From positions 1 through 58,780 of the forward strand of contig JANHCV010000019.1 in assembly GCA_025594325.1 (NCBI GenBank): a stretch of 58,780 nt of DNA. Direction: 5' to 3'. Positions within the stretch are counted from its first letter, which is position 1, and each line of letters opens with the position of its first letter. Both the position numbers and the translations under genes were made by a program. The notes beneath the pieces are model-generated. The model ran no database searches, was not told where the DNA came from, and worked only from the letters and a program-made list of their open reading frames with translations. This DNA is from Blastocladiella emersonii ATCC 22665. Taxonomy: Eukaryota > Fungi > Blastocladiomycota. Below, piece after piece: positions 1 to 58,780 of this stretch.

Positions 1-510
1 CGCGAGTACTCTACGCTGACGACCGAGTTTGTGTCTGACGGGTCGGGCAACGTGGCGGGCGTGAACACGGTCAAGGTGGCGTGGCGCAAGGACGACGCTG
101 CTTCGGGGAAGTGGGTCATGGAGCAGGTGGCGGGCACGCACGCGACGTACAAGGCGGACGTGGTGCTGCTCGCCATGGGCTTCGTGGGGCCCGAGGCCGA
201 GCTCCTGACGCAGCTGGGCGTGGCGACGTCGCCCGCGACGCGCGCGGTCGCGGCGGACACGGCGAGCTACGCGACGTCGGTGCGCGGCGTGTTCGCGGCG
301 GGCGACTGCCGGCGCGGCCAGTCGCTCGTGGTGTGGGGCATCCGCGAGGGCCGCGAGGCGGCGCGCCAGATCGACGAGTACGTGCGCGGCGACGGCCGCG
401 TGTCGGCGCTGCCCACGACGGGCGGGATGAGCGCGCGCGCCTACTCGCTCGACGCGGTGCGGCTGCCGGCCGTCGCTGCGGGCGGCGGCGTGGCCACGGC
501 GGCGGTTTGA
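1..510 (+). CDS. GLT1: NADH-dependent glutamate synthase (GOGAT), C-terminal part (GltD-like oxidoreductase domain); 5' end lies outside the window
   Basis: The frame is open from base 1 (REYSTLTTEFVSDGSGNVAGVNTVKV...). It carries the GltD-family C-terminal motifs ADVVLLAMGFVGPE and GVFAAGDCRRGQSLVVWGIREGREAARQID. Stop TGA at 508-510. Confidence 0.9.
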   Translation, partial: REYSTLTTEFVSDGSGNVAGVNTVKVAWRKDDAASGKWVMEQVAGTHATYKADVVLLAMGFVGPEAELLTQLGVATSPATRAVAADTASYATSVRGVFAAGDCRRGQSLVVWGIREGREAARQIDEYVRGDGRVSALPTTGGMSARAYSLDAVRLPAVAAGGGVATAAV

Positions 511-2869
511 TTGCTTGAGAAGAACGAGACGCGAGAACGATTGGTTGTGAGGAGAATGACGTCGATATATATACACTGATATTGGCTTAGAGTCTGATTG
601 CGTCTCTCTCCCCGCTTGTTGTGGTGCGTGTGATCTCAGAGTTTGAGTGGGAGCGGGTGCACGGCAAGGGCGAGCGAACGAGTAGCTCTGCTTCTCTAAT
701 AAGCTTACAAAACGGGCGCGTCGCGCAGTAGTAGCTCCTTGGGTGCGGCGAGCCGCATCGAGACAGATGTCTTGCGAGTACATACTGATCAAGCGAGTGA
801 TCGGCCCACACAGGGCGATGGGCACCGCGCGGCGCGAAGCTGTCTGCGTGCACCAATGAGGGTTCGTGGGACATGAAAGGCCAGGTCTGACACCTCGGAG
901 CGACCAAGGAATCGACTGCAGAAACGTTGTGTTGCAAGGCGCGCGACTACTCTTCCTCGTGGTCGTATTTTGGCAGCCGAATGATGGATGCGCGCTTCAA
1001 AGGAAACATATACAAAGCGGGAATGTGACGTTGTTGCTTTTCCCTCGCAATCCGCGCAAGCACGCGATGCAGCAGCCATGGCAGGGGTTCATGAATCGGC
1101 CCACGGTCATTGGTAGCGCGGCTGGAATTGCCAACGGTCTTGCTCGCTGACAGAAGCTGAGTTAGTTGAGGACTATTGTGGCAGATTGAATGATAATGGC
1201 GTCTGAGACAATCCCGCTTTTCCCTTAAACACTACACATTGATCGGCCCGATGGGCTGAGATGTGTTCCGCGTGGGCAGCGACATCAGCGTTCACTTTGT
1301 CTTGCGAGTACAGCTACGTCACGCCACGGTTCCGTTGCAATAATTTGAAGCTTTGATTACGTTGAATCCGTGCACTGAAATATATTGTGCTTCTCTTCAC
1401 GCACACATGTCGAGGGGATCAACCAAGACGACGCGTTGCTCATAACACGTGACTATCCGCTCAGCGATCACACGCTCTCGAAGCCTCCCACGCTGGTCGA
1501 GCAAGAAAGATTGTCGGTACTTCCACCCATAACTTTACTTTGAACCACCTAGACGCTTTGCGTCTGGTCTTCAATTGAGGGCTTACGCCCTCCGCCACGT
1601 TGGAGCGACGGGTCGCATGGGAGGTCTAGCCTGCTGAAAGTCGCGCGAGACGTTTGAAGTCGCCCCTCATCATCATCAAGTTTCTTGCTACACTGATGCT
1701 CGAGCATCTCTGCGGCGCACAAACACTCACGATACCGCTTGGACTGATATATCCCTTGCGCCTCATTCTCGGCATCCCCTGTGCTCGCAACCTTCCGTTC
1801 AAGTGCACCGCTGGGCAGAACAGTCTCAAAACTCGCAGGTGAGTTTTCGCGACGGTGATGCCGTGGACGAAAGCGACCTTGGTGAACTCATTGTGCGCTG
1901 CGACATGAAGGGTGCCCAGCGGCAAAGTCGACAACGTGGACGGACGCGCGTCAGGTGCTTCGTTGACCGAGGCCGCGGTCGCGTCGCCGTCAACGTCCAT
2001 GGTGTAGTTGAAGCGTACTTGGCTGGGAGGAAGCTCGGCACGATGGACGTGCGATCTTGGCGGAGATGAAGATTGAGGCGGTGAAGAGGTTCACAAGAGA
2101 GGACGGTGAAGAGGTTCACAAGAGGAGACGGTGAGGAGGTTCACGAGAGGACAACAGGCTGTATGTGGTGGCTAATACTAGCAACTGGTCAAAGGAACAA
2201 GAGAGAGAGGGGATGCGGAGGCGCGTCGTCCGATGTGAGCGGGCCGACGCGTCGCTCGGTGAGGTGAGGCGGTCCGCGGCGATGACAAAAGAGATCGGCG
2301 CGGTGCGCGTGACGCGCGTGACGCGGGCGGGGTCGCACGCGTCCGGTGACTGTGGCGCAACGCGGTCACGTGTACTTGATGGCGTCGACAGTCGCGCTTG
2401 GGGAGCTAAAATTCAACGTTGGTTAGCTGCTGTTCATGGGCCAAAAAACATTCAAAACCGTACCCACCCTCGAAACCCGAAATGTACAAGAAGAGGACAG
2501 AGTCGCGCGGGAAACCGTAGCGGCACACTTTTCTACCGCTGTCCTTGTCCTTGTCCTTGTCCTTGCTGCGGCATTTCGTGCAGCTCGCGAGGTGGTGGTA
2601 CAGGTGCGTCTGGTGGAGGCGCAGCAGCTTAATGGAGGGCTGGAAGCCCTCTCTTTAGAGGGGGAAACCAGACCAGGGGGACTCCGAATAGACGGGTGAA
2701 GCCGAAGTGAACCGCCGTGAACCGCCGTGAACCGCCGTGAACCCGCGCGGCTCGCTCCGCGCCGCCCACGTCAGCAACCCCGCGGTGCGGCCACCGCCGC
2801 CACGTCGCCCGTCGTGTTCAAGTCGCATCCGCGCCCGCCGAGCACGCATAGGACGGCTAGCGCCCCTCT

Positions 2870-3587
2870 ATGCGTGCCAGACACCTTCGAGGGCATGGTA
2901 TGTCGTCGCTGTGACGGTGCATTCGCGTCGTGCTGAGTCAGTGCGCGCGCCAGCGAGCCGTGCACTGTCGCTAACCCGCCGACACTCAAGAAGGAGGACA
3001 GTTTGTGGGGCATGTCAAGTCCGAGGTTGTCCTCGTGGCGCGCGCCGACCTGTTTACGTCCAAGGACACGCGTATGGCGCACAGGTTTGACTGACACGCG
3101 TCCCGCCGCGACTGACCTCCAACCTTGCTTCTAGGCCACGTTTGGCGCGGCGACGGGCTCAAGCGCATGGTCGTGACCAAGCCCGAGTGGAACCGTGCCA
3201 TGCTGGCGATCAACGAGGAAGTGGACCTGGATCTCCGCGACGTCGGCGACAAGAGCGTTGGGATCTGCGCCACGGTCGCCCTTATGGTACAACTTCTCAG
3301 CGCTCGTCGTACCCTGACTCGCTCACTCAATCTGGTCCCGACTCGCACGCTGCAGGCAGCGAGCTCCCTTGTCGTCGTCGAGGAGACTGGGATCAAGCTC
3401 GACGAGGGTGACGCAGAGGTACGTGTTCAATAAGACGCGCAAGAGTCCAGGTCTGATCATGCCGTACGCTCACCACCTCGCCCACGAAAAGCTGTGCCGC
3501 AACGACCTTCCGGCCACGTACAAGCGCCTCGGTGCCTACGACATCAACAAAAAACTCAACACGCCGTCTGACCTATTCATCTGCTAG
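2870..3587 (+). CDS. Spliced hypothetical protein (about 139 aa in the simplest model; 3' exon structure ambiguous)
   Basis: GT-AG introns at 2898-2990 (CTAAC at 2971), 3072-3134, 3287-3355 and 3419-3491 join into one frame: MRARHLRGHEGGQFVGHVKSEVVLVARADLFTSKDTRHVWRGDGLKRMVVTKPEWNRAMLAINEE...LCRNDLPATYK. An alternative donor at 3518 and acceptor at 3587 are also plausible. No family recognised. Confidence 0.5.
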
Positions 3588-3759
3588 GCCAAGGTACGCG
3601 TCCTTGCTGCTGCAGTCAGCACACTACTGCCTGCCATCGCTCACTGCTGGCCTCTCGCCACCACACTGTCTAGACGTGCTGGGTTCCAACGTGCGAGCAG
3701 GACTGCCTGTCCTGTAGCTGTATATAATGTGTATTTTTTTACCCCTGCTCGCTGACTCC

Positions 3760-3988
3760 GATATCACACAATATGACGCGATGTCGCGTCATCTCGCAAG
3801 ATCTCAAACCCACCCCGATATCGGCCTAGATAGTGCTACATCGCTCGATAGCAACTCTGGTTTTCCGTGCTATCATATCGCATGATATCGTACGATATCG
3901 AACCTTGATATCGACCTAAATCCTCCAATATTGCGGGTCCGCGGCGGCCCTGGCGGGAGGTCGATATCGCGCGATCTCAAGCGATATC
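3760..3988. repeat. Cluster of seven GATATC palindromes
   Basis: GATATC at 3760, 3817, 3884, 3894, 3907, 3963 and 3983, plus near matches. Mirrored at about 54793-55021. Confidence 0.8.
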
Positions 3989-6446
3989 GCCCATTCTCAG
4001 CCAAGATCGTCATCTACGGGTTTACTGATGCAGCCGTGGGAACGCGTTGCGCCACACTCAATAGACCTTTCCGACCGCCCCCACTGTGTGGCTGAAACGC
4101 CACCACGTGAGCCAATCCCCCGTGCGACGCGGTGCAGGCTTTCCCCCCGGCGCCGCTCACATGATGATACCGCCCGGGCACAAGCCTCGGCCCGGGGGGA
4201 CAGTCGGAAAGGTGAATTGACCAGCTTTGACGCAACGCGAGCAGCGCTCGCTTGGACGCGTCGCGTCACTCCTGTCACCACTCTTCTTGCATGACACGTT
4301 TACTTGGCGCGTCGCGCGTATCGCGTCGTTAAATAAAAGCGACACTCACCTTGCGAGGAGATGACTGCAGGCTAGAGAGCTTGGGGGCGGGAGACGCGGA
4401 CGCGTTGGTCATATCCCGTGAATCGCGTGAAACACGTGCGGGACGGCGTGACTGTACGGGAGACCCATTGCACCCCACTGCGCGCGCGTCGCCTGTGCAA
4501 ACATAGAGGGCTTTAGCCCTGACTCCGTTCGGATGTATGATTTGCGGGACTCTGCTCAACTAGCTTTCCATGGTGTGGTGACAGGATGCAACGCGCGCGC
4601 TTGTGATGGGCTGGCAATGCAAGAAACCGGACGCCTTGTGGACTGAGTGAGACGAGACTGGCTTCAATTGCAGCTATGACTGATATCGTGCTAGGACTCG
4701 TCCCTCGTCGAATACAGCGGGACTCGTGAGCGCGAATCGCGATGCGTCAGGAAAACCGTGCATGTGAAGCTGTTTTTGACTTTTGCGCGCTTTCCGTTTC
4801 TCGTGTTCTGGCGCGTTGGCTGCGGAAGTGGCGGCGGGAGCTGAATATGACCAAATAGACAGCCCTTCATCTTCTGGAACGACTCCATGCACTGCGAGAT
4901 GCTCACATACGCGCACACGCAGCCAGCAACGCTTCAGCGATACGACAATCGATTGAGCGCTACAATATTTCCTGTTGTTGTGTGCCCATGAGAGGCGGGC
5001 ACCATCAAACGCTTCCCAACGCAGTGCGTGCACGTGCAATGCTTGTCTTTTCCGCGCACAAGGCTACTGAGATCAGACTCGTGATGTACGAGGGCGTGAT
5101 AATGATACCCAGCCCGTTGGCCTTGTTTCATTCATTGGACGTGAGCGACTGCTCGATTTCCTTCCAGAGTCTCAAGTAGCGCGAAAGCTATTTCTACTAC
5201 GAAAGCGGTCAACGTTGACGAGATCAACGCAATCGAAATCAAAGCTCTCAAAGAGTTGGAGCCCGAATGGAGGAGGCACTTGCGTCCGCAATGGCCATTG
5301 TGCTCCACCACTCGCGTATCCAGCTCTGCGACGTGATCAGAGTTTAAGCACTCTGACAGACCTCGAAGTGCGCCCATGTCAGACGAAGACAACGTTGTTT
5401 TTTTCAACGTTTTTTTTTTGACGTTTTTTTTTTTTTTTTTTTTGACGGGAGCAGTGGAACTCAACCACGCTTTCCGAGACGTAATAGTTGCGCTCGACGA
5501 GAAAGCCAAAGTCGCTCCACCGCCACATCTGCTGGACGTTAACGTAGTCAAAGGAAAGCGGCTGCTCGCGAGCATTGTTGGCGCCAGTCCAACAGACAGT
5601 GCGCGCTGATGCGCACATCCGCTCTTTGCACGACTACGACAGCAGGGTATATATAGCTGCTGCTGAGATTCGCCATTGAGCTGCACCAGGGGTGCGTGCG
5701 TTGCACACTCTGACTCAGCAAGCAGTAGGCGACTAGGCTGGCTAGTAAGTTGACTGAGCTCCAATGCCAGTTCACACCCTAAGCTGGAAAGAGAATGACG
5801 TGTCGAAATCGCTATAAAATAGGGAGCCAAGAAACAGGTAAAGGTTGCCTCCCCCGTTAGGTCTTGCAGATGGGCATACTTGGCAAGGAAGTGTCAGCCT
5901 TGCGTTCAACTAAGGCCTTGAATGTCTCGGTCGCTCAGCGCCAATAGCGCGGCCGTTTTTGAGCGCGCGCACTGGCGCGTTGCGCTGCTGGTCCGCGGCC
6001 GAGGCAAACGGGTTGATGTTGGAAGCGAACTGCAAGCCCTTGGAGGGGTTGCCAAAGGTACCGATGGGCGCGAACATGGGCATCTTGAGGGCTACACGAC
6101 AGATCAAACGGCGGTGCGCACAAGATAAGGATATCATCACCGCGTCGTACACAAGATAGGATCATGCACAGGAAGCGCGACAGTAGCAACCCGTGCGTCA
6201 TGTTGGCAAGGTGAACAATGACCCTAGTTGAGAGTCATTTCTTAAGCTATATGCGCCGTCAGCGCGTACGCAAGCTTGAGCGGGAACTGGGCTGAATGGA
6301 TTGTCTTGGTTAGCTTGGCCACCTTGTTTTTGAAACGGGACGGCGTGATCTTGCGGTGCAGTGGAAAGCAGCTGTCAAGACATGCGGCCCAGATTCTTGT
6401 TGGGCCAAATGATGACAACGTCAACTTCTCCATTCGTGTCGATGGA

Positions 6447-8787
6447 CTAGGGGTGGGTGCGTTGCACACTCTGTCTCAGCAGTAGGCGACTAGTCCGGCT
6501 TGCTGCCCGAACTTTGAAGTTGGTTCTCGCCCAAAGGTGAATAGAGATTACGATGCAATCGAGGTAAAGGATCGATCGCATCAGGATGGAGTCCGAGGCG
6601 ACGCGCGTGTTTCGCGGCGGCCATTGAGTTACACGCGTCGCGCACCGAGTCCTGCGCCGTGATGAGGACCTGGTCGTTTCAGTCGTCAATCCGCTCTGGA
6701 TGGTGGTCCAGCACGACGTCTGCCCAGCGCGAGCCGAGGAATTCGATCGCACGCTGCGAGGCGTTGTAGCTGCGCAGGTCCTGGAGCACGTCGAGGAACT
6801 CCGCATAGCCTGACTGCCGCATCTGCTGGACAAGGAAGAAGACCGAGTTGAAGGCGAGCCACTGGTCTCAACCGAGGTTGGCATCAGTTTGAGTTCTTCT
6901 GGCCGCTGGCCGCTCCTCGCGCTTCAACGCGTGCTTCTTCTACTGCTGCCGAGTCTCGCCGTCGACCTGCATCAAGTCTCCATCATGAGCCGCGTCCACC
7001 TCGGGCTCTGGATCGCTTTTGACCAGCTGCTCGGATGAAACCGTGAGCGAGCGCGCCATGATGGGCTCGAAGTGGAAAAAGTCGCCAAACGCGAGGACGT
7101 GAAGGCCGCCAAACAGGCGATGGTCACAGCTCGGGTACAGCGCGTCAAAGCGCAAGTGCATGGCGGCAAAGAGCTCGGCGCCGACCATGGAGATCTCGTT
7201 GATGGGGACAGCCTGGACCTTGCGGTACGAGGCTTCGAGCTCGGCCTTGGCTAAGTTGCTCATCGGCTTGGCCGCAGAGACGGCGGTATCAATACCACAC
7301 GTGGCGTGGATCGTGGAGCCGCCAATCGGCGCTGCGGCTACGCCCGTTGGCGCACAGATGTTGAGCCACGAATTGCGGCCCTTTAAAACGAACATGTCGC
7401 GAATCGAGTTGATGACACGGCTCCTACCCGTGCCCGCCTCGCCGTGGACAAGCATGAGGAGCTGCTCGACTTCAGCGCCGCCGCGCTTGATGGCATCGAG
7501 CGCCGACTCGACCCGCTTGATGACGCGTCAGAGATCAACTTGCTCGAGAGTTGCGCTGTTGTTGGTTTGTGAATCGGCGATCAGCTTGCTGGGCGACGTG
7601 TTCACGTCGTTGCGGAAGTCGTTGTTTCACCGGAGCCAGTCGCTGCCCTACTCGAGCATGTTCTCAAAGAGATCAAGCGTCCTTCCACGTGCCGCGAGCC
7701 GGTACCACTTCGTTGGTGGTGCGGAACGGCTTGAACAAGATCATGGAGATCATCGCGCGCGACTTGGTGCTGCCAATGTCGGACGACTGGCTGACCTGCT
7801 TGTTGAACAGCGGCACGGGAACGACCTTGGTCGCGCGCATCGCCACATTGAGCTTGCCAACTGCAGGATGCGTCTCGCGGAACTTGTACCGCGGCTTGGC
7901 GTGGCGACCGCGCTTGGCGCGCGGCGCGTTGCCGTCGTCGGCACGTCGTCAGGTACGGACTGCTGCGAGCGGTTTGTCGCGGCCTTGATGGGCTCCGGAC
8001 AAAGTCGTACAGCGAGTGACTCGAGCCTGCTGGGTCGGTGCATGCAGTGGTCGCTGATCGTGATCTTGTTGGTGATCGGGCGGTTCGAGAACGTAATGTA
8101 CTTGACGTCGTTATCGTCGTCCTGCTGCTCGAGCTCGCGTTCATTGTTCACTGCCGCCGCGCCGTCCTCGCCGATGCGCTGCGCGTTGGTCGTGTTGTCC
8201 GCTGCGTCTGAGCCCTCCGCGTTCGTGACCATGCACAGGAACTGGTAGAGATAGAGGGACATCTGGCGAGGTCTCAATACGCGCGACCATGTCGAGGGGC
8301 TGAATTTCTCGGGGGCAGTGCCTTAGTTGAAGCCACGAGGTTTGTATTAAGTTGAGCTGCAATCACAGCGAGAACGAGAAGCGGAGAACAGGATCTCATG
8401 ATTTCTTCAGAACTCACGCAGAGTGGGTGACACGGGAACGTCTCAAGAGAGAAAAGAAAATCCGAACTGATGAACGTTCAAAAAGTGAATTCATCATCTT
8501 GATCAACACGGGGGTAGGGAAGTGCGCAAAATGCAGAAGTGGACCAAATCGGTCGGGACTCCACAGGATGATGCTATATGTGGTGCCAACCTAGTTGCAT
8601 AGAGTGACCGAGTAAATTTTATTGGAGGATTTGGAGAAAATTGAGGAAAAGATAATTCGATCGCGAGGAAGTCGCGTGGCGCGACGCGTCGCGGTGCATC
8701 ACGTGAGAAACAGCACGATTTTGAGCTCATCGATAGCCCAGCTTGACGCGGAATTCAGCTCGACAGAAACTCAGCCTACTGCTGAGA
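6447..8787 (-). mobile_element. Helitron A: internally deleted Helitron with both termini (2341 bp)
   Basis: 5' end TCTCAGCAGTAGGCTGAG (starts TC, forms a hairpin). 3' end GCCTACTGCTGAGA + GTGCAACGCAC hairpin + CTAG|T. Internal RepHel relics: HRPSRLESL-YDFVR and ILFKPFR linker motifs, then GEAGTGRS, APTGVAAAPIGGSTIH, INEISMV and FGGLHVLAFGDFFHFEP. Confidence 0.85.
6940..7455 (-). pseudogene. Pif1-family helicase fragment (motifs I-III) of Helitron A
   Basis: Walker A GEAGTGRS (K>R), Walker B INEISM (D>N), motif III FGDFFHFEP. Stops and frameshifts on both sides. Mirror at 51326-51841. Confidence 0.85.
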
Positions 8788-9960
8788 AAAAAAGTCTTTG
8801 GCTTGTCCAATGACGCCGTTCACAATCCCACAACTATACAATGCGAAGCGAGGCATAGCTGGTGATTTGACGCATTGAGGGGTTGGCCAATATACTGCGG
8901 TGACATACAGCGGGTTGATGTTCCGTATCGTAATACTACGTGCCTTAAAGAGCAGCTTGAGACTTGATGGGGACGTGGTCAGTTAGTCTTGCTTGATGAT
9001 AGCAGTTTTGCAGGGTCGAGCATGCGCCATTTGATTTTGCTCTGACCGCTCCTCTCAATGACAAGCTGCCGCCAAAGAAGTGATCAAGTTATCAAGGGCT
9101 TGCAGACAAAATCGATGCACTCGAGGTCAAAGCTTTTGTCCAGATGATGACTGAGTTAATGCGCGTGTTTTGCGACGGCCATTGTGTTCCTTGCGCCACG
9201 CACCCAAGATCTTGTTGCGCGGCGCGCGTGATGCTCGGGTCACGCGTGCGCAACTAGCGCTAATTGTGCCACATTTGCCACTGCTGCAATCACGTCTGTT
9301 TGGCGCGAACTGCAACTGGTGACTTGCCACTTGTTTCCCTTTGCTCTCAAAAGGTGGCTGCACCCTCGCTGCAGACGTGAGCTCAAGAGCTCACGTTTTT
9401 GGATCATACAGATACCTTGGGAATCGTGTGGGATCAACACCACCAGCGCCATGTTCCCCTGCGGTACTCATCGGTTCTGCACTGTGATGAGCACACAATT
9501 GCTCCAGTTGTTGAGCCGCTCTGGATGCTGGCCCAGCACAACGTCAGCTTGACACAAGCAATGGTACCCAACCACGCGCTGCAAGATGTTGCGGTTGCGC
9601 AGGTTCTGGAGCACATTTAGGAATCCCGTGTCGCCTGACTGCCACCTTTGCTGCTGACTGCCACCTTTGCTGCACAAGGAAGACAGCAGAGTTGAGGCAA
9701 GCCACTGGTTGCAACCAAGGTTGGCGTTGGTTTGGGTTTTGCTGGCTGCTGGCAGCTCCTAGCGCTTTGACGTGCGCTTCCTTTTATTTGGCCAAGGCTT
9801 GCTATCAAAGTGCATTGGGCCTCCATCATGTGTGACAGCCACCCAAGCCCAAGGTGCGCGTTTGGCCAGCTCCTCAGATGGGAGTGTGAGCAAGCGCGCC
9901 ACAATGGGCTCAAACCGGACAAAACAGTCACCAAGCGCAAGGACGTGCAGTCCACCAAAT

Positions 9961-12446
9961 CATTGGGAAATGGGGGGTCACCCCGCTGCGGTGGATCACG
10001 AAGATCTTCCTAGATCACTGTGATCTACGAAGATCTTAGCCTTGCAGAAATCTAGCCCCGCTCGACCAGTCCGGAGTGGTTCCGCTCGCGAAGATCTTGG
10101 CACCCAACATAGATCTACGAGTGATCTATCGTGCTCGACCACAAATCTATGAAGTAGTCGAGCGCTTGCACTCGCGCAGCGAACGGCTTTGAGACAAAAC
10201 TCGCGCGACGCGTCCTTGACTGTCAAATCACAACACCAATCATCGCTGCCTTTGTCCTCCATAGTCGCGTTTGGAATAAATCAAGCAGTTCACTGGACTA
10301 TCTCTCAGTCGTGCACCAGCTCGTCGCACAGGCGGGTCGGGAGAACCGTGGTTCAAGTGAGCAAACAGGGAGCACCACACATGCAGCGTGACCAACGAAG
10401 TGGGAAGGGGAGAGGGCCAGGGGCATCGATTCCCTCGAGGCGGTGTGCAGGATCGGCGTCAAGGAACGTGAAAATGGAGCTGTTGAAGAGCTGCACAGGC
10501 ACGACAGGAATCAAGGTTGCGGGTGCCTGCCAGTGTGCCTTCAAGCGGGAGCGAGGTCGTAAGCGGGCGTAATCACGATGTTGTAGAGCCGCCAACAACC
10601 TTGCAGGACGGATCAGCGAGTTCCGGCTCGCGCATCTCACCACGTAGCAGGTCGGGCAGAGCAGCGACGGCCAGGATCCGCAGCTGTTTCGAGATCGTTT
10701 GACCACGGAACCACGCGGCGAGGGAGTTGCAGCGTGTCAGTAATGAGATCTTCAGACCTGCGTTGTGTATGCTTGACAAGAGGGGAGGAGGCATGGACCA
10801 ACGCGACGCGGCGAAGCTGTCAAGCGAGGCGGCGGTCAAGCGCACGTGAGGATAGGCGGCGTTTGTTTTGGGCAAAGTCCTTCGCTCAGTCGCCACTGCC
10901 CACCGTCCACCCTTGCCGCCGCCGACTTCCTCTCTCCTCCCCCGCCACCCGTCCTTCCCCCCAACTCCCCTACGACGCATCCAACTCCATGCACTTGCTC
11001 CAGGACTGCATCGAGCACATCGCCAAGGCCTGCGCCGGGTACGAGCCAGACCCTCCTTGCGCCGTTGTGTGCGCGCCACCTCGCCACCTCGTTACCTCGC
11101 ACGAACGCCACCCACTGCTGCATCGCGCTGCGCCGCTGACGACGGCACCGGTCTGCCCTCACTGACGCCTCTCTCGTGCTCCCGCTGTCCAGGTCCCGCC
11201 GCGGCTGATACTGCCCGCCCAAGCCGGCCGACGCCACCCTTCGCCCCCTGGACTCTCTGAACCTCGCTGGCGTCGGCGACGTGGACGCTCTTGTCGATCC
11301 TGCCGTCCTACCCTTCCTCGGGCTCGAGACGGCCTGCGGTCGCATGCTCATGGCGCCGCGTATTGTCGCCGCCATTGAGATCCCGCACAACGTGGCGCGC
11401 GCGTGGCGACGGCGCCCAGCAATCGCAAGTCCGAGGTGCTGCTCAACCTCACGTTCGACTGGAACCGCAGGGCAACAACGTATGTTTGCGATCGTCCGCT
11501 TTGGGCTGCTTCCCGACCAGCGATCTGACCCGGACCGCCCCGCCTATAGAACCTACGCCCGCGGCATTGTCAAGCTGATTGCCCATGGCACCCGCTCGCG
11601 CACCCTAGGCGACCTGTCCCCCTCCCCAAGTTGTGCGTGTGTTTTCGCGTGTCTGGTCGCCCATGCTAACGCCACCACTGGCTGACGTAGCAAAGCTGCC
11701 CGGGCCGCACCTGTTTGCCATTGTGGATTGACTCGCACCTGATCGCACGCTCGTCGACATGGTGTACTTCATTGAGCTGGTACGCGTCGCGCACAATCCT
11801 GACTCGCTTCGTAGCTCACGCCCCAACGTGTCTGTGTAGTTTGCTCCCGTGGTCCAGTCGTACGTGCAGGGGTCGGCGGCGCCCATTGTGGATGTCGACA
11901 TGTTCCGCTGCAGCTACTTCCACTCGCTGGTCGCAAGCATCGAGCGTCGCCGGGCCGCTCACCCGTTTGTCCGCATGACACGGAGGAGGTCGTGCGCCAG
12001 TCGTTCACCAAGTCCACTGCCGCTGCCGCTGCCACTGCGACCGCAGCCTCAGCGGCGGGTGCCCGAGGCGCGAGTCCGTACGGAGTAGCGCTGGATAGCG
12101 ACGACGACGACGACGCGTAGATTTGATGCAGAATACAGATCTGTTTCTCACTCATCGAACTCTCCCGTTGTGTGCTGAGATCTCTCGCTTGGCGAAGATC
12201 GCTTGAAAATCTCACAGATCTCCTCAGCGGCGGGGAATCTACGTTCGTTGCGAAGATCTATTGGCCCTGACGGAGTCGAGCTCGGCTGGACAGGAGGGAT
12301 AGATCTATGGTGAGATCTATAGAAAACATAGGTTTGCAGTGGATTTCTACGTAGATCTTCCCCAGCTATTTTGGCCCTCAAAACCCTAAGATCTATGAGA
12401 GATCTAGCTAGATCTCTTTGAGATCTTAACCCCCAATTTCCCAATG
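9961..12446. mobile_element. Unclassified TIR DNA element (2486 bp) with AT target-site duplication and subterminal AGATCT arrays
   Basis: Left end CATTGGGAAATGGGGGGTCA; right end (reverse complement) CATTGGGAAATTGGGGGTTA. AT on both sides (9959-9960, 12447-12448). Removing the element and one AT restores the Helitron B codons tgt-cca-ttt-ggt-gga. No transposase recognised inside. Confidence 0.85.
10980..12088 (+). pseudogene. Degenerate intron-containing gene relic carried inside the TIR element
   Basis: Protein-like segments MHLLQDCIEHIAKACAG, PPKPADATLRPLDSLNLAGVGDVDALVDPAVLPFLG..., TLVDMVYFIEL|FAPVVQSYVQGSAAPIVDVDMFRCSYFHSL with GT-AG spacers and at least one in-frame TGA. Family not recognised. 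Confidence 0.4.
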
Positions 12447-12939
12447 ATGGACAAAGGTCATGGCTTGGGTACAGCGCGTCAAAGTGCAAGTGCATGGTGG
12501 CAAGGAGCCCAGCGCCAACCACAGAGATTTTGTCCATGAGGACGAAGTGGACCTGGCGGAAGGACGCCTCAAGCTTGGTCTTGATCACAAGGCTCATCAT
12601 TGGCTTGTTTGCTGAGACAGCAGTTCTGATACTGTACATGGCGTGGATTGTGGAGCTGCCAATGGGCGCTGCGGCTACGCTGGTTGGCGCGTAGGTCTTG
12701 AGCCACAAGCTGCAGGTCTTGGCGGCGAACATGTTGCGAATTGAGTTGATGACGCGACTATTACCTGTGCTTGCCTCACTGTGGACAAGCATGAGGGAGG
12801 GGCAGCTTGATGGCATCAAGCGTCGACTCGACGTGCTTCACAACGCGGCGCCGCTCGACGTTGATTGAGCCCATGAAGATACGGGCAGAATCATAGACGA
12901 TTTAAAAAGGACAGAGCCAGGTGGGTTCGTGAGGGAAAA

Positions 12940-13011
12940 TGGAGGAGCCGAGGATCGAACTCGGGGCCTCTCGCATGCGAAGCGAGCGCTCTACCACTGA
13001 GCTACACCCCC
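12940..13011 (-). tRNA. tRNA-Ala(CGC)
   Basis: GGGGGTGTAGCTCAGTGGTAGAGCGCTCGCTTCGCATGCGAGAGGCCCCGAGTTCGATCCTCGGCTCCTCCA folds as a cloverleaf with the G3:U70 Ala determinant, followed by a TTTT terminator. Confidence 0.93.
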
Positions 13012-13353
13012 AGATGTTTTCCTTCATGTGAGTTACCCCCCCGGGCGTGATTATATAAGTTGTGATCTATCTTCTTCCCTCGCTCCAAGCGGGCCGACTG
13101 GAATACCGAACGGAAGAAAAAAATCGCATGAGTACGTCGACCCGAGGTGAGCAGCCGGCGGGCGATCCCAGCAAGGCAGTCAGCCCGCGGCGTGATGAGG
13201 ATGTTGCAGGCAATAGCGTGTACGCATGTGAGCGGCGTGGCGCGTCCAGCAGCCAACCACATGGTTGCGTGTGCACTTGAACTGTAAGCGTAAATTTCCC
13301 CTTTCAACGGCTGGGTGAGCGGGTATCAAAGTCTGCTTACCACCCAGCATAAA

Positions 13354-13395
13354 CTAGTGTAGTGAGCCTTGCTCACTCCTGTCTCAGCAGTAGGC
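13354..13395 (-). mobile_element. Helitron 3' terminus (Helitron C; body not delimited)
   Basis: GCCTACTGCTGAGA + perfect hairpin AGTGAGC-AAG-GCTCACT + CTAG|T. Same subterminal motif as Helitrons A and B. Mirror at 45386-45427. Confidence 0.75.
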
Positions 13396-14270
13396 GTCTG
13401 TCAATAAATGATGTGAGGGGCTTCAAGCTTGTGTTTTGGAGACGTATCATACACTAGGGCAGGACAAGAGAATTGGAGTCTTTCAGTCACAGCTGGGATC
13501 ATGTCCTCAACGATCTAGGTGATAACATTGTTGGGAAGGGGGGGGGGGGGCAAAAGATCTATAGGAGATCTGCTATGATGTGAGAGTGGACAAAACGGAT
13601 CCGCCATAACGTTCCTGCTACCTACAGCAAGATCTGTCTAGATCTTGTATAGATCTTTGGGTTGCGGGACAAGCGAGGAAATCAAAAAAAAAAAAAAAAA
13701 AAAAAACGCATGGCTCATGGCTTAAGGTTGCCAAGAGTGCACAGTGGGCAGGAGGCTGGATGATGTTGCAGTTGTAGGTTCTGAAAGCGGGGCAGGCATG
13801 ATGAGATCGTTTGTGAGGTGGCCGCCCAAGTGGACAGCCACACACGTACATCATTGCCCAGCAGGTCAGGTCAAACGTGATGTCAAGCAGCACCGCCTAC
13901 TTGCAGTTGTTGCGCCATCGTTGCACGCGCCCAGTTTGAGGCTAAATTATGTGGGAGAAACCCAGCGGCCACAGCTAAGAATATCAAGTCAGATTTGTGA
14001 GTCTTGAGACCATTACCAGATATTTTTCTGACTGAATCGAATGTACGTACGTGAAGTTAAAGAGTTGACCAGAGCTACAGGTTATAGCCACTCTGGTGAC
14101 AGCTGCAAGGGAGGAAATGAGAGGTTGAAGTCACGTTTGTGATTGCCATATAGTTGTAAGCAGATGCTTCCTGCAGCTGAAATCACGCGCAGAAGAAGAA
14201 CAATAAAAAAAAATAAAAGGTGATAATCTTGGTCTCCATTGCGTCAAAGGGGACACAAAATGTGAGGAAA

Positions 14271-14342
14271 AGGGGCCGCCGAGGATTGATCTCGGGACCT
14301 GTCGATCTGCAGTCGACCGCTCTACCGCTGAGCTACAACCCC
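14271..14342 (-). tRNA. tRNA-Cys(GCA), with a non-canonical T-loop (ATCAATC)
   Basis: GGGGTTGTAGCTCAGCGGTAGAGCGGTCGACTGCAGATCGACAGGTCCCGAGATCAATCCTCGGCGGCCCCT. Anticodon GCA, U73 discriminator, T-run terminator. T54 replaced by A. Confidence 0.82.
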
Positions 14343-14563
14343 AGGTTTTCGTTTTTCACACCATCCCTGCGCCGCAAAACAATATATTTGCCAGATCACT
14401 TATTGAGAAGCAACTCTCGCAAGACTAAGGAACACCAAAAATTGCACGGTTGCCAGACCGCAATGTATTTTCTTATGTGCTGCACATTTTTGGGCACCTC
14501 CAGCGTCAGCAGCACCATCCCGACAACGTGATACCGCTCAGTACCGCAAAAATAAAAATGAAT

Positions 14564-14635
14564 TGCCGCCTGGGAGGATCGAACACCCGGCCTTTGCTTT
14601 ACGAGAGCAACGCTCTGCCACTGAGCTAAGGCGGC
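14564..14635 (-). tRNA. tRNA-Thr(CGT)
   Basis: GCCGCCTTAGCTCAGTGGCAGAGCGTTGCTCTCGTAAAGCAAAGGCCGGGTGTTCGATCCTCCCAGGCGGCA folds as a cloverleaf with anticodon CGT and one T:T mismatch in the T-stem. Confidence 0.9.
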
Positions 14636-16300
14636 TTGCGAATAGCGCGTCGCATTTGTCAATACAACCCTTGGTATTTGTGTGACGCAGAACAATCACG
14701 ACAATTTTCATTGAAGCAGTCTGTTCACGGATGCAACTGGAGTTTGCTTGTTCTTGAACTCGGCCGCACACCTGTAGTTGACAGGGTTCAGCGTGGCCAT
14801 GCCAAGGTTCTTTGGCTGTCTCATTTCTTTTTTGCTTCTTGACCTCCTTACACGCTTCTGCAAAATATTTCCCAAAAGCACAACCCCACTGGTACCAATT
14901 CCTTGTCCGGCTTCCATTCCAATGAGCGGGGCCAACCAGACTGGAATTAACAATATACTTAGCTGTGGACAAGGTGGAGGTTTTACTGTTGGCAGCCATG
15001 GCTGCAGCTCAGGGTTGCTGGTGTGTAGGAGGTAGTTCTGGGGGTGAGAGTGGGTTAGGTTGATGAGGGGGAAGATATGGGCCAGGGGAGAGAAGCAAGC
15101 TGCTTACATAGTGCACCTAGCAAGAGAGGCAGCCTTGTAAATTTTTTGTGAGCAGAGGGGAGTCTCACCTCCACTTTGACACAACACTTGAAAATGGTTT
15201 TATGGTGCCTCATTTGCAAGAATTTTGAGTTTTACGGCAGCGGGACTTGGGTGAGCATGTTGAGGTCTGGGTTCGTTCAGATTTTTGCTATGGTCAGGTT
15301 TGAGGTGGGCTCACCCAGGTTCATTTTTTTTTCCCCCGCCCTGAAGAGGCTTTTCCGATGTGGTTTCTCGGTTAGTTTGTAAGGGTTCTCAATCCCCAGA
15401 AGAGGGAACACCTGCGCTCAATCTGGTCTCACCTTTGCTTGATCTGTACCCCACCGCTTAAAGCCCAAAAGCGCTATCCTGTAATGAACACACAACCACG
15501 CCAGGAAAGTTGCTTGAAAGCGAGGCTATGAACTTACGACTTTACAAACGGAGTTTTGAAATAAAAATATGACGACGCGCGCAAAGCTTAGGAAACCACC
15601 AGATTGGACAATCTGGGAAGGAAAACTGTGAGGCTTACCACGCGCTCGAAATTCAGCGGGTGAAGTGACATGGTCCCGCTCAAGCGCGGGAAAATCCAAC
15701 CTCAGCGAAGTTTGTAGTGGGGTGGCCAACCAAACTCTGCTTTCTAATCTTGAGATGTGCCCAAAGACCGCTAAATCCAGTTTGTCCTCACCAAGTCATT
15801 GTCTTTCAGCATAAATGATGGCAGGTTTTCCAAGTTTCCTATAGGTTAGTCACTTGGTCACTGCCGCTTTGCTTTGAACCCACAAATAAATAAGTCTGAT
15901 TGCAGCACAGGCCAGCTCACGCCGCCCTACCTCAGTGGAGTAATTGTATTGGGTGGACCAGTGCTTGGCTAGAGAAGCAATCTAGCCTGGCCCTGCAAGC
16001 GGCCAAGAGACAGGTATGTGGCAATAAAAGCAGCAGTACAACCAGTAGGGAGGCGAAGGAAGACCTGGGCCGCGTTGTACATAGCGTAGCCCTCAGCGTC
16101 TGACCTGCTGCCCCCAGCAGGAACCAATGCACCCTCAGACAGTCAAGAAGGTGGGTGCCATGCAGCAGGGACCACCCACAAGACGATATGTGACAGATCC
16201 ACTCCAGTGCGCGTAACTCCACCAAGTTCATTGGTTTCAAGGGCAGAACTGTGACTAGTAGGGTTGGGCGGCGTGCGTGGTGGGCTCAGCCCGCGGATTA

Positions 16301-16577
16301 GAGACCTTGCAAAAAGTCGGGGCCGACTTTCGTCCTGGCCCCACGCTTTCAGCCACGCGGTGTGGCGTAATGCACAGGCCCGCTCGAGCGCCAGGCCCAA
16401 CTTTTCTTGGGGTCGGCTCTGCGCAAGCGCTCGAGGTGCCAGATCAGGGAGCGGTCGAGCGGGGAGGGTCTCGCGAGCCCCCACGGCAAAGCCTTGCGAC
16501 CAACGTGGCCCGCGCGCGCGTGAAGCAAGCCACCGCGGCCTCCGCTCGAAAGTCGGCCCCGACTTTTGCAAGGTCTC
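16301..16577. mobile_element. MITE (277 bp) with TA target duplication, Tc1/mariner-like
   Basis: TIRs GAGACCTTGCAAAA(A)GTCGGGGCCGACTTTCG (about 31 bp). TA at 16299-16300 and 16578-16579. No coding capacity. Confidence 0.85.
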
Positions 16578-16610
16578 TATTATAAAGTCCAACGCCAAAC
16601 AGAGAACATA

Positions 16611-16682
16611 GCCGCCTTAGCTCAGTGGCAGAGCGTTGCTCTCGTAAAGCAAAGGCCGGGTGTTCGATCCTCCCAGGCGGCA
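16611..16682 (+). tRNA. tRNA-Thr(CGT), identical to 14564-14635
   Basis: Same 72-nt sequence, followed by TCTTTTT. Confidence 0.9.
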
Positions 16683-17028
16683 TCTTTTTGACTTTTTTTT
16701 GTCTCCTCGGCTTGCAGGAGCACCATGCGTAGTTAGTAGGTAGACCTCACAAACTTGAGAAACTCACATTTAACCCATTCGTCCGCCCTTCATGAAGCGT
16801 GCGTGGGCTGAATGCGCTGTGTAGACTGTGTGGGCTACAGTTGTTTGCTTCTTGTGCCAAAATGGAACTGACAAAGAAGCACACGTTCTTGTAGTGCATG
16901 CAAATAATTGTTTGTGCATCCTACGCCCCCCCCCTCCCCCCTAGAGGTACAAAATTTCCCTGTCCAAAATAGACTGACTGCCTAGTTGTGTGCTCCCTCT
17001 TGCCACAGGGTTGCTCACATGTGCACTC

Positions 17029-17217
17029 GCACTTGCCCAGTTTACTTGAATTACCCAAGGTGAGTCAGGACGGCATAGTCGAGTCCTAGCGCATGGAAGC
17101 CCTGGGTTGAATCATTGAGTGTTCGATTCAGGCAGTGCGCGCGCGCTGGTAGCGTTTTGCAAATCGATTTTCTTTTTCCTTTTCCTTTTCCTTTTCCTTT
17201 TCATTTTCATTTATATT
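17029..17217 (+). repeat. Dispersed repeat (about 190 bp), copy 1; copy 2 at 25866-26034
   Basis: Both copies share gcacttgccca...ggcatagtcgagtcctag...tgagtgttcgattc(c)aggca...aatcgattt followed by a pyrimidine/T-rich tail. Confidence 0.75.
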
Positions 17218-17435
17218 GGAGAGGTTGCGCAGCGAGCGAAAAAATCCGACGACTGGGAAATTTTCTCCGGACCAGCCGCGGCGTGAAAGCGCGCGACCCC
17301 AGCGCGTGACTGTCGCGTCGGAAACCATCGGGACGCCGCGCTCGCGGCCTGCGCGCCAGCTCACGCTCCCGCGCTCGTGCTTCGCTTGAACACATACGCC
17401 GTCCCCACAAGCACACGCAACTGCATGAAATCACC

Positions 17436-18539
17436 ATGGACCGTCAGGCTGTCGCTCTTGCAGTGGTTTATGTCACGTTTGCGGCGGTTTTAGTCGCGTT
17501 GTACCAACAGCAGCAGCTCACACTCCAGGTGCGCCGGCCCAAGCCCACGGGTCGGCAGCAGTGGCGCCAGGGACCATTTGAACTCGACGAGCATGACGAC
17601 AGAGACTGCTGGGCCAAATTTCGCTTTCAACGCGACGATATTCGATACCTTGCTTTTCGCCTACTCCCTGGAGACGTGCGAATCGACAGCAACACGGTCG
17701 AGCCTCGCATCGAAGCCCTATGTATCCTCCTACGGCGCCTCGCGTACCCTTGTCGCCTTGGAGATTTGTGCCTCATCTTTCCACGCGGCGTGACAACGCT
17801 TTCGCGTGTCGTGAACGAGGTCCTACGGATTCTCATCAACCGTTGGATGCGCCTCTTGACAATCAGGCCCCAAGCTTACCCGCCCCGCGTGCTTCATGCT
17901 TTTTCAACGGCCATCCATCAAGCAGGTGCTCCAATGACCAACTGCTTTGGCTTTCTTGATGGGACAATTCGCAAGGTTGCTCGGCCTGGCGGACACAATG
18001 CTGTTCAACGGATTCTCTACACGGGCCAAAAACGGATCCACGGTCTCAAGATGCAAGGTGTTGTCGCGCCGAATGGACTCTTCATTGATTTTCGCGGTGT
18101 CTGGCCTGCTTCCTTCCACGATGCAAATGTGCTCCGCCGCTCGCAACTACTTCCGCGTCTTTTGGAACTCCCATGGACTCCTCACGGTAACCGCTATGTC
18201 TTGTATGCCGATTCGGCGTATCCAGGAAATCTGCCCACCATCGTCCCAACGCGCCGCGGACCAATGACGCCTGAGCAGCGCCAGTTTCGAAATGCCATGT
18301 ACCCGCTTCGCGCTGCTGTTGAGTGGGGCTTTGGTGAAGTTCTTCGCGATTGGGCTTTCATCGATTACGCTAAGAACAACAAAGTCTTTGTCCATTCGAT
18401 GCGCGATCTCTACTTTGCCGCCGTCTTTCTGACGAACCTCAAGACGTGCCTGTATCGCGGCAACCAAATTTCTGACAAGTTCAACCTGGTCCCGCCCACT
18501 ATCGTTCAATACCTTGATGGCGAGGTGTCGTTTGATTGA
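17436..18539 (+). CDS. HARBI1-like DDE transposase (DDE_Tnp_4 type), 367 aa, intronless and intact
   Basis: Motifs CFGFLDGTIRKVARP, YTGQKRIHGLKMQGVVAPNG, SFHDANV, LYADSAYP and RAAVEWGFG (D-D-E present). Confidence 0.92.
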   Translation: MDRQAVALAVVYVTFAAVLVALYQQQQLTLQVRRPKPTGRQQWRQGPFELDEHDDRDCWAKFRFQRDDIRYLAFRLLPGDVRIDSNTVEPRIEALCILLRRLAYPCRLGDLCLIFPRGVTTLSRVVNEVLRILINRWMRLLTIRPQAYPPRVLHAFSTAIHQAGAPMTNCFGFLDGTIRKVARPGGHNAVQRILYTGQKRIHGLKMQGVVAPNGLFIDFRGVWPASFHDANVLRRSQLLPRLLELPWTPHGNRYVLYADSAYPGNLPTIVPTRRGPMTPEQRQFRNAMYPLRAAVEWGFGEVLRDWAFIDYAKNNKVFVHSMRDLYFAAVFLTNLKTCLYRGNQISDKFNLVPPTIVQYLDGEVSFD

Positions 18540-18646
18540 TACACTCGCCCTTTGATGCACTTACGATTGAGGACTGCATGTACATCACGAACATCGATAT
18601 CTTTTGTGCAAACGGACAGGAGCGAGAACGGACAGGACATGATGAT

Positions 18647-20541
18647 TCAAAGGCTGCTACTGGGCGACGGCGGCGCAATCTCCTGCGGCTGAGCCAGCGG
18701 GGAATGAGCGCCGACCTCGTGCTGAAGCGCAGGCGGCGGCGTCGCGGTCTCGGGCAGCGGCGGCGTGCTGATGATGTCCCGAGACTGCTGCGGCGGCAGG
18801 ATCGAGAATTCTCCTGCAGCGAGTTTCGACGTGACCATGCCGCGCGTAGGAGACGACGGCGAGCTCCAGATCATGTTGCTCATCAGCGCCATGAGCTGCT
18901 GGTTGTTGAGGATGACCGTCCGCGGCAACTGGTCATCGTCGTCGCGCAAGTGGTTGACTGGCAGGTTGTACGGGTCAAAGTCGAGCGGTTGCTGGTGCAC
19001 GTTGACCGACATGTACAGCTGCTGCAGGTTGGTGGCGTTGCCAAGCGGCGGGTGCGGCGCGTTGCCGAGCGGCGGGTGCGGCGCGTTGCTGAGCGGCGGG
19101 TGCGGCGCGTTGCCGGACAGCAGGTGCGGCGCGTTGCCGAGCGGCGGGTGCGGCGCGTTGCCGAGCGGCGGGTGCGGCGCGTTGCCGAGCGGCGGGTGCG
19201 GCGCGTTGCCGGGCGGCGGGTGCGGCGCGTTGCCGAGCGGCGAGTGGTGGTGGTGCTGCTGCTGCGAGTGCGGGTACTGGGCGCCGCCAAGCGGCAGGTG
19301 CGGGTACTGGGCGCCGCCGAGCGGCAGGTGCGGGTACTGGGCGCCGCCGAGCGGCAGGTGCGGGTACTGGGCGCCGCCAAGTTGCGGATGCGGGTTGAGT
19401 CCTCCTAGATCACAGGTGCGTGAGCTTCAAGAACACGAGCAAGGCTTGGATAAGTTTCTTTCGTCCTGAGCGTACCAGAGACCACATGGTGAGCAGCGTT
19501 GAGGAGAAAGGCGGATAAGGCCGCAAGTGGGTTTGCTGCCAGCAGCGTAGGCGGAAGCGGGGGCGGGGGCGGGGGTGGAAAACTGGTCACCTCCGCAGCT
19601 GCGTGGTAAGAGTTCTGTGAGGAAGGGGTGGGCTGCGAATGGCGCGAGCGAGCACGAGCGTACGGAGCCTGGCGGCGAGGAACGCGACCACTTGAACTGC
19701 GCTGGGTCCGGCCACGGGGCGCGGTGCGCCGAGCGGGTTCAGCGTGCAGCTCGGCCTCATCGTCACCGTACTCGTACTCGTACTCGTACTCATCCGCATC
19801 ACCGTGTGAGAAGCCCGCTGACAACGGGGTCGCCATCATGGACGAGGCGCCGTAGTGCGGGTGCGATGCAGCGGCGGCGGCGGCCATGGCGGCCAACATG
19901 GACGAGGACGAGGCGCTGTGGTGTGGGTGCGGGTGCGACGCAGAAGCGGCGGCGGCGGCCATGGCGGCCGACATGGACGAGGACAAGGCGCCGTGGTGCG
20001 GGTGCGGGTGCGACGCAGCGGTGGCGGCGGCAGCGGCCGTGGCGGCCAACACGGACCAGGGCGACGTCGCCGAAGAGCCCGAGGGTCCGGCGGGGAGCGA
20101 GCCAGGCCCGATACCCGGCACGGACGCTGCAGCCTGCACGCGGGCCGCGAGATCATCACGGGCCTGCTCGGTAGCGGCGCGCAAGGCCCGAGCGGCAGCA
20201 GTTGCAGCCTTCGCCGCACCGGTGAGACGCTTTTCATGCGCGCACAGCTCGTTGTAGAGTCTCTGGGCCATATCGGCCCATGGCGACAAAGCGAAGCGAG
20301 CGGGCAGGGAAGCCGAGCGAAGGACGCGGCGCGCGGCGTCCGCCACGTTTTTGAGGCAGTGAGGGGGCGGATCGAGTTTGCGGGGCTGGGGGAGTTCGTC
20401 ACAAAGGAGGCGGGCGCGGGCGGCGACGCTGTTGCCAGCGACGAGCTGAGTGGCTTGGAGGAGGGTCAGAGAGGGGTCGGCGCGGATGCGGGCTTTGAGA
20501 AGGATGAAGGCTGCGACGATGTACGGCACGGGCCAGGTCAT
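18647..20541 (-). CDS. ORF2 of PHIS element 1 (spliced, about 607 aa, low complexity, with GGAQYPHLPL x4 and GNAPHPPL x~9 tandem repeats)
   Basis: ATG at 20541. A 71-bp phase-1 intron at 19405-19475 (GTACGC...GATCTAG) joins HHVVS-G-GLNPHPQ in frame through to the stop at 18647. Convergent with the transposase inside the TIRs. Confidence 0.72.
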
Positions 20542-21541
20542 GGTGAGGGATGGGTGGGATGGGGGATGGGGGATGGGGGATGGATGGGAGAGGGGGGGAT
20601 TGGGCAAGGAGAAGGAAGACGGTCAAGCGCAGGTCATGGCGAGCGCCTGGCGGGGTCGCGCCGAGTTATATGAGCGAGGCGCGGCATCTGGACGCAAGTG
20701 CGCGGGCGGAGGGTGCCTGAGCCAGCAGCGGAGCCATGGTGAGGAGTGGGCCTGCGAGCGCTGAAGGCCGCCGCGTCAGCACCGAGGAGCCAGTCTGTGG
20801 CTGGGAGTGACGGGCTCCAAATCGGCGATGCGGGCGAGCTGCGTGAGAAGCAATGCATTGGTTCATAGGGCAATGGTTGGTGCAACCTCGGGAGCGAGAG
20901 CCGGCGAGGTCAGGCAGGACGACGACAACAGGGTGACAGGGTGGCGGCAGCCCTTTGGTGGCGGCTGCGAGACAGCGCGAATCAGGCACGTGCCCCGAAA
21001 CCGCGGGAACCGCCGGGTGTCCGCCGCGCTCACCGCTTTCACGCCGCGCTCCACGCCGCGCCTGGTCCAGAAAAAAATTCTGACCGATCAATTTTTTTCT
21101 CTCACTGCGCAACCTCTCCATTTTCATATACTCTTTGATTTTTATAATTTTTCTCTTTTCCTCTTACGTAATCTCCTCCAAGTTATATTTACAATCAATT
21201 AATTGTAATCTGTCCAACCTGGTTGTTTAATTCAATTGTTGCTGATGCACTGCAGTGCTTGGCTCGGCGCCCCTTTTGCCCGCTTCTGCCAGCAGCAGCC
21301 TTGCCTTGACAATCGACACAATAAGGGCCCGTTTGGTTCAGATCAGGTGGATCAGCTGAAAAAGTTGCCACGTTTCACCTCACCCCCGTTCATCTCAGCG
21401 GCCGTGCGAACCAAACGCCCCGCTGGATGAACGCCCCTCCCCCCCCCCGCAATAAAATCTTTCCCACCTCTTTGCAGCCGCACTTATTGCAACGAATCAA
21501 CACCTAACCTCACGCATCGTGTTCTCGAGCCCTCAAACAAC

Positions 21542-22859
21542 ATGGGCAAGGGATACAACCGCAAGCTGCGCGGCCTAATGCTCACAGCCGCCCTCGCTCT
21601 CCTGCGACGTCTCGCTGCTCGCAACGAGCGCCGCTCGTGGGAGCCTATCCGCACGTCCACGCTTTCTGGCGAGTCGTGGGTTCAAGAGCTGCTGACGTGC
21701 AACAGCAAAACGCGTTTTTCGGAAATCGCCCGTATGCCCCGCGAGACCTTCAAGGCCATCTGCCGCCTGTTCCGCGACCGTGGCCTTCTCACCGACGGCC
21801 GCGAGCTGTCCGTCGAGGCGCGCTTCATGGTTTTTCTTGTCATGGCCGGCGAGGGCAGCACCAACCGCAACCTCAGGGAGCGGTTCCAAATCTCTGGCGA
21901 GACCGCGTCCAGGGTTCTGAAGCAGGTGCTCGACGCTCTGTACCGCCTGATGCCCGAGTTCATTGTCCAGCCGTCCGATTCTACGCCCGTGCATGAGCGC
22001 ATCGCCCACGACCCGAAATACGCTCCGTTCCAGAACGCGGTCGGCGCGCTTGACGGAACGCACATCCCGTTTGTTGTGCCCGCCAAGCTTCACGACTCGT
22101 TCCGAAACCGCAAGGGGACCATCTCCTCAAATGTCCTCGCTGCCTGCGACTTTGACTTGAACTTCACCTACGTTCTCGCAGGGTGGGAGGGCAAGGCGCA
22201 CGACTCGCGCGTGCTCTCGGACGCCTTCGCCCGTGGGTTCAAGATCCCCGCCGGCCGCTTCTACCTCGCCGACGGCGGCTACGCAAACCGCACGTCCATC
22301 ATCGTGCCCTTCAGCGGTACCCGCTATCATCTTCGCGAGTTTGCCCGCGGCAAGGATGGGTACGTTCTCACTGCCATGACCATCACGTTGGCGCCATCTC
22401 ATCTGCTTCACCAACGTACGTAGAGTTAAGAACCGCGAAGAGCTTTTCAATCTGCGTCACGCGTCGCTCCGCAACTCCATTGAGCATATCTTTGGCGTGC
22501 TCAAGAAGCGGTTCCGCGTCCTCTCGATTGGCGCGGCCTACCCAATCAAGACTCAAGTCAAGCTTGTGTACGCGCTCTGCACGCTGCACAACATGATCAA
22601 CAAGTGGAACCAAGGCGGCGACGCCTTCTTTCGCGACGCCGAGACGGAGCTCCGGCGCGCGCGGGACGCGGCGCGTGAGGCGCCAGTACGTGGGCACGAG
22701 CCCCTGGACGATGAGAACGAGGAGGACGACGAGGCCGCTGTCCTCGAAGCCTCGCTGGACGGAGCTCGTCAGCGCGGTATCTCGCTTCGGAACCGCGTCG
22801 CAAATGTTCTTTGGACCGAGTACAGGTGCGTCATGGCCGCTCGTGGGACCCGTCTTTGA
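21542..22859 (+). CDS. PIF/Harbinger DDE transposase (spliced, 417 aa)
   Basis: Exons 21542-22359 and 22424-22859 (64-bp intron GTACGT...CGTAG). Motifs GALDGTHIP, NVLAACDFDLNFTYVLAGWEGKAHDSRV, YLADGGY and FNLRHASLRNSIEHIFGVLKKRF. Confidence 0.92.
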
Positions 22860-23172
22860 AGGCGCGAAATAATTGTTGTACCCGCATGCATGCTGTAATA
22901 TACTGATTTGTCAAGTACTATAACGTTAGATAAGCGATTCCAGATGATTTGACGCGTCGCTGAGGTCAGAACGCATCGGTGGAGACGCGTCGATCAATCA
23001 CGTGACGTGCGAGACACTTTGAGAACCACGCGTTTCTCAACGAGTCGCGTCATTTTCGAGCGAAGGGTAACGATTGAAGATACGATGGACACAAAGCCAG
23101 ATGTATTGGACACAAATGGGCGAGAACAAGGCCAGGAAGCAACGCGAGGGGAGGGGGACATGTGCGAGAGAG

Positions 23173-24302
23173 CTACTGAATGAAAAACTCGAGGACGCGC
23201 TTGCGCTTCGATTCGGACACGGCCATGACGCGAAGCGCTTGATCCTCGGTCAGGCGGGTGGCGACGTCGATCTGGTACTCTTCATTGTCGTTGTACGCGT
23301 CCTGGACCCATTCAAGTGCGGCGGTCAGAACGGGCTTGGAGTCGGCGGTTGAGACGCTCTGGAACACCTCCTTGATGCCCATGAGGAATTCCGAGTCCGA
23401 GAGGCGACGCGAGCTGCTGTCCGAAGTGCGGCTGCGCTTGCTGGCGGGGGCCGCGTCGTCTTGACCATCAACACCTTCCACGTCACCAGACTCCTTGCCG
23501 TCCTGCTCGAGGTGCGAGTACTTGCCGGTGGCGGTCGAGCTGCCCCACAGCATGTTGGCCTTCTTGTAGTACGGGAAGGGCTTGCAGCCCGCAGTCAGCT
23601 CCTCCTTGAGCTCTGCCTACAATTGAAGCAGGCCAGGCGCTGTTAGCTCGCCGCGAGTTGACGCGTAACGATATTGAACAAACGTACCGAGAGATCGTTC
23701 CAGAACTCCTCTGGCACGTCGACCGTGCACTCACCCTCATTCCAGGTGCAGCCGTTGCCCGAGTACGACAGAAGCCGTTTTACGGCGCGAAAACAAGTGC
23801 GAAGCTGGAGCCGAACGCTGACGTTGTTAGCGCTACGGTTGACGCGTGTCCGCAAGACAAAGCGTACGTATGTCACGCGGTTCTTGACCTGCTCCGCCGT
23901 AAACTGCATGTTGAACTCGCCCGACAGGGCCTGGGCAATCGACACACGGTGCTGGGCCTTGAGCGTGTTGCTGTCGCCGAGCACGCCGTCGTCAGCGAGG
24001 TTGCAGAAGTGGTCGAGGAGGAAGTTGGTCGACGCGGAGCAGAAGGTGGCCTTGCCGCCGCTGGCCTTGCCGCTGCTGGCCTTGCTGCCACTGGCCTTGC
24101 GCTTGCTTGGCTTGGCGATGGTCACGGGCGGCAGCGGGTTGGTCGGCGTGACAGCAGCGTTGCCGTCGCTCCCAGCAGCGTCGTCATCTGCATCCTCGTC
24201 GCTATCGGCGGGCGGCGGCGGGATTTCGGGCACGTTCTTGACGATCTCCTCGATGGACATGGCCGTACGGCCAGCGCGCTTTTTGCTTGACGGGGGAGCC
24301 AT
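23173..24302 (-). CDS. Myb/SANT-like DNA-binding protein (ORF2 of PIF element 2; spliced, 331 aa)
   Basis: Exons 24302-23868, 23804-23688 and 23616-23173. Joined sequence ...FTAEQVKNRVTY|LRTCFRAVKRLLSYSGNGCTWNEGECTVDVPEEFWNDLS|AELKEELTAGCKPFPYYKKANMLWGSSTATG matches the Harbinger-type Myb/SANT pattern. Confidence 0.88.
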
Positions 24303-25865
24303 TCTTTTCGGCTTTGAGGGAGGACGGGGGAGAGAGAGCGAGTTACTTTGGAGGGAAACGGCGTTTATATAGGCCGGGGAGCACAGCCTGAAGGTTTCGG
24401 GGGCGAGCAGACGGGCGATTCAGCGACGAGGGTTCCATTCAGCTCACCCGGGGGTTGAACCAAACGCCGCGATGAACACGACGGGGTGAAAATGCCACGT
24501 TTCAGCTGGGTGAACACCGGACCGTGTAAAATCGATTGATCCACCTGATTCACCCCGGAACCAAACGGGCCCTAAGTGAGAGCAACTGCCCGAGCCCTTG
24601 CAATGCTCAACAGCACCCTTGTTGTGCTGGACCGGTTGACTCTTTGCTGCGTTGCACTGGTTTGCGGTTGTGATCCAGGTTGGTTTCCATCAAGCAAGCC
24701 CCTTGCCTGGTCTCTACACCCTGCTTGTCATTCCCATGTCCTGCCTGTCCCACACCACCCTGCTCTACCATTTCGCTCCTCCTGCCATTTTTGCTGTCTT
24801 GCTTGTCCCTCTCTTATCGCGCTGGCTGTGATTGTTGTCACGCTGTGCTCTCTGCTTCTCAGCCATTTCCCGTCCTCTCCGCACCAACAGTACTGCTGTT
24901 GCCATGTTCAAACTCCCTCTTCTTTTGATTGTGGAAATCTCTTGTGTACCGTTCACATATCTGGCCATTCTTGTGCTAGACCTTTTGCCTCTTTGCTGCG
25001 TTGGGTCGGTTGGTATTTGTGATCCACTTGTGGTTGCAGATTTATCCTTATAGTGTTGTGCCACCACCACCAGCAGCAGCACCACCACCATTGGCAACCT
25101 TTGCTGCAGATGGCTACGCTCTGTGGTTGCGTTGCACCGCCCTATCTTGCACAGAGCGACTGAGGTCCACCTCCTTGACATACTTTGTTGTTGCAAACGA
25201 TTGCTGAAATCTCACCTGGTGAAGAATTCACAGCTCATTTCTGTTACAGTTGCTTGCTATTGCTGCTCTCTGTTTTATCCCACGCCCTCCTGCCTGTGTT
25301 GCTGGTTTGCTGCTTTGACTTCCTACGCTGCTTTGCTGCACCTGCTTACTGTCCCTTCTCGCACTTTGTCCAGTTTTTGCAGCGCCTGCTTGGTGCGCAC
25401 GCGCTTCCCCTCTCTGGCCATCACCTACGTTGCTCCCACCCTTAGCTGTTCTGGTTGTCAGCTCAATCCTTGTCTAGTCCCTTGGCCCAACTGCAGCCAA
25501 GTTTACCTCAGCTTTCTCGGCTTCCATTTCTGCCTGGTTGCCTGCTTGCTTGATTTGCTCATCAACTCCATGGTCCTGGTGGTCTGTCTGCATTGTTCAT
25601 GCCACACACCTCCTGTAGCTGCTGTTGTTGTAATTAACTGTTGTTTCCACGTCCTGCTCCTCCACGTAGTTGCACGTGCATGTGTCACTAATGCTTGTCA
25701 TCTACGTTTGTTTGCCTTTGCCTTAGTTTGCCATGGCCCCGCTCCAGCTCATTGAGCTTCACAGTCTCACAAGTTACACGCTGTCTGTGGCCGCCTGCCA
25801 ACATGCCTTGTTCCTTCCTTTCCATTCGCTCTACCCACCCAGTCTTAGCCATGTCATGCGCGCGC

Positions 25866-26034
25866 GCACTTGCCCAATTTGCTTGAGTTGCCCCTAGGCA
25901 GCCAGGATGGCATAGTCGAGTCCTAGTGCATGTTTGCCTGGATAGAACCACTGAGTGTTCGATTCCAGGCAGCATGCGCGCTTTTGTTGCGTTTTGTGAA
26001 TCGATTTCCATTTCCATTCCATTTTACATTTTCA
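25866..26034 (+). repeat. Dispersed repeat, copy 2
   Basis: Diverged direct repeat of 17029-17217. Confidence 0.75.
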
Positions 26035-27058
26035 GAGCGCCCTTACCATTTCGTGCTTGACCGCCCTGCTCCTTGTTCGCTGCTGCCGTTTGTTCCACAA
26101 TCCTTTTGCAAGGCCGCGAGCAGGAGGAAAAAAAAATACAGAAAAGGTTTTTGGCAACTGGTAGCGTTTGCAACTGCTCCCCTCTGTGTGCTGGGCTTTC
26201 AATAGAGACGTTACAGAAAACGAGTGCCTTGTTTCACTCCACGCCTCGGCCATTCTCCAATGAATAATGCAATGGGCTCTATTTGCTTCGTTCAGCTCGA
26301 ATGTACATAAGATATCAGGATGGATCGCGCGCCACGCATGTGATCCGAAGGAAAAGAGGTGGTCCGCGGCTCAAAACGCCAGTTCGAGGCAACGGACACC
26401 TTGCGCTCTTTCGTTCGAGCGAAGATGTTACCATTGTGGCCTGCCCTCAGACTGGCCCGGCATCGTGGGCTGTACGATATCAATGAAGCACCATGTAAAT
26501 CCCCTCTGCAAAAAGTGGAGGCCCTACGAAAAACCATGCATCAACTCGTGCAGCCGTCTTGGGTCTCGACTGGCGCACTGTTGCTGTCGGCAACAACTCG
26601 GGCTTCACACCGGGCGGGCGAGGCGTGCTCTTGTGCGTCGGACATCCGCCTGGTGGTCTGGCGTTGCGCGCGCATGGCCGACCCGCGGTGGGACCGCCCA
26701 CGCGCCTTGCAGCGCGCGGGTGGGTCATGCGCTCACTCAGTGGTCCGCTCCGCGCGGGCTGCGGGTGGCACGGAATTTTCCCTCGCCACGGATTAATGGC
26801 CACGACGTTCACTCGCCTCTGTGCCAGCGGACACGCCAAACCATCCGCACGTTTGGGTCGCGATGGGCGCTGCGGAGTGTTTAGGGGTCGCTTGACTTTG
26901 ATTTACTCTGTGGCGTTTGTCTTTGGTGCGTGGTCAACAACTTTCTCCATCCCCCCCTTGGGCTGTCCTAGTTCGCAGGCTCACGACTCTCGCTCGCACC
27001 TCGCTAGTAGAGATGGAGATCAACGAAATTTTTTGACACTGTCCCGCCAACCGCGCCG

Positions 27059-28450
27059 TTGGCCGGCGCCACCGCCGCGGCCCTTGCGCTTCCCCCACCA
27101 GTTGTACTCGACAACAACATCCCGGAAGAGCTCAGCGCCGGCGACGACCAGGCCGTGTTTTCTGATCCCGAGGGTACGGGTGATTCCAACCCAGAGGACA
27201 AGGAGGGCGGCCTTGACAGGCTCTTGGAGTCCGACGAGGAGGCAGGCGGTGACAACGCGTCCTTGGTCAAGGACGAGCCTGGTTTGCCGCTGTTGCCGGG
27301 GTACTCGCCGTTGACGCCGGGGTACACACTGGCGTCACCAAGCGTCGCACCCTCGTCACCGGCCTTTGACCCACTGCGTTCACTGTCACTGCCGCCGTCG
27401 ACGCCCGCCTCAGGCGCCGGGAAGGTGGAGGCGGTGTCCGTGCTGCACCAGGTCCTCGACGCGGTCAACAACTTCAGCCAGCAGCTCGGCAAGGTGACCA
27501 AGGAGCTCAAGACCATGGAGGCCAAGCGGGTCGCCAACCGCAAGCGCATTGACAAGCGCCTTGACGACACCAAGAAGCGGGCCGCCGACAGCGTGCGCGA
27601 GTTCCACCGCGTCCTCGCTAACATCGCGCCGCTCCAGACAGGTCACAACACGGGTATTGACACAATCGACAAGGCAAACACGACCGAGGGGACGTTCCCG
27701 TTGTGCAAGAAGGTCATGCACCTGGACCCGCTCGACTTCACGTACATGGCCCAGCAGATGTGGGCCGCGCTCCACGCGGTCAAGTGGTAAAAGCTGTACA
27801 CGCCCCCAGAGCTGCAGGAGGAGATCCGCTGGTGGCTCGTAATGCGCAAGAAGGACGTCCGACCTGATTGGCGCTTGCGCGAGGACTCGACGTTGATCAC
27901 GGCTGTCATCAACCTTGTGTAGAAGGGCATCAAGGGCTTGGTCACCGTGCACAACAAGGCCGCCGCCATGGGTGCCCTGCGGCTGTTGCTGGAGCCGTGC
28001 TTCCGTCCCCTTTGCAACGCCGTGCGCATGCTCGCCCACATGCTCCACGCCAAGACCAAGGCCAAGCGCAAGCGCATCACCAAGGCGCTTGGCGTCACAG
28101 ACATGTTTGACCCGGCGGCAATCCAGGTCGCGCGCAAGTCAGTCAACAACACGCCATACCTCATGGGCGACTCAAACACCTTTGTCGAGAAGATCCGCAA
28201 CACGCAGTCGCTCGCCAGTATCTTTGAGGGCGACAAGGGTGGCAAGCGCACCTTGTTGTCCGCAGGTCTCAGCATGCCTGCCGCCGCCAAGCGCGGTAAG
28301 TCCAAGGCAGGGCGCGGCCCATTGTCCTTGTTGGGCTTGGGTTTGGGCTTGTTGGCCGCCCCGTCCAAGGCCAAGGCCTTGAAGAAGCCCGCGCAGAAGC
28401 CGACCGCCAAGGGCAAGGCCAAGAGGAAGGCCAAGGATCGCAGTTTGTGA
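27059..28450 (+). pseudogene. DIRS ORF1 (gag-like) with two in-frame stops
   Basis: ORFs 27059-27790 and 27938-28450 are in one frame, broken by TAA 27788-27790 and TAG 27920-27922. Lys-rich C-terminus. Assigned by position. Confidence 0.65.
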
Positions 28451-28530
28451 TTTTGCTCATTTTCCCCTTATAAAAACGGCTTCGCTGCTCTACGCACCTC
28501 GATCTCTTGCGTTCAGAACACTCATGAGAG

Positions 28531-30785
28531 TTGGTCCTCGTTGAACTTCTTGGGTTAGAAATGGAAGCGACTCGCGCGCAGATCGCGGTCACCTGGGTCG
28601 CGCGGCTGATCACTGCTGTGGACTCGATTGTGACGGCACCTGCCCCGCCTGTTCCGCAACTCGTCGTCGACCCCAACGCTGCCGAGCTCATGTTCCCGCA
28701 CCTGCGCCCCGACCTGCCAGTGGGCGGTCGCCTGCGGCACTTCTCGGACGCGTGGGACGCTGTGATGACAAACACAGTGGTTCGCAACATTGTGGCCAAC
28801 AGGGTACGCCTCTTCACGCACGACTTGCCGCAAAAAGGTCCTGTGCCGCCGCCGTACGTGCTCTCTTGCAACGACGAGCTCGCGCTCGAGTCTGAGATGG
28901 ACGCACTGGCAGCCAAGGGCGCGGGCGTGCGGTGCAACGTACCGCGCGTCGCGGCGGCGGGCCAGCAGTGGTCCAACGCGTTTGTTGTGCACCAGGCTGA
29001 CAAGGTCCGCCCAATCGCCAACTACAGACCCCTCAACATGTGCATGTCAACAACAGGTTTTTGCATGGAGACAATCTCAGACATCCGCGCGGCGCTCCCG
29101 GGCCACACTCACATGGCGTCAGTGGACATCTTGGACGCGTACCTCCACGTGCCGCTGCACCAGTCGGCGTCGGAGCTCATGCGGATCCAGCTCGCATTGA
29201 CGGGTTTCCGGCCGACGTCGCTCATGTTTGGCGTGAACGTGGCGCCACGCCTGTTCACCAAGGTCCTGTGGGAGCCGCTCTTGTGGCTACGCTTGCAGGG
29301 CGTGGTGGTCTTTGCCTACCTGGACGACCTGCTGATACTGGGGCGGTTGGCCAAGGAGTGCTGGCGTGGTGTTGTGCTGACGGCGCGTCTACTGCAGACG
29401 CTCAGGTTCCTCATCAAGTGGCGCAAGTCGACGCTACTGCCGTCTACAACCATTGACACCTGGGCTGGCACCTCAACCTGTCAGCGGGCACGCTCTTGGT
29501 GCCAGTGGACCGCGTCAAGTTGATGCGGGAGCGACTCCAGTCGCTGCACGGGTCACCGCAACACCCAGCTCGCTGCTGGGCCTCAATCCTCGGTCGGCTC
29601 GAGTTGATGTCGCCGGCGTACCCAGGCATGCGGGTGTACCTCCAGCGGCTGCAGAAGGAACTGGCCGACACGGTCAACGACTCGGGTTTGTGGGCAACGT
29701 TGGTGATGGCGTCGGACGAGATCATGTCAGACCTTGACTTGCTGCGCATGATCCTACGCAAGGGCGAGGGAGTCCTGTTTGTGCCGAAGCCTTCAACAAT
29801 CACAATCCGCACAGACTTGAGCGGTCGCGGGTGGGGCGCCTGCTGCCACCTGGATGGGTCGCTGGTCTGCATGGGCCAACTGTGGACGTTGGAGGAGCTC
29901 GCGCTGGCGCGTCTTCGCCGGACCGCGAACCTGCACATCAACACGCTCGAGAGCGCGGCGGTTCTTTGGGCTCTGCAGGTCCTCAAGCAAGCCCACGGCG
30001 TGTCGTGGCACAACCAGTCGATCCTCCTCAAGTGCAACAACATGACCACGGTCGCGTACCTCAACAAGGGCGGCGGGACGCGCAGCCTTGAGACCACGGC
30101 GGTCACAAGGACGACGCTGAATTTCCTTTGGGAGGGGAAGGCGACAATCCGCGCAGTCCACCTACCAGGCGTCGAGAACACGGCGGACAAGGACTCGCGC
30201 GTCTTCTCAAACGAACTGCACAACTACATGCTGGTCCGCCCGGTCTTCAAGTGGATCTGCTCGGTGCTGGGGTCACTGACGATCGACCTGTTTGCGGCGC
30301 CGCAGACGCGCCTGCTGCCGAGCTACTGCTTGCGGATCTCGTCGGATGAGGCCATGTCGACAGACGCGTTCCTGCTGCAGTGGGGCAACTTGGGCCTGGC
30401 GTGGGTGCACCCGCTGGTCCCGCTCATCCCGTGGGTGCTCTCAAAGGTCCGCAACGACCGCGCCAAGGTGATCCTGCTGGTTCCCCACTGGCCGGGGGCG
30501 AGGTGGTGGCTGGTGCTGCTGCAGATGCTGTGCAAGGCCCCGCTGCTGGTCGCAATTGACTCGTCAACGTTCAACCGCACCCCATTGGGGCTGCCACCAG
30601 CCACGGCGGCCGTGATCGCCTGTCAATGCTCTGGTCTCAATGGTCCGCTGAGGGCATTCCTCGAGGTGTGCAGAAATACCTTGAGAAAGCGCTCTTGGAC
30701 GGCTCGGTCAAGCAGTACAGCAGCCATTTCAGATGGTACTCGCGCTGGTGCATTGTACGGGGTCACAATCCCTTTGCACCATTGA
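28531..30785 (+). pseudogene. DIRS pol: reverse transcriptase - RNase H - DAM-type methyltransferase-like domain, frameshifted
   Basis: RT motifs DILDAYLHVP, FGVNVAPRLFTK and YLDDLL. A 1-bp loss near 29455-29457 (IxHLGWHL) shifts into the RNase H frame (TDLSGRGWG, HINTLES, CNNMT, HLPGVENTAD). MT-like DLFAAP...DAF...WVHPL...VPHWP follows. Confidence 0.9.
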
Positions 30786-31678
30786 TCGCGGTTCCCTTCA
30801 AGTTCCTGACGCACGAGCACGAGCGTGGGCTTGCCACCTCAACTGTCACGTCGGCCAAGTCGGCGCTGTTGTTGACGCTTGGCCCCATCTTCAACGGCAA
30901 GATGCTCGGCGAGGTCGAGGCGACGGAGACGTTAATGAAAGCCTTCTGCGAAATTCGTCCCAAGGGAGCCGAGGCGGTGCAGAACACGTATGACCCGCAG
31001 CTACGGCTCGACGTGGTTGCAAACTGGGGTCTGGATGAGGACATGCGCATCGACCTGCTCGTGGCCAAGGTCGCGCTCCTGTTCATGGTGTACTCGCGCC
31101 GCCGGCTCTGTACGCTGGTCAAGATCTCCTCCGCCTCGATTGTGGTCAGCAACAACGGCAAGTCGTGGGCAGCGATTGAGGTCAAGCCCAAGGAGCGCAC
31201 AATGAAGGTCAACACCAAGACCATCGAGTTTGACCCCTCGGGCCAGGGTCGTGGTCCCTTGTTCCTGGCGGCATGGCGCTGCTACATGGAGCGGACCAAG
31301 GACGACTGGCTGGAAGGCTGCGACTTGGTGTTCATCACTGTGTCCAAGCCGTACTGCTCGCCAAAGGCGGACACGGTGCGGAACTGGGTCAAGAAGGTCT
31401 TCAAGGAGTCCAACCTGCCCGAGCGCTTCAAGCCCCACTCAATCTGTGCAGCGACAACTACTGAGCTTCTGCTTGCAGGCGTCTCGCCCAAGAAGGTCGC
31501 GGAGGGGATTTGGGCACGAACCACGACTATGTACAAGTACTACAACAAGTTGGCGACACGGAAGTCGGCGCGCAAGACACTGGCCAAGTTGGCGCCTCGC
31601 AAGACGATGGGGTCGGCCACGACCAAGTTGGCGCCAGCCCAGCACGCAAGTCACTGCGGGTGGCAGCCCGGAAGTTGA
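30626..31678 (+). pseudogene. DIRS tyrosine recombinase (open frame; catalytic HxxR Arg changed to Cys)
   Basis: YSRRRLCTL (Arg box), FKPHSIC (HxxR>HxxC, TGT at 31445-31447) and W...TMYKYY (catalytic Tyr region). Overlaps the end of pol as in DIRS elements. Confidence 0.85.
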
Positions 31679-31752
31679 CGCGCTGATTGTGGTTCATATC
31701 GTAACGACGGGAGGAGAGGCCGCGGCCGAATACATTCAGCCGTATCTAGTCA

Positions 31753-31795
31753 CATTGCATTATTCATTGGAGAATGGCCGAGGCCTGGAGTGAAA
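31753..31795. repeat. DIRS internal complementary region (ICR)
   Basis: 42/43 match to 32507-32549 and complementary to 26232-26274. Adjacent hairpins at about 31797-31839 and 31847-31865. Confidence 0.75.
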
Positions 31796-34478
31796 TGGGG
31801 GTTTGACAAGGAGCCGTAGGCAACAACGTCAAATCCCCCGTTTGACGAATGGCCGAAGGCCATTCGTGTAAGAATAACGCACCCTCCCACCGTCCCTCTG
31901 CTACAGTTGGTGAGTTCTTTGAACCATCGCCACTCAGCGACCAGCCCGCGGACGTTTCTAACGTTGGTGGTCCTTCAATGGTGCTGCGCGGCAAGGAGTT
32001 TTTTCCTTGCCACCTTTGTGTTCCTCCACGCCTCGGCCATTCTCCTGATCTGTCTTTTCTTTTTGCGAGACGTGCGATCGCGACGCGCCGCGCCACGTGT
32101 GTGGCGCAGCGCGTCGCGGCCACATCGCGCGTTGAGCCACGGTTTTCCCCCACCGCGTTCTTTTCCCGTCACTTTATTTTTTCCAACTGGGTTTTTTCGT
32201 TTGGGTTTTTCTGCGGTGGGCGGTTTTTCACCCGGGCTAGCGGGCTTCGCCCGCTTCGCGCTACCGCGCAGACCTTGTTTCGCAGACAAGGTAACGGGTC
32301 TCTCACTCCCAGTTGATGGCCTGGCCTGCCCAGGGGGCAGGCCACAATGGTAACATCTTCGCTCGAACGAAAGAGCGCAAGGTGTCCGTTGCCTCGAACT
32401 GGCGTTTTGAGCCGCGGACCACCTCTTTTCCTTCGGATCACATGCGTGGCGCGCGATCCATCCTGATATCTTATGTACATTCGAGCTGAACGAAGCAAAT
32501 AGAGCCCATTGCATTATTCATTGGAGAATGGCCGAGGCGTGGAGTGAAACAAGGCACTCGTTTTCTGTAACGTCTCTATTGAAAGCCCAGCACACAGAGG
32601 GGAGCAGTTGCAAACGCTACCAGTTGCCAAAAACCTTTTCTGTATTTTTTTTTCCTCCTGCTCGCGGCCTTGCAAAAGGATTGTGGAACAAACGGCAGCA
32701 GCGAACAAGGAGCAGGGCGGTCAAGCACGAAATGGTAAGGGCGCTCTGAAAATGTAAAATGGAATGGAAATGGAAATCGATTCACAAAACGCAACAAAAG
32801 CGCGCATGCTGCCTGGAATCGAACACTCAGTGGTTCTATCCAGGCAAACATGCACTAGGACTCGACTATGCCATCCTGGCTGCCTAGGGGCAACTCAAGC
32901 AAATTGGGCAAGTGCGCGCGCGCATGACATGGCTAAGACTGGGTGGGTAGAGCGAATGGAAAGGAAGGAACAAGGCATGTTGGCAGGCGGCCACAGACAG
33001 CGTGTAACTTGTGAGACTGTGAAGCTCAATGAGCTGGAGCGGGGCCATGGCAAACTAAGGCAAAGGCAAACAAACGTAGATGACAAGCATTAGTGACACA
33101 TGCACGTGCAACTACGTGGAGGAGCAGGACGTGGAAACAACAGTTAATTACAACAACAGCAGCTACAGGAGGTGTGTGGCATGAACAATGCAGACAGACC
33201 ACCAGGACCATGGAGTTGATGAGCAAATCAAGCAAGCAGGCAACCAGGCAGAAATGGAAGCCGAGAAAGCTGAGGTAAACTTGGCTGCAGTTGGGCCAAG
33301 GGACTAGACAAGGATTGAGCTGACAACCAGAACAGCTAAGGGTGGGAGCAACGTAGGTGATGGCCAGAGAGGGGAAGCGCGTGCGCACCAAGCAGGCGCT
33401 GCAAAAACTGGACAAAGTGCGAGAAGGGACAGTAAGCAGGTGCAGCAAAGCAGCGTAGGAAGTCAAAGCAGCAAACCAGCAACACAGGCAGGAGGGCGTG
33501 GGATAAAACAGAGAGCAGCAATAGCAAGCAACTGTAACAGAAATGAGCTGTGAATTCTTCACCAGGTGAGATTTCAGCAATCGTTTGCAACAACAAAGTA
33601 TGTCAAGGAGGTGGACCTCAGTCGCTCTGTGCAAGATAGGGCGGTGCAACGCAACCACAGAGCGTAGCCATCTGCAGCAAAGGTTGCCAATGGTGGTGGT
33701 GCTGCTGCTGGTGGTGGTGGCACAACACTATAAGGATAAATCTGCAACCACAAGTGGATCACAAATACCAACCGACCCAACGCAGCAAAGAGGCAAAAGG
33801 TCTAGCACAAGAATGGCCAGATATGTGAACGGTACACAAGAGATTTCCACAATCAAAAGAAGAGGGAGTTTGAACATGGCAACAGCAGTACTGTTGGTGC
33901 GGAGAGGACGGGAAATGGCTGAGAAGCAGAGAGCACAGCGTGACAACAATCACAGCCAGCGCGATAAGAGAGGGACAAGCAAGACAGCAAAAATGGCAGG
34001 AGGAGCGAAATGGTAGAGCAGGGTGGTGTGGGACAGGCAGGACATGGGAATGACAAGCAGGGTGTAGAGACCAGGCAAGGGGCTTGCTTGATGGAAACCA
34101 ACCTGGATCACAACCGCAAACCAGTGCAACGCAGCAAAGAGTCAACCGGTCCAGCACAACAAGGGTGCTGTTGAGCATTGCAAGGGCTCGGGCAGTTGCT
34201 CTCACTTAGGGCCCGTTTGGTTCCGGGGTGAATCAGGTGGATCAATCGATTTTACACGGTCCGGTGTTCACCCAGCTGAAACGTGGCATTTTCACCCCGT
34301 CGTGTTCATCGCGGCGTTTGGTTCAACCCCCGGGTGAGCTGAATGGAACCCTCGTCGCTGAATCGCCCGTCTGCTCGCCCCCGAAACCTTCAGGCTGTGC
34401 TCCCCGGCCTATATAAACGCCGTTTCCCTCCAAAGTAACTCGCTCTCTCTCCCCCGTCCTCCCTCAAAGCCGAAAAGA

Positions 34479-35608
34479 ATGGCTCCCCCGTCAAGCAAAA
34501 AGCGCGCTGGCCGTACGGCCATGTCCATCGAGGAGATCGTCAAGAACGTGCCCGAAATCCCGCCGCCGCCCGCCGATAGCGACGAGGATGCAGATGACGA
34601 CGCTGCTGGGAGCGACGGCAACGCTGCTGTCACGCCGACCAACCCGCTGCCGCCCGTGACCATCGCCAAGCCAAGCAAGCGCAAGGCCAGTGGCAGCAAG
34701 GCCAGCAGCGGCAAGGCCAGCGGCGGCAAGGCCACCTTCTGCTCCGCGTCGACCAACTTCCTCCTCGACCACTTCTGCAACCTCGCTGACGACGGCGTGC
34801 TCGGCGACAGCAACACGCTCAAGGCCCAGCACCGTGTGTCGATTGCCCAGGCCCTGTCGGGCGAGTTCAACATGCAGTTTACGGCGGAGCAGGTCAAGAA
34901 CCGCGTGACATACGTACGCTTTGTCTTGCGGACACGCGTCAACCGTAGCGCTAACAACGTCAGCGTTCGGCTCCAGCTTCGCACTTGTTTTCGCGCCGTA
35001 AAACGGCTTCTGTCGTACTCGGGCAACGGCTGCACCTGGAATGAGGGTGAGTGCACGGTCGACGTGCCAGAGGAGTTCTGGAACGATCTCTCGGTACGTT
35101 TGTTCAATATCGTTACGCGTCAACTCGCGGCGAGCTAACAGCGCCTGGCCTGCTTCAATTGTAGGCAGAGCTCAAGGAGGAGCTGACTGCGGGCTGCAAG
35201 CCCTTCCCGTACTACAAGAAGGCCAACATGCTGTGGGGCAGCTCGACCGCCACCGGCAAGTACTCGCACCTCGAGCAGGACGGCAAGGAGTCTGGTGACG
35301 TGGAAGGTGTTGATGGTCAAGACGACGCGGCCCCCGCCAGCAAGCGCAGCCGCACTTCGGACAGCAGCTCGCGTCGCCTCTCGGACTCGGAATTCCTCAT
35401 GGGCATCAAGGAGGTGTTCCAGAGCGTCTCAACCGCCGACTCCAAGCCCGTTCTGACCGCCGCACTTGAATGGGTCCAGGACGCGTACAACGACAATGAA
35501 GAGTACCAGATCGACGTCGCCACCCGCCTGACCGAGGATCAAGCGCTTCGCGTCATGGCCGTGTCCGAATCGAAGCGCAAGCGCGTCCTCGAGTTTTTCA
35601 TTCAGTAG
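34479..35608 (+). CDS. Mirror copy of the Myb/SANT ORF
   Basis: Exons 34479-34913, 34977-35093 and 35165-35608. Confidence 0.88.
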
Positions 35609-35921
35609 CTCTCTCGCACATGTCCCCCTCCCCTCGCGTTGCTTCCTGGCCTTGTTCTCGCCCATTTGTGTCCAATACATCTGGCTTTGTGTCCATCGTA
35701 TCTTCAATCGTTACCCTTCGCTCGAAAATGACGCGACTCGTTGAGAAACGCGTGGTTCTCAAAGTGTCTCGCACGTCACGTGATTGATCGACGCGTCTCC
35801 ACCGATGCGTTCTGACCTCAGCGACGCGTCAAATCATCTGGAATCGCTTATCTAACGTTATAGTACTTGACAAATCAGTATATTACAGCATGCATGCGGG
35901 TACAACAATTATTTCGCGCCT

Positions 35922-37239
35922 TCAAAGACGGGTCCCACGAGCGGCCATGACGCACCTGTACTCGGTCCAAAGAACATTTGCGACGCGGTTCCGAAGCGAG
36001 ATACCGCGCTGACGAGCTCCGTCCAGCGAGGCCTCGAGGACAGCGGCCTCGTCGTCCTCCTCGTTCTCATCGTCCAGGGGCTCGTGCCCACGTACTGGCG
36101 CCTCACGCGCCGCGTCCCGCGCGCGCCGGAGCTCCGTCTCGGCGTCGCGAAAGAAGGCGTCGCCGCCTTGGTTCCACTTGTTGATCATGTTGTGCAGCGT
36201 GCAGAGCGCGTACACAAGCTTGACTTGAGTCTTGATTGGGTAGGCCGCGCCAATCGAGAGGACGCGGAACCGCTTCTTGAGCACGCCAAAGATATGCTCA
36301 ATGGAGTTGCGGAGCGACGCGTGACGCAGATTGAAAAGCTCTTCGCGGTTCTTAACTCTACGTACGTTGGTGAAGCAGATGAGATGGCGCCAACGTGATG
36401 GTCATGGCAGTGAGAACGTACCCATCCTTGCCGCGGGCAAACTCGCGAAGATGATAGCGGGTACCGCTGAAGGGCACGATGATGGACGTGCGGTTTGCGT
36501 AGCCGCCGTCGGCGAGGTAGAAGCGGCCGGCGGGGATCTTGAACCCACGGGCGAAGGCGTCCGAGAGCACGCGCGAGTCGTGCGCCTTGCCCTCCCACCC
36601 TGCGAGAACGTAGGTGAAGTTCAAGTCAAAGTCGCAGGCAGCGAGGACATTTGAGGAGATGGTCCCCTTGCGGTTTCGGAACGAGTCGTGAAGCTTGGCG
36701 GGCACAACAAACGGGATGTGCGTTCCGTCAAGCGCGCCGACCGCGTTCTGGAACGGAGCGTATTTCGGGTCGTGGGCGATGCGCTCATGCACGGGCGTAG
36801 AATCGGACGGCTGGACAATGAACTCGGGCATCAGGCGGTACAGAGCGTCGAGCACCTGCTTCAGAACCCTGGACGCGGTCTCGCCAGAGATTTGGAACCG
36901 CTCCCTGAGGTTGCGGTTGGTGCTGCCCTCGCCGGCCATGACAAGAAAAACCATGAAGCGCGCCTCGACGGACAGCTCGCGGCCGTCGGTGAGAAGGCCA
37001 CGGTCGCGGAACAGGCGGCAGATGGCCTTGAAGGTCTCGCGGGGCATACGGGCGATTTCCGAAAAACGCGTTTTGCTGTTGCACGTCAGCAGCTCTTGAA
37101 CCCACGACTCGCCAGAAAGCGTGGACGTGCGGATAGGCTCCCACGAGCGGCGCTCGTTGCGAGCAGCGAGACGTCGCAGGAGAGCGAGGGCGGCTGTGAG
37201 CATTAGGCCGCGCAGCTTGCGGTTGTATCCCTTGCCCAT
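35922..37239 (-). CDS. Mirror copy of transposase 2 (one synonymous difference, GAG vs GAA)
   Basis: Mirror of 21542-22859. Confidence 0.92.
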
Positions 37240-38239
37240 GTTGTTTGAGGGCTCGAGAACACGATGCGTGAGGTTAGGTGTTGATTCGTTGCAATAAGTG
37301 CGGCTGCAAAGAGGTGGGAAAGATTTTATTGCGGGGGGGGGGAGGGGCGTTCATCCAGCGGGGCGTTTGGTTCGCACGGCCGCTGAGATGAACGGGGGTG
37401 AGGTGAAACGTGGCAACTTTTTCAGCTGATCCACCTGATCTGAACCAAACGGGCCCTTATTGTGTCGATTGTCAAGGCAAGGCTGCTGCTGGCAGAAGCG
37501 GGCAAAAGGGGCGCCGAGCCAAGCACTGCAGTGCATCAGCAACAATTGAATTAAACAACCAGGTTGGACAGATTACAATTAATTGATTGTAAATATAACT
37601 TGGAGGAGATTACGTAAGAGGAAAAGAGAAAAATTATAAAAATCAAAGAGTATATGAAAATGGAGAGGTTGCGCAGTGAGAGAAAAAAATTGATCGGTCA
37701 GAATTTTTTTCTGGACCAGGCGCGGCGTGGAGCGCGGCGTGAAAGCGGTGAGCGCGGCGGACACCCGGCGGTTCCCGCGGTTTCGGGGCACGTGCCTGAT
37801 TCGCGCTGTCTCGCAGCCGCCACCAAAGGGCTGCCGCCACCCTGTCACCCTGTTGTCGTCGTCCTGCCTGACCTCGCCGGCTCTCGCTCCCGAGGTTGCA
37901 CCAACCATTGCCCTATGAACCAATGCATTGCTTCTCACGCAGCTCGCCCGCATCGCCGATTTGGAGCCCGTCACTCCCAGCCACAGACTGGCTCCTCGGT
38001 GCTGACGCGGCGGCCTTCAGCGCTCGCAGGCCCACTCCTCACCATGGCTCCGCTGCTGGCTCAGGCACCCTCCGCCCGCGCACTTGCGTCCAGATGCCGC
38101 GCCTCGCTCATATAACTCGGCGCGACCCCGCCAGGCGCTCGCCATGACCTGCGCTTGACCGTCTTCCTTCTCCTTGCCCAATCCCCCCCTCTCCCATCCA
38201 TCCCCCATCCCCCATCCCCCATCCCACCCATCCCTCACC

Positions 38240-40134
38240 ATGACCTGGCCCGTGCCGTACATCGTCGCAGCCTTCATCCTTCTCAAAGCCCGCATCCGCG
38301 CCGACCCCTCTCTGACCCTCCTCCAAGCCACTCAGCTCGTCGCTGGCAACAGCGTCGCCGCCCGCGCCCGCCTCCTTTGTGACGAACTCCCCCAGCCCCG
38401 CAAACTCGATCCGCCCCCTCACTGCCTCAAAAACGTGGCGGACGCCGCGCGCCGCGTCCTTCGCTCGGCTTCCCTGCCCGCTCGCTTCGCTTTGTCGCCA
38501 TGGGCCGATATGGCCCAGAGACTCTACAACGAGCTGTGCGCGCATGAAAAGCGTCTCACCGGTGCGGCGAAGGCTGCAACTGCTGCCGCTCGGGCCTTGC
38601 GCGCCGCTACCGAGCAGGCCCGTGATGATCTCGCGGCCCGCGTGCAGGCTGCAGCGTCCGTGCCGGGTATCGGGCCTGGCTCGCTCCCCGCCGGACCCTC
38701 GGGCTCTTCGGCGACGTCGCCCTGGTCCGTGTTGGCCGCCACGGCCGCTGCCGCCGCCACCGCTGCGTCGCACCCGCACCCGCACCACGGCGCCTTGTCC
38801 TCGTCCATGTCGGCCGCCATGGCCGCCGCCGCCGCTTCTGCGTCGCACCCGCACCCACACCACAGCGCCTCGTCCTCGTCCATGTTGGCCGCCATGGCCG
38901 CCGCCGCCGCTGCATCGCACCCGCACTACGGCGCCTCGTCCATGATGGCGACCCCGTTGTCAGCGGGCTTCTCACACGGTGATGCGGATGAGTACGAGTA
39001 CGAGTACGAGTACGGTGACGATGAGGCCGAGCTGCACGCTGAACCCGCTCGGCGCACCGCGCCCCGTGGCCGGACCCAGCGCAGTTCAAGTGGTCGCGTT
39101 CCTCGCCGCCAGGCTCCGTACGCTCGTGCTCGCTCGCGCCATTCGCAGCCCACCCCTTCCTCACAGAACTCTTACCACGCAGCTGCGGAGGTGACCAGTT
39201 TTCCACCCCCGCCCCCGCCCCCGCTTCCGCCTACGCTGCTGGCAGCAAACCCACTTGCGGCCTTATCCGCCTTTCTCCTCAACGCTGCTCACCATGTGGT
39301 CTCTGGTACGCTCAGGACGAAAGAAACTTATCCAAGCCTTGCTCGTGTTCTTGAAGCTCACGCACCTGTGATCTAGGAGGACTCAACCCGCATCCGCAAC
39401 TTGGCGGCGCCCAGTACCCGCACCTGCCGCTCGGCGGCGCCCAGTACCCGCACCTGCCGCTCGGCGGCGCCCAGTACCCGCACCTGCCGCTTGGCGGCGC
39501 CCAGTACCCGCACTCGCAGCAGCAGCACCACCACCACTCGCCGCTCGGCAACGCGCCGCACCCGCCGCCCGGCAACGCGCCGCACCCGCCGCTCGGCAAC
39601 GCGCCGCACCCGCCGCTCGGCAACGCGCCGCACCCGCCGCTCGGCAACGCGCCGCACCTGCTGTCCGGCAACGCGCCGCACCCGCCGCTCAGCAACGCGC
39701 CGCACCCGCCGCTCGGCAACGCGCCGCACCCGCCGCTTGGCAACGCCACCAACCTGCAGCAGCTGTACATGTCGGTCAACGTGCACCAGCAACCGCTCGA
39801 CTTTGACCCGTACAACCTGCCAGTCAACCACTTGCGCGACGACGATGACCAGTTGCCGCGGACGGTCATCCTCAACAACCAGCAGCTCATGGCGCTGATG
39901 AGCAACATGATCTGGAGCTCGCCGTCGTCTCCTACGCGCGGCATGGTCACGTCGAAACTCGCTGCAGGAGAATTCTCGATCCTGCCGCCGCAGCAGTCTC
40001 GGGACATCATCAGCACGCCGCCGCTGCCCGAGACCGCGACGCCGCCGCCTGCGCTTCAGCACGAGGTCGGCGCTCATTCCCCGCTGGCTCAGCCGCAGGA
40101 GATTGCGCCGCCGTCGCCCAGTAGCAGCCTTTGA
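38240..40134 (+). CDS. Mirror copy of ORF2 of PHIS element 1
   Basis: Exons 38240-39305 and 39377-40134. Confidence 0.72.
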
Positions 40135-40241
40135 ATCATCATGTCCTGTCCGTTCTCGCTCCTGTCCGTTTGCACAAAAGATATCGATGTTCGTGATGTA
40201 CATGCAGTCCTCAATCGTAAGTGCATCAAAGGGCGAGTGTA

Positions 40242-41345
40242 TCAATCAAACGACACCTCGCCATCAAGGTATTGAACGATAGTGGGCGGGACCAGGTTGA
40301 ACTTGTCAGAAATTTGGTTGCCGCGATACAGGCACGTCTTGAGGTTCGTCAGAAAGACGGCGGCAAAGTAGAGATCGCGCATCGAATGGACAAAGACTTT
40401 GTTGTTCTTAGCGTAATCGATGAAAGCCCAATCGCGAAGAACTTCACCAAAGCCCCACTCAACAGCAGCGCGAAGCGGGTACATGGCATTTCGAAACTGG
40501 CGCTGCTCAGGCGTCATTGGTCCGCGGCGCGTTGGGACGATGGTGGGCAGATTTCCTGGATACGCCGAATCGGCATACAAGACATAGCGGTTACCGTGAG
40601 GAGTCCATGGGAGTTCCAAAAGACGCGGAAGTAGTTGCGAGCGGCGGAGCACATTTGCATCGTGGAAGGAAGCAGGCCAGACACCGCGAAAATCAATGAA
40701 GAGTCCATTCGGCGCGACAACACCTTGCATCTTGAGACCGTGGATCCGTTTTTGGCCCGTGTAGAGAATCCGTTGAACAGCATTGTGTCCGCCAGGCCGA
40801 GCAACCTTGCGAATTGTCCCATCAAGAAAGCCAAAGCAGTTGGTCATTGGAGCACCTGCTTGATGGATGGCCGTTGAAAAAGCATGAAGCACGCGGGGCG
40901 GGTAAGCTTGGGGCCTGATTGTCAAGAGGCGCATCCAACGGTTGATGAGAATCCGTAGGACCTCGTTCACGACACGCGAAAGCGTTGTCACGCCGCGTGG
41001 AAAGATGAGGCACAAATCTCCAAGGCGACAAGGGTACGCGAGGCGCCGTAGGAGGATACATAGGGCTTCGATGCGAGGCTCGACCGTGTTGCTGTCGATT
41101 CGCACGTCTCCAGGGAGTAGGCGAAAAGCAAGGTATCGAATATCGTCGCGTTGAAAGCGAAATTTGGCCCAGCAGTCTCTGTCGTCATGCTCGTCGAGTT
41201 CAAATGGTCCCTGGCGCCACTGCTGCCGACCCGTGGGCTTGGGCCGGCGCACCTGGAGTGTGAGCTGCTGCTGTTGGTACAACGCGACTAAAACCGCCGC
41301 AAACGTGACATAAACCACTGCAAGAGCGACAGCCTGACGGTCCAT
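40242..41345 (-). CDS. Mirror copy of transposase 1
   Basis: Mirror of 17436-18539. Confidence 0.92.
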   Translation of the reverse strand: MDRQAVALAVVYVTFAAVLVALYQQQQLTLQVRRPKPTGRQQWRQGPFELDEHDDRDCWAKFRFQRDDIRYLAFRLLPGDVRIDSNTVEPRIEALCILLRRLAYPCRLGDLCLIFPRGVTTLSRVVNEVLRILINRWMRLLTIRPQAYPPRVLHAFSTAIHQAGAPMTNCFGFLDGTIRKVARPGGHNAVQRILYTGQKRIHGLKMQGVVAPNGLFIDFRGVWPASFHDANVLRRSQLLPRLLELPWTPHGNRYVLYADSAYPGNLPTIVPTRRGPMTPEQRQFRNAMYPLRAAVEWGFGEVLRDWAFIDYAKNNKVFVHSMRDLYFAAVFLTNLKTCLYRGNQISDKFNLVPPTIVQYLDGEVSFD

Positions 41346-42098
41346 GGTGATTTCATGCAGTTGCGTGTGCTTGTGGGGACGGCGTATGTGTTCAAGCGAA
41401 GCACGAGCGCGGGAGCGTGAGCTGGCGCGCAGGCCGCGAGCGCGGCGTCCCGATGGTTTCCGACGCGACAGTCACGCGCTGGGGTCGCGCGCTTTCACGC
41501 CGCGGCTGGTCCGGAGAAAATTTCCCAGTCGTCGGATTTTTTCGCTCGCTGCGCAACCTCTCCAATATAAATGAAAATGAAAAGGAAAAGGAAAAGGAAA
41601 AGGAAAAAGAAAATCGATTTGCAAAACGCTACCAGCGCGCGCGCACTGCCTGAATCGAACACTCAATGATTCAACCCAGGGCTTCCATGCGCTAGGACTC
41701 GACTATGCCGTCCTGACTCACCTTGGGTAATTCAAGTAAACTGGGCAAGTGCGAGTGCACATGTGAGCAACCCTGTGGCAAGAGGGAGCACACAACTAGG
41801 CAGTCAGTCTATTTTGGACAGGGAAATTTTGTACCTCTAGGGGGGAGGGGGGGGGCGTAGGATGCACAAACAATTATTTGCATGCACTACAAGAACGTGT
41901 GCTTCTTTGTCAGTTCCATTTTGGCACAAGAAGCAAACAACTGTAGCCCACACAGTCTACACAGCGCATTCAGCCCACGCACGCTTCATGAAGGGCGGAC
42001 GAATGGGTTAAATGTGAGTTTCTCAAGTTTGTGAGGTCTACCTACTAACTACGCATGGTGCTCCTGCAAGCCGAGGAGACAAAAAAAAGTCAAAAAGA

Positions 42099-42170
42099 TG
42101 CCGCCTGGGAGGATCGAACACCCGGCCTTTGCTTTACGAGAGCAACGCTCTGCCACTGAGCTAAGGCGGC
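42099..42170 (-). tRNA. tRNA-Thr(CGT), mirror copy
   Basis: Mirror of 16611-16682. Confidence 0.9.
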
Positions 42171-42203
42171 TATGTTCTCTGTTTGGCGTTGGACTTTATA
42201 ATA

Positions 42204-42480
42204 GAGACCTTGCAAAAGTCGGGGCCGACTTTCGAGCGGAGGCCGCGGTGGCTTGCTTCACGCGCGCGCGGGCCACGTTGGTCGCAAGGCTTTGCCGTGG
42301 GGGCTCGCGAGACCCTCCCCGCTCGACCGCTCCCTGATCTGGCACCTCGAGCGCTTGCGCAGAGCCGACCCCAAGAAAAGTTGGGCCTGGCGCTCGAGCG
42401 GGCCTGTGCATTACGCCACACCGCGTGGCTGAAAGCGTGGGGCCAGGACGAAAGTCGGCCCCGACTTTTTGCAAGGTCTC
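42204..42480. mobile_element. Mirror copy of the MITE
   Basis: Mirror of 16301-16577. Confidence 0.85.
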
Positions 42481-44145
42481 TAATCCGCGGGCTGAGCCCA
42501 CCACGCACGCCGCCCAACCCTACTAGTCACAGTTCTGCCCTTGAAACCAATGAACTTGGTGGAGTTACGCGCACTGGAGTGGATCTGTCACATATCGTCT
42601 TGTGGGTGGTCCCTGCTGCATGGCACCCACCTTCTTGACTGTCTGAGGGTGCATTGGTTCCTGCTGGGGGCAGCAGGTCAGACGCTGAGGGCTACGCTAT
42701 GTACAACGCGGCCCAGGTCTTCCTTCGCCTCCCTACTGGTTGTACTGCTGCTTTTATTGCCACATACCTGTCTCTTGGCCGCTTGCAGGGCCAGGCTAGA
42801 TTGCTTCTCTAGCCAAGCACTGGTCCACCCAATACAATTACTCCACTGAGGTAGGGCGGCGTGAGCTGGCCTGTGCTGCAATCAGACTTATTTATTTGTG
42901 GGTTCAAAGCAAAGCGGCAGTGACCAAGTGACTAACCTATAGGAAACTTGGAAAACCTGCCATCATTTATGCTGAAAGACAATGACTTGGTGAGGACAAA
43001 CTGGATTTAGCGGTCTTTGGGCACATCTCAAGATTAGAAAGCAGAGTTTGGTTGGCCACCCCACTACAAACTTCGCTGAGGTTGGATTTTCCCGCGCTTG
43101 AGCGGGACCATGTCACTTCACCCGCTGAATTTCGAGCGCGTGGTAAGCCTCACAGTTTTCCTTCCCAGATTGTCCAATCTGGTGGTTTCCTAAGCTTTGC
43201 GCGCGTCGTCATATTTTTATTTCAAAACTCCGTTTGTAAAGTCGTAAGTTCATAGCCTCGCTTTCAAGCAACTTTCCTGGCGTGGTTGTGTGTTCATTAC
43301 AGGATAGCGCTTTTGGGCTTTAAGCGGTGGGGTACAGATCAAGCAAAGGTGAGACCAGATTGAGCGCAGGTGTTCCCTCTTCTGGGGATTGAGAACCCTT
43401 ACAAACTAACCGAGAAACCACATCGGAAAAGCCTCTTCAGGGCGGGGGAAAAAAAAATGAACCTGGGTGAGCCCACCTCAAACCTGACCATAGCAAAAAT
43501 CTGAACGAACCCAGACCTCAACATGCTCACCCAAGTCCCGCTGCCGTAAAACTCAAAATTCTTGCAAATGAGGCACCATAAAACCATTTTCAAGTGTTGT
43601 GTCAAAGTGGAGGTGAGACTCCCCTCTGCTCACAAAAAATTTACAAGGCTGCCTCTCTTGCTAGGTGCACTATGTAAGCAGCTTGCTTCTCTCCCCTGGC
43701 CCATATCTTCCCCCTCATCAACCTAACCCACTCTCACCCCCAGAACTACCTCCTACACACCAGCAACCCTGAGCTGCAGCCATGGCTGCCAACAGTAAAA
43801 CCTCCACCTTGTCCACAGCTAAGTATATTGTTAATTCCAGTCTGGTTGGCCCCGCTCATTGGAATGGAAGCCGGACAAGGAATTGGTACCAGTGGGGTTG
43901 TGCTTTTGGGAAATATTTTGCAGAAGCGTGTAAGGAGGTCAAGAAGCAAAAAAGAAATGAGACAGCCAAAGAACCTTGGCATGGCCACGCTGAACCCTGT
44001 CAACTACAGGTGTGCGGCCGAGTTCAAGAACAAGCAAACTCCAGTTGCATCCGTGAACAGACTGCTTCAATGAAAATTGTCGTGATTGTTCTGCGTCACA
44101 CAAATACCAAGGGTTGTATTGACAAATGCGACGCGCTATTCGCAA

Positions 44146-44217
44146 GCCGCCTTAGCTCAGTGGCAGAGCGTTGCTCTCGTAAAGCAAAGGCCGGGTGTTC
44201 GATCCTCCCAGGCGGCA
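44146..44217 (+). tRNA. tRNA-Thr(CGT), mirror copy
   Basis: Mirror of 14564-14635. Confidence 0.9.
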
Positions 44218-44438
44218 ATTCATTTTTATTTTTGCGGTACTGAGCGGTATCACGTTGTCGGGATGGTGCTGCTGACGCTGGAGGTGCCCAAAAATGTGCA
44301 GCACATAAGAAAATACATTGCGGTCTGGCAACCGTGCAATTTTTGGTGTTCCTTAGTCTTGCGAGAGTTGCTTCTCAATAAGTGATCTGGCAAATATATT
44401 GTTTTGCGGCGCAGGGATGGTGTGAAAAACGAAAACCT

Positions 44439-44510
44439 GGGGTTGTAGCTCAGCGGTAGAGCGGTCGACTGCAGATCGACAGGTCCCGAGATCAATCCTC
44501 GGCGGCCCCT
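44439..44510 (+). tRNA. tRNA-Cys(GCA), mirror copy
   Basis: Mirror of 14271-14342. Confidence 0.82.
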
Positions 44511-45769
44511 TTTCCTCACATTTTGTGTCCCCTTTGACGCAATGGAGACCAAGATTATCACCTTTTATTTTTTTTTATTGTTCTTCTTCTGCGCGTGATT
44601 TCAGCTGCAGGAAGCATCTGCTTACAACTATATGGCAATCACAAACGTGACTTCAACCTCTCATTTCCTCCCTTGCAGCTGTCACCAGAGTGGCTATAAC
44701 CTGTAGCTCTGGTCAACTCTTTAACTTCACGTACGTACATTCGATTCAGTCAGAAAAATATCTGGTAATGGTCTCAAGACTCACAAATCTGACTTGATAT
44801 TCTTAGCTGTGGCCGCTGGGTTTCTCCCACATAATTTAGCCTCAAACTGGGCGCGTGCAACGATGGCGCAACAACTGCAAGTAGGCGGTGCTGCTTGACA
44901 TCACGTTTGACCTGACCTGCTGGGCAATGATGTACGTGTGTGGCTGTCCACTTGGGCGGCCACCTCACAAACGATCTCATCATGCCTGCCCCGCTTTCAG
45001 AACCTACAACTGCAACATCATCCAGCCTCCTGCCCACTGTGCACTCTTGGCAACCTTAAGCCATGAGCCATGCGTTTTTTTTTTTTTTTTTTTTTTTGAT
45101 TTCCTCGCTTGTCCCGCAACCCAAAGATCTATACAAGATCTAGACAGATCTTGCTGTAGGTAGCAGGAACGTTATGGCGGATCCGTTTTGTCCACTCTCA
45201 CATCATAGCAGATCTCCTATAGATCTTTTGCCCCCCCCCCCCCTTCCCAACAATGTTATCACCTAGATCGTTGAGGACATGATCCCAGCTGTGACTGAAA
45301 GACTCCAATTCTCTTGTCCTGCCCTAGTGTATGATACGTCTCCAAAACACAAGCTTGAAGCCCCTCACATCATTTATTGACAGACGCCTACTGCTGAGAC
45401 AGGAGTGAGCAAGGCTCACTACACTAGTTTATGCTGGGTGGTAAGCAGACTTTGATACCCGCTCACCCAGCCGTTGAAAGGGGAAATTTACGCTTACAGT
45501 TCAAGTGCACACGCAACCATGTGGTTGGCTGCTGGACGCGCCACGCCGCTCACATGCGTACACGCTATTGCCTGCAACATCCTCATCACGCCGCGGGCTG
45601 ACTGCCTTGCTGGGATCGCCCGCCGGCTGCTCACCTCGGGTCGACGTACTCATGCGATTTTTTTCTTCCGTTCGGTATTCCAGTCGGCCCGCTTGGAGCG
45701 AGGGAAGAAGATAGATCACAACTTATATAATCACGCCCGGGGGGGTAACTCACATGAAGGAAAACATCT

Positions 45770-45841
45770 GGGGGTGTAGCTCAGTGGTAGAGCGCTCGCT
45801 TCGCATGCGAGAGGCCCCGAGTTCGATCCTCGGCTCCTCCA
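45770..45841 (+). tRNA. tRNA-Ala(CGC), mirror copy
   Basis: Mirror of 12940-13011. Confidence 0.93.
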
Positions 45842-46334
45842 TTTTCCCTCACGAACCCACCTGGCTCTGTCCTTTTTAAATCGTCTATGATTCTGCCCGT
45901 ATCTTCATGGGCTCAATCAACGTCGAGCGGCGCCGCGTTGTGAAGCACGTCGAGTCGACGCTTGATGCCATCAAGCTGCCCCTCCCTCATGCTTGTCCAC
46001 AGTGAGGCAAGCACAGGTAATAGTCGCGTCATCAACTCAATTCGCAACATGTTCGCCGCCAAGACCTGCAGCTTGTGGCTCAAGACCTACGCGCCAACCA
46101 GCGTAGCCGCAGCGCCCATTGGCAGCTCCACAATCCACGCCATGTACAGTATCAGAACTGCTGTCTCAGCAAACAAGCCAATGATGAGCCTTGTGATCAA
46201 GACCAAGCTTGAGGCGTCCTTCCGCCAGGTCCACTTCGTCCTCATGGACAAAATCTCTGTGGTTGGCGCTGGGCTCCTTGCCACCATGCACTTGCACTTT
46301 GACGCGCTGTACCCAAGCCATGACCTTTGTCCAT

Positions 46335-48820
46335 CATTGGGAAATTGGGGGTTAAGATCTCAAAGAGATCTAGCTAGATCTCTCATAGATCTTAGGGTTT
46401 TGAGGGCCAAAATAGCTGGGGAAGATCTACGTAGAAATCCACTGCAAACCTATGTTTTCTATAGATCTCACCATAGATCTATCCCTCCTGTCCAGCCGAG
46501 CTCGACTCCGTCAGGGCCAATAGATCTTCGCAACGAACGTAGATTCCCCGCCGCTGAGGAGATCTGTGAGATTTTCAAGCGATCTTCGCCAAGCGAGAGA
46601 TCTCAGCACACAACGGGAGAGTTCGATGAGTGAGAAACAGATCTGTATTCTGCATCAAATCTACGCGTCGTCGTCGTCGTCGCTATCCAGCGCTACTCCG
46701 TACGGACTCGCGCCTCGGGCACCCGCCGCTGAGGCTGCGGTCGCAGTGGCAGCGGCAGCGGCAGTGGACTTGGTGAACGACTGGCGCACGACCTCCTCCG
46801 TGTCATGCGGACAAACGGGTGAGCGGCCCGGCGACGCTCGATGCTTGCGACCAGCGAGTGGAAGTAGCTGCAGCGGAACATGTCGACATCCACAATGGGC
46901 GCCGCCGACCCCTGCACGTACGACTGGACCACGGGAGCAAACTACACAGACACGTTGGGGCGTGAGCTACGAAGCGAGTCAGGATTGTGCGCGACGCGTA
47001 CCAGCTCAATGAAGTACACCATGTCGACGAGCGTGCGATCAGGTGCGAGTCAATCCACAATGGCAAACAGGTGCGGCCCGGGCAGCTTTGCTACGTCAGC
47101 CAGTGGTGGCGTTAGCATGGGCGACCAGACACGCGAAAACACACGCACAACTTGGGGAGGGGGACAGGTCGCCTAGGGTGCGCGAGCGGGTGCCATGGGC
47201 AATCAGCTTGACAATGCCGCGGGCGTAGGTTCTATAGGCGGGGCGGTCCGGGTCAGATCGCTGGTCGGGAAGCAGCCCAAAGCGGACGATCGCAAACATA
47301 CGTTGTTGCCCTGCGGTTCCAGTCGAACGTGAGGTTGAGCAGCACCTCGGACTTGCGATTGCTGGGCGCCGTCGCCACGCGCGCGCCACGTTGTGCGGGA
47401 TCTCAATGGCGGCGACAATACGCGGCGCCATGAGCATGCGACCGCAGGCCGTCTCGAGCCCGAGGAAGGGTAGGACGGCAGGATCGACAAGAGCGTCCAC
47501 GTCGCCGACGCCAGCGAGGTTCAGAGAGTCCAGGGGGCGAAGGGTGGCGTCGGCCGGCTTGGGCGGGCAGTATCAGCCGCGGCGGGACCTGGACAGCGGG
47601 AGCACGAGAGAGGCGTCAGTGAGGGCAGACCGGTGCCGTCGTCAGCGGCGCAGCGCGATGCAGCAGTGGGTGGCGTTCGTGCGAGGTAACGAGGTGGCGA
47701 GGTGGCGCGCACACAACGGCGCAAGGAGGGTCTGGCTCGTACCCGGCGCAGGCCTTGGCGATGTGCTCGATGCAGTCCTGGAGCAAGTGCATGGAGTTGG
47801 ATGCGTCGTAGGGGAGTTGGGGGGAAGGACGGGTGGCGGGGGAGGAGAGAGGAAGTCGGCGGCGGCAAGGGTGGACGGTGGGCAGTGGCGACTGAGCGAA
47901 GGACTTTGCCCAAAACAAACGCCGCCTATCCTCACGTGCGCTTGACCGCCGCCTCGCTTGACAGCTTCGCCGCGTCGCGTTGGTCCATGCCTCCTCCCCT
48001 CTTGTCAAGCATACACAACGCAGGTCTGAAGATCTCATTACTGACACGCTGCAACTCCCTCGCCGCGTGGTTCCGTGGTCAAACGATCTCGAAACAGCTG
48101 CGGATCCTGGCCGTCGCTGCTCTGCCCGACCTGCTACGTGGTGAGATGCGCGAGCCGGAACTCGCTGATCCGTCCTGCAAGGTTGTTGGCGGCTCTACAA
48201 CATCGTGATTACGCCCGCTTACGACCTCGCTCCCGCTTGAAGGCACACTGGCAGGCACCCGCAACCTTGATTCCTGTCGTGCCTGTGCAGCTCTTCAACA
48301 GCTCCATTTTCACGTTCCTTGACGCCGATCCTGCACACCGCCTCGAGGGAATCGATGCCCCTGGCCCTCTCCCCTTCCCACTTCGTTGGTCACGCTGCAT
48401 GTGTGGTGCTCCCTGTTTGCTCACTTGAACCACGGTTCTCCCGACCCGCCTGTGCGACGAGCTGGTGCACGACTGAGAGATAGTCCAGTGAACTGCTTGA
48501 TTTATTCCAAACGCGACTATGGAGGACAAAGGCAGCGATGATTGGTGTTGTGATTTGACAGTCAAGGACGCGTCGCGCGAGTTTTGTCTCAAAGCCGTTC
48601 GCTGCGCGAGTGCAAGCGCTCGACTACTTCATAGATTTGTGGTCGAGCACGATAGATCACTCGTAGATCTATGTTGGGTGCCAAGATCTTCGCGAGCGGA
48701 ACCACTCCGGACTGGTCGAGCGGGGCTAGATTTCTGCAAGGCTAAGATCTTCGTAGATCACAGTGATCTAGGAAGATCTTCGTGATCCACCGCAGCGGGG
48801 TGACCCCCCATTTCCCAATG
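46335..48820. mobile_element. Mirror copy of the AT-TSD TIR element
   Basis: Mirror of 9961-12446. Confidence 0.85.
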
Positions 48821-49993
48821 ATTTGGTGGACTGCACGTCCTTGCGCTTGGTGACTGTTTTGTCCGGTTTGAGCCCATTGTGGCGCGCTTGCTCACACTCC
48901 CATCTGAGGAGCTGGCCAAACGCGCACCTTGGGCTTGGGTGGCTGTCACACATGATGGAGGCCCAATGCACTTTGATAGCAAGCCTTGGCCAAATAAAAG
49001 GAAGCGCACGTCAAAGCGCTAGGAGCTGCCAGCAGCCAGCAAAACCCAAACCAACGCCAACCTTGGTTGCAACCAGTGGCTTGCCTCAACTCTGCTGTCT
49101 TCCTTGTGCAGCAAAGGTGGCAGTCAGCAGCAAAGGTGGCAGTCAGGCGACACGGGATTCCTAAATGTGCTCCAGAACCTGCGCAACCGCAACATCTTGC
49201 AGCGCGTGGTTGGGTACCATTGCTTGTGTCAAGCTGACGTTGTGCTGGGCCAGCATCCAGAGCGGCTCAACAACTGGAGCAATTGTGTGCTCATCACAGT
49301 GCAGAACCGATGAGTACCGCAGGGGAACATGGCGCTGGTGGTGTTGATCCCACACGATTCCCAAGGTATCTGTATGATCCAAAAACGTGAGCTCTTGAGC
49401 TCACGTCTGCAGCGAGGGTGCAGCCACCTTTTGAGAGCAAAGGGAAACAAGTGGCAAGTCACCAGTTGCAGTTCGCGCCAAACAGACGTGATTGCAGCAG
49501 TGGCAAATGTGGCACAATTAGCGCTAGTTGCGCACGCGTGACCCGAGCATCACGCGCGCCGCGCAACAAGATCTTGGGTGCGTGGCGCAAGGAACACAAT
49601 GGCCGTCGCAAAACACGCGCATTAACTCAGTCATCATCTGGACAAAAGCTTTGACCTCGAGTGCATCGATTTTGTCTGCAAGCCCTTGATAACTTGATCA
49701 CTTCTTTGGCGGCAGCTTGTCATTGAGAGGAGCGGTCAGAGCAAAATCAAATGGCGCATGCTCGACCCTGCAAAACTGCTATCATCAAGCAAGACTAACT
49801 GACCACGTCCCCATCAAGTCTCAAGCTGCTCTTTAAGGCACGTAGTATTACGATACGGAACATCAACCCGCTGTATGTCACCGCAGTATATTGGCCAACC
49901 CCTCAATGCGTCAAATCACCAGCTATGCCTCGCTTCGCATTGTATAGTTGTGGGATTGTGAACGGCGTCATTGGACAAGCCAAAGACTTTTTT

Positions 49994-52334
49994 TCTCAGC
50001 AGTAGGCTGAGTTTCTGTCGAGCTGAATTCCGCGTCAAGCTGGGCTATCGATGAGCTCAAAATCGTGCTGTTTCTCACGTGATGCACCGCGACGCGTCGC
50101 GCCACGCGACTTCCTCGCGATCGAATTATCTTTTCCTCAATTTTCTCCAAATCCTCCAATAAAATTTACTCGGTCACTCTATGCAACTAGGTTGGCACCA
50201 CATATAGCATCATCCTGTGGAGTCCCGACCGATTTGGTCCACTTCTGCATTTTGCGCACTTCCCTACCCCCGTGTTGATCAAGATGATGAATTCACTTTT
50301 TGAACGTTCATCAGTTCGGATTTTCTTTTCTCTCTTGAGACGTTCCCGTGTCACCCACTCTGCGTGAGTTCTGAAGAAATCATGAGATCCTGTTCTCCGC
50401 TTCTCGTTCTCGCTGTGATTGCAGCTCAACTTAATACAAACCTCGTGGCTTCAACTAAGGCACTGCCCCCGAGAAATTCAGCCCCTCGACATGGTCGCGC
50501 GTATTGAGACCTCGCCAGATGTCCCTCTATCTCTACCAGTTCCTGTGCATGGTCACGAACGCGGAGGGCTCAGACGCAGCGGACAACACGACCAACGCGC
50601 AGCGCATCGGCGAGGACGGCGCGGCGGCAGTGAACAATGAACGCGAGCTCGAGCAGCAGGACGACGATAACGACGTCAAGTACATTACGTTCTCGAACCG
50701 CCCGATCACCAACAAGATCACGATCAGCGACCACTGCATGCACCGACCCAGCAGGCTCGAGTCACTCGCTGTACGACTTTGTCCGGAGCCCATCAAGGCC
50801 GCGACAAACCGCTCGCAGCAGTCCGTACCTGACGACGTGCCGACGACGGCAACGCGCCGCGCGCCAAGCGCGGTCGCCACGCCAAGCCGCGGTACAAGTT
50901 CCGCGAGACGCATCCTGCAGTTGGCAAGCTCAATGTGGCGATGCGCGCGACCAAGGTCGTTCCCGTGCCGCTGTTCAACAAGCAGGTCAGCCAGTCGTCC
51001 GACATTGGCAGCACCAAGTCGCGCGCGATGATCTCCATGATCTTGTTCAAGCCGTTCCGCACCACCAACGAAGTGGTACCGGCTCGCGGCACGTGGAAGG
51101 ACGCTTGATCTCTTTGAGAACATGCTCGAGTAGGGCAGCGACTGGCTCCGGTGAAACAACGACTTCCGCAACGACGTGAACACGTCGCCCAGCAAGCTGA
51201 TCGCCGATTCACAAACCAACAACAGCGCAACTCTCGAGCAAGTTGATCTCTGACGCGTCATCAAGCGGGTCGAGTCGGCGCTCGATGCCATCAAGCGCGG
51301 CGGCGCTGAAGTCGAGCAGCTCCTCATGCTTGTCCACGGCGAGGCGGGCACGGGTAGGAGCCGTGTCATCAACTCGATTCGCGACATGTTCGTTTTAAAG
51401 GGCCGCAATTCGTGGCTCAACATCTGTGCGCCAACGGGCGTAGCCGCAGCGCCGATTGGCGGCTCCACGATCCACGCCACGTGTGGTATTGATACCGCCG
51501 TCTCTGCGGCCAAGCCGATGAGCAACTTAGCCAAGGCCGAGCTCGAAGCCTCGTACCGCAAGGTCCAGGCTGTCCCCATCAACGAGATCTCCATGGTCGG
51601 CGCCGAGCTCTTTGCCGCCATGCACTTGCGCTTTGACGCGCTGTACCCGAGCTGTGACCATCGCCTGTTTGGCGGCCTTCACGTCCTCGCGTTTGGCGAC
51701 TTTTTCCACTTCGAGCCCATCATGGCGCGCTCGCTCACGGTTTCATCCGAGCAGCTGGTCAAAAGCGATCCAGAGCCCGAGGTGGACGCGGCTCATGATG
51801 GAGACTTGATGCAGGTCGACGGCGAGACTCGGCAGCAGTAGAAGAAGCACGCGTTGAAGCGCGAGGAGCGGCCAGCGGCCAGAAGAACTCAAACTGATGC
51901 CAACCTCGGTTGAGACCAGTGGCTCGCCTTCAACTCGGTCTTCTTCCTTGTCCAGCAGATGCGGCAGTCAGGCTATGCGGAGTTCCTCGACGTGCTCCAG
52001 GACCTGCGCAGCTACAACGCCTCGCAGCGTGCGATCGAATTCCTCGGCTCGCGCTGGGCAGACGTCGTGCTGGACCACCATCCAGAGCGGATTGACGACT
52101 GAAACGACCAGGTCCTCATCACGGCGCAGGACTCGGTGCGCGACGCGTGTAACTCAATGGCCGCCGCGAAACACGCGCGTCGCCTCGGACTCCATCCTGA
52201 TGCGATCGATCCTTTACCTCGATTGCATCGTAATCTCTATTCACCTTTGGGCGAGAACCAACTTCAAAGTTCGGGCAGCAAGCCGGACTAGTCGCCTACT
52301 GCTGAGACAGAGTGTGCAACGCACCCACCCCTAG
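49994..52334 (+). mobile_element. Mirror copy of Helitron A
   Basis: Mirror of 6447-8787. Confidence 0.85.
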
Positions 52335-55193
52335 TCCATCGACACGAATGGAGAAGTTGACGTTGTCATCATTTGGCCCAACAAGAATCTGGGCCGCATG
52401 TCTTGACAGCTGCTTTCCACTGCACCGCAAGATCACGCCGTCCCGTTTCAAAAACAAGGTGGCCAAGCTAACCAAGACAATCCATTCAGCCCAGTTCCCG
52501 CTCAAGCTTGCGTACGCGCTGACGGCGCATATAGCTTAAGAAATGACTCTCAACTAGGGTCATTGTTCACCTTGCCAACATGACGCACGGGTTGCTACTG
52601 TCGCGCTTCCTGTGCATGATCCTATCTTGTGTACGACGCGGTGATGATATCCTTATCTTGTGCGCACCGCCGTTTGATCTGTCGTGTAGCCCTCAAGATG
52701 CCCATGTTCGCGCCCATCGGTACCTTTGGCAACCCCTCCAAGGGCTTGCAGTTCGCTTCCAACATCAACCCGTTTGCCTCGGCCGCGGACCAGCAGCGCA
52801 ACGCGCCAGTGCGCGCGCTCAAAAACGGCCGCGCTATTGGCGCTGAGCGACCGAGACATTCAAGGCCTTAGTTGAACGCAAGGCTGACACTTCCTTGCCA
52901 AGTATGCCCATCTGCAAGACCTAACGGGGGAGGCAACCTTTACCTGTTTCTTGGCTCCCTATTTTATAGCGATTTCGACACGTCATTCTCTTTCCAGCTT
53001 AGGGTGTGAACTGGCATTGGAGCTCAGTCAACTTACTAGCCAGCCTAGTCGCCTACTGCTTGCTGAGTCAGAGTGTGCAACGCACGCACCCCTGGTGCAG
53101 CTCAATGGCGAATCTCAGCAGCAGCTATATATACCCTGCTGTCGTAGTCGTGCAAAGAGCGGATGTGCGCATCAGCGCGCACTGTCTGTTGGACTGGCGC
53201 CAACAATGCTCGCGAGCAGCCGCTTTCCTTTGACTACGTTAACGTCCAGCAGATGTGGCGGTGGAGCGACTTTGGCTTTCTCGTCGAGCGCAACTATTAC
53301 GTCTCGGAAAGCGTGGTTGAGTTCCACTGCTCCCGTCAAAAAAAAAAAAAAAAAAAACGTCAAAAAAAAAACGTTGAAAAAAACAACGTTGTCTTCGTCT
53401 GACATGGGCGCACTTCGAGGTCTGTCAGAGTGCTTAAACTCTGATCACGTCGCAGAGCTGGATACGCGAGTGGTGGAGCACAATGGCCATTGCGGACGCA
53501 AGTGCCTCCTCCATTCGGGCTCCAACTCTTTGAGAGCTTTGATTTCGATTGCGTTGATCTCGTCAACGTTGACCGCTTTCGTAGTAGAAATAGCTTTCGC
53601 GCTACTTGAGACTCTGGAAGGAAATCGAGCAGTCGCTCACGTCCAATGAATGAAACAAGGCCAACGGGCTGGGTATCATTATCACGCCCTCGTACATCAC
53701 GAGTCTGATCTCAGTAGCCTTGTGCGCGGAAAAGACAAGCATTGCACGTGCACGCACTGCGTTGGGAAGCGTTTGATGGTGCCCGCCTCTCATGGGCACA
53801 CAACAACAGGAAATATTGTAGCGCTCAATCGATTGTCGTATCGCTGAAGCGTTGCTGGCTGCGTGTGCGCGTATGTGAGCATCTCGCAGTGCATGGAGTC
53901 GTTCCAGAAGATGAAGGGCTGTCTATTTGGTCATATTCAGCTCCCGCCGCCACTTCCGCAGCCAACGCGCCAGAACACGAGAAACGGAAAGCGCGCAAAA
54001 GTCAAAAACAGCTTCACATGCACGGTTTTCCTGACGCATCGCGATTCGCGCTCACGAGTCCCGCTGTATTCGACGAGGGACGAGTCCTAGCACGATATCA
54101 GTCATAGCTGCAATTGAAGCCAGTCTCGTCTCACTCAGTCCACAAGGCGTCCGGTTTCTTGCATTGCCAGCCCATCACAAGCGCGCGCGTTGCATCCTGT
54201 CACCACACCATGGAAAGCTAGTTGAGCAGAGTCCCGCAAATCATACATCCGAACGGAGTCAGGGCTAAAGCCCTCTATGTTTGCACAGGCGACGCGCGCG
54301 CAGTGGGGTGCAATGGGTCTCCCGTACAGTCACGCCGTCCCGCACGTGTTTCACGCGATTCACGGGATATGACCAACGCGTCCGCGTCTCCCGCCCCCAA
54401 GCTCTCTAGCCTGCAGTCATCTCCTCGCAAGGTGAGTGTCGCTTTTATTTAACGACGCGATACGCGCGACGCGCCAAGTAAACGTGTCATGCAAGAAGAG
54501 TGGTGACAGGAGTGACGCGACGCGTCCAAGCGAGCGCTGCTCGCGTTGCGTCAAAGCTGGTCAATTCACCTTTCCGACTGTCCCCCCGGGCCGAGGCTTG
54601 TGCCCGGGCGGTATCATCATGTGAGCGGCGCCGGGGGGAAAGCCTGCACCGCGTCGCACGGGGGATTGGCTCACGTGGTGGCGTTTCAGCCACACAGTGG
54701 GGGCGGTCGGAAAGGTCTATTGAGTGTGGCGCAACGCGTTCCCACGGCTGCATCAGTAAACCCGTAGATGACGATCTTGGCTGAGAATGGGCGATATCGC
54801 TTGAGATCGCGCGATATCGACCTCCCGCCAGGGCCGCCGCGGACCCGCAATATTGGAGGATTTAGGTCGATATCAAGGTTCGATATCGTACGATATCATG
54901 CGATATGATAGCACGGAAAACCAGAGTTGCTATCGAGCGATGTAGCACTATCTAGGCCGATATCGGGGTGGGTTTGAGATCTTGCGAGATGACGCGACAT
55001 CGCGTCATATTGTGTGATATCGGAGTCAGCGAGCAGGGGTAAAAAAATACACATTATATACAGCTACAGGACAGGCAGTCCTGCTCGCACGTTGGAACCC
55101 AGCACGTCTAGACAGTGTGGTGGCGAGAGGCCAGCAGTGAGCGATGGCAGGCAGTAGTGTGCTGACTGCAGCAGCAAGGACGCGTACCTTGGC

Positions 55194-55911
55194 CTAGCAG
55201 ATGAATAGGTCAGACGGCGTGTTGAGTTTTTTGTTGATGTCGTAGGCACCGAGGCGCTTGTACGTGGCCGGAAGGTCGTTGCGGCACAGCTTTTCGTGGG
55301 CGAGGTGGTGAGCGTACGGCATGATCAGACCTGGACTCTTGCGCGTCTTATTGAACACGTACCTCTGCGTCACCCTCGTCGAGCTTGATCCCAGTCTCCT
55401 CGACGACGACAAGGGAGCTCGCTGCCTGCAGCGTGCGAGTCGGGACCAGATTGAGTGAGCGAGTCAGGGTACGACGAGCGCTGAGAAGTTGTACCATAAG
55501 GGCGACCGTGGCGCAGATCCCAACGCTCTTGTCGCCGACGTCGCGGAGATCCAGGTCCACTTCCTCGTTGATCGCCAGCATGGCACGGTTCCACTCGGGC
55601 TTGGTCACGACCATGCGCTTGAGCCCGTCGCCGCGCCAAACGTGGCCTAGAAGCAAGGTTGGAGGTCAGTCGCGGCGGGACGCGTGTCAGTCAAACCTGT
55701 GCGCCATACGCGTGTCCTTGGACGTAAACAGGTCGGCGCGCGCCACGAGGACAACCTCGGACTTGACATGCCCCACAAACTGTCCTCCTTCTTGAGTGTC
55801 GGCGGGTTAGCGACAGTGCACGGCTCGCTGGCGCGCGCACTGACTCAGCACGACGCGAATGCACCGTCACAGCGACGACATACCATGCCCTCGAAGGTGT
55901 CTGGCACGCAT
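55194..55911 (-). CDS. Mirror copy of the spliced hypothetical gene
   Basis: Mirror of 2870-3587. Confidence 0.5.
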
Positions 55912-58270
55912 AGAGGGGCGCTAGCCGTCCTATGCGTGCTCGGCGGGCGCGGATGCGACTTGAACACGACGGGCGACGTGGCGGCGGTGGCCGCACCGCG
56001 GGGTTGCTGACGTGGGCGGCGCGGAGCGAGCCGCGCGGGTTCACGGCGGTTCACGGCGGTTCACGGCGGTTCACTTCGGCTTCACCCGTCTATTCGGAGT
56101 CCCCCTGGTCTGGTTTCCCCCTCTAAAGAGAGGGCTTCCAGCCCTCCATTAAGCTGCTGCGCCTCCACCAGACGCACCTGTACCACCACCTCGCGAGCTG
56201 CACGAAATGCCGCAGCAAGGACAAGGACAAGGACAAGGACAGCGGTAGAAAAGTGTGCCGCTACGGTTTCCCGCGCGACTCTGTCCTCTTCTTGTACATT
56301 TCGGGTTTCGAGGGTGGGTACGGTTTTGAATGTTTTTTGGCCCATGAACAGCAGCTAACCAACGTTGAATTTTAGCTCCCCAAGCGCGACTGTCGACGCC
56401 ATCAAGTACACGTGACCGCGTTGCGCCACAGTCACCGGACGCGTGCGACCCCGCCCGCGTCACGCGCGTCACGCGCACCGCGCCGATCTCTTTTGTCATC
56501 GCCGCGGACCGCCTCACCTCACCGAGCGACGCGTCGGCCCGCTCACATCGGACGACGCGCCTCCGCATCCCCTCTCTCTCTTGTTCCTTTGACCAGTTGC
56601 TAGTATTAGCCACCACATACAGCCTGTTGTCCTCTCGTGAACCTCCTCACCGTCTCCTCTTGTGAACCTCTTCACCGTCCTCTCTTGTGAACCTCTTCAC
56701 CGCCTCAATCTTCATCTCCGCCAAGATCGCACGTCCATCGTGCCGAGCTTCCTCCCAGCCAAGTACGCTTCAACTACACCATGGACGTTGACGGCGACGC
56801 GACCGCGGCCTCGGTCAACGAAGCACCTGACGCGCGTCCGTCCACGTTGTCGACTTTGCCGCTGGGCACCCTTCATGTCGCAGCGCACAATGAGTTCACC
56901 AAGGTCGCTTTCGTCCACGGCATCACCGTCGCGAAAACTCACCTGCGAGTTTTGAGACTGTTCTGCCCAGCGGTGCACTTGAACGGAAGGTTGCGAGCAC
57001 AGGGGATGCCGAGAATGAGGCGCAAGGGATATATCAGTCCAAGCGGTATCGTGAGTGTTTGTGCGCCGCAGAGATGCTCGAGCATCAGTGTAGCAAGAAA
57101 CTTGATGATGATGAGGGGCGACTTCAAACGTCTCGCGCGACTTTCAGCAGGCTAGACCTCCCATGCGACCCGTCGCTCCAACGTGGCGGAGGGCGTAAGC
57201 CCTCAATTGAAGACCAGACGCAAAGCGTCTAGGTGGTTCAAAGTAAAGTTATGGGTGGAAGTACCGACAATCTTTCTTGCTCGACCAGCGTGGGAGGCTT
57301 CGAGAGCGTGTGATCGCTGAGCGGATAGTCACGTGTTATGAGCAACGCGTCGTCTTGGTTGATCCCCTCGACATGTGTGCGTGAAGAGAAGCACAATATA
57401 TTTCAGTGCACGGATTCAACGTAATCAAAGCTTCAAATTATTGCAACGGAACCGTGGCGTGACGTAGCTGTACTCGCAAGACAAAGTGAACGCTGATGTC
57501 GCTGCCCACGCGGAACACATCTCAGCCCATCGGGCCGATCAATGTGTAGTGTTTAAGGGAAAAGCGGGATTGTCTCAGACGCCATTATCATTCAATCTGC
57601 CACAATAGTCCTCAACTAACTCAGCTTCTGTCAGCGAGCAAGACCGTTGGCAATTCCAGCCGCGCTACCAATGACCGTGGGCCGATTCATGAACCCCTGC
57701 CATGGCTGCTGCATCGCGTGCTTGCGCGGATTGCGAGGGAAAAGCAACAACGTCACATTCCCGCTTTGTATATGTTTCCTTTGAAGCGCGCATCCATCAT
57801 TCGGCTGCCAAAATACGACCACGAGGAAGAGTAGTCGCGCGCCTTGCAACACAACGTTTCTGCAGTCGATTCCTTGGTCGCTCCGAGGTGTCAGACCTGG
57901 CCTTTCATGTCCCACGAACCCTCATTGGTGCACGCAGACAGCTTCGCGCCGCGCGGTGCCCATCGCCCTGTGTGGGCCGATCACTCGCTTGATCAGTATG
58001 TACTCGCAAGACATCTGTCTCGATGCGGCTCGCCGCACCCAAGGAGCTACTACTGCGCGACGCGCCCGTTTTGTAAGCTTATTAGAGAAGCAGAGCTACT
58101 CGTTCGCTCGCCCTTGCCGTGCACCCGCTCCCACTCAAACTCTGAGATCACACGCACCACAACAAGCGGGGAGAGAGACGCAATCAGACTCTAAGCCAAT
58201 ATCAGTGTATATATATCGACGTCATTCTCCTCACAACCAATCGTTCTCGCGTCTCGTTCTTCTCAAGCAA

Positions 58271-58780
58271 TCAAACCGCCGCCGTGGCCACGCCGCCGCC
58301 CGCAGCGACGGCCGGCAGCCGCACCGCGTCGAGCGAGTAGGCGCGCGCGCTCATCCCGCCCGTCGTGGGCAGCGCCGACACGCGGCCGTCGCCGCGCACG
58401 TACTCGTCGATCTGGCGCGCCGCCTCGCGGCCCTCGCGGATGCCCCACACCACGAGCGACTGGCCGCGCCGGCAGTCGCCCGCCGCGAACACGCCGCGCA
58501 CCGACGTCGCGTAGCTCGCCGTGTCCGCCGCGACCGCGCGCGTCGCGGGCGACGTCGCCACGCCCAGCTGCGTCAGGAGCTCGGCCTCGGGCCCCACGAA
58601 GCCCATGGCGAGCAGCACCACGTCCGCCTTGTACGTCGCGTGCGTGCCCGCCACCTGCTCCATGACCCACTTCCCCGAAGCAGCGTCGTCCTTGCGCCAC
58701 GCCACCTTGACCGTGTTCACGCCCGCCACGTTGCCCGACCCGTCAGACACAAACTCGGTCGTCAGCGTAGAGTACTCGCG
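58271..58780 (-). CDS. GLT1: Mirror copy of the glutamate synthase C-terminus
   Basis: Identical mirror of 1-510. Confidence 0.9.
   Translation of the reverse strand, partial: REYSTLTTEFVSDGSGNVAGVNTVKVAWRKDDAASGKWVMEQVAGTHATYKADVVLLAMGFVGPEAELLTQLGVATSPATRAVAADTASYATSVRGVFAAGDCRRGQSLVVWGIREGREAARQIDEYVRGDGRVSALPTTGGMSARAYSLDAVRLPAVAAGGGVATAAV

Follow-up and report, generated by a model that had tools for sequence, protein, structure and literature searches.

A near-perfect 58.8-kb palindrome around a predicted DIRS-type retrotransposon in Blastocladiella emersonii, probably a real inverted duplication

In the current study, the whole of contig C12 of the Blastocladiella emersonii ATCC 22665 assembly (JANHCV010000019.1; 58,780 bp, hereafter the window) was found to be a palindrome, both arms of which run to the contig ends and enclose one retrotransposon of predicted DIRS type. 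The reading that we favour, with some reserve, is that C12 represents a real chromosomal inverted duplication of approximately 58.8 kb, seeded by fold-back on the inverted terminal repeats (ITRs) of that element and ending in the glutamate synthase gene GLT1, with the shape of the contig owed to the assembler.

Results

Geometry of the palindrome

Position-by-position comparison of the window with its own reverse complement revealed that 26,445 of the 26,446 positions of arm 1–26446 mirror 58780–32335, base x pairing with base 58781-x over the whole of 1–26446, with a single mismatch and no indels between the arms. A preliminary description of this DNA had reported mirroring in to 26446/32335 with no net indel, which holds apart from one site (22748/36033), and 26.4-kb arms around a 5.9-kb retrotransposon spacer, which was borne out in that the non-palindromic centre (26447–32334) measures 5,888 bp and encodes a reverse transcriptase. 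Following homopolymer compression the two arms are exactly identical, at 20,092 letters each. The principal parts of the palindrome and of its core are as follows.

1–26446: left arm, including the left inverted end of the retrotransposon (mirroring; compressed-letter identity)
26232–26446: left ITR (215 bp), the innermost part of the left arm; outer end set by a 43-nt internal copy and a fragment on contig C20, inner end by the point at which mirroring stops
26447–32334, + strand: unique core, interior of the predicted DIRS-type retrotransposon; one occurrence in the assembly
28531–29523, + strand: reverse transcriptase ORF (Pfam RVT_1, E = 2.3e-10, 41 bits against a curated cut-off of 29.6)
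29496–30785, + strand: ORF resembling RNase H and a Dam-type methyltransferase (ESM Atlas look-alike clusters with RT_RNaseH and Dam, scores 0.93–0.96; no Pfam match)
30626–31678, + strand: putative tyrosine recombinase ORF (Pfam Phage_integrase at E = 0.0083, a weak match whose 16.4 bits fall short of the cut-off of 27.1)
31753–32045: internal complementary region with copies of the element's outer tips (31753–31795, 43 nt at 98%; 32016–32045, 30 nt at 90%)
32335–32549: right ITR (215 bp), the innermost part of the right arm and mirror of 26232–26446
32335–58780: right arm, including the right inverted end of the retrotransposon (mirroring; compressed-letter identity; a contig of run X3 leading from flank through ITR to the right end of the core)

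The core element

Judged by its coding order and repeats, the core is a predicted DIRS-type element, with a reverse transcriptase, an RNase H/methylase-like part, a putative tyrosine recombinase, ITRs and internal complementary copies. DIRS1-type elements are tyrosine-recombinase retrotransposons, exemplified by DIRS-1 of Dictyostelium and reviewed by Poulter and Goodwin in 2005, and the core resembles them in carrying a reverse transcriptase followed by a putative RNase H/methylase-like part and a putative recombinase, as well as ITRs and internal tip copies. It differs from them in being present as one copy in the assembly, in that its internal tip copies are separated by approximately 220 bp instead of adjoining each other, and in that its recombinase matches Pfam below the cut-off. 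In the ESM Atlas the look-alikes of the recombinase ORF, which score 0.98, belong to eukaryotic clusters of the 'phage integrase family', and a Pfam search of the core for an rve integrase gave no match.

The one other match of the core in the assembly spans 362 bp at 72% identity, and two distant elements, on contigs C7 and C17, carry a reverse transcriptase and a recombinase in the same order. The C17 relative is flanked by ordinary DNA and its 238-bp ITRs are 96.6% alike, as against 100% for those of the C12 element, an identity which either fold-back repair or later conversion would yield. The length of 215 bp given previously for the ITRs is not readable from the palindrome itself, although the outer end at 26232 is backed both by the 43-nt internal copy (31753–31795) and by a related fragment, C20:1373843–1373918, which begins at the same base.

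Contents of the arms

1–510, + strand: 3' end of GLT1 (glutamate synthase), last 169 codons and stop (Pyr_redox_2 C-terminal match; frame continued from contig C3)
12939–16682, mirrored at 42099–45842: tRNA gene cluster, Ala-CGC, Cys-GCA and two inverted Thr-CGT (ARAGORN)
17436–18539, + strand: Harbinger/PIF-type transposase ORF (DDE_Tnp_4, Pfam E = 8e-19)
21324–24573: 3.25-kb Harbinger/PIF element with a transposase at 21542–22423 and a Myb/SANT ORF at 23643–24302 (- strand) (Pfam matches)
58271–58780, - strand: mirror copy of the GLT1 3' end (mirror of 1–510)

The earlier observation that GLT1 3' ends and tRNA genes occur twice was confirmed, as the last 169 GLT1 codons are found at both ends of the window and each of the four left-arm tRNA genes is mirrored in the right arm. 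The two tRNA-Thr genes form a 73-nt inverted pair, and the DDE_Tnp_4 element possibly possesses 69-nt terminal inverted repeats (17217–17285 and 21052–21120); a repeat search for nested palindromes within the arm yielded nothing beyond this tRNA-Thr pair and the 69-nt transposon repeat. The Harbinger/PIF element at 21324–24573 belongs to a young, many-copy family, with at least 25 further full-length copies in the assembly at 98–99% identity.

The reading frame of GLT1 continues across the junction of C3 base 1 and C12 base 1 as ...VIHGRDP|REYSTL... with no gap, the open frame of C3 exiting at its base 1, and the joined gene aligns gaplessly to the GLT1 of three other fungi. C12 should consequently be placed beside the start of C3, a join which completes GLT1, now annotated as partial; the other arm of C12 bears merely a dead 3' fragment of the gene. 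The sole other match of positions 1–3000 of the window in the assembly is the opposite arm, and a second outer flank of C12 was absent from the assembly when searched for with this stretch. Gene order gave no lead to such a flank: in B. britannica GLT1 adjoins Tim54 and a beta-CASP gene, an order that is not kept around GLT1 here, where both genes lie at least 330 kb away on the same contig, C3.

The single difference between the arms

The sole arm-to-arm difference is an A at 22748 against a G (on the mirrored strand) at the mirrored position, 36033, that is, AAG against AGG, and it vanishes after homopolymer compression. Counts of 35-mer patterns across the assembly revealed that the form with A at 22748 is unique, while the form with G, the usual one in the surrounding Harbinger family, was counted 67 times. 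The dozens of relatives of the host Harbinger copy had suggested polishing noise. Given a unique A form, a G form typical of the family and an identical context for polishing in both arms, it is more likely, as judged from these sequences, that the mismatch is a true difference between the two arms.

Evidence from sequencing reads

De Bruijn contigs from Logan were inspected for the runs X1, X2 and X3; all four runs available derive from one sample, probably the assembly's own source. The dates and depths of X1 and X2 suggest that they correspond to the Illumina and HiFi libraries described in the genome paper (PMC9730499), which were prepared separately; the HiFi library was made with Express TPK 2.0 and involved no amplification. 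In all three runs a flank contig passes the outer ITR end (26231/26232) unbranched by at least 41–43 nt, and the flank contigs end only where the ITR stops on its inner side or at a 32-nt repeat that also occurs in the internal copy. No break, branch or loose end was found at 26231/26232 in the contigs of X1, X2 and X3, data from which rare variants are dropped, such that a minority form with another flank may be missed. At the inner side, the ITR body in X2 continues into two contigs, namely the core start and the reverse complement of the core end, while in X3 a single contig leads from the flank through the whole ITR into the reverse complement of 32305–32334.

The k-mer depths in X2, which are one mean per contig from one sample and not copy numbers, were 274.5 for the flank, 283 for the ITR, 410 for the exact 32-nt core of the triple repeat (approximately three copies) and 136.4 and 127.8 for the core. 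The resulting proportions of flank, ITR, triple repeat and core (274 : 283 : 410 : 136) agree with the 2:2:3:1 that was predicted; an unrelated 15.8-kb contig has a depth of 152.6, which places the core near single-copy depth. Per-contig means for flank and core were 98.6 and 35.4 in X1 and 19.2 and 5.6–8.1 in X3, so that the flank/core ratio was 2.0–2.8 across the three runs. Arm depth was thereby read over the innermost 1.8 kb, and twofold depth over the remaining 24 kb rests on the assembler graph.

The preliminary description had named arm depth as a check on the structure and had held that it would be contradicted by an arm and a spacer of equal depth or by reads that exit the ITR into a different flank. 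In the de Bruijn contigs the k-mer depth of the arms is about double that of the core, equal depth was not seen, and neither was an exit from the ITR into another flank in the contigs of X1, X2 and X3. Of amplification, which it mentioned among the settings of long palindromes, there is no sign here, the core being near single-copy depth. Snap-back during library preparation, by PCR or other amplification, was considered and set aside, as the HiFi library was unamplified and the presumed separate Illumina run gives the same layout. Based on these findings, we conclude that the palindrome is probably a real structure and not an assembly fold-back.

Assembler behaviour and the extent of the palindrome

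[quoted passage not shown] Arms that are exact in compressed letters and longer than nearly all reads would become such a vertex, to be written once at each side of the core. The extension of the palindrome over an entire contig is thus a product of the assembler and not of biology. More generally, in a multiplex de Bruijn assembler an exact inverted repeat longer than the reads would emerge as a free-standing palindromic contig, which is artefact-like but not necessarily an artefact.

Because the arm, at 20,092 compressed letters, is shorter than the LJA limit of 40,001, it probably represents the whole exact repeat, and the earlier statement that the palindrome measures at least 58.8 kb is probably too generous, a size of approximately 58.8 kb being indicated. 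The documented behaviour of LJA would place the outer end of the palindrome inside GLT1. The resemblance of 20,092 to 20,000 raised the possibility that arm length reflects an assembler limit, which was rejected given the LJA default of 40,001 and the lack of long dinucleotide runs for compression to shorten.

A second palindrome in the genome

Contig C3 carries a palindrome of approximately 108 kb with arms of at least 49.8 kb, situated between different flanks. Its arms are 99.97–100% alike, and its spacer harbours a Ty3/Gypsy element with long terminal repeats 93% alike. The transposon lies within a larger unique spacer, of which 1.5 kb and 0.9 kb are left over, and the spacer is not bounded by the inverted ends of a transposon, from which it follows that not every palindrome of this genome needs an origin by fold-back on ITRs.

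Discussion

Proposed origin

In the proposed structure, a 26.2-kb stretch that reaches from inside the GLT1 3' end and is rich in tRNA genes and transposons would be present twice, in mirror orientation, around one predicted DIRS-type element. In the proposed sequence of events, a chromosome break or fork collapse beyond the element would be followed by resection that exposes both inverted ends on one strand; these ends would anneal, folding the strand back with the element interior as the loop, and synthesis would then copy the flank outwards. A second event, for instance dicentric breakage or a template switch, would end the copy inside GLT1. One end of C12 joins base 1 of C3, the site of the remaining GLT1. 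The ITRs sit at the very inside of the arms, the arrangement that marks fold-back priming, and a fold-back origin appears most likely from the anatomy of the locus. C12 possesses the features of a fold-back inverted duplication, namely mirrored copies of the flank, a spacer at about 1x against arms at about 2x (a soft measure, being per-contig means from one sample) and inverted sequences at the boundaries of spacer and arms. Either the arms arose very recently, or gene conversion between them maintains their likeness. A missing hairpin-opening cofactor, Sae2/CtIP, was examined as a cause of the palindromes and was not supported, as a SAE2-domain candidate is encoded at C2:977387–977632 (42 bits summed).

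Alternative explanations

It is conceivable, but we think it rather unlikely, that the inverted duplication is older and its arms are maintained by conversion, the DIRS-type element having arrived later at the centre or replaced a spacer, after which conversion equalised the ITRs. The C3 palindrome, whose arms are 99.97–100% alike around a spacer with 93% LTRs, fits such long-lived, homogenised arms, and an element with open reverse transcriptase and recombinase frames could have inserted recently. However, there is no unique DNA between the ITRs and the arms of C12, so that an exact hit on a spacerless centre or a precise replacement of the spacer would be needed, and a later insertion would be expected to resemble the C3 case, with a transposon inside a larger unique spacer, from which C12 differs. 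A much larger palindrome, both arms of which run on through GLT1 into C3 as an isochromosome-like or very long inverted duplication, is improbable. Base 1 of C3 does fit either end of C12 equally well, a further flank is not known, and C3 is devoid of telomere repeats at either end; yet with a single unbranched neighbour LJA would extend the core edge to 40,001 compressed letters. The arms end at 20,092, a discrepancy for which there are no long dinucleotide runs to account, and this indicates that the reads truly branch at the base in question. Moreover, a 3-Mb palindromic chromosome with two centromeres would be unstable.

Least probable of all is an assembly fold-back, in which the true layout would be flank, element and a different flank, the right arm stemming from chimeric reads or from a wrong path through the 215-bp ITRs. 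The preliminary description had left the choice between such an artefact and a recent or conversion-maintained inverted duplication; the latter is supported, while the former is disfavoured by the one type of flank at the ITRs and the approximately twofold k-mer depth of the arms relative to the core. An artefact would be compatible with a palindrome that makes up an entire small contig, with arms that end at the contig ends and with the lack of a second outer flank in the assembly, of which 226 of 247 contigs were purged by its authors (PMC9730499) and the joins heavily edited. Against it stand the absence of a break or branch at the outer ITR end in X1, X2 and X3, and, in X2, flank and ITR at twice the depth of a near single-copy core. 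In addition, 5,001-mers as used by LJA are not confused by a 215-bp repeat, the library was unamplified, a missed-adapter chimera would be without the 5.9-kb spacer that C12 has, and the arms differ at one base in a form (A) found nowhere else in the assembly.

Comparison with known systems

The rearrangement in C12, as a fold-back inverted duplication, is of an already known kind. In yeast, single-stranded DNA can fold back on inverted repeats separated by as much as 30 kb, which generates inverted dimers (Ait Saada et al. 2023, PMC10164571), while human inverted duplications comprise a normal-copy spacer between short inverted sequences (Hermetz et al. 2014, PMC3907307). C12 resembles these in its two inverted copies, its single-copy spacer, which lies inside the yeast range, and the inverted sequences at the boundaries. 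It differs in that these inverted sequences are the 215-bp ITRs of one intact-looking retrotransposon, and in that the structure appears fixed in a wild-type fungus rather than arising in a patient, tumour or repair mutant. The outer partner event of the human and yeast cases (terminal deletion, telomere healing or translocation) is not seen for C12, the second flank being absent from the assembly.

Ampliconic palindromes of mammalian sex chromosomes, described by Skaletsky et al. in 2003 and Rozen et al. in 2003, are reportedly maintained by conversion, and C12 shares with them a unique spacer of a few kb and arms that measure tens of kb and exceed 99.99% identity. Unlike them, the arms of C12 hold transposons, tRNA genes and a gene fragment in place of amplified gene families, its spacer is a transposon whose ends belong to the arms, and conversion is only a possibility. 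The palindromic extrachromosomal rDNA of Tetrahymena, described by Yasuda and Yao in 1991, is said to arise at a free end by means of a short inverted repeat, and the likeness lies in the seeding of a giant palindrome by two inverted repeats that enclose a short non-palindromic centre; the Tetrahymena rDNA is, however, programmed, amplified and telomere-capped, whereas the core of C12 is approximately single-copy and one arm continues into a chromosome contig.

Significance

Most known cases in which inverted repeats have seeded a large palindrome come from patients, tumours and repair-deficient yeast. The same anatomy appears fixed here in an early-branching fungus represented by an ordinary strain, where the terminal repeats of a retrotransposon would be the seed. 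This raises the questions of how B. emersonii tolerates near-perfect palindromes and whether arm-to-arm conversion keeps their arms identical. We tentatively offer, as a bolder and more doubtful proposal than the fold-back origin itself, that B. emersonii regularly makes and keeps large perfect palindromes, for which the inverted ends of transposons may be one seed; in the case of C12 the ITRs of the DIRS-type element would have folded the chromosome back and the outer break would have healed in GLT1. If this is true, the fungus would represent a wild-type system for understanding how cells tolerate and homogenise palindromes of 50–100 kb that are unstable elsewhere.

Results

A base-by-base comparison of contig C12, whose 58,780 bp make up the whole window, with its own reverse complement revealed that positions 1-26446 mirror 58780-32335 with one mismatch and no indel. 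The preliminary description had claimed such mirror symmetry, and it was correct in every detail that could be checked. The features concerned are the following:

1-26446 and 32335-58780: arms, mirrored
26447-32334: core, the non-mirroring middle of 5,888 bp
26232-26446 and 32335-32549: inverted ends of the core element, 215 bp each, innermost part of the arms
first 510 bases, and last 510 bases on the opposite strand: C-terminal end of glutamate synthase (GLT1)
left arm, mirrored in the right arm: tRNA genes Ala-CGC, Cys-GCA and two Thr-CGT (ARAGORN)
21324-24573: 3.25-kb Harbinger/PIF element with a DDE_Tnp_4 transposase and a Myb/SANT ORF
31753-31795: 43-nt internal copy of the outer tip of the inverted ends
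32016-32045: 30-nt copy of the other tip

The only difference between the arms is an A at 22748 against a G (mirrored strand) at the partner position 36033; being AAG versus AGG, it is hidden by homopolymer compression, after which no difference is left between the arms (20,092 letters each). The 35-mer carrying the A occurs in the assembly only at 22731-22765, while that carrying the G occurs 67 times, namely in the right arm plus 66 further copies of the Harbinger family to which this site belongs. As both arms present the polisher with identical context, an asymmetric polishing error is unlikely, and two physically different arms would be the simpler reading of this site. The Harbinger/PIF element itself is found in at least 66 other places of the assembly, with dozens of copies at 98-99% identity, and the family looks like a recently active one of DNA transposons.

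DIRS1-type elements combine a reverse transcriptase, an RNase H/methylase and a tyrosine recombinase; they have inverted terminal repeats and carry, internally, sequence complementary to their tips. In the core, an ORF for a reverse transcriptase (Pfam RVT_1, E = 2.3e-10) is followed by one whose nearest look-alike clusters bear RNase H and Dam-methylase domains, and there is a further ORF with a weak Phage_integrase match below the cut-off (E = 0.0083), the look-alikes of which (at 0.98) are eukaryotic tyrosine-recombinase clusters. To judge from this content and from the internal copies of its tips the core is a DIRS-type retrotransposon, its plan matching that of DIRS1-type elements, with the recombinase matching Pfam below the cut-off and the RNase H/methylase suggested by look-alikes. 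The element is single-copy in the assembly, and two distant relatives with the same order of reverse transcriptase and recombinase are present on C7 (712209-715132) and C17 (1510361-1515571). The C17 relative (reverse transcriptase 31% and recombinase 23% identical to those of the C12 element) possesses 238-bp inverted ends that are 96.6% alike, internal complementary repeats and ordinary, unrelated flanks; this natural control shows that inverted ends of roughly such a length belong to these elements and normally lie outside palindromes. In addition, the first base of a related fragment on C20 coincides with the proposed outer end of the inverted repeat.

Four public runs contain the sequence; all come from a single sample, which probably also gave the assembly, and they were analysed solely as Logan de Bruijn contigs. 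These were aligned over 24600-30599, a region that takes in the innermost 1.6 kb of unique flank, the left inverted end and 4.2 kb of core. In runs X1, X2 and X3 the flank contig passes the outer end of the element (26231/26232) unbranched, and in X1 and X2 it ends only at 26272-26274, where a 32-nt stretch shared with a copy inside the element comes to an end. The body of the inverted end (26245-26446) forms a separate contig in X2 with two successors, one entering the start of the core and the other (610 nt) being the reverse complement of 31755-32364, the far end of the core. In X3 one contig of 2,024 nt leads from the flank across the entire inverted end and into 128 more letters, the first 30 of which are the exact reverse complement of 32305-32334; this is the palindrome's right-hand junction.

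A depth value is an average over a whole contig rather than a copy number, and since the contigs break exactly at segment borders each mean describes one segment; on this basis X2 gave 274.5 for the flank, 283 for the inverted end, 410 for the 32-nt stretch and 136.4 and 127.8 for the core (152.6 for an unrelated 15.8-kb contig), closely matching the copy numbers of 2, 2, 3 and 1 predicted by the assembled structure. Flank and core depths were 98.6 versus 35.4 in X1 (unrelated contigs 23.6 and 30.9) and 19.2 versus 5.6-8.1 in X3. Date and depth suggest X2 to be the HiFi and X1 the Illumina run, for which the DNA was prepared separately (PMC9730499). A heterozygous or partial insertion would yield the same ratios but also a branch at the outer end, where none is seen. 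Were the element terminal on its chromosome, the flank should show single depth and not the double depth observed.

C3, a contig of 1.5 Mb, begins with the remainder of GLT1, a minus-strand open frame of 1,917 codons running off base 1, of which the protein record reads 'glutamate synthase [NADH], partial'. When C3:1 is joined to C12:1 the product reads ...VAVIHGRDP followed across the junction by REYSTLTTEF..., and it aligns gap-free to GLT1 of Blastocladiella britannica, Allomyces and Paraphysoderma, from which it follows that the two contigs abut base for base without overlap. The gene is thus split over C3:1-5751 and window 1-510 and annotated as partial, its halves being in frame with no base missing. 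Apart from dispersed repeats, a search of the assembly detected no other occurrence of the outer 3 kb of the arm. AAACCT-type repeats, some units irregular, are located at the starts of C2 and C11 (1-200) and match the telomere motif of the genome paper (PMC9730499); they are absent from both ends of C3. C10, C13 and C18 start in long CTG/CAG runs, and such trinucleotide tracts seem to be a common break site of the assembly.

A second palindrome was observed on C3, where 432458-482307 mirrors 540000-490148 at 99.97-100% identity in arms of at least 49.85 kb. These arms end before 430000 and 550000, with different sequence therefore on both sides. Its spacer (482308-490147, 7,840 bp) contains a Ty3/Gypsy chromovirus (483828-489219) with 163-bp LTRs that are 93% alike. 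Beside this element the spacer is unique, for 1.5 kb on one side and 0.9 kb on the other, and this palindrome does not look to have been seeded by its transposon. A 374-bp dispersed repeat (window 2006-2379) and other short repeats form mirror-symmetric match pairs on several contigs (C16:292280-292530 and 319696-319946; C1:345212-345261 and 365232-365281; C18:66787-67497 and 75690-76400), which suggests further palindromes centred near C16:306113, C1:355246 and C18:71593. As a candidate SAE2/CtIP C-terminal domain (42 bits summed) was found at C2:977387-977632 in a 1,113-codon open frame, this hairpin-processing cofactor is probably present in a palindrome-rich genome.

Discussion

The genome assembly is based on PacBio HiFi sequencing without amplification (reads of 10.5 kb on average, coverage about 190-fold). 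The La Jolla Assembler (LJA) produced 247 contigs, which were reduced to 21 by purge_dups, minimap2 and manual removal of duplicated contigs, and polished by Pilon with 65-bp Illumina reads for which DNA had been prepared separately (PMC9730499); the paper makes no mention of palindromes. In LJA the reads are homopolymer-compressed and k grows from 5,001 up to a default of 40,001; a repeat is frozen as a vertex when k equals its length and no read spans it, and edge labels are reported as contigs, with overlaps between contigs removed and contigs falling below 5 kb dropped (LJA preprint). The exact 26-kb inverted repeat exceeds almost all reads in length and would therefore become a frozen vertex, whereupon the core edge would carry the whole repeat on either side and the neighbouring contig would lose its own copy at overlap removal. 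C12 has precisely this build and joins C3 cleanly; the free-standing form of the palindrome is the assembler's product. An assembly artefact, one of the two origins entertained in the preliminary description, is less likely given flank contigs unbranched at the outer end of the inverted repeat, a flank at about twice the core depth in X2 and no other flank beyond an inverted end in any Logan contig over 24600-30599. We conclude that the palindromic structure is most probably real, to which the single difference between the arms would also point.

A much larger palindrome extending into C3 is likewise less likely, as the arm falls well below 40,001 compressed letters and contains no long dinucleotide runs that could account for the shortfall, so that its outer end would be a true branch in the reads. 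The palindrome is borne out; its length, previously given as at least 58.8 kb, becomes about 58.8 kb as inferred from the arm length and the assembler's description, most probably with one end joined to C3. The second flank would be the end of another contig, or a fragment too short to pass the 5-kb filter or to escape purging by the authors.

Both borders of the non-mirrored core coincide exactly with the points where the element's inverted repeats end inwards, with zero unique DNA between these repeats and the arms, which is the anatomy expected of fold-back annealing and flank copying: the two inverted ends would have annealed on one strand and synthesis from them would have copied the flank, leaving the loop single-copy and everything outside it mirrored, while the outer end within the GLT1 coding sequence would reflect a second, random break or a template switch. 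We infer the fold-back, a dicentric intermediate and end healing alike. Yeast inverted repeats separated by as much as 30 kb fold back in long single-stranded DNA to yield inverted dimers (PMC10164571), and C12 resembles these in having inverted repeats as putative fold-back sites; it also resembles human inverted duplications, in which a normal-copy spacer is bordered by short inverted sequences (PMC3907307). The main rival is an older, conversion-maintained palindrome in which the DIRS element arrived later. The near-identical C3 arms beside 7%-diverged LTRs hint that arm-to-arm conversion may operate in this genome, but a later arrival would require the element to have landed at the exact centre, leaving no spacer.

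C12 adds a new example to a known type of rearrangement; here the retrotransposon's own terminal repeats appear to have seeded the palindrome, an uncommon and instructive detail. Joining C12 to the start of C3 would furthermore complete the GLT1 model, which would then have some 2,087 codons in a single frame as well as an upstream exon.

Follow-up and report, generated by a model that had tools for sequence, protein, structure and literature searches.

A real 58.8-kb palindrome in Blastocladiella emersonii with a decayed DIRS1-like retrotransposon at its centre

Organization of the palindromic contig

The window, that is, the whole stretch of 58,780 nucleotides that was analysed, is the entire contig C12 of Blastocladiella emersonii ATCC 22665 and forms a 58.8-kb palindrome. 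The arms, 1-26446 and 32335-58780, are 26,446 bp each and mirror each other with one mismatch around a spacer of 5,888 nt (26447-32334). Since the window is the whole contig, neither arm has a unique outer flank inside it. At the only mismatch, GAAGCC (A at 22748) is matched to GAGGCC at mirror position 36033; the two motifs are indistinguishable once homopolymer-compressed, and the site lies inside a multi-copy PIF-type transposon with 30+ copies of 98-99% identity. An Rfam search of 24500-32700 gave zero matches. Palindrome centres were also sought among other loci retrieved from the genome, and none was found. The features of the window were as follows.

1-26231, no strand assigned: left arm outside the DIRS1-like element, defined by mirror identity; transposon-rich, with multi-copy families
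1-510, in the left arm: last 169 codons of the glutamate synthase (GOGAT) gene, in a frame that continues from contig C3
Within the left arm: four tRNA genes (tRNA-Ala, tRNA-Cys and two tRNA-Thr)
22748, no strand assigned: sole arm mismatch, at which mirror position 36033 differs
26232-26446, + strand: left terminus (ITR) of the element and also the last 215 bp of the left arm, starting with TTT
26447-32334, + strand: spacer and element body; no other copy in the assembly; k-mer depth 136 versus 274 for the arms in run X1
28528-29520, + strand: reverse transcriptase open frame (RVT_1, 41 bits within 28531-29523; cut-off 29.6)
30626-31675, + strand: tyrosine recombinase open frame, recognized by a weak Phage_integrase match and by homologue search
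31753-31795, + strand: left ICR; matches the reverse complement of 26232-26274 at 42/43 and has the AAA circular-junction triplet at its end
31793-31885, + strand: presumed right ICR, from an alignment read against the family architecture
32322-32344, no strand assigned: hairpin with a perfect 10-bp stem and a 3-nt loop (TGGCCTGCCC AGG GGGCAGGCCA), straddling the boundary between spacer and right arm
32335-32549, - strand: right ITR copy, an exact mirror of 26232-26446; depth 283 in X1
32550-58780, no strand assigned: right arm outside the element, the mirror of 1-26231

The DIRS1-like element and its termini

The spacer is the single-copy body of a DIRS1-like retroelement, and this is the sole DIRS copy in the 32.65 Mb assembly. 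With a reverse transcriptase, a tyrosine recombinase and a left ICR all present, the proposal of the earlier note that the palindrome is centred on a DIRS element was borne out. DIRS elements have been reported in Blastocladiomycota (Muszewska et al. 2013, PMC3783388). The reverse transcriptase passes the RVT_1 cut-off, as found for the Ty3/gypsy-related enzymes of DIRS1-like elements. The recombinase itself gave only a weak Phage_integrase match, under the Pfam cut-off; its search returned 1,071 homologues (best E 4e-27), several of which pass this cut-off, and the closest homologue is positioned after gag-like and RVT_1 genes. The arginine of the recombinase HxxR motif is replaced by cysteine (KPHSIC), whereas the homologues have KPHSxR, with arginine in 6/6 compared, and the enzyme is probably inactive owing to this substitution in its predicted catalytic site. 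The coding region is broken across three frames into pieces of 259, 175, 331, 442 and 372 codons. The description of the body as heavily mutated was therefore true in part, namely in the splitting of the coding region and the replacement of the catalytic arginine. No Pfam match to a methyltransferase domain was found in 29496-30785 at E<=0.01, in what is a decayed element. The contigs that carry the nearest recombinase homologues, a 4.8-kb contig from Logan without terminal repeats and a second one of 3 kb, are not informative on the termini.

In its architecture, the element resembles the DIRS1-like retrotransposons described by Piednoel et al. 2011 (PMC3266345): it has a reverse transcriptase and a tyrosine recombinase, a TTT start, a 43-nt left ICR ending in the AAA junction, a right-ICR-like stretch and a putative ITR of 215 bp, a length within the reported 66-316 bp. 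The TTT start with an AAA junction is typical of this family (PMC3266345). It differs from them in its right terminus, which copies the left one, lacks complementarity to the right ICR and carries no extension, as well as in the absence of a detected methyltransferase, a recombinase without the catalytic arginine, and a single genome copy.

The left end is well defined. The 42/43 match of the ICR sets it at TTT 26232, as had been proposed, and an independent relic of 76 nt on contig C20 starts at the equivalent base. No significant extension of this relic into the ITR interior or the element body was found. The suggested comparison with other genomic copies yielded no second full copy, only the C20 relic, which confirmed the left start at 26232 and not the right end. 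Comparison of the arms, together with this start base, places the end of arm identity at 26446/32335, 215 bp into the element, and the two ITR segments are identical, both as described before. The patchy similarity noted for ~20 nt past the boundary is marginal (p about 0.03 at 20 nt) and is gone by 60 nt. The 215-bp inverted pair is perfect but continuous with the palindrome arms, and its native status is inseparable from the duplication.

The right end is of a different nature. The segment 31840-31885 is a ~60% direct-orientation copy of 26231-26275, with the GGCCATTC core in common, and the right-ICR-like stretch as a whole has a depth of about 1x. Judging from this alignment, the element would have lost a right extension of about 44 nt, and 31796-31839 would be its complementary counterpart. 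The complement of 31793-31885 was absent at 32505-32549 and across the assembly. Over its outer ~45 nt, the right terminus matches the left terminus and not the element's own right ICR, so that the native right end and the right flank are gone. We read the absent complement as loss of the native right end and not as evidence against assignment to the DIRS1-like family. The earlier note was accurate in stating that no native 3' extension exists, since the right terminus duplicates the left one when read with the published architecture (PMC3266345), and that the sequence to the right of 32549 is the mirror of the left flank: the arm comparison gave this result, and the complement of 31796 onward is absent from both the window and the assembly.

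Hairpins with a 10-bp stem and a 3-nt loop occur only twice in 58.6 kb. The 10-mer of the one at the boundary (32322-32331) also ends the left arm (26437-26446), and its complement opens the right arm. An extra partial copy of the left terminus lies in direct orientation on the + strand at 32016-32045 (27/30 to 26229-26258). The whole of 32016-32331 was considered as a diverged direct copy of the ITR and rejected: only the first 27 and the last 10 nt match, and the interior similarity is not significant.

Read depth and chromosomal position

Depth was taken from the k-mer depth of contigs from three runs, X1 (the 2022 run and probably the source of the assembly), X2 and X3. The runs, four in all, derive from a single sample and a single study, and the objects compared are contigs, not single spanning molecules. 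Contigs 26417-31782 and 31755-32364 of X1 had depths of 136.4 and 127.8, respectively, and contigs 32335-32536 and 32509-34231 had depths of 283 and 274.5. The flank contigs of X2 and X3 (32507-34231 and 32207-34231, respectively) are unbroken across 32549/32550; the depths of body and flank were 35.4 and 98.6 in X2 and about 7-8 and 19.2 in X3. The ratio of the depth of the ITR and flank to that of the body was 2.0 in X1 and 2.4-2.8 in X2 and X3. Mean coverage in the genome paper, about 190x (8,400x/44), lies between 136 and 274 and does not fix the single-copy baseline; therefore, only the 2:1 ratio is used. Neither loose ends at 32549/32550 nor an alternative flank at the outer end of the ITR were found in the contigs of X1, X2 and X3. 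The sequenced DNA does contain the inverted duplication: the examination of spanning sequences, suggested as a check, gave contigs that cross the right ITR into the mirror flank, and no other flank, in three runs of one sample.

The palindrome is chromosomal, since position 1 of C12 continues contig C3 in frame inside the glutamate synthase gene. Joining C3 (reverse-complemented, starting at its position 1) to the first base of C12 gives a continuous GOGAT reading frame, and the two contigs abut without gap or overlap. A second copy of the 5' part of GOGAT or of C3:1-2200, which would be the other outer flank, was not found in the assembly. For the published B. emersonii assembly, this means that the unplaced contig C12 is a true structure and that its place is the start of C3. 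The genome paper mentions no palindromes or inverted repeats.

Origin of the palindrome

The explanation we prefer, with moderate confidence, is that a real chromosomal palindrome at the start of C3, with a dead DIRS1-like element as its spacer, was formed by fold-back or template switching between the inverted termini of this element. The ancestral element would have had a normal right end, in which the inner part of the ITR was strictly complementary to the left ITR, and beyond which lay a divergent outer part and then about 44 nt of extension that matched the right ICR. The right ITR would have paired with the left one. A break distal to the element, as supposed in the earlier note, may have been the route, in which case the resected 3' strand would fold back, the ITRs would anneal and the non-homologous tail would be clipped. 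Template switching at a replication fork, or an exchange at the ITRs between sister chromatids, is equally possible and would yield the same product. From there, synthesis or exchange would run outward, first over the outer left terminus and then over the left flank, and the native right terminus and right flank would be replaced by a mirror copy; the right arm would thus be the copy, and the arms would end at contig position 1. Among the findings in favour of this explanation are that the genome's only DIRS copy falls exactly at the centre of the palindrome and that the sequence distal to the right repeat is lost, since neither the assembly nor the contigs from three runs contain an alternative flank or extension. 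This explanation needs the 215-bp identity, in an otherwise decayed element, to come from original identity or from later arm-to-arm correction, and it leaves unexplained the 10-bp hairpin at the boundary of the right arm and spacer and the third copy of the 10-mer.

A fold-back through microhomology inside the element would explain the 100% identity of the "ITRs" of a dead element automatically, and we consider it unlikely. The 215-bp "right ITR" would then be non-native: with GGGCAGGCCA as a native sequence at 32335-32344, one arm of the 10-bp hairpin, a nascent strand or 3' end terminating in it would have annealed to TGGCCTGCCC at 26437-26446 and been extended back over the element's first 215 nt and on through the left flank, with loss of the true right ITR, extension and flank. 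The presence of the 10-mer at both 26437-26446 and 32322-32331, with its complement beginning the right arm, and the rarity of such hairpins fit this course of events, as does the just marginal similarity beyond the boundary. However, the 3' end would far more easily pair with its own hairpin partner 3 nt off. The break would also be confined to a narrow stretch from 32344 to the native right ITR, which offers about 170-200 bp of better homology, and the copy must land where the native right ITR is expected, after the ICRs.

The duplication could extend past the contig as part of a much larger or older palindrome, with arms running on into C3, an outer part that was collapsed or purged, and position 1 as a mere assembler break. 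We regard this as improbable; it concerns the extent only and is compatible with pairing of the ITRs as the best explanation. The exact abutment of C12 and C3, the absence of the second outer flank from the assembly and the aggressive purging (60% identity, 10% coverage) speak for it, while the homopolymer-compressed arm of 20,092 nt is well under the upper k of LJA (40,001) and fits a whole-repeat vertex with two different entries. We favour the view that such a vertex, together with trimming of the overlap from C3 by purge_dups, would account for the exact abutment. The maximum vertex size of LJA was rejected as the factor setting the arm length, the compressed arm being 20,092 nt and not 40,001.

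The possibility that the true locus consists of the left flank, the DIRS element and a unique right flank, and that the contig folds at the ITR or derives from chimeric molecules, is very improbable. It draws on the fact that the entire contig is palindromic without unique ends, on the small size of C12 in an assembly from which purging left 21 of 247 contigs, and on the origin of every run from one sample. LJA built the assembly from HiFi reads of 10.5 kb, working in homopolymer-compressed space with k=501 and K=5001; the genome paper names SRR19593111 as the HiFi run. The smallest k, 501, exceeds the 215-bp ITR, so the ITR cannot collapse in the graph. There was no alternative flank in three runs, the arm-to-body depth was 2.0, 2.8 and about 2.5, and, according to the genome paper, the Illumina and HiFi libraries were prepared from separate DNA preparations. 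The arm mismatch vanishes on homopolymer compression, as it should if the arm was one repeat vertex in a read-supported graph. An assembler turning around at the ITR, which had been raised as giving the same geometry, is contradicted by the unbroken contigs in three runs, the 2:1 depth and the value of k, and the artefact reading as a whole is largely refuted. Insertion of a complete DIRS element at the exact centre of an older palindrome is hardly credible, for although such elements make no target-site duplication and symmetric flanks are formally possible, the analysis of the termini already contradicts it: the right terminus reproduces the left one perfectly, lacks complementarity to the right-ICR-like 31793-31885 and has no extension, the recombinase is dead while the arms are identical, and hitting the exact symmetry axis is very unlikely.

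Fold-back between inverted repeats also underlies human inv-dup-del rearrangements, the formation of the Tetrahymena rDNA palindrome and the linear amplicons of Leishmania. The mechanism class is already well established, and the present finding is an added example, not a principle. In yeast, inverted Alu repeats that lie as far as 30 kb apart fold back once the DNA is single-stranded, which requires annealing by Rad52/Rad59 and tail removal by Rad1-Rad10 (Ait Saada et al. 2023, PMC10164571); by analogy, these are the steps proposed for the C12 palindrome. In both cases, the long mirror arms end on their inner side in two inverted repeats, each a few hundred bp in length and separated by kilobases; the stretch between them is single-copy and the non-homologous tail past the distal repeat is lost. 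In C12, by contrast, the host is a wild-type zoosporic fungus, the repeats are the ends of a DIRS retrotransposon, and the event is known from its product alone. ODIRA (PMC4689423) and fork template switching share with the present case short inverted repeats that steer the nascent strand to the opposite template and give inverted junctions, but ODIRA produces interstitial inverted triplications, whereas the tested flank of C12 is present at 2x, not 3x. Palindromes maintained by gene conversion, of the sex-chromosome type, likewise have near-identical arms of kilobases to tens of kilobases and a unique spacer; C12 differs from them in having a recognisable, presumably pre-existing inverted repeat at the inner boundaries, a clue to its origin.

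The wider role suggested for DIRS elements, as general nucleation sites of chromosome-scale palindromes, is unsupported by a genome with one DIRS copy and a palindrome of 58.8 kb. Gene amplification, suggested along with it, is not evident, as transposons make up most of what the arms contain, next to four tRNA genes and the 3' fragment of a gene. A literature search found no paper tying DIRS termini to palindrome formation. We only tentatively entertain the idea that B. emersonii habitually makes and keeps young near-perfect palindromes of tens of kb, seeded by short or long inverted homologies near a break or stalled fork, among which the DIRS-centred one would, as tentatively, be the clearest seed. 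If this were true, suppression of fold-back repair would be unusually weak in the B. emersonii lineage, which would offer a natural wild-type system to study palindromic amplification. Most likely, the C12 palindrome is a natural example of the known repeat-driven fold-back process. Its seed is legible from the sequence: the ICRs of the element predict the right end, and a copy of the left end was found instead.

A palindromic contig and its read support

The window comprises all 58,780 bp of contig C12, from the 32.65-Mb assembly of 21 contigs. It is palindromic from end to end, with arms at 1-26446 and 32335-58780 and a spacer of 5,888 nt. The limit of arm identity, the match of 31753-31795 to the reverse complement of 26232-26274 (42/43), and the mirrored left flank directly past 32549 were all as the earlier note had described. 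Base-by-base comparison of the arms revealed a single mismatch, 22748 versus 36033 (GAAGCC versus GAGGCC), located inside a transposon with >30 copies elsewhere at 98%–99% identity. In run X1, the k-mer depth of this 3.25-kb PIF element (21324-24575) was about 9,800, and the element appears to have been recently active.

The genome of Blastocladiella emersonii ATCC 22665 was assembled from 10.5-kb HiFi reads with La Jolla Assembler (LJA); purge_dups, purging with minimap2 that started from 247 contigs, and Pilon then led to the 21 contigs, and Illumina and HiFi libraries came from separate DNA preparations (PMC9730499). LJA takes homopolymer-compressed reads and uses k=501, then K=5001. Since k is 501, its graph cannot collapse a 215-bp repeat, and it must be reads that lead from the spacer into the mirrored flank. 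The arm mismatch disappears upon homopolymer compression, which agrees with the arm having been a single repeat vertex that was afterwards expanded or polished twice.

Logan contigs (not single molecules) of four runs from one sample and one study, not independent of the assembly, were placed on 28300-34299.

Depth and flank contigs in three sequencing runs
Run; body depth; ITR and flank depth; flank contig
X1; 136.4 (26417-31782), 127.8 (31755-32364); ITR 283 (32335-32536), flank 274.5; 32509-34231
X2; 35.4; ITR/flank 98.6; 32507-34231
X3; about 7-8; ITR/flank 19.2; 32207-34231

The flank contigs of all three runs cross 32549/32550 without a break, and no loose ends were found there in any run placed. 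Breaks at 31755-31782 and 32507-32538 are as expected, because the ICR and the ITR share a 32-mer. Therefore, all ITR copies adjoin one flank, with two ITR-plus-flank copies per body. The palindrome is real, not an assembler turnaround. Had the insertion been hemizygous or the right flank distinct, a branch would be expected at the outer ITR end, and the runs contained no such branch.

A decayed DIRS1-like element without its right end

The spacer encodes two characteristic frames:
reverse transcriptase frame, in the spacer, RVT_1 above the Pfam cut-off
recombinase frame of 350 codons, in the spacer, 1,071 homologues, best E 4e-27

Several homologues of the 350-codon frame pass the Phage_integrase cut-off, and on its own contig the closest homologue is preceded by a gag-like gene and an RVT_1 gene. 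DIRS1-like elements have ITRs of 66-316 bp, strictly complementary in the inner part and divergent in the outer part, two ICRs overlapping on a 3-bp junction, a right extension of 9-75 nt, and frequently a TTT start and AAA junction (PMC3266345). The C12 element likewise starts with TTT, and its 43-nt left ICR ends in AAA. A 76-nt relic on contig C20 likewise begins at base 26232, after which it departs from the flank sequence of the window, independently supporting this base as the element end. To judge from its sequence, the element is dead, since its coding region is broken across three frames and the HxxR arginine of the recombinase, kept in six homologues, is replaced by cysteine. A search of the assembly found no other DIRS copy.

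Region 31840-31885 copies the left terminus in direct orientation at approximately 60%, with the common core GGCCATTC, and looks as a right ICR should. If so, the native right end would be the reverse complement of 31796-31885. This sequence is absent from the observed right terminus, a perfect copy of the left one, and from the whole assembly; depth over 31796-32300 is single-copy. Thus, the right end predicted earlier, complementary to 31796 onward, is indeed missing here, but there is no second genomic copy to define it. A third copy of the 5' terminus (32016-32045, direct orientation, 27/30) lies downstream of both ICRs and is not predicted by the DIRS1-like architecture. Just outside the left end, a motif of about 50 nt (26151-26202, mirror 32579-32630) recurs at at least 25 genome sites with 83%–88% identity and has no Rfam match.

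Origin of the palindrome

The product runs from left flank through left terminus, body, and inner ITR to the mirrored outer left terminus and left flank, while the native right end is gone. This order would result if the two ITRs paired and copying or exchange then proceeded outward. In yeast, inverted repeats spaced up to 30 kb apart have been shown to fold back once the DNA is resected, the non-homologous tail being removed (PMC10164571). Template switching or sister-chromatid exchange at the ITRs would give the same centre, indistinguishable here from fold-back. The C12 palindrome is a fresh example of a kind of rearrangement already established by experiment; a literature search turned up no paper that links DIRS termini with palindromes, and there is no mention of palindromes in the genome paper (PMC9730499). 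It is unlikely that chance placed the sole DIRS copy exactly at a palindrome centre and set the boundaries within the termini of the element.

We rate lower the priming of the copy by 10-nt microhomology rather than by the native 215-bp ITR. The left arm ends in the 10-mer TGGCCTGCCC, which recurs 3 nt ahead of the right arm, a placement that allows such priming; the priming would also account for perfect ITR identity in a decayed element. However, the recurring 10-mer and the 10 nt that open the right arm form a perfect hairpin, a feature for which ITR pairing does not account, and this local partner would compete strongly; moreover, a native ITR offering much greater homology would be expected a little further out. 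The alternative that a complete DIRS element landed in a palindrome already present conflicts with the right terminus, which is not native.

The proposal that DIRS elements are general nucleation sites was not supported: their termini are one seed among several. Genome searches with the arm transposons gave many pairs with constant coordinate sums, implying further large palindromes within chromosome-scale contigs. On C3, the coordinates of three families add up to 972,458 (972,455 for the inner pairs), and therefore a palindrome would span at least 435,695-536,763 (≥100 kb, centre near 486,229). Inverted pairs also point to centres on C3 near 94.4 kb, 661.9 kb, and 991.7 kb and to others on C4, C6, C7, and C16. 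No adaptive amplification is apparent, since transposons make up most of what the arms contain, along with four tRNA genes and the 3' fragment of a gene. Nested in each arm, two identical tRNA-Thr(CGT) genes (14564-14635 and 16611-16682; mirrors 42099-42170 and 44146-44217) form a 73-nt perfect inverted repeat, 1,973 nt apart.

Position on the chromosome

The genome has a single Glu_synthase domain, at C3:2248-3351 (minus strand). When reverse-complemented C3 and C12 are abutted at their respective positions 1, the GOGAT frame reads through without interruption (...VIHGRDP, join, REYSTLTTEF...), with zero bases missing or repeated; therefore, C12 continues C3. The 26.4-kb arm was probably a repeat vertex exceeding read length, and C12 would then be the graph edge "arm + spacer + arm," the overlapping arm having been trimmed off C3 by purge_dups. 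At 20,092, the compressed arm is shorter than the LJA upper k of 40,001, suggesting that the arms end at the contig end, inside GOGAT; the flank beyond the second arm was not found in the assembly. The gene is thus split, its 5' part being at C3:1-3351 (open frame of 1,917 aa) and its last 169 codons at C12 1-510, and these codons are present twice because C12 is palindromic.
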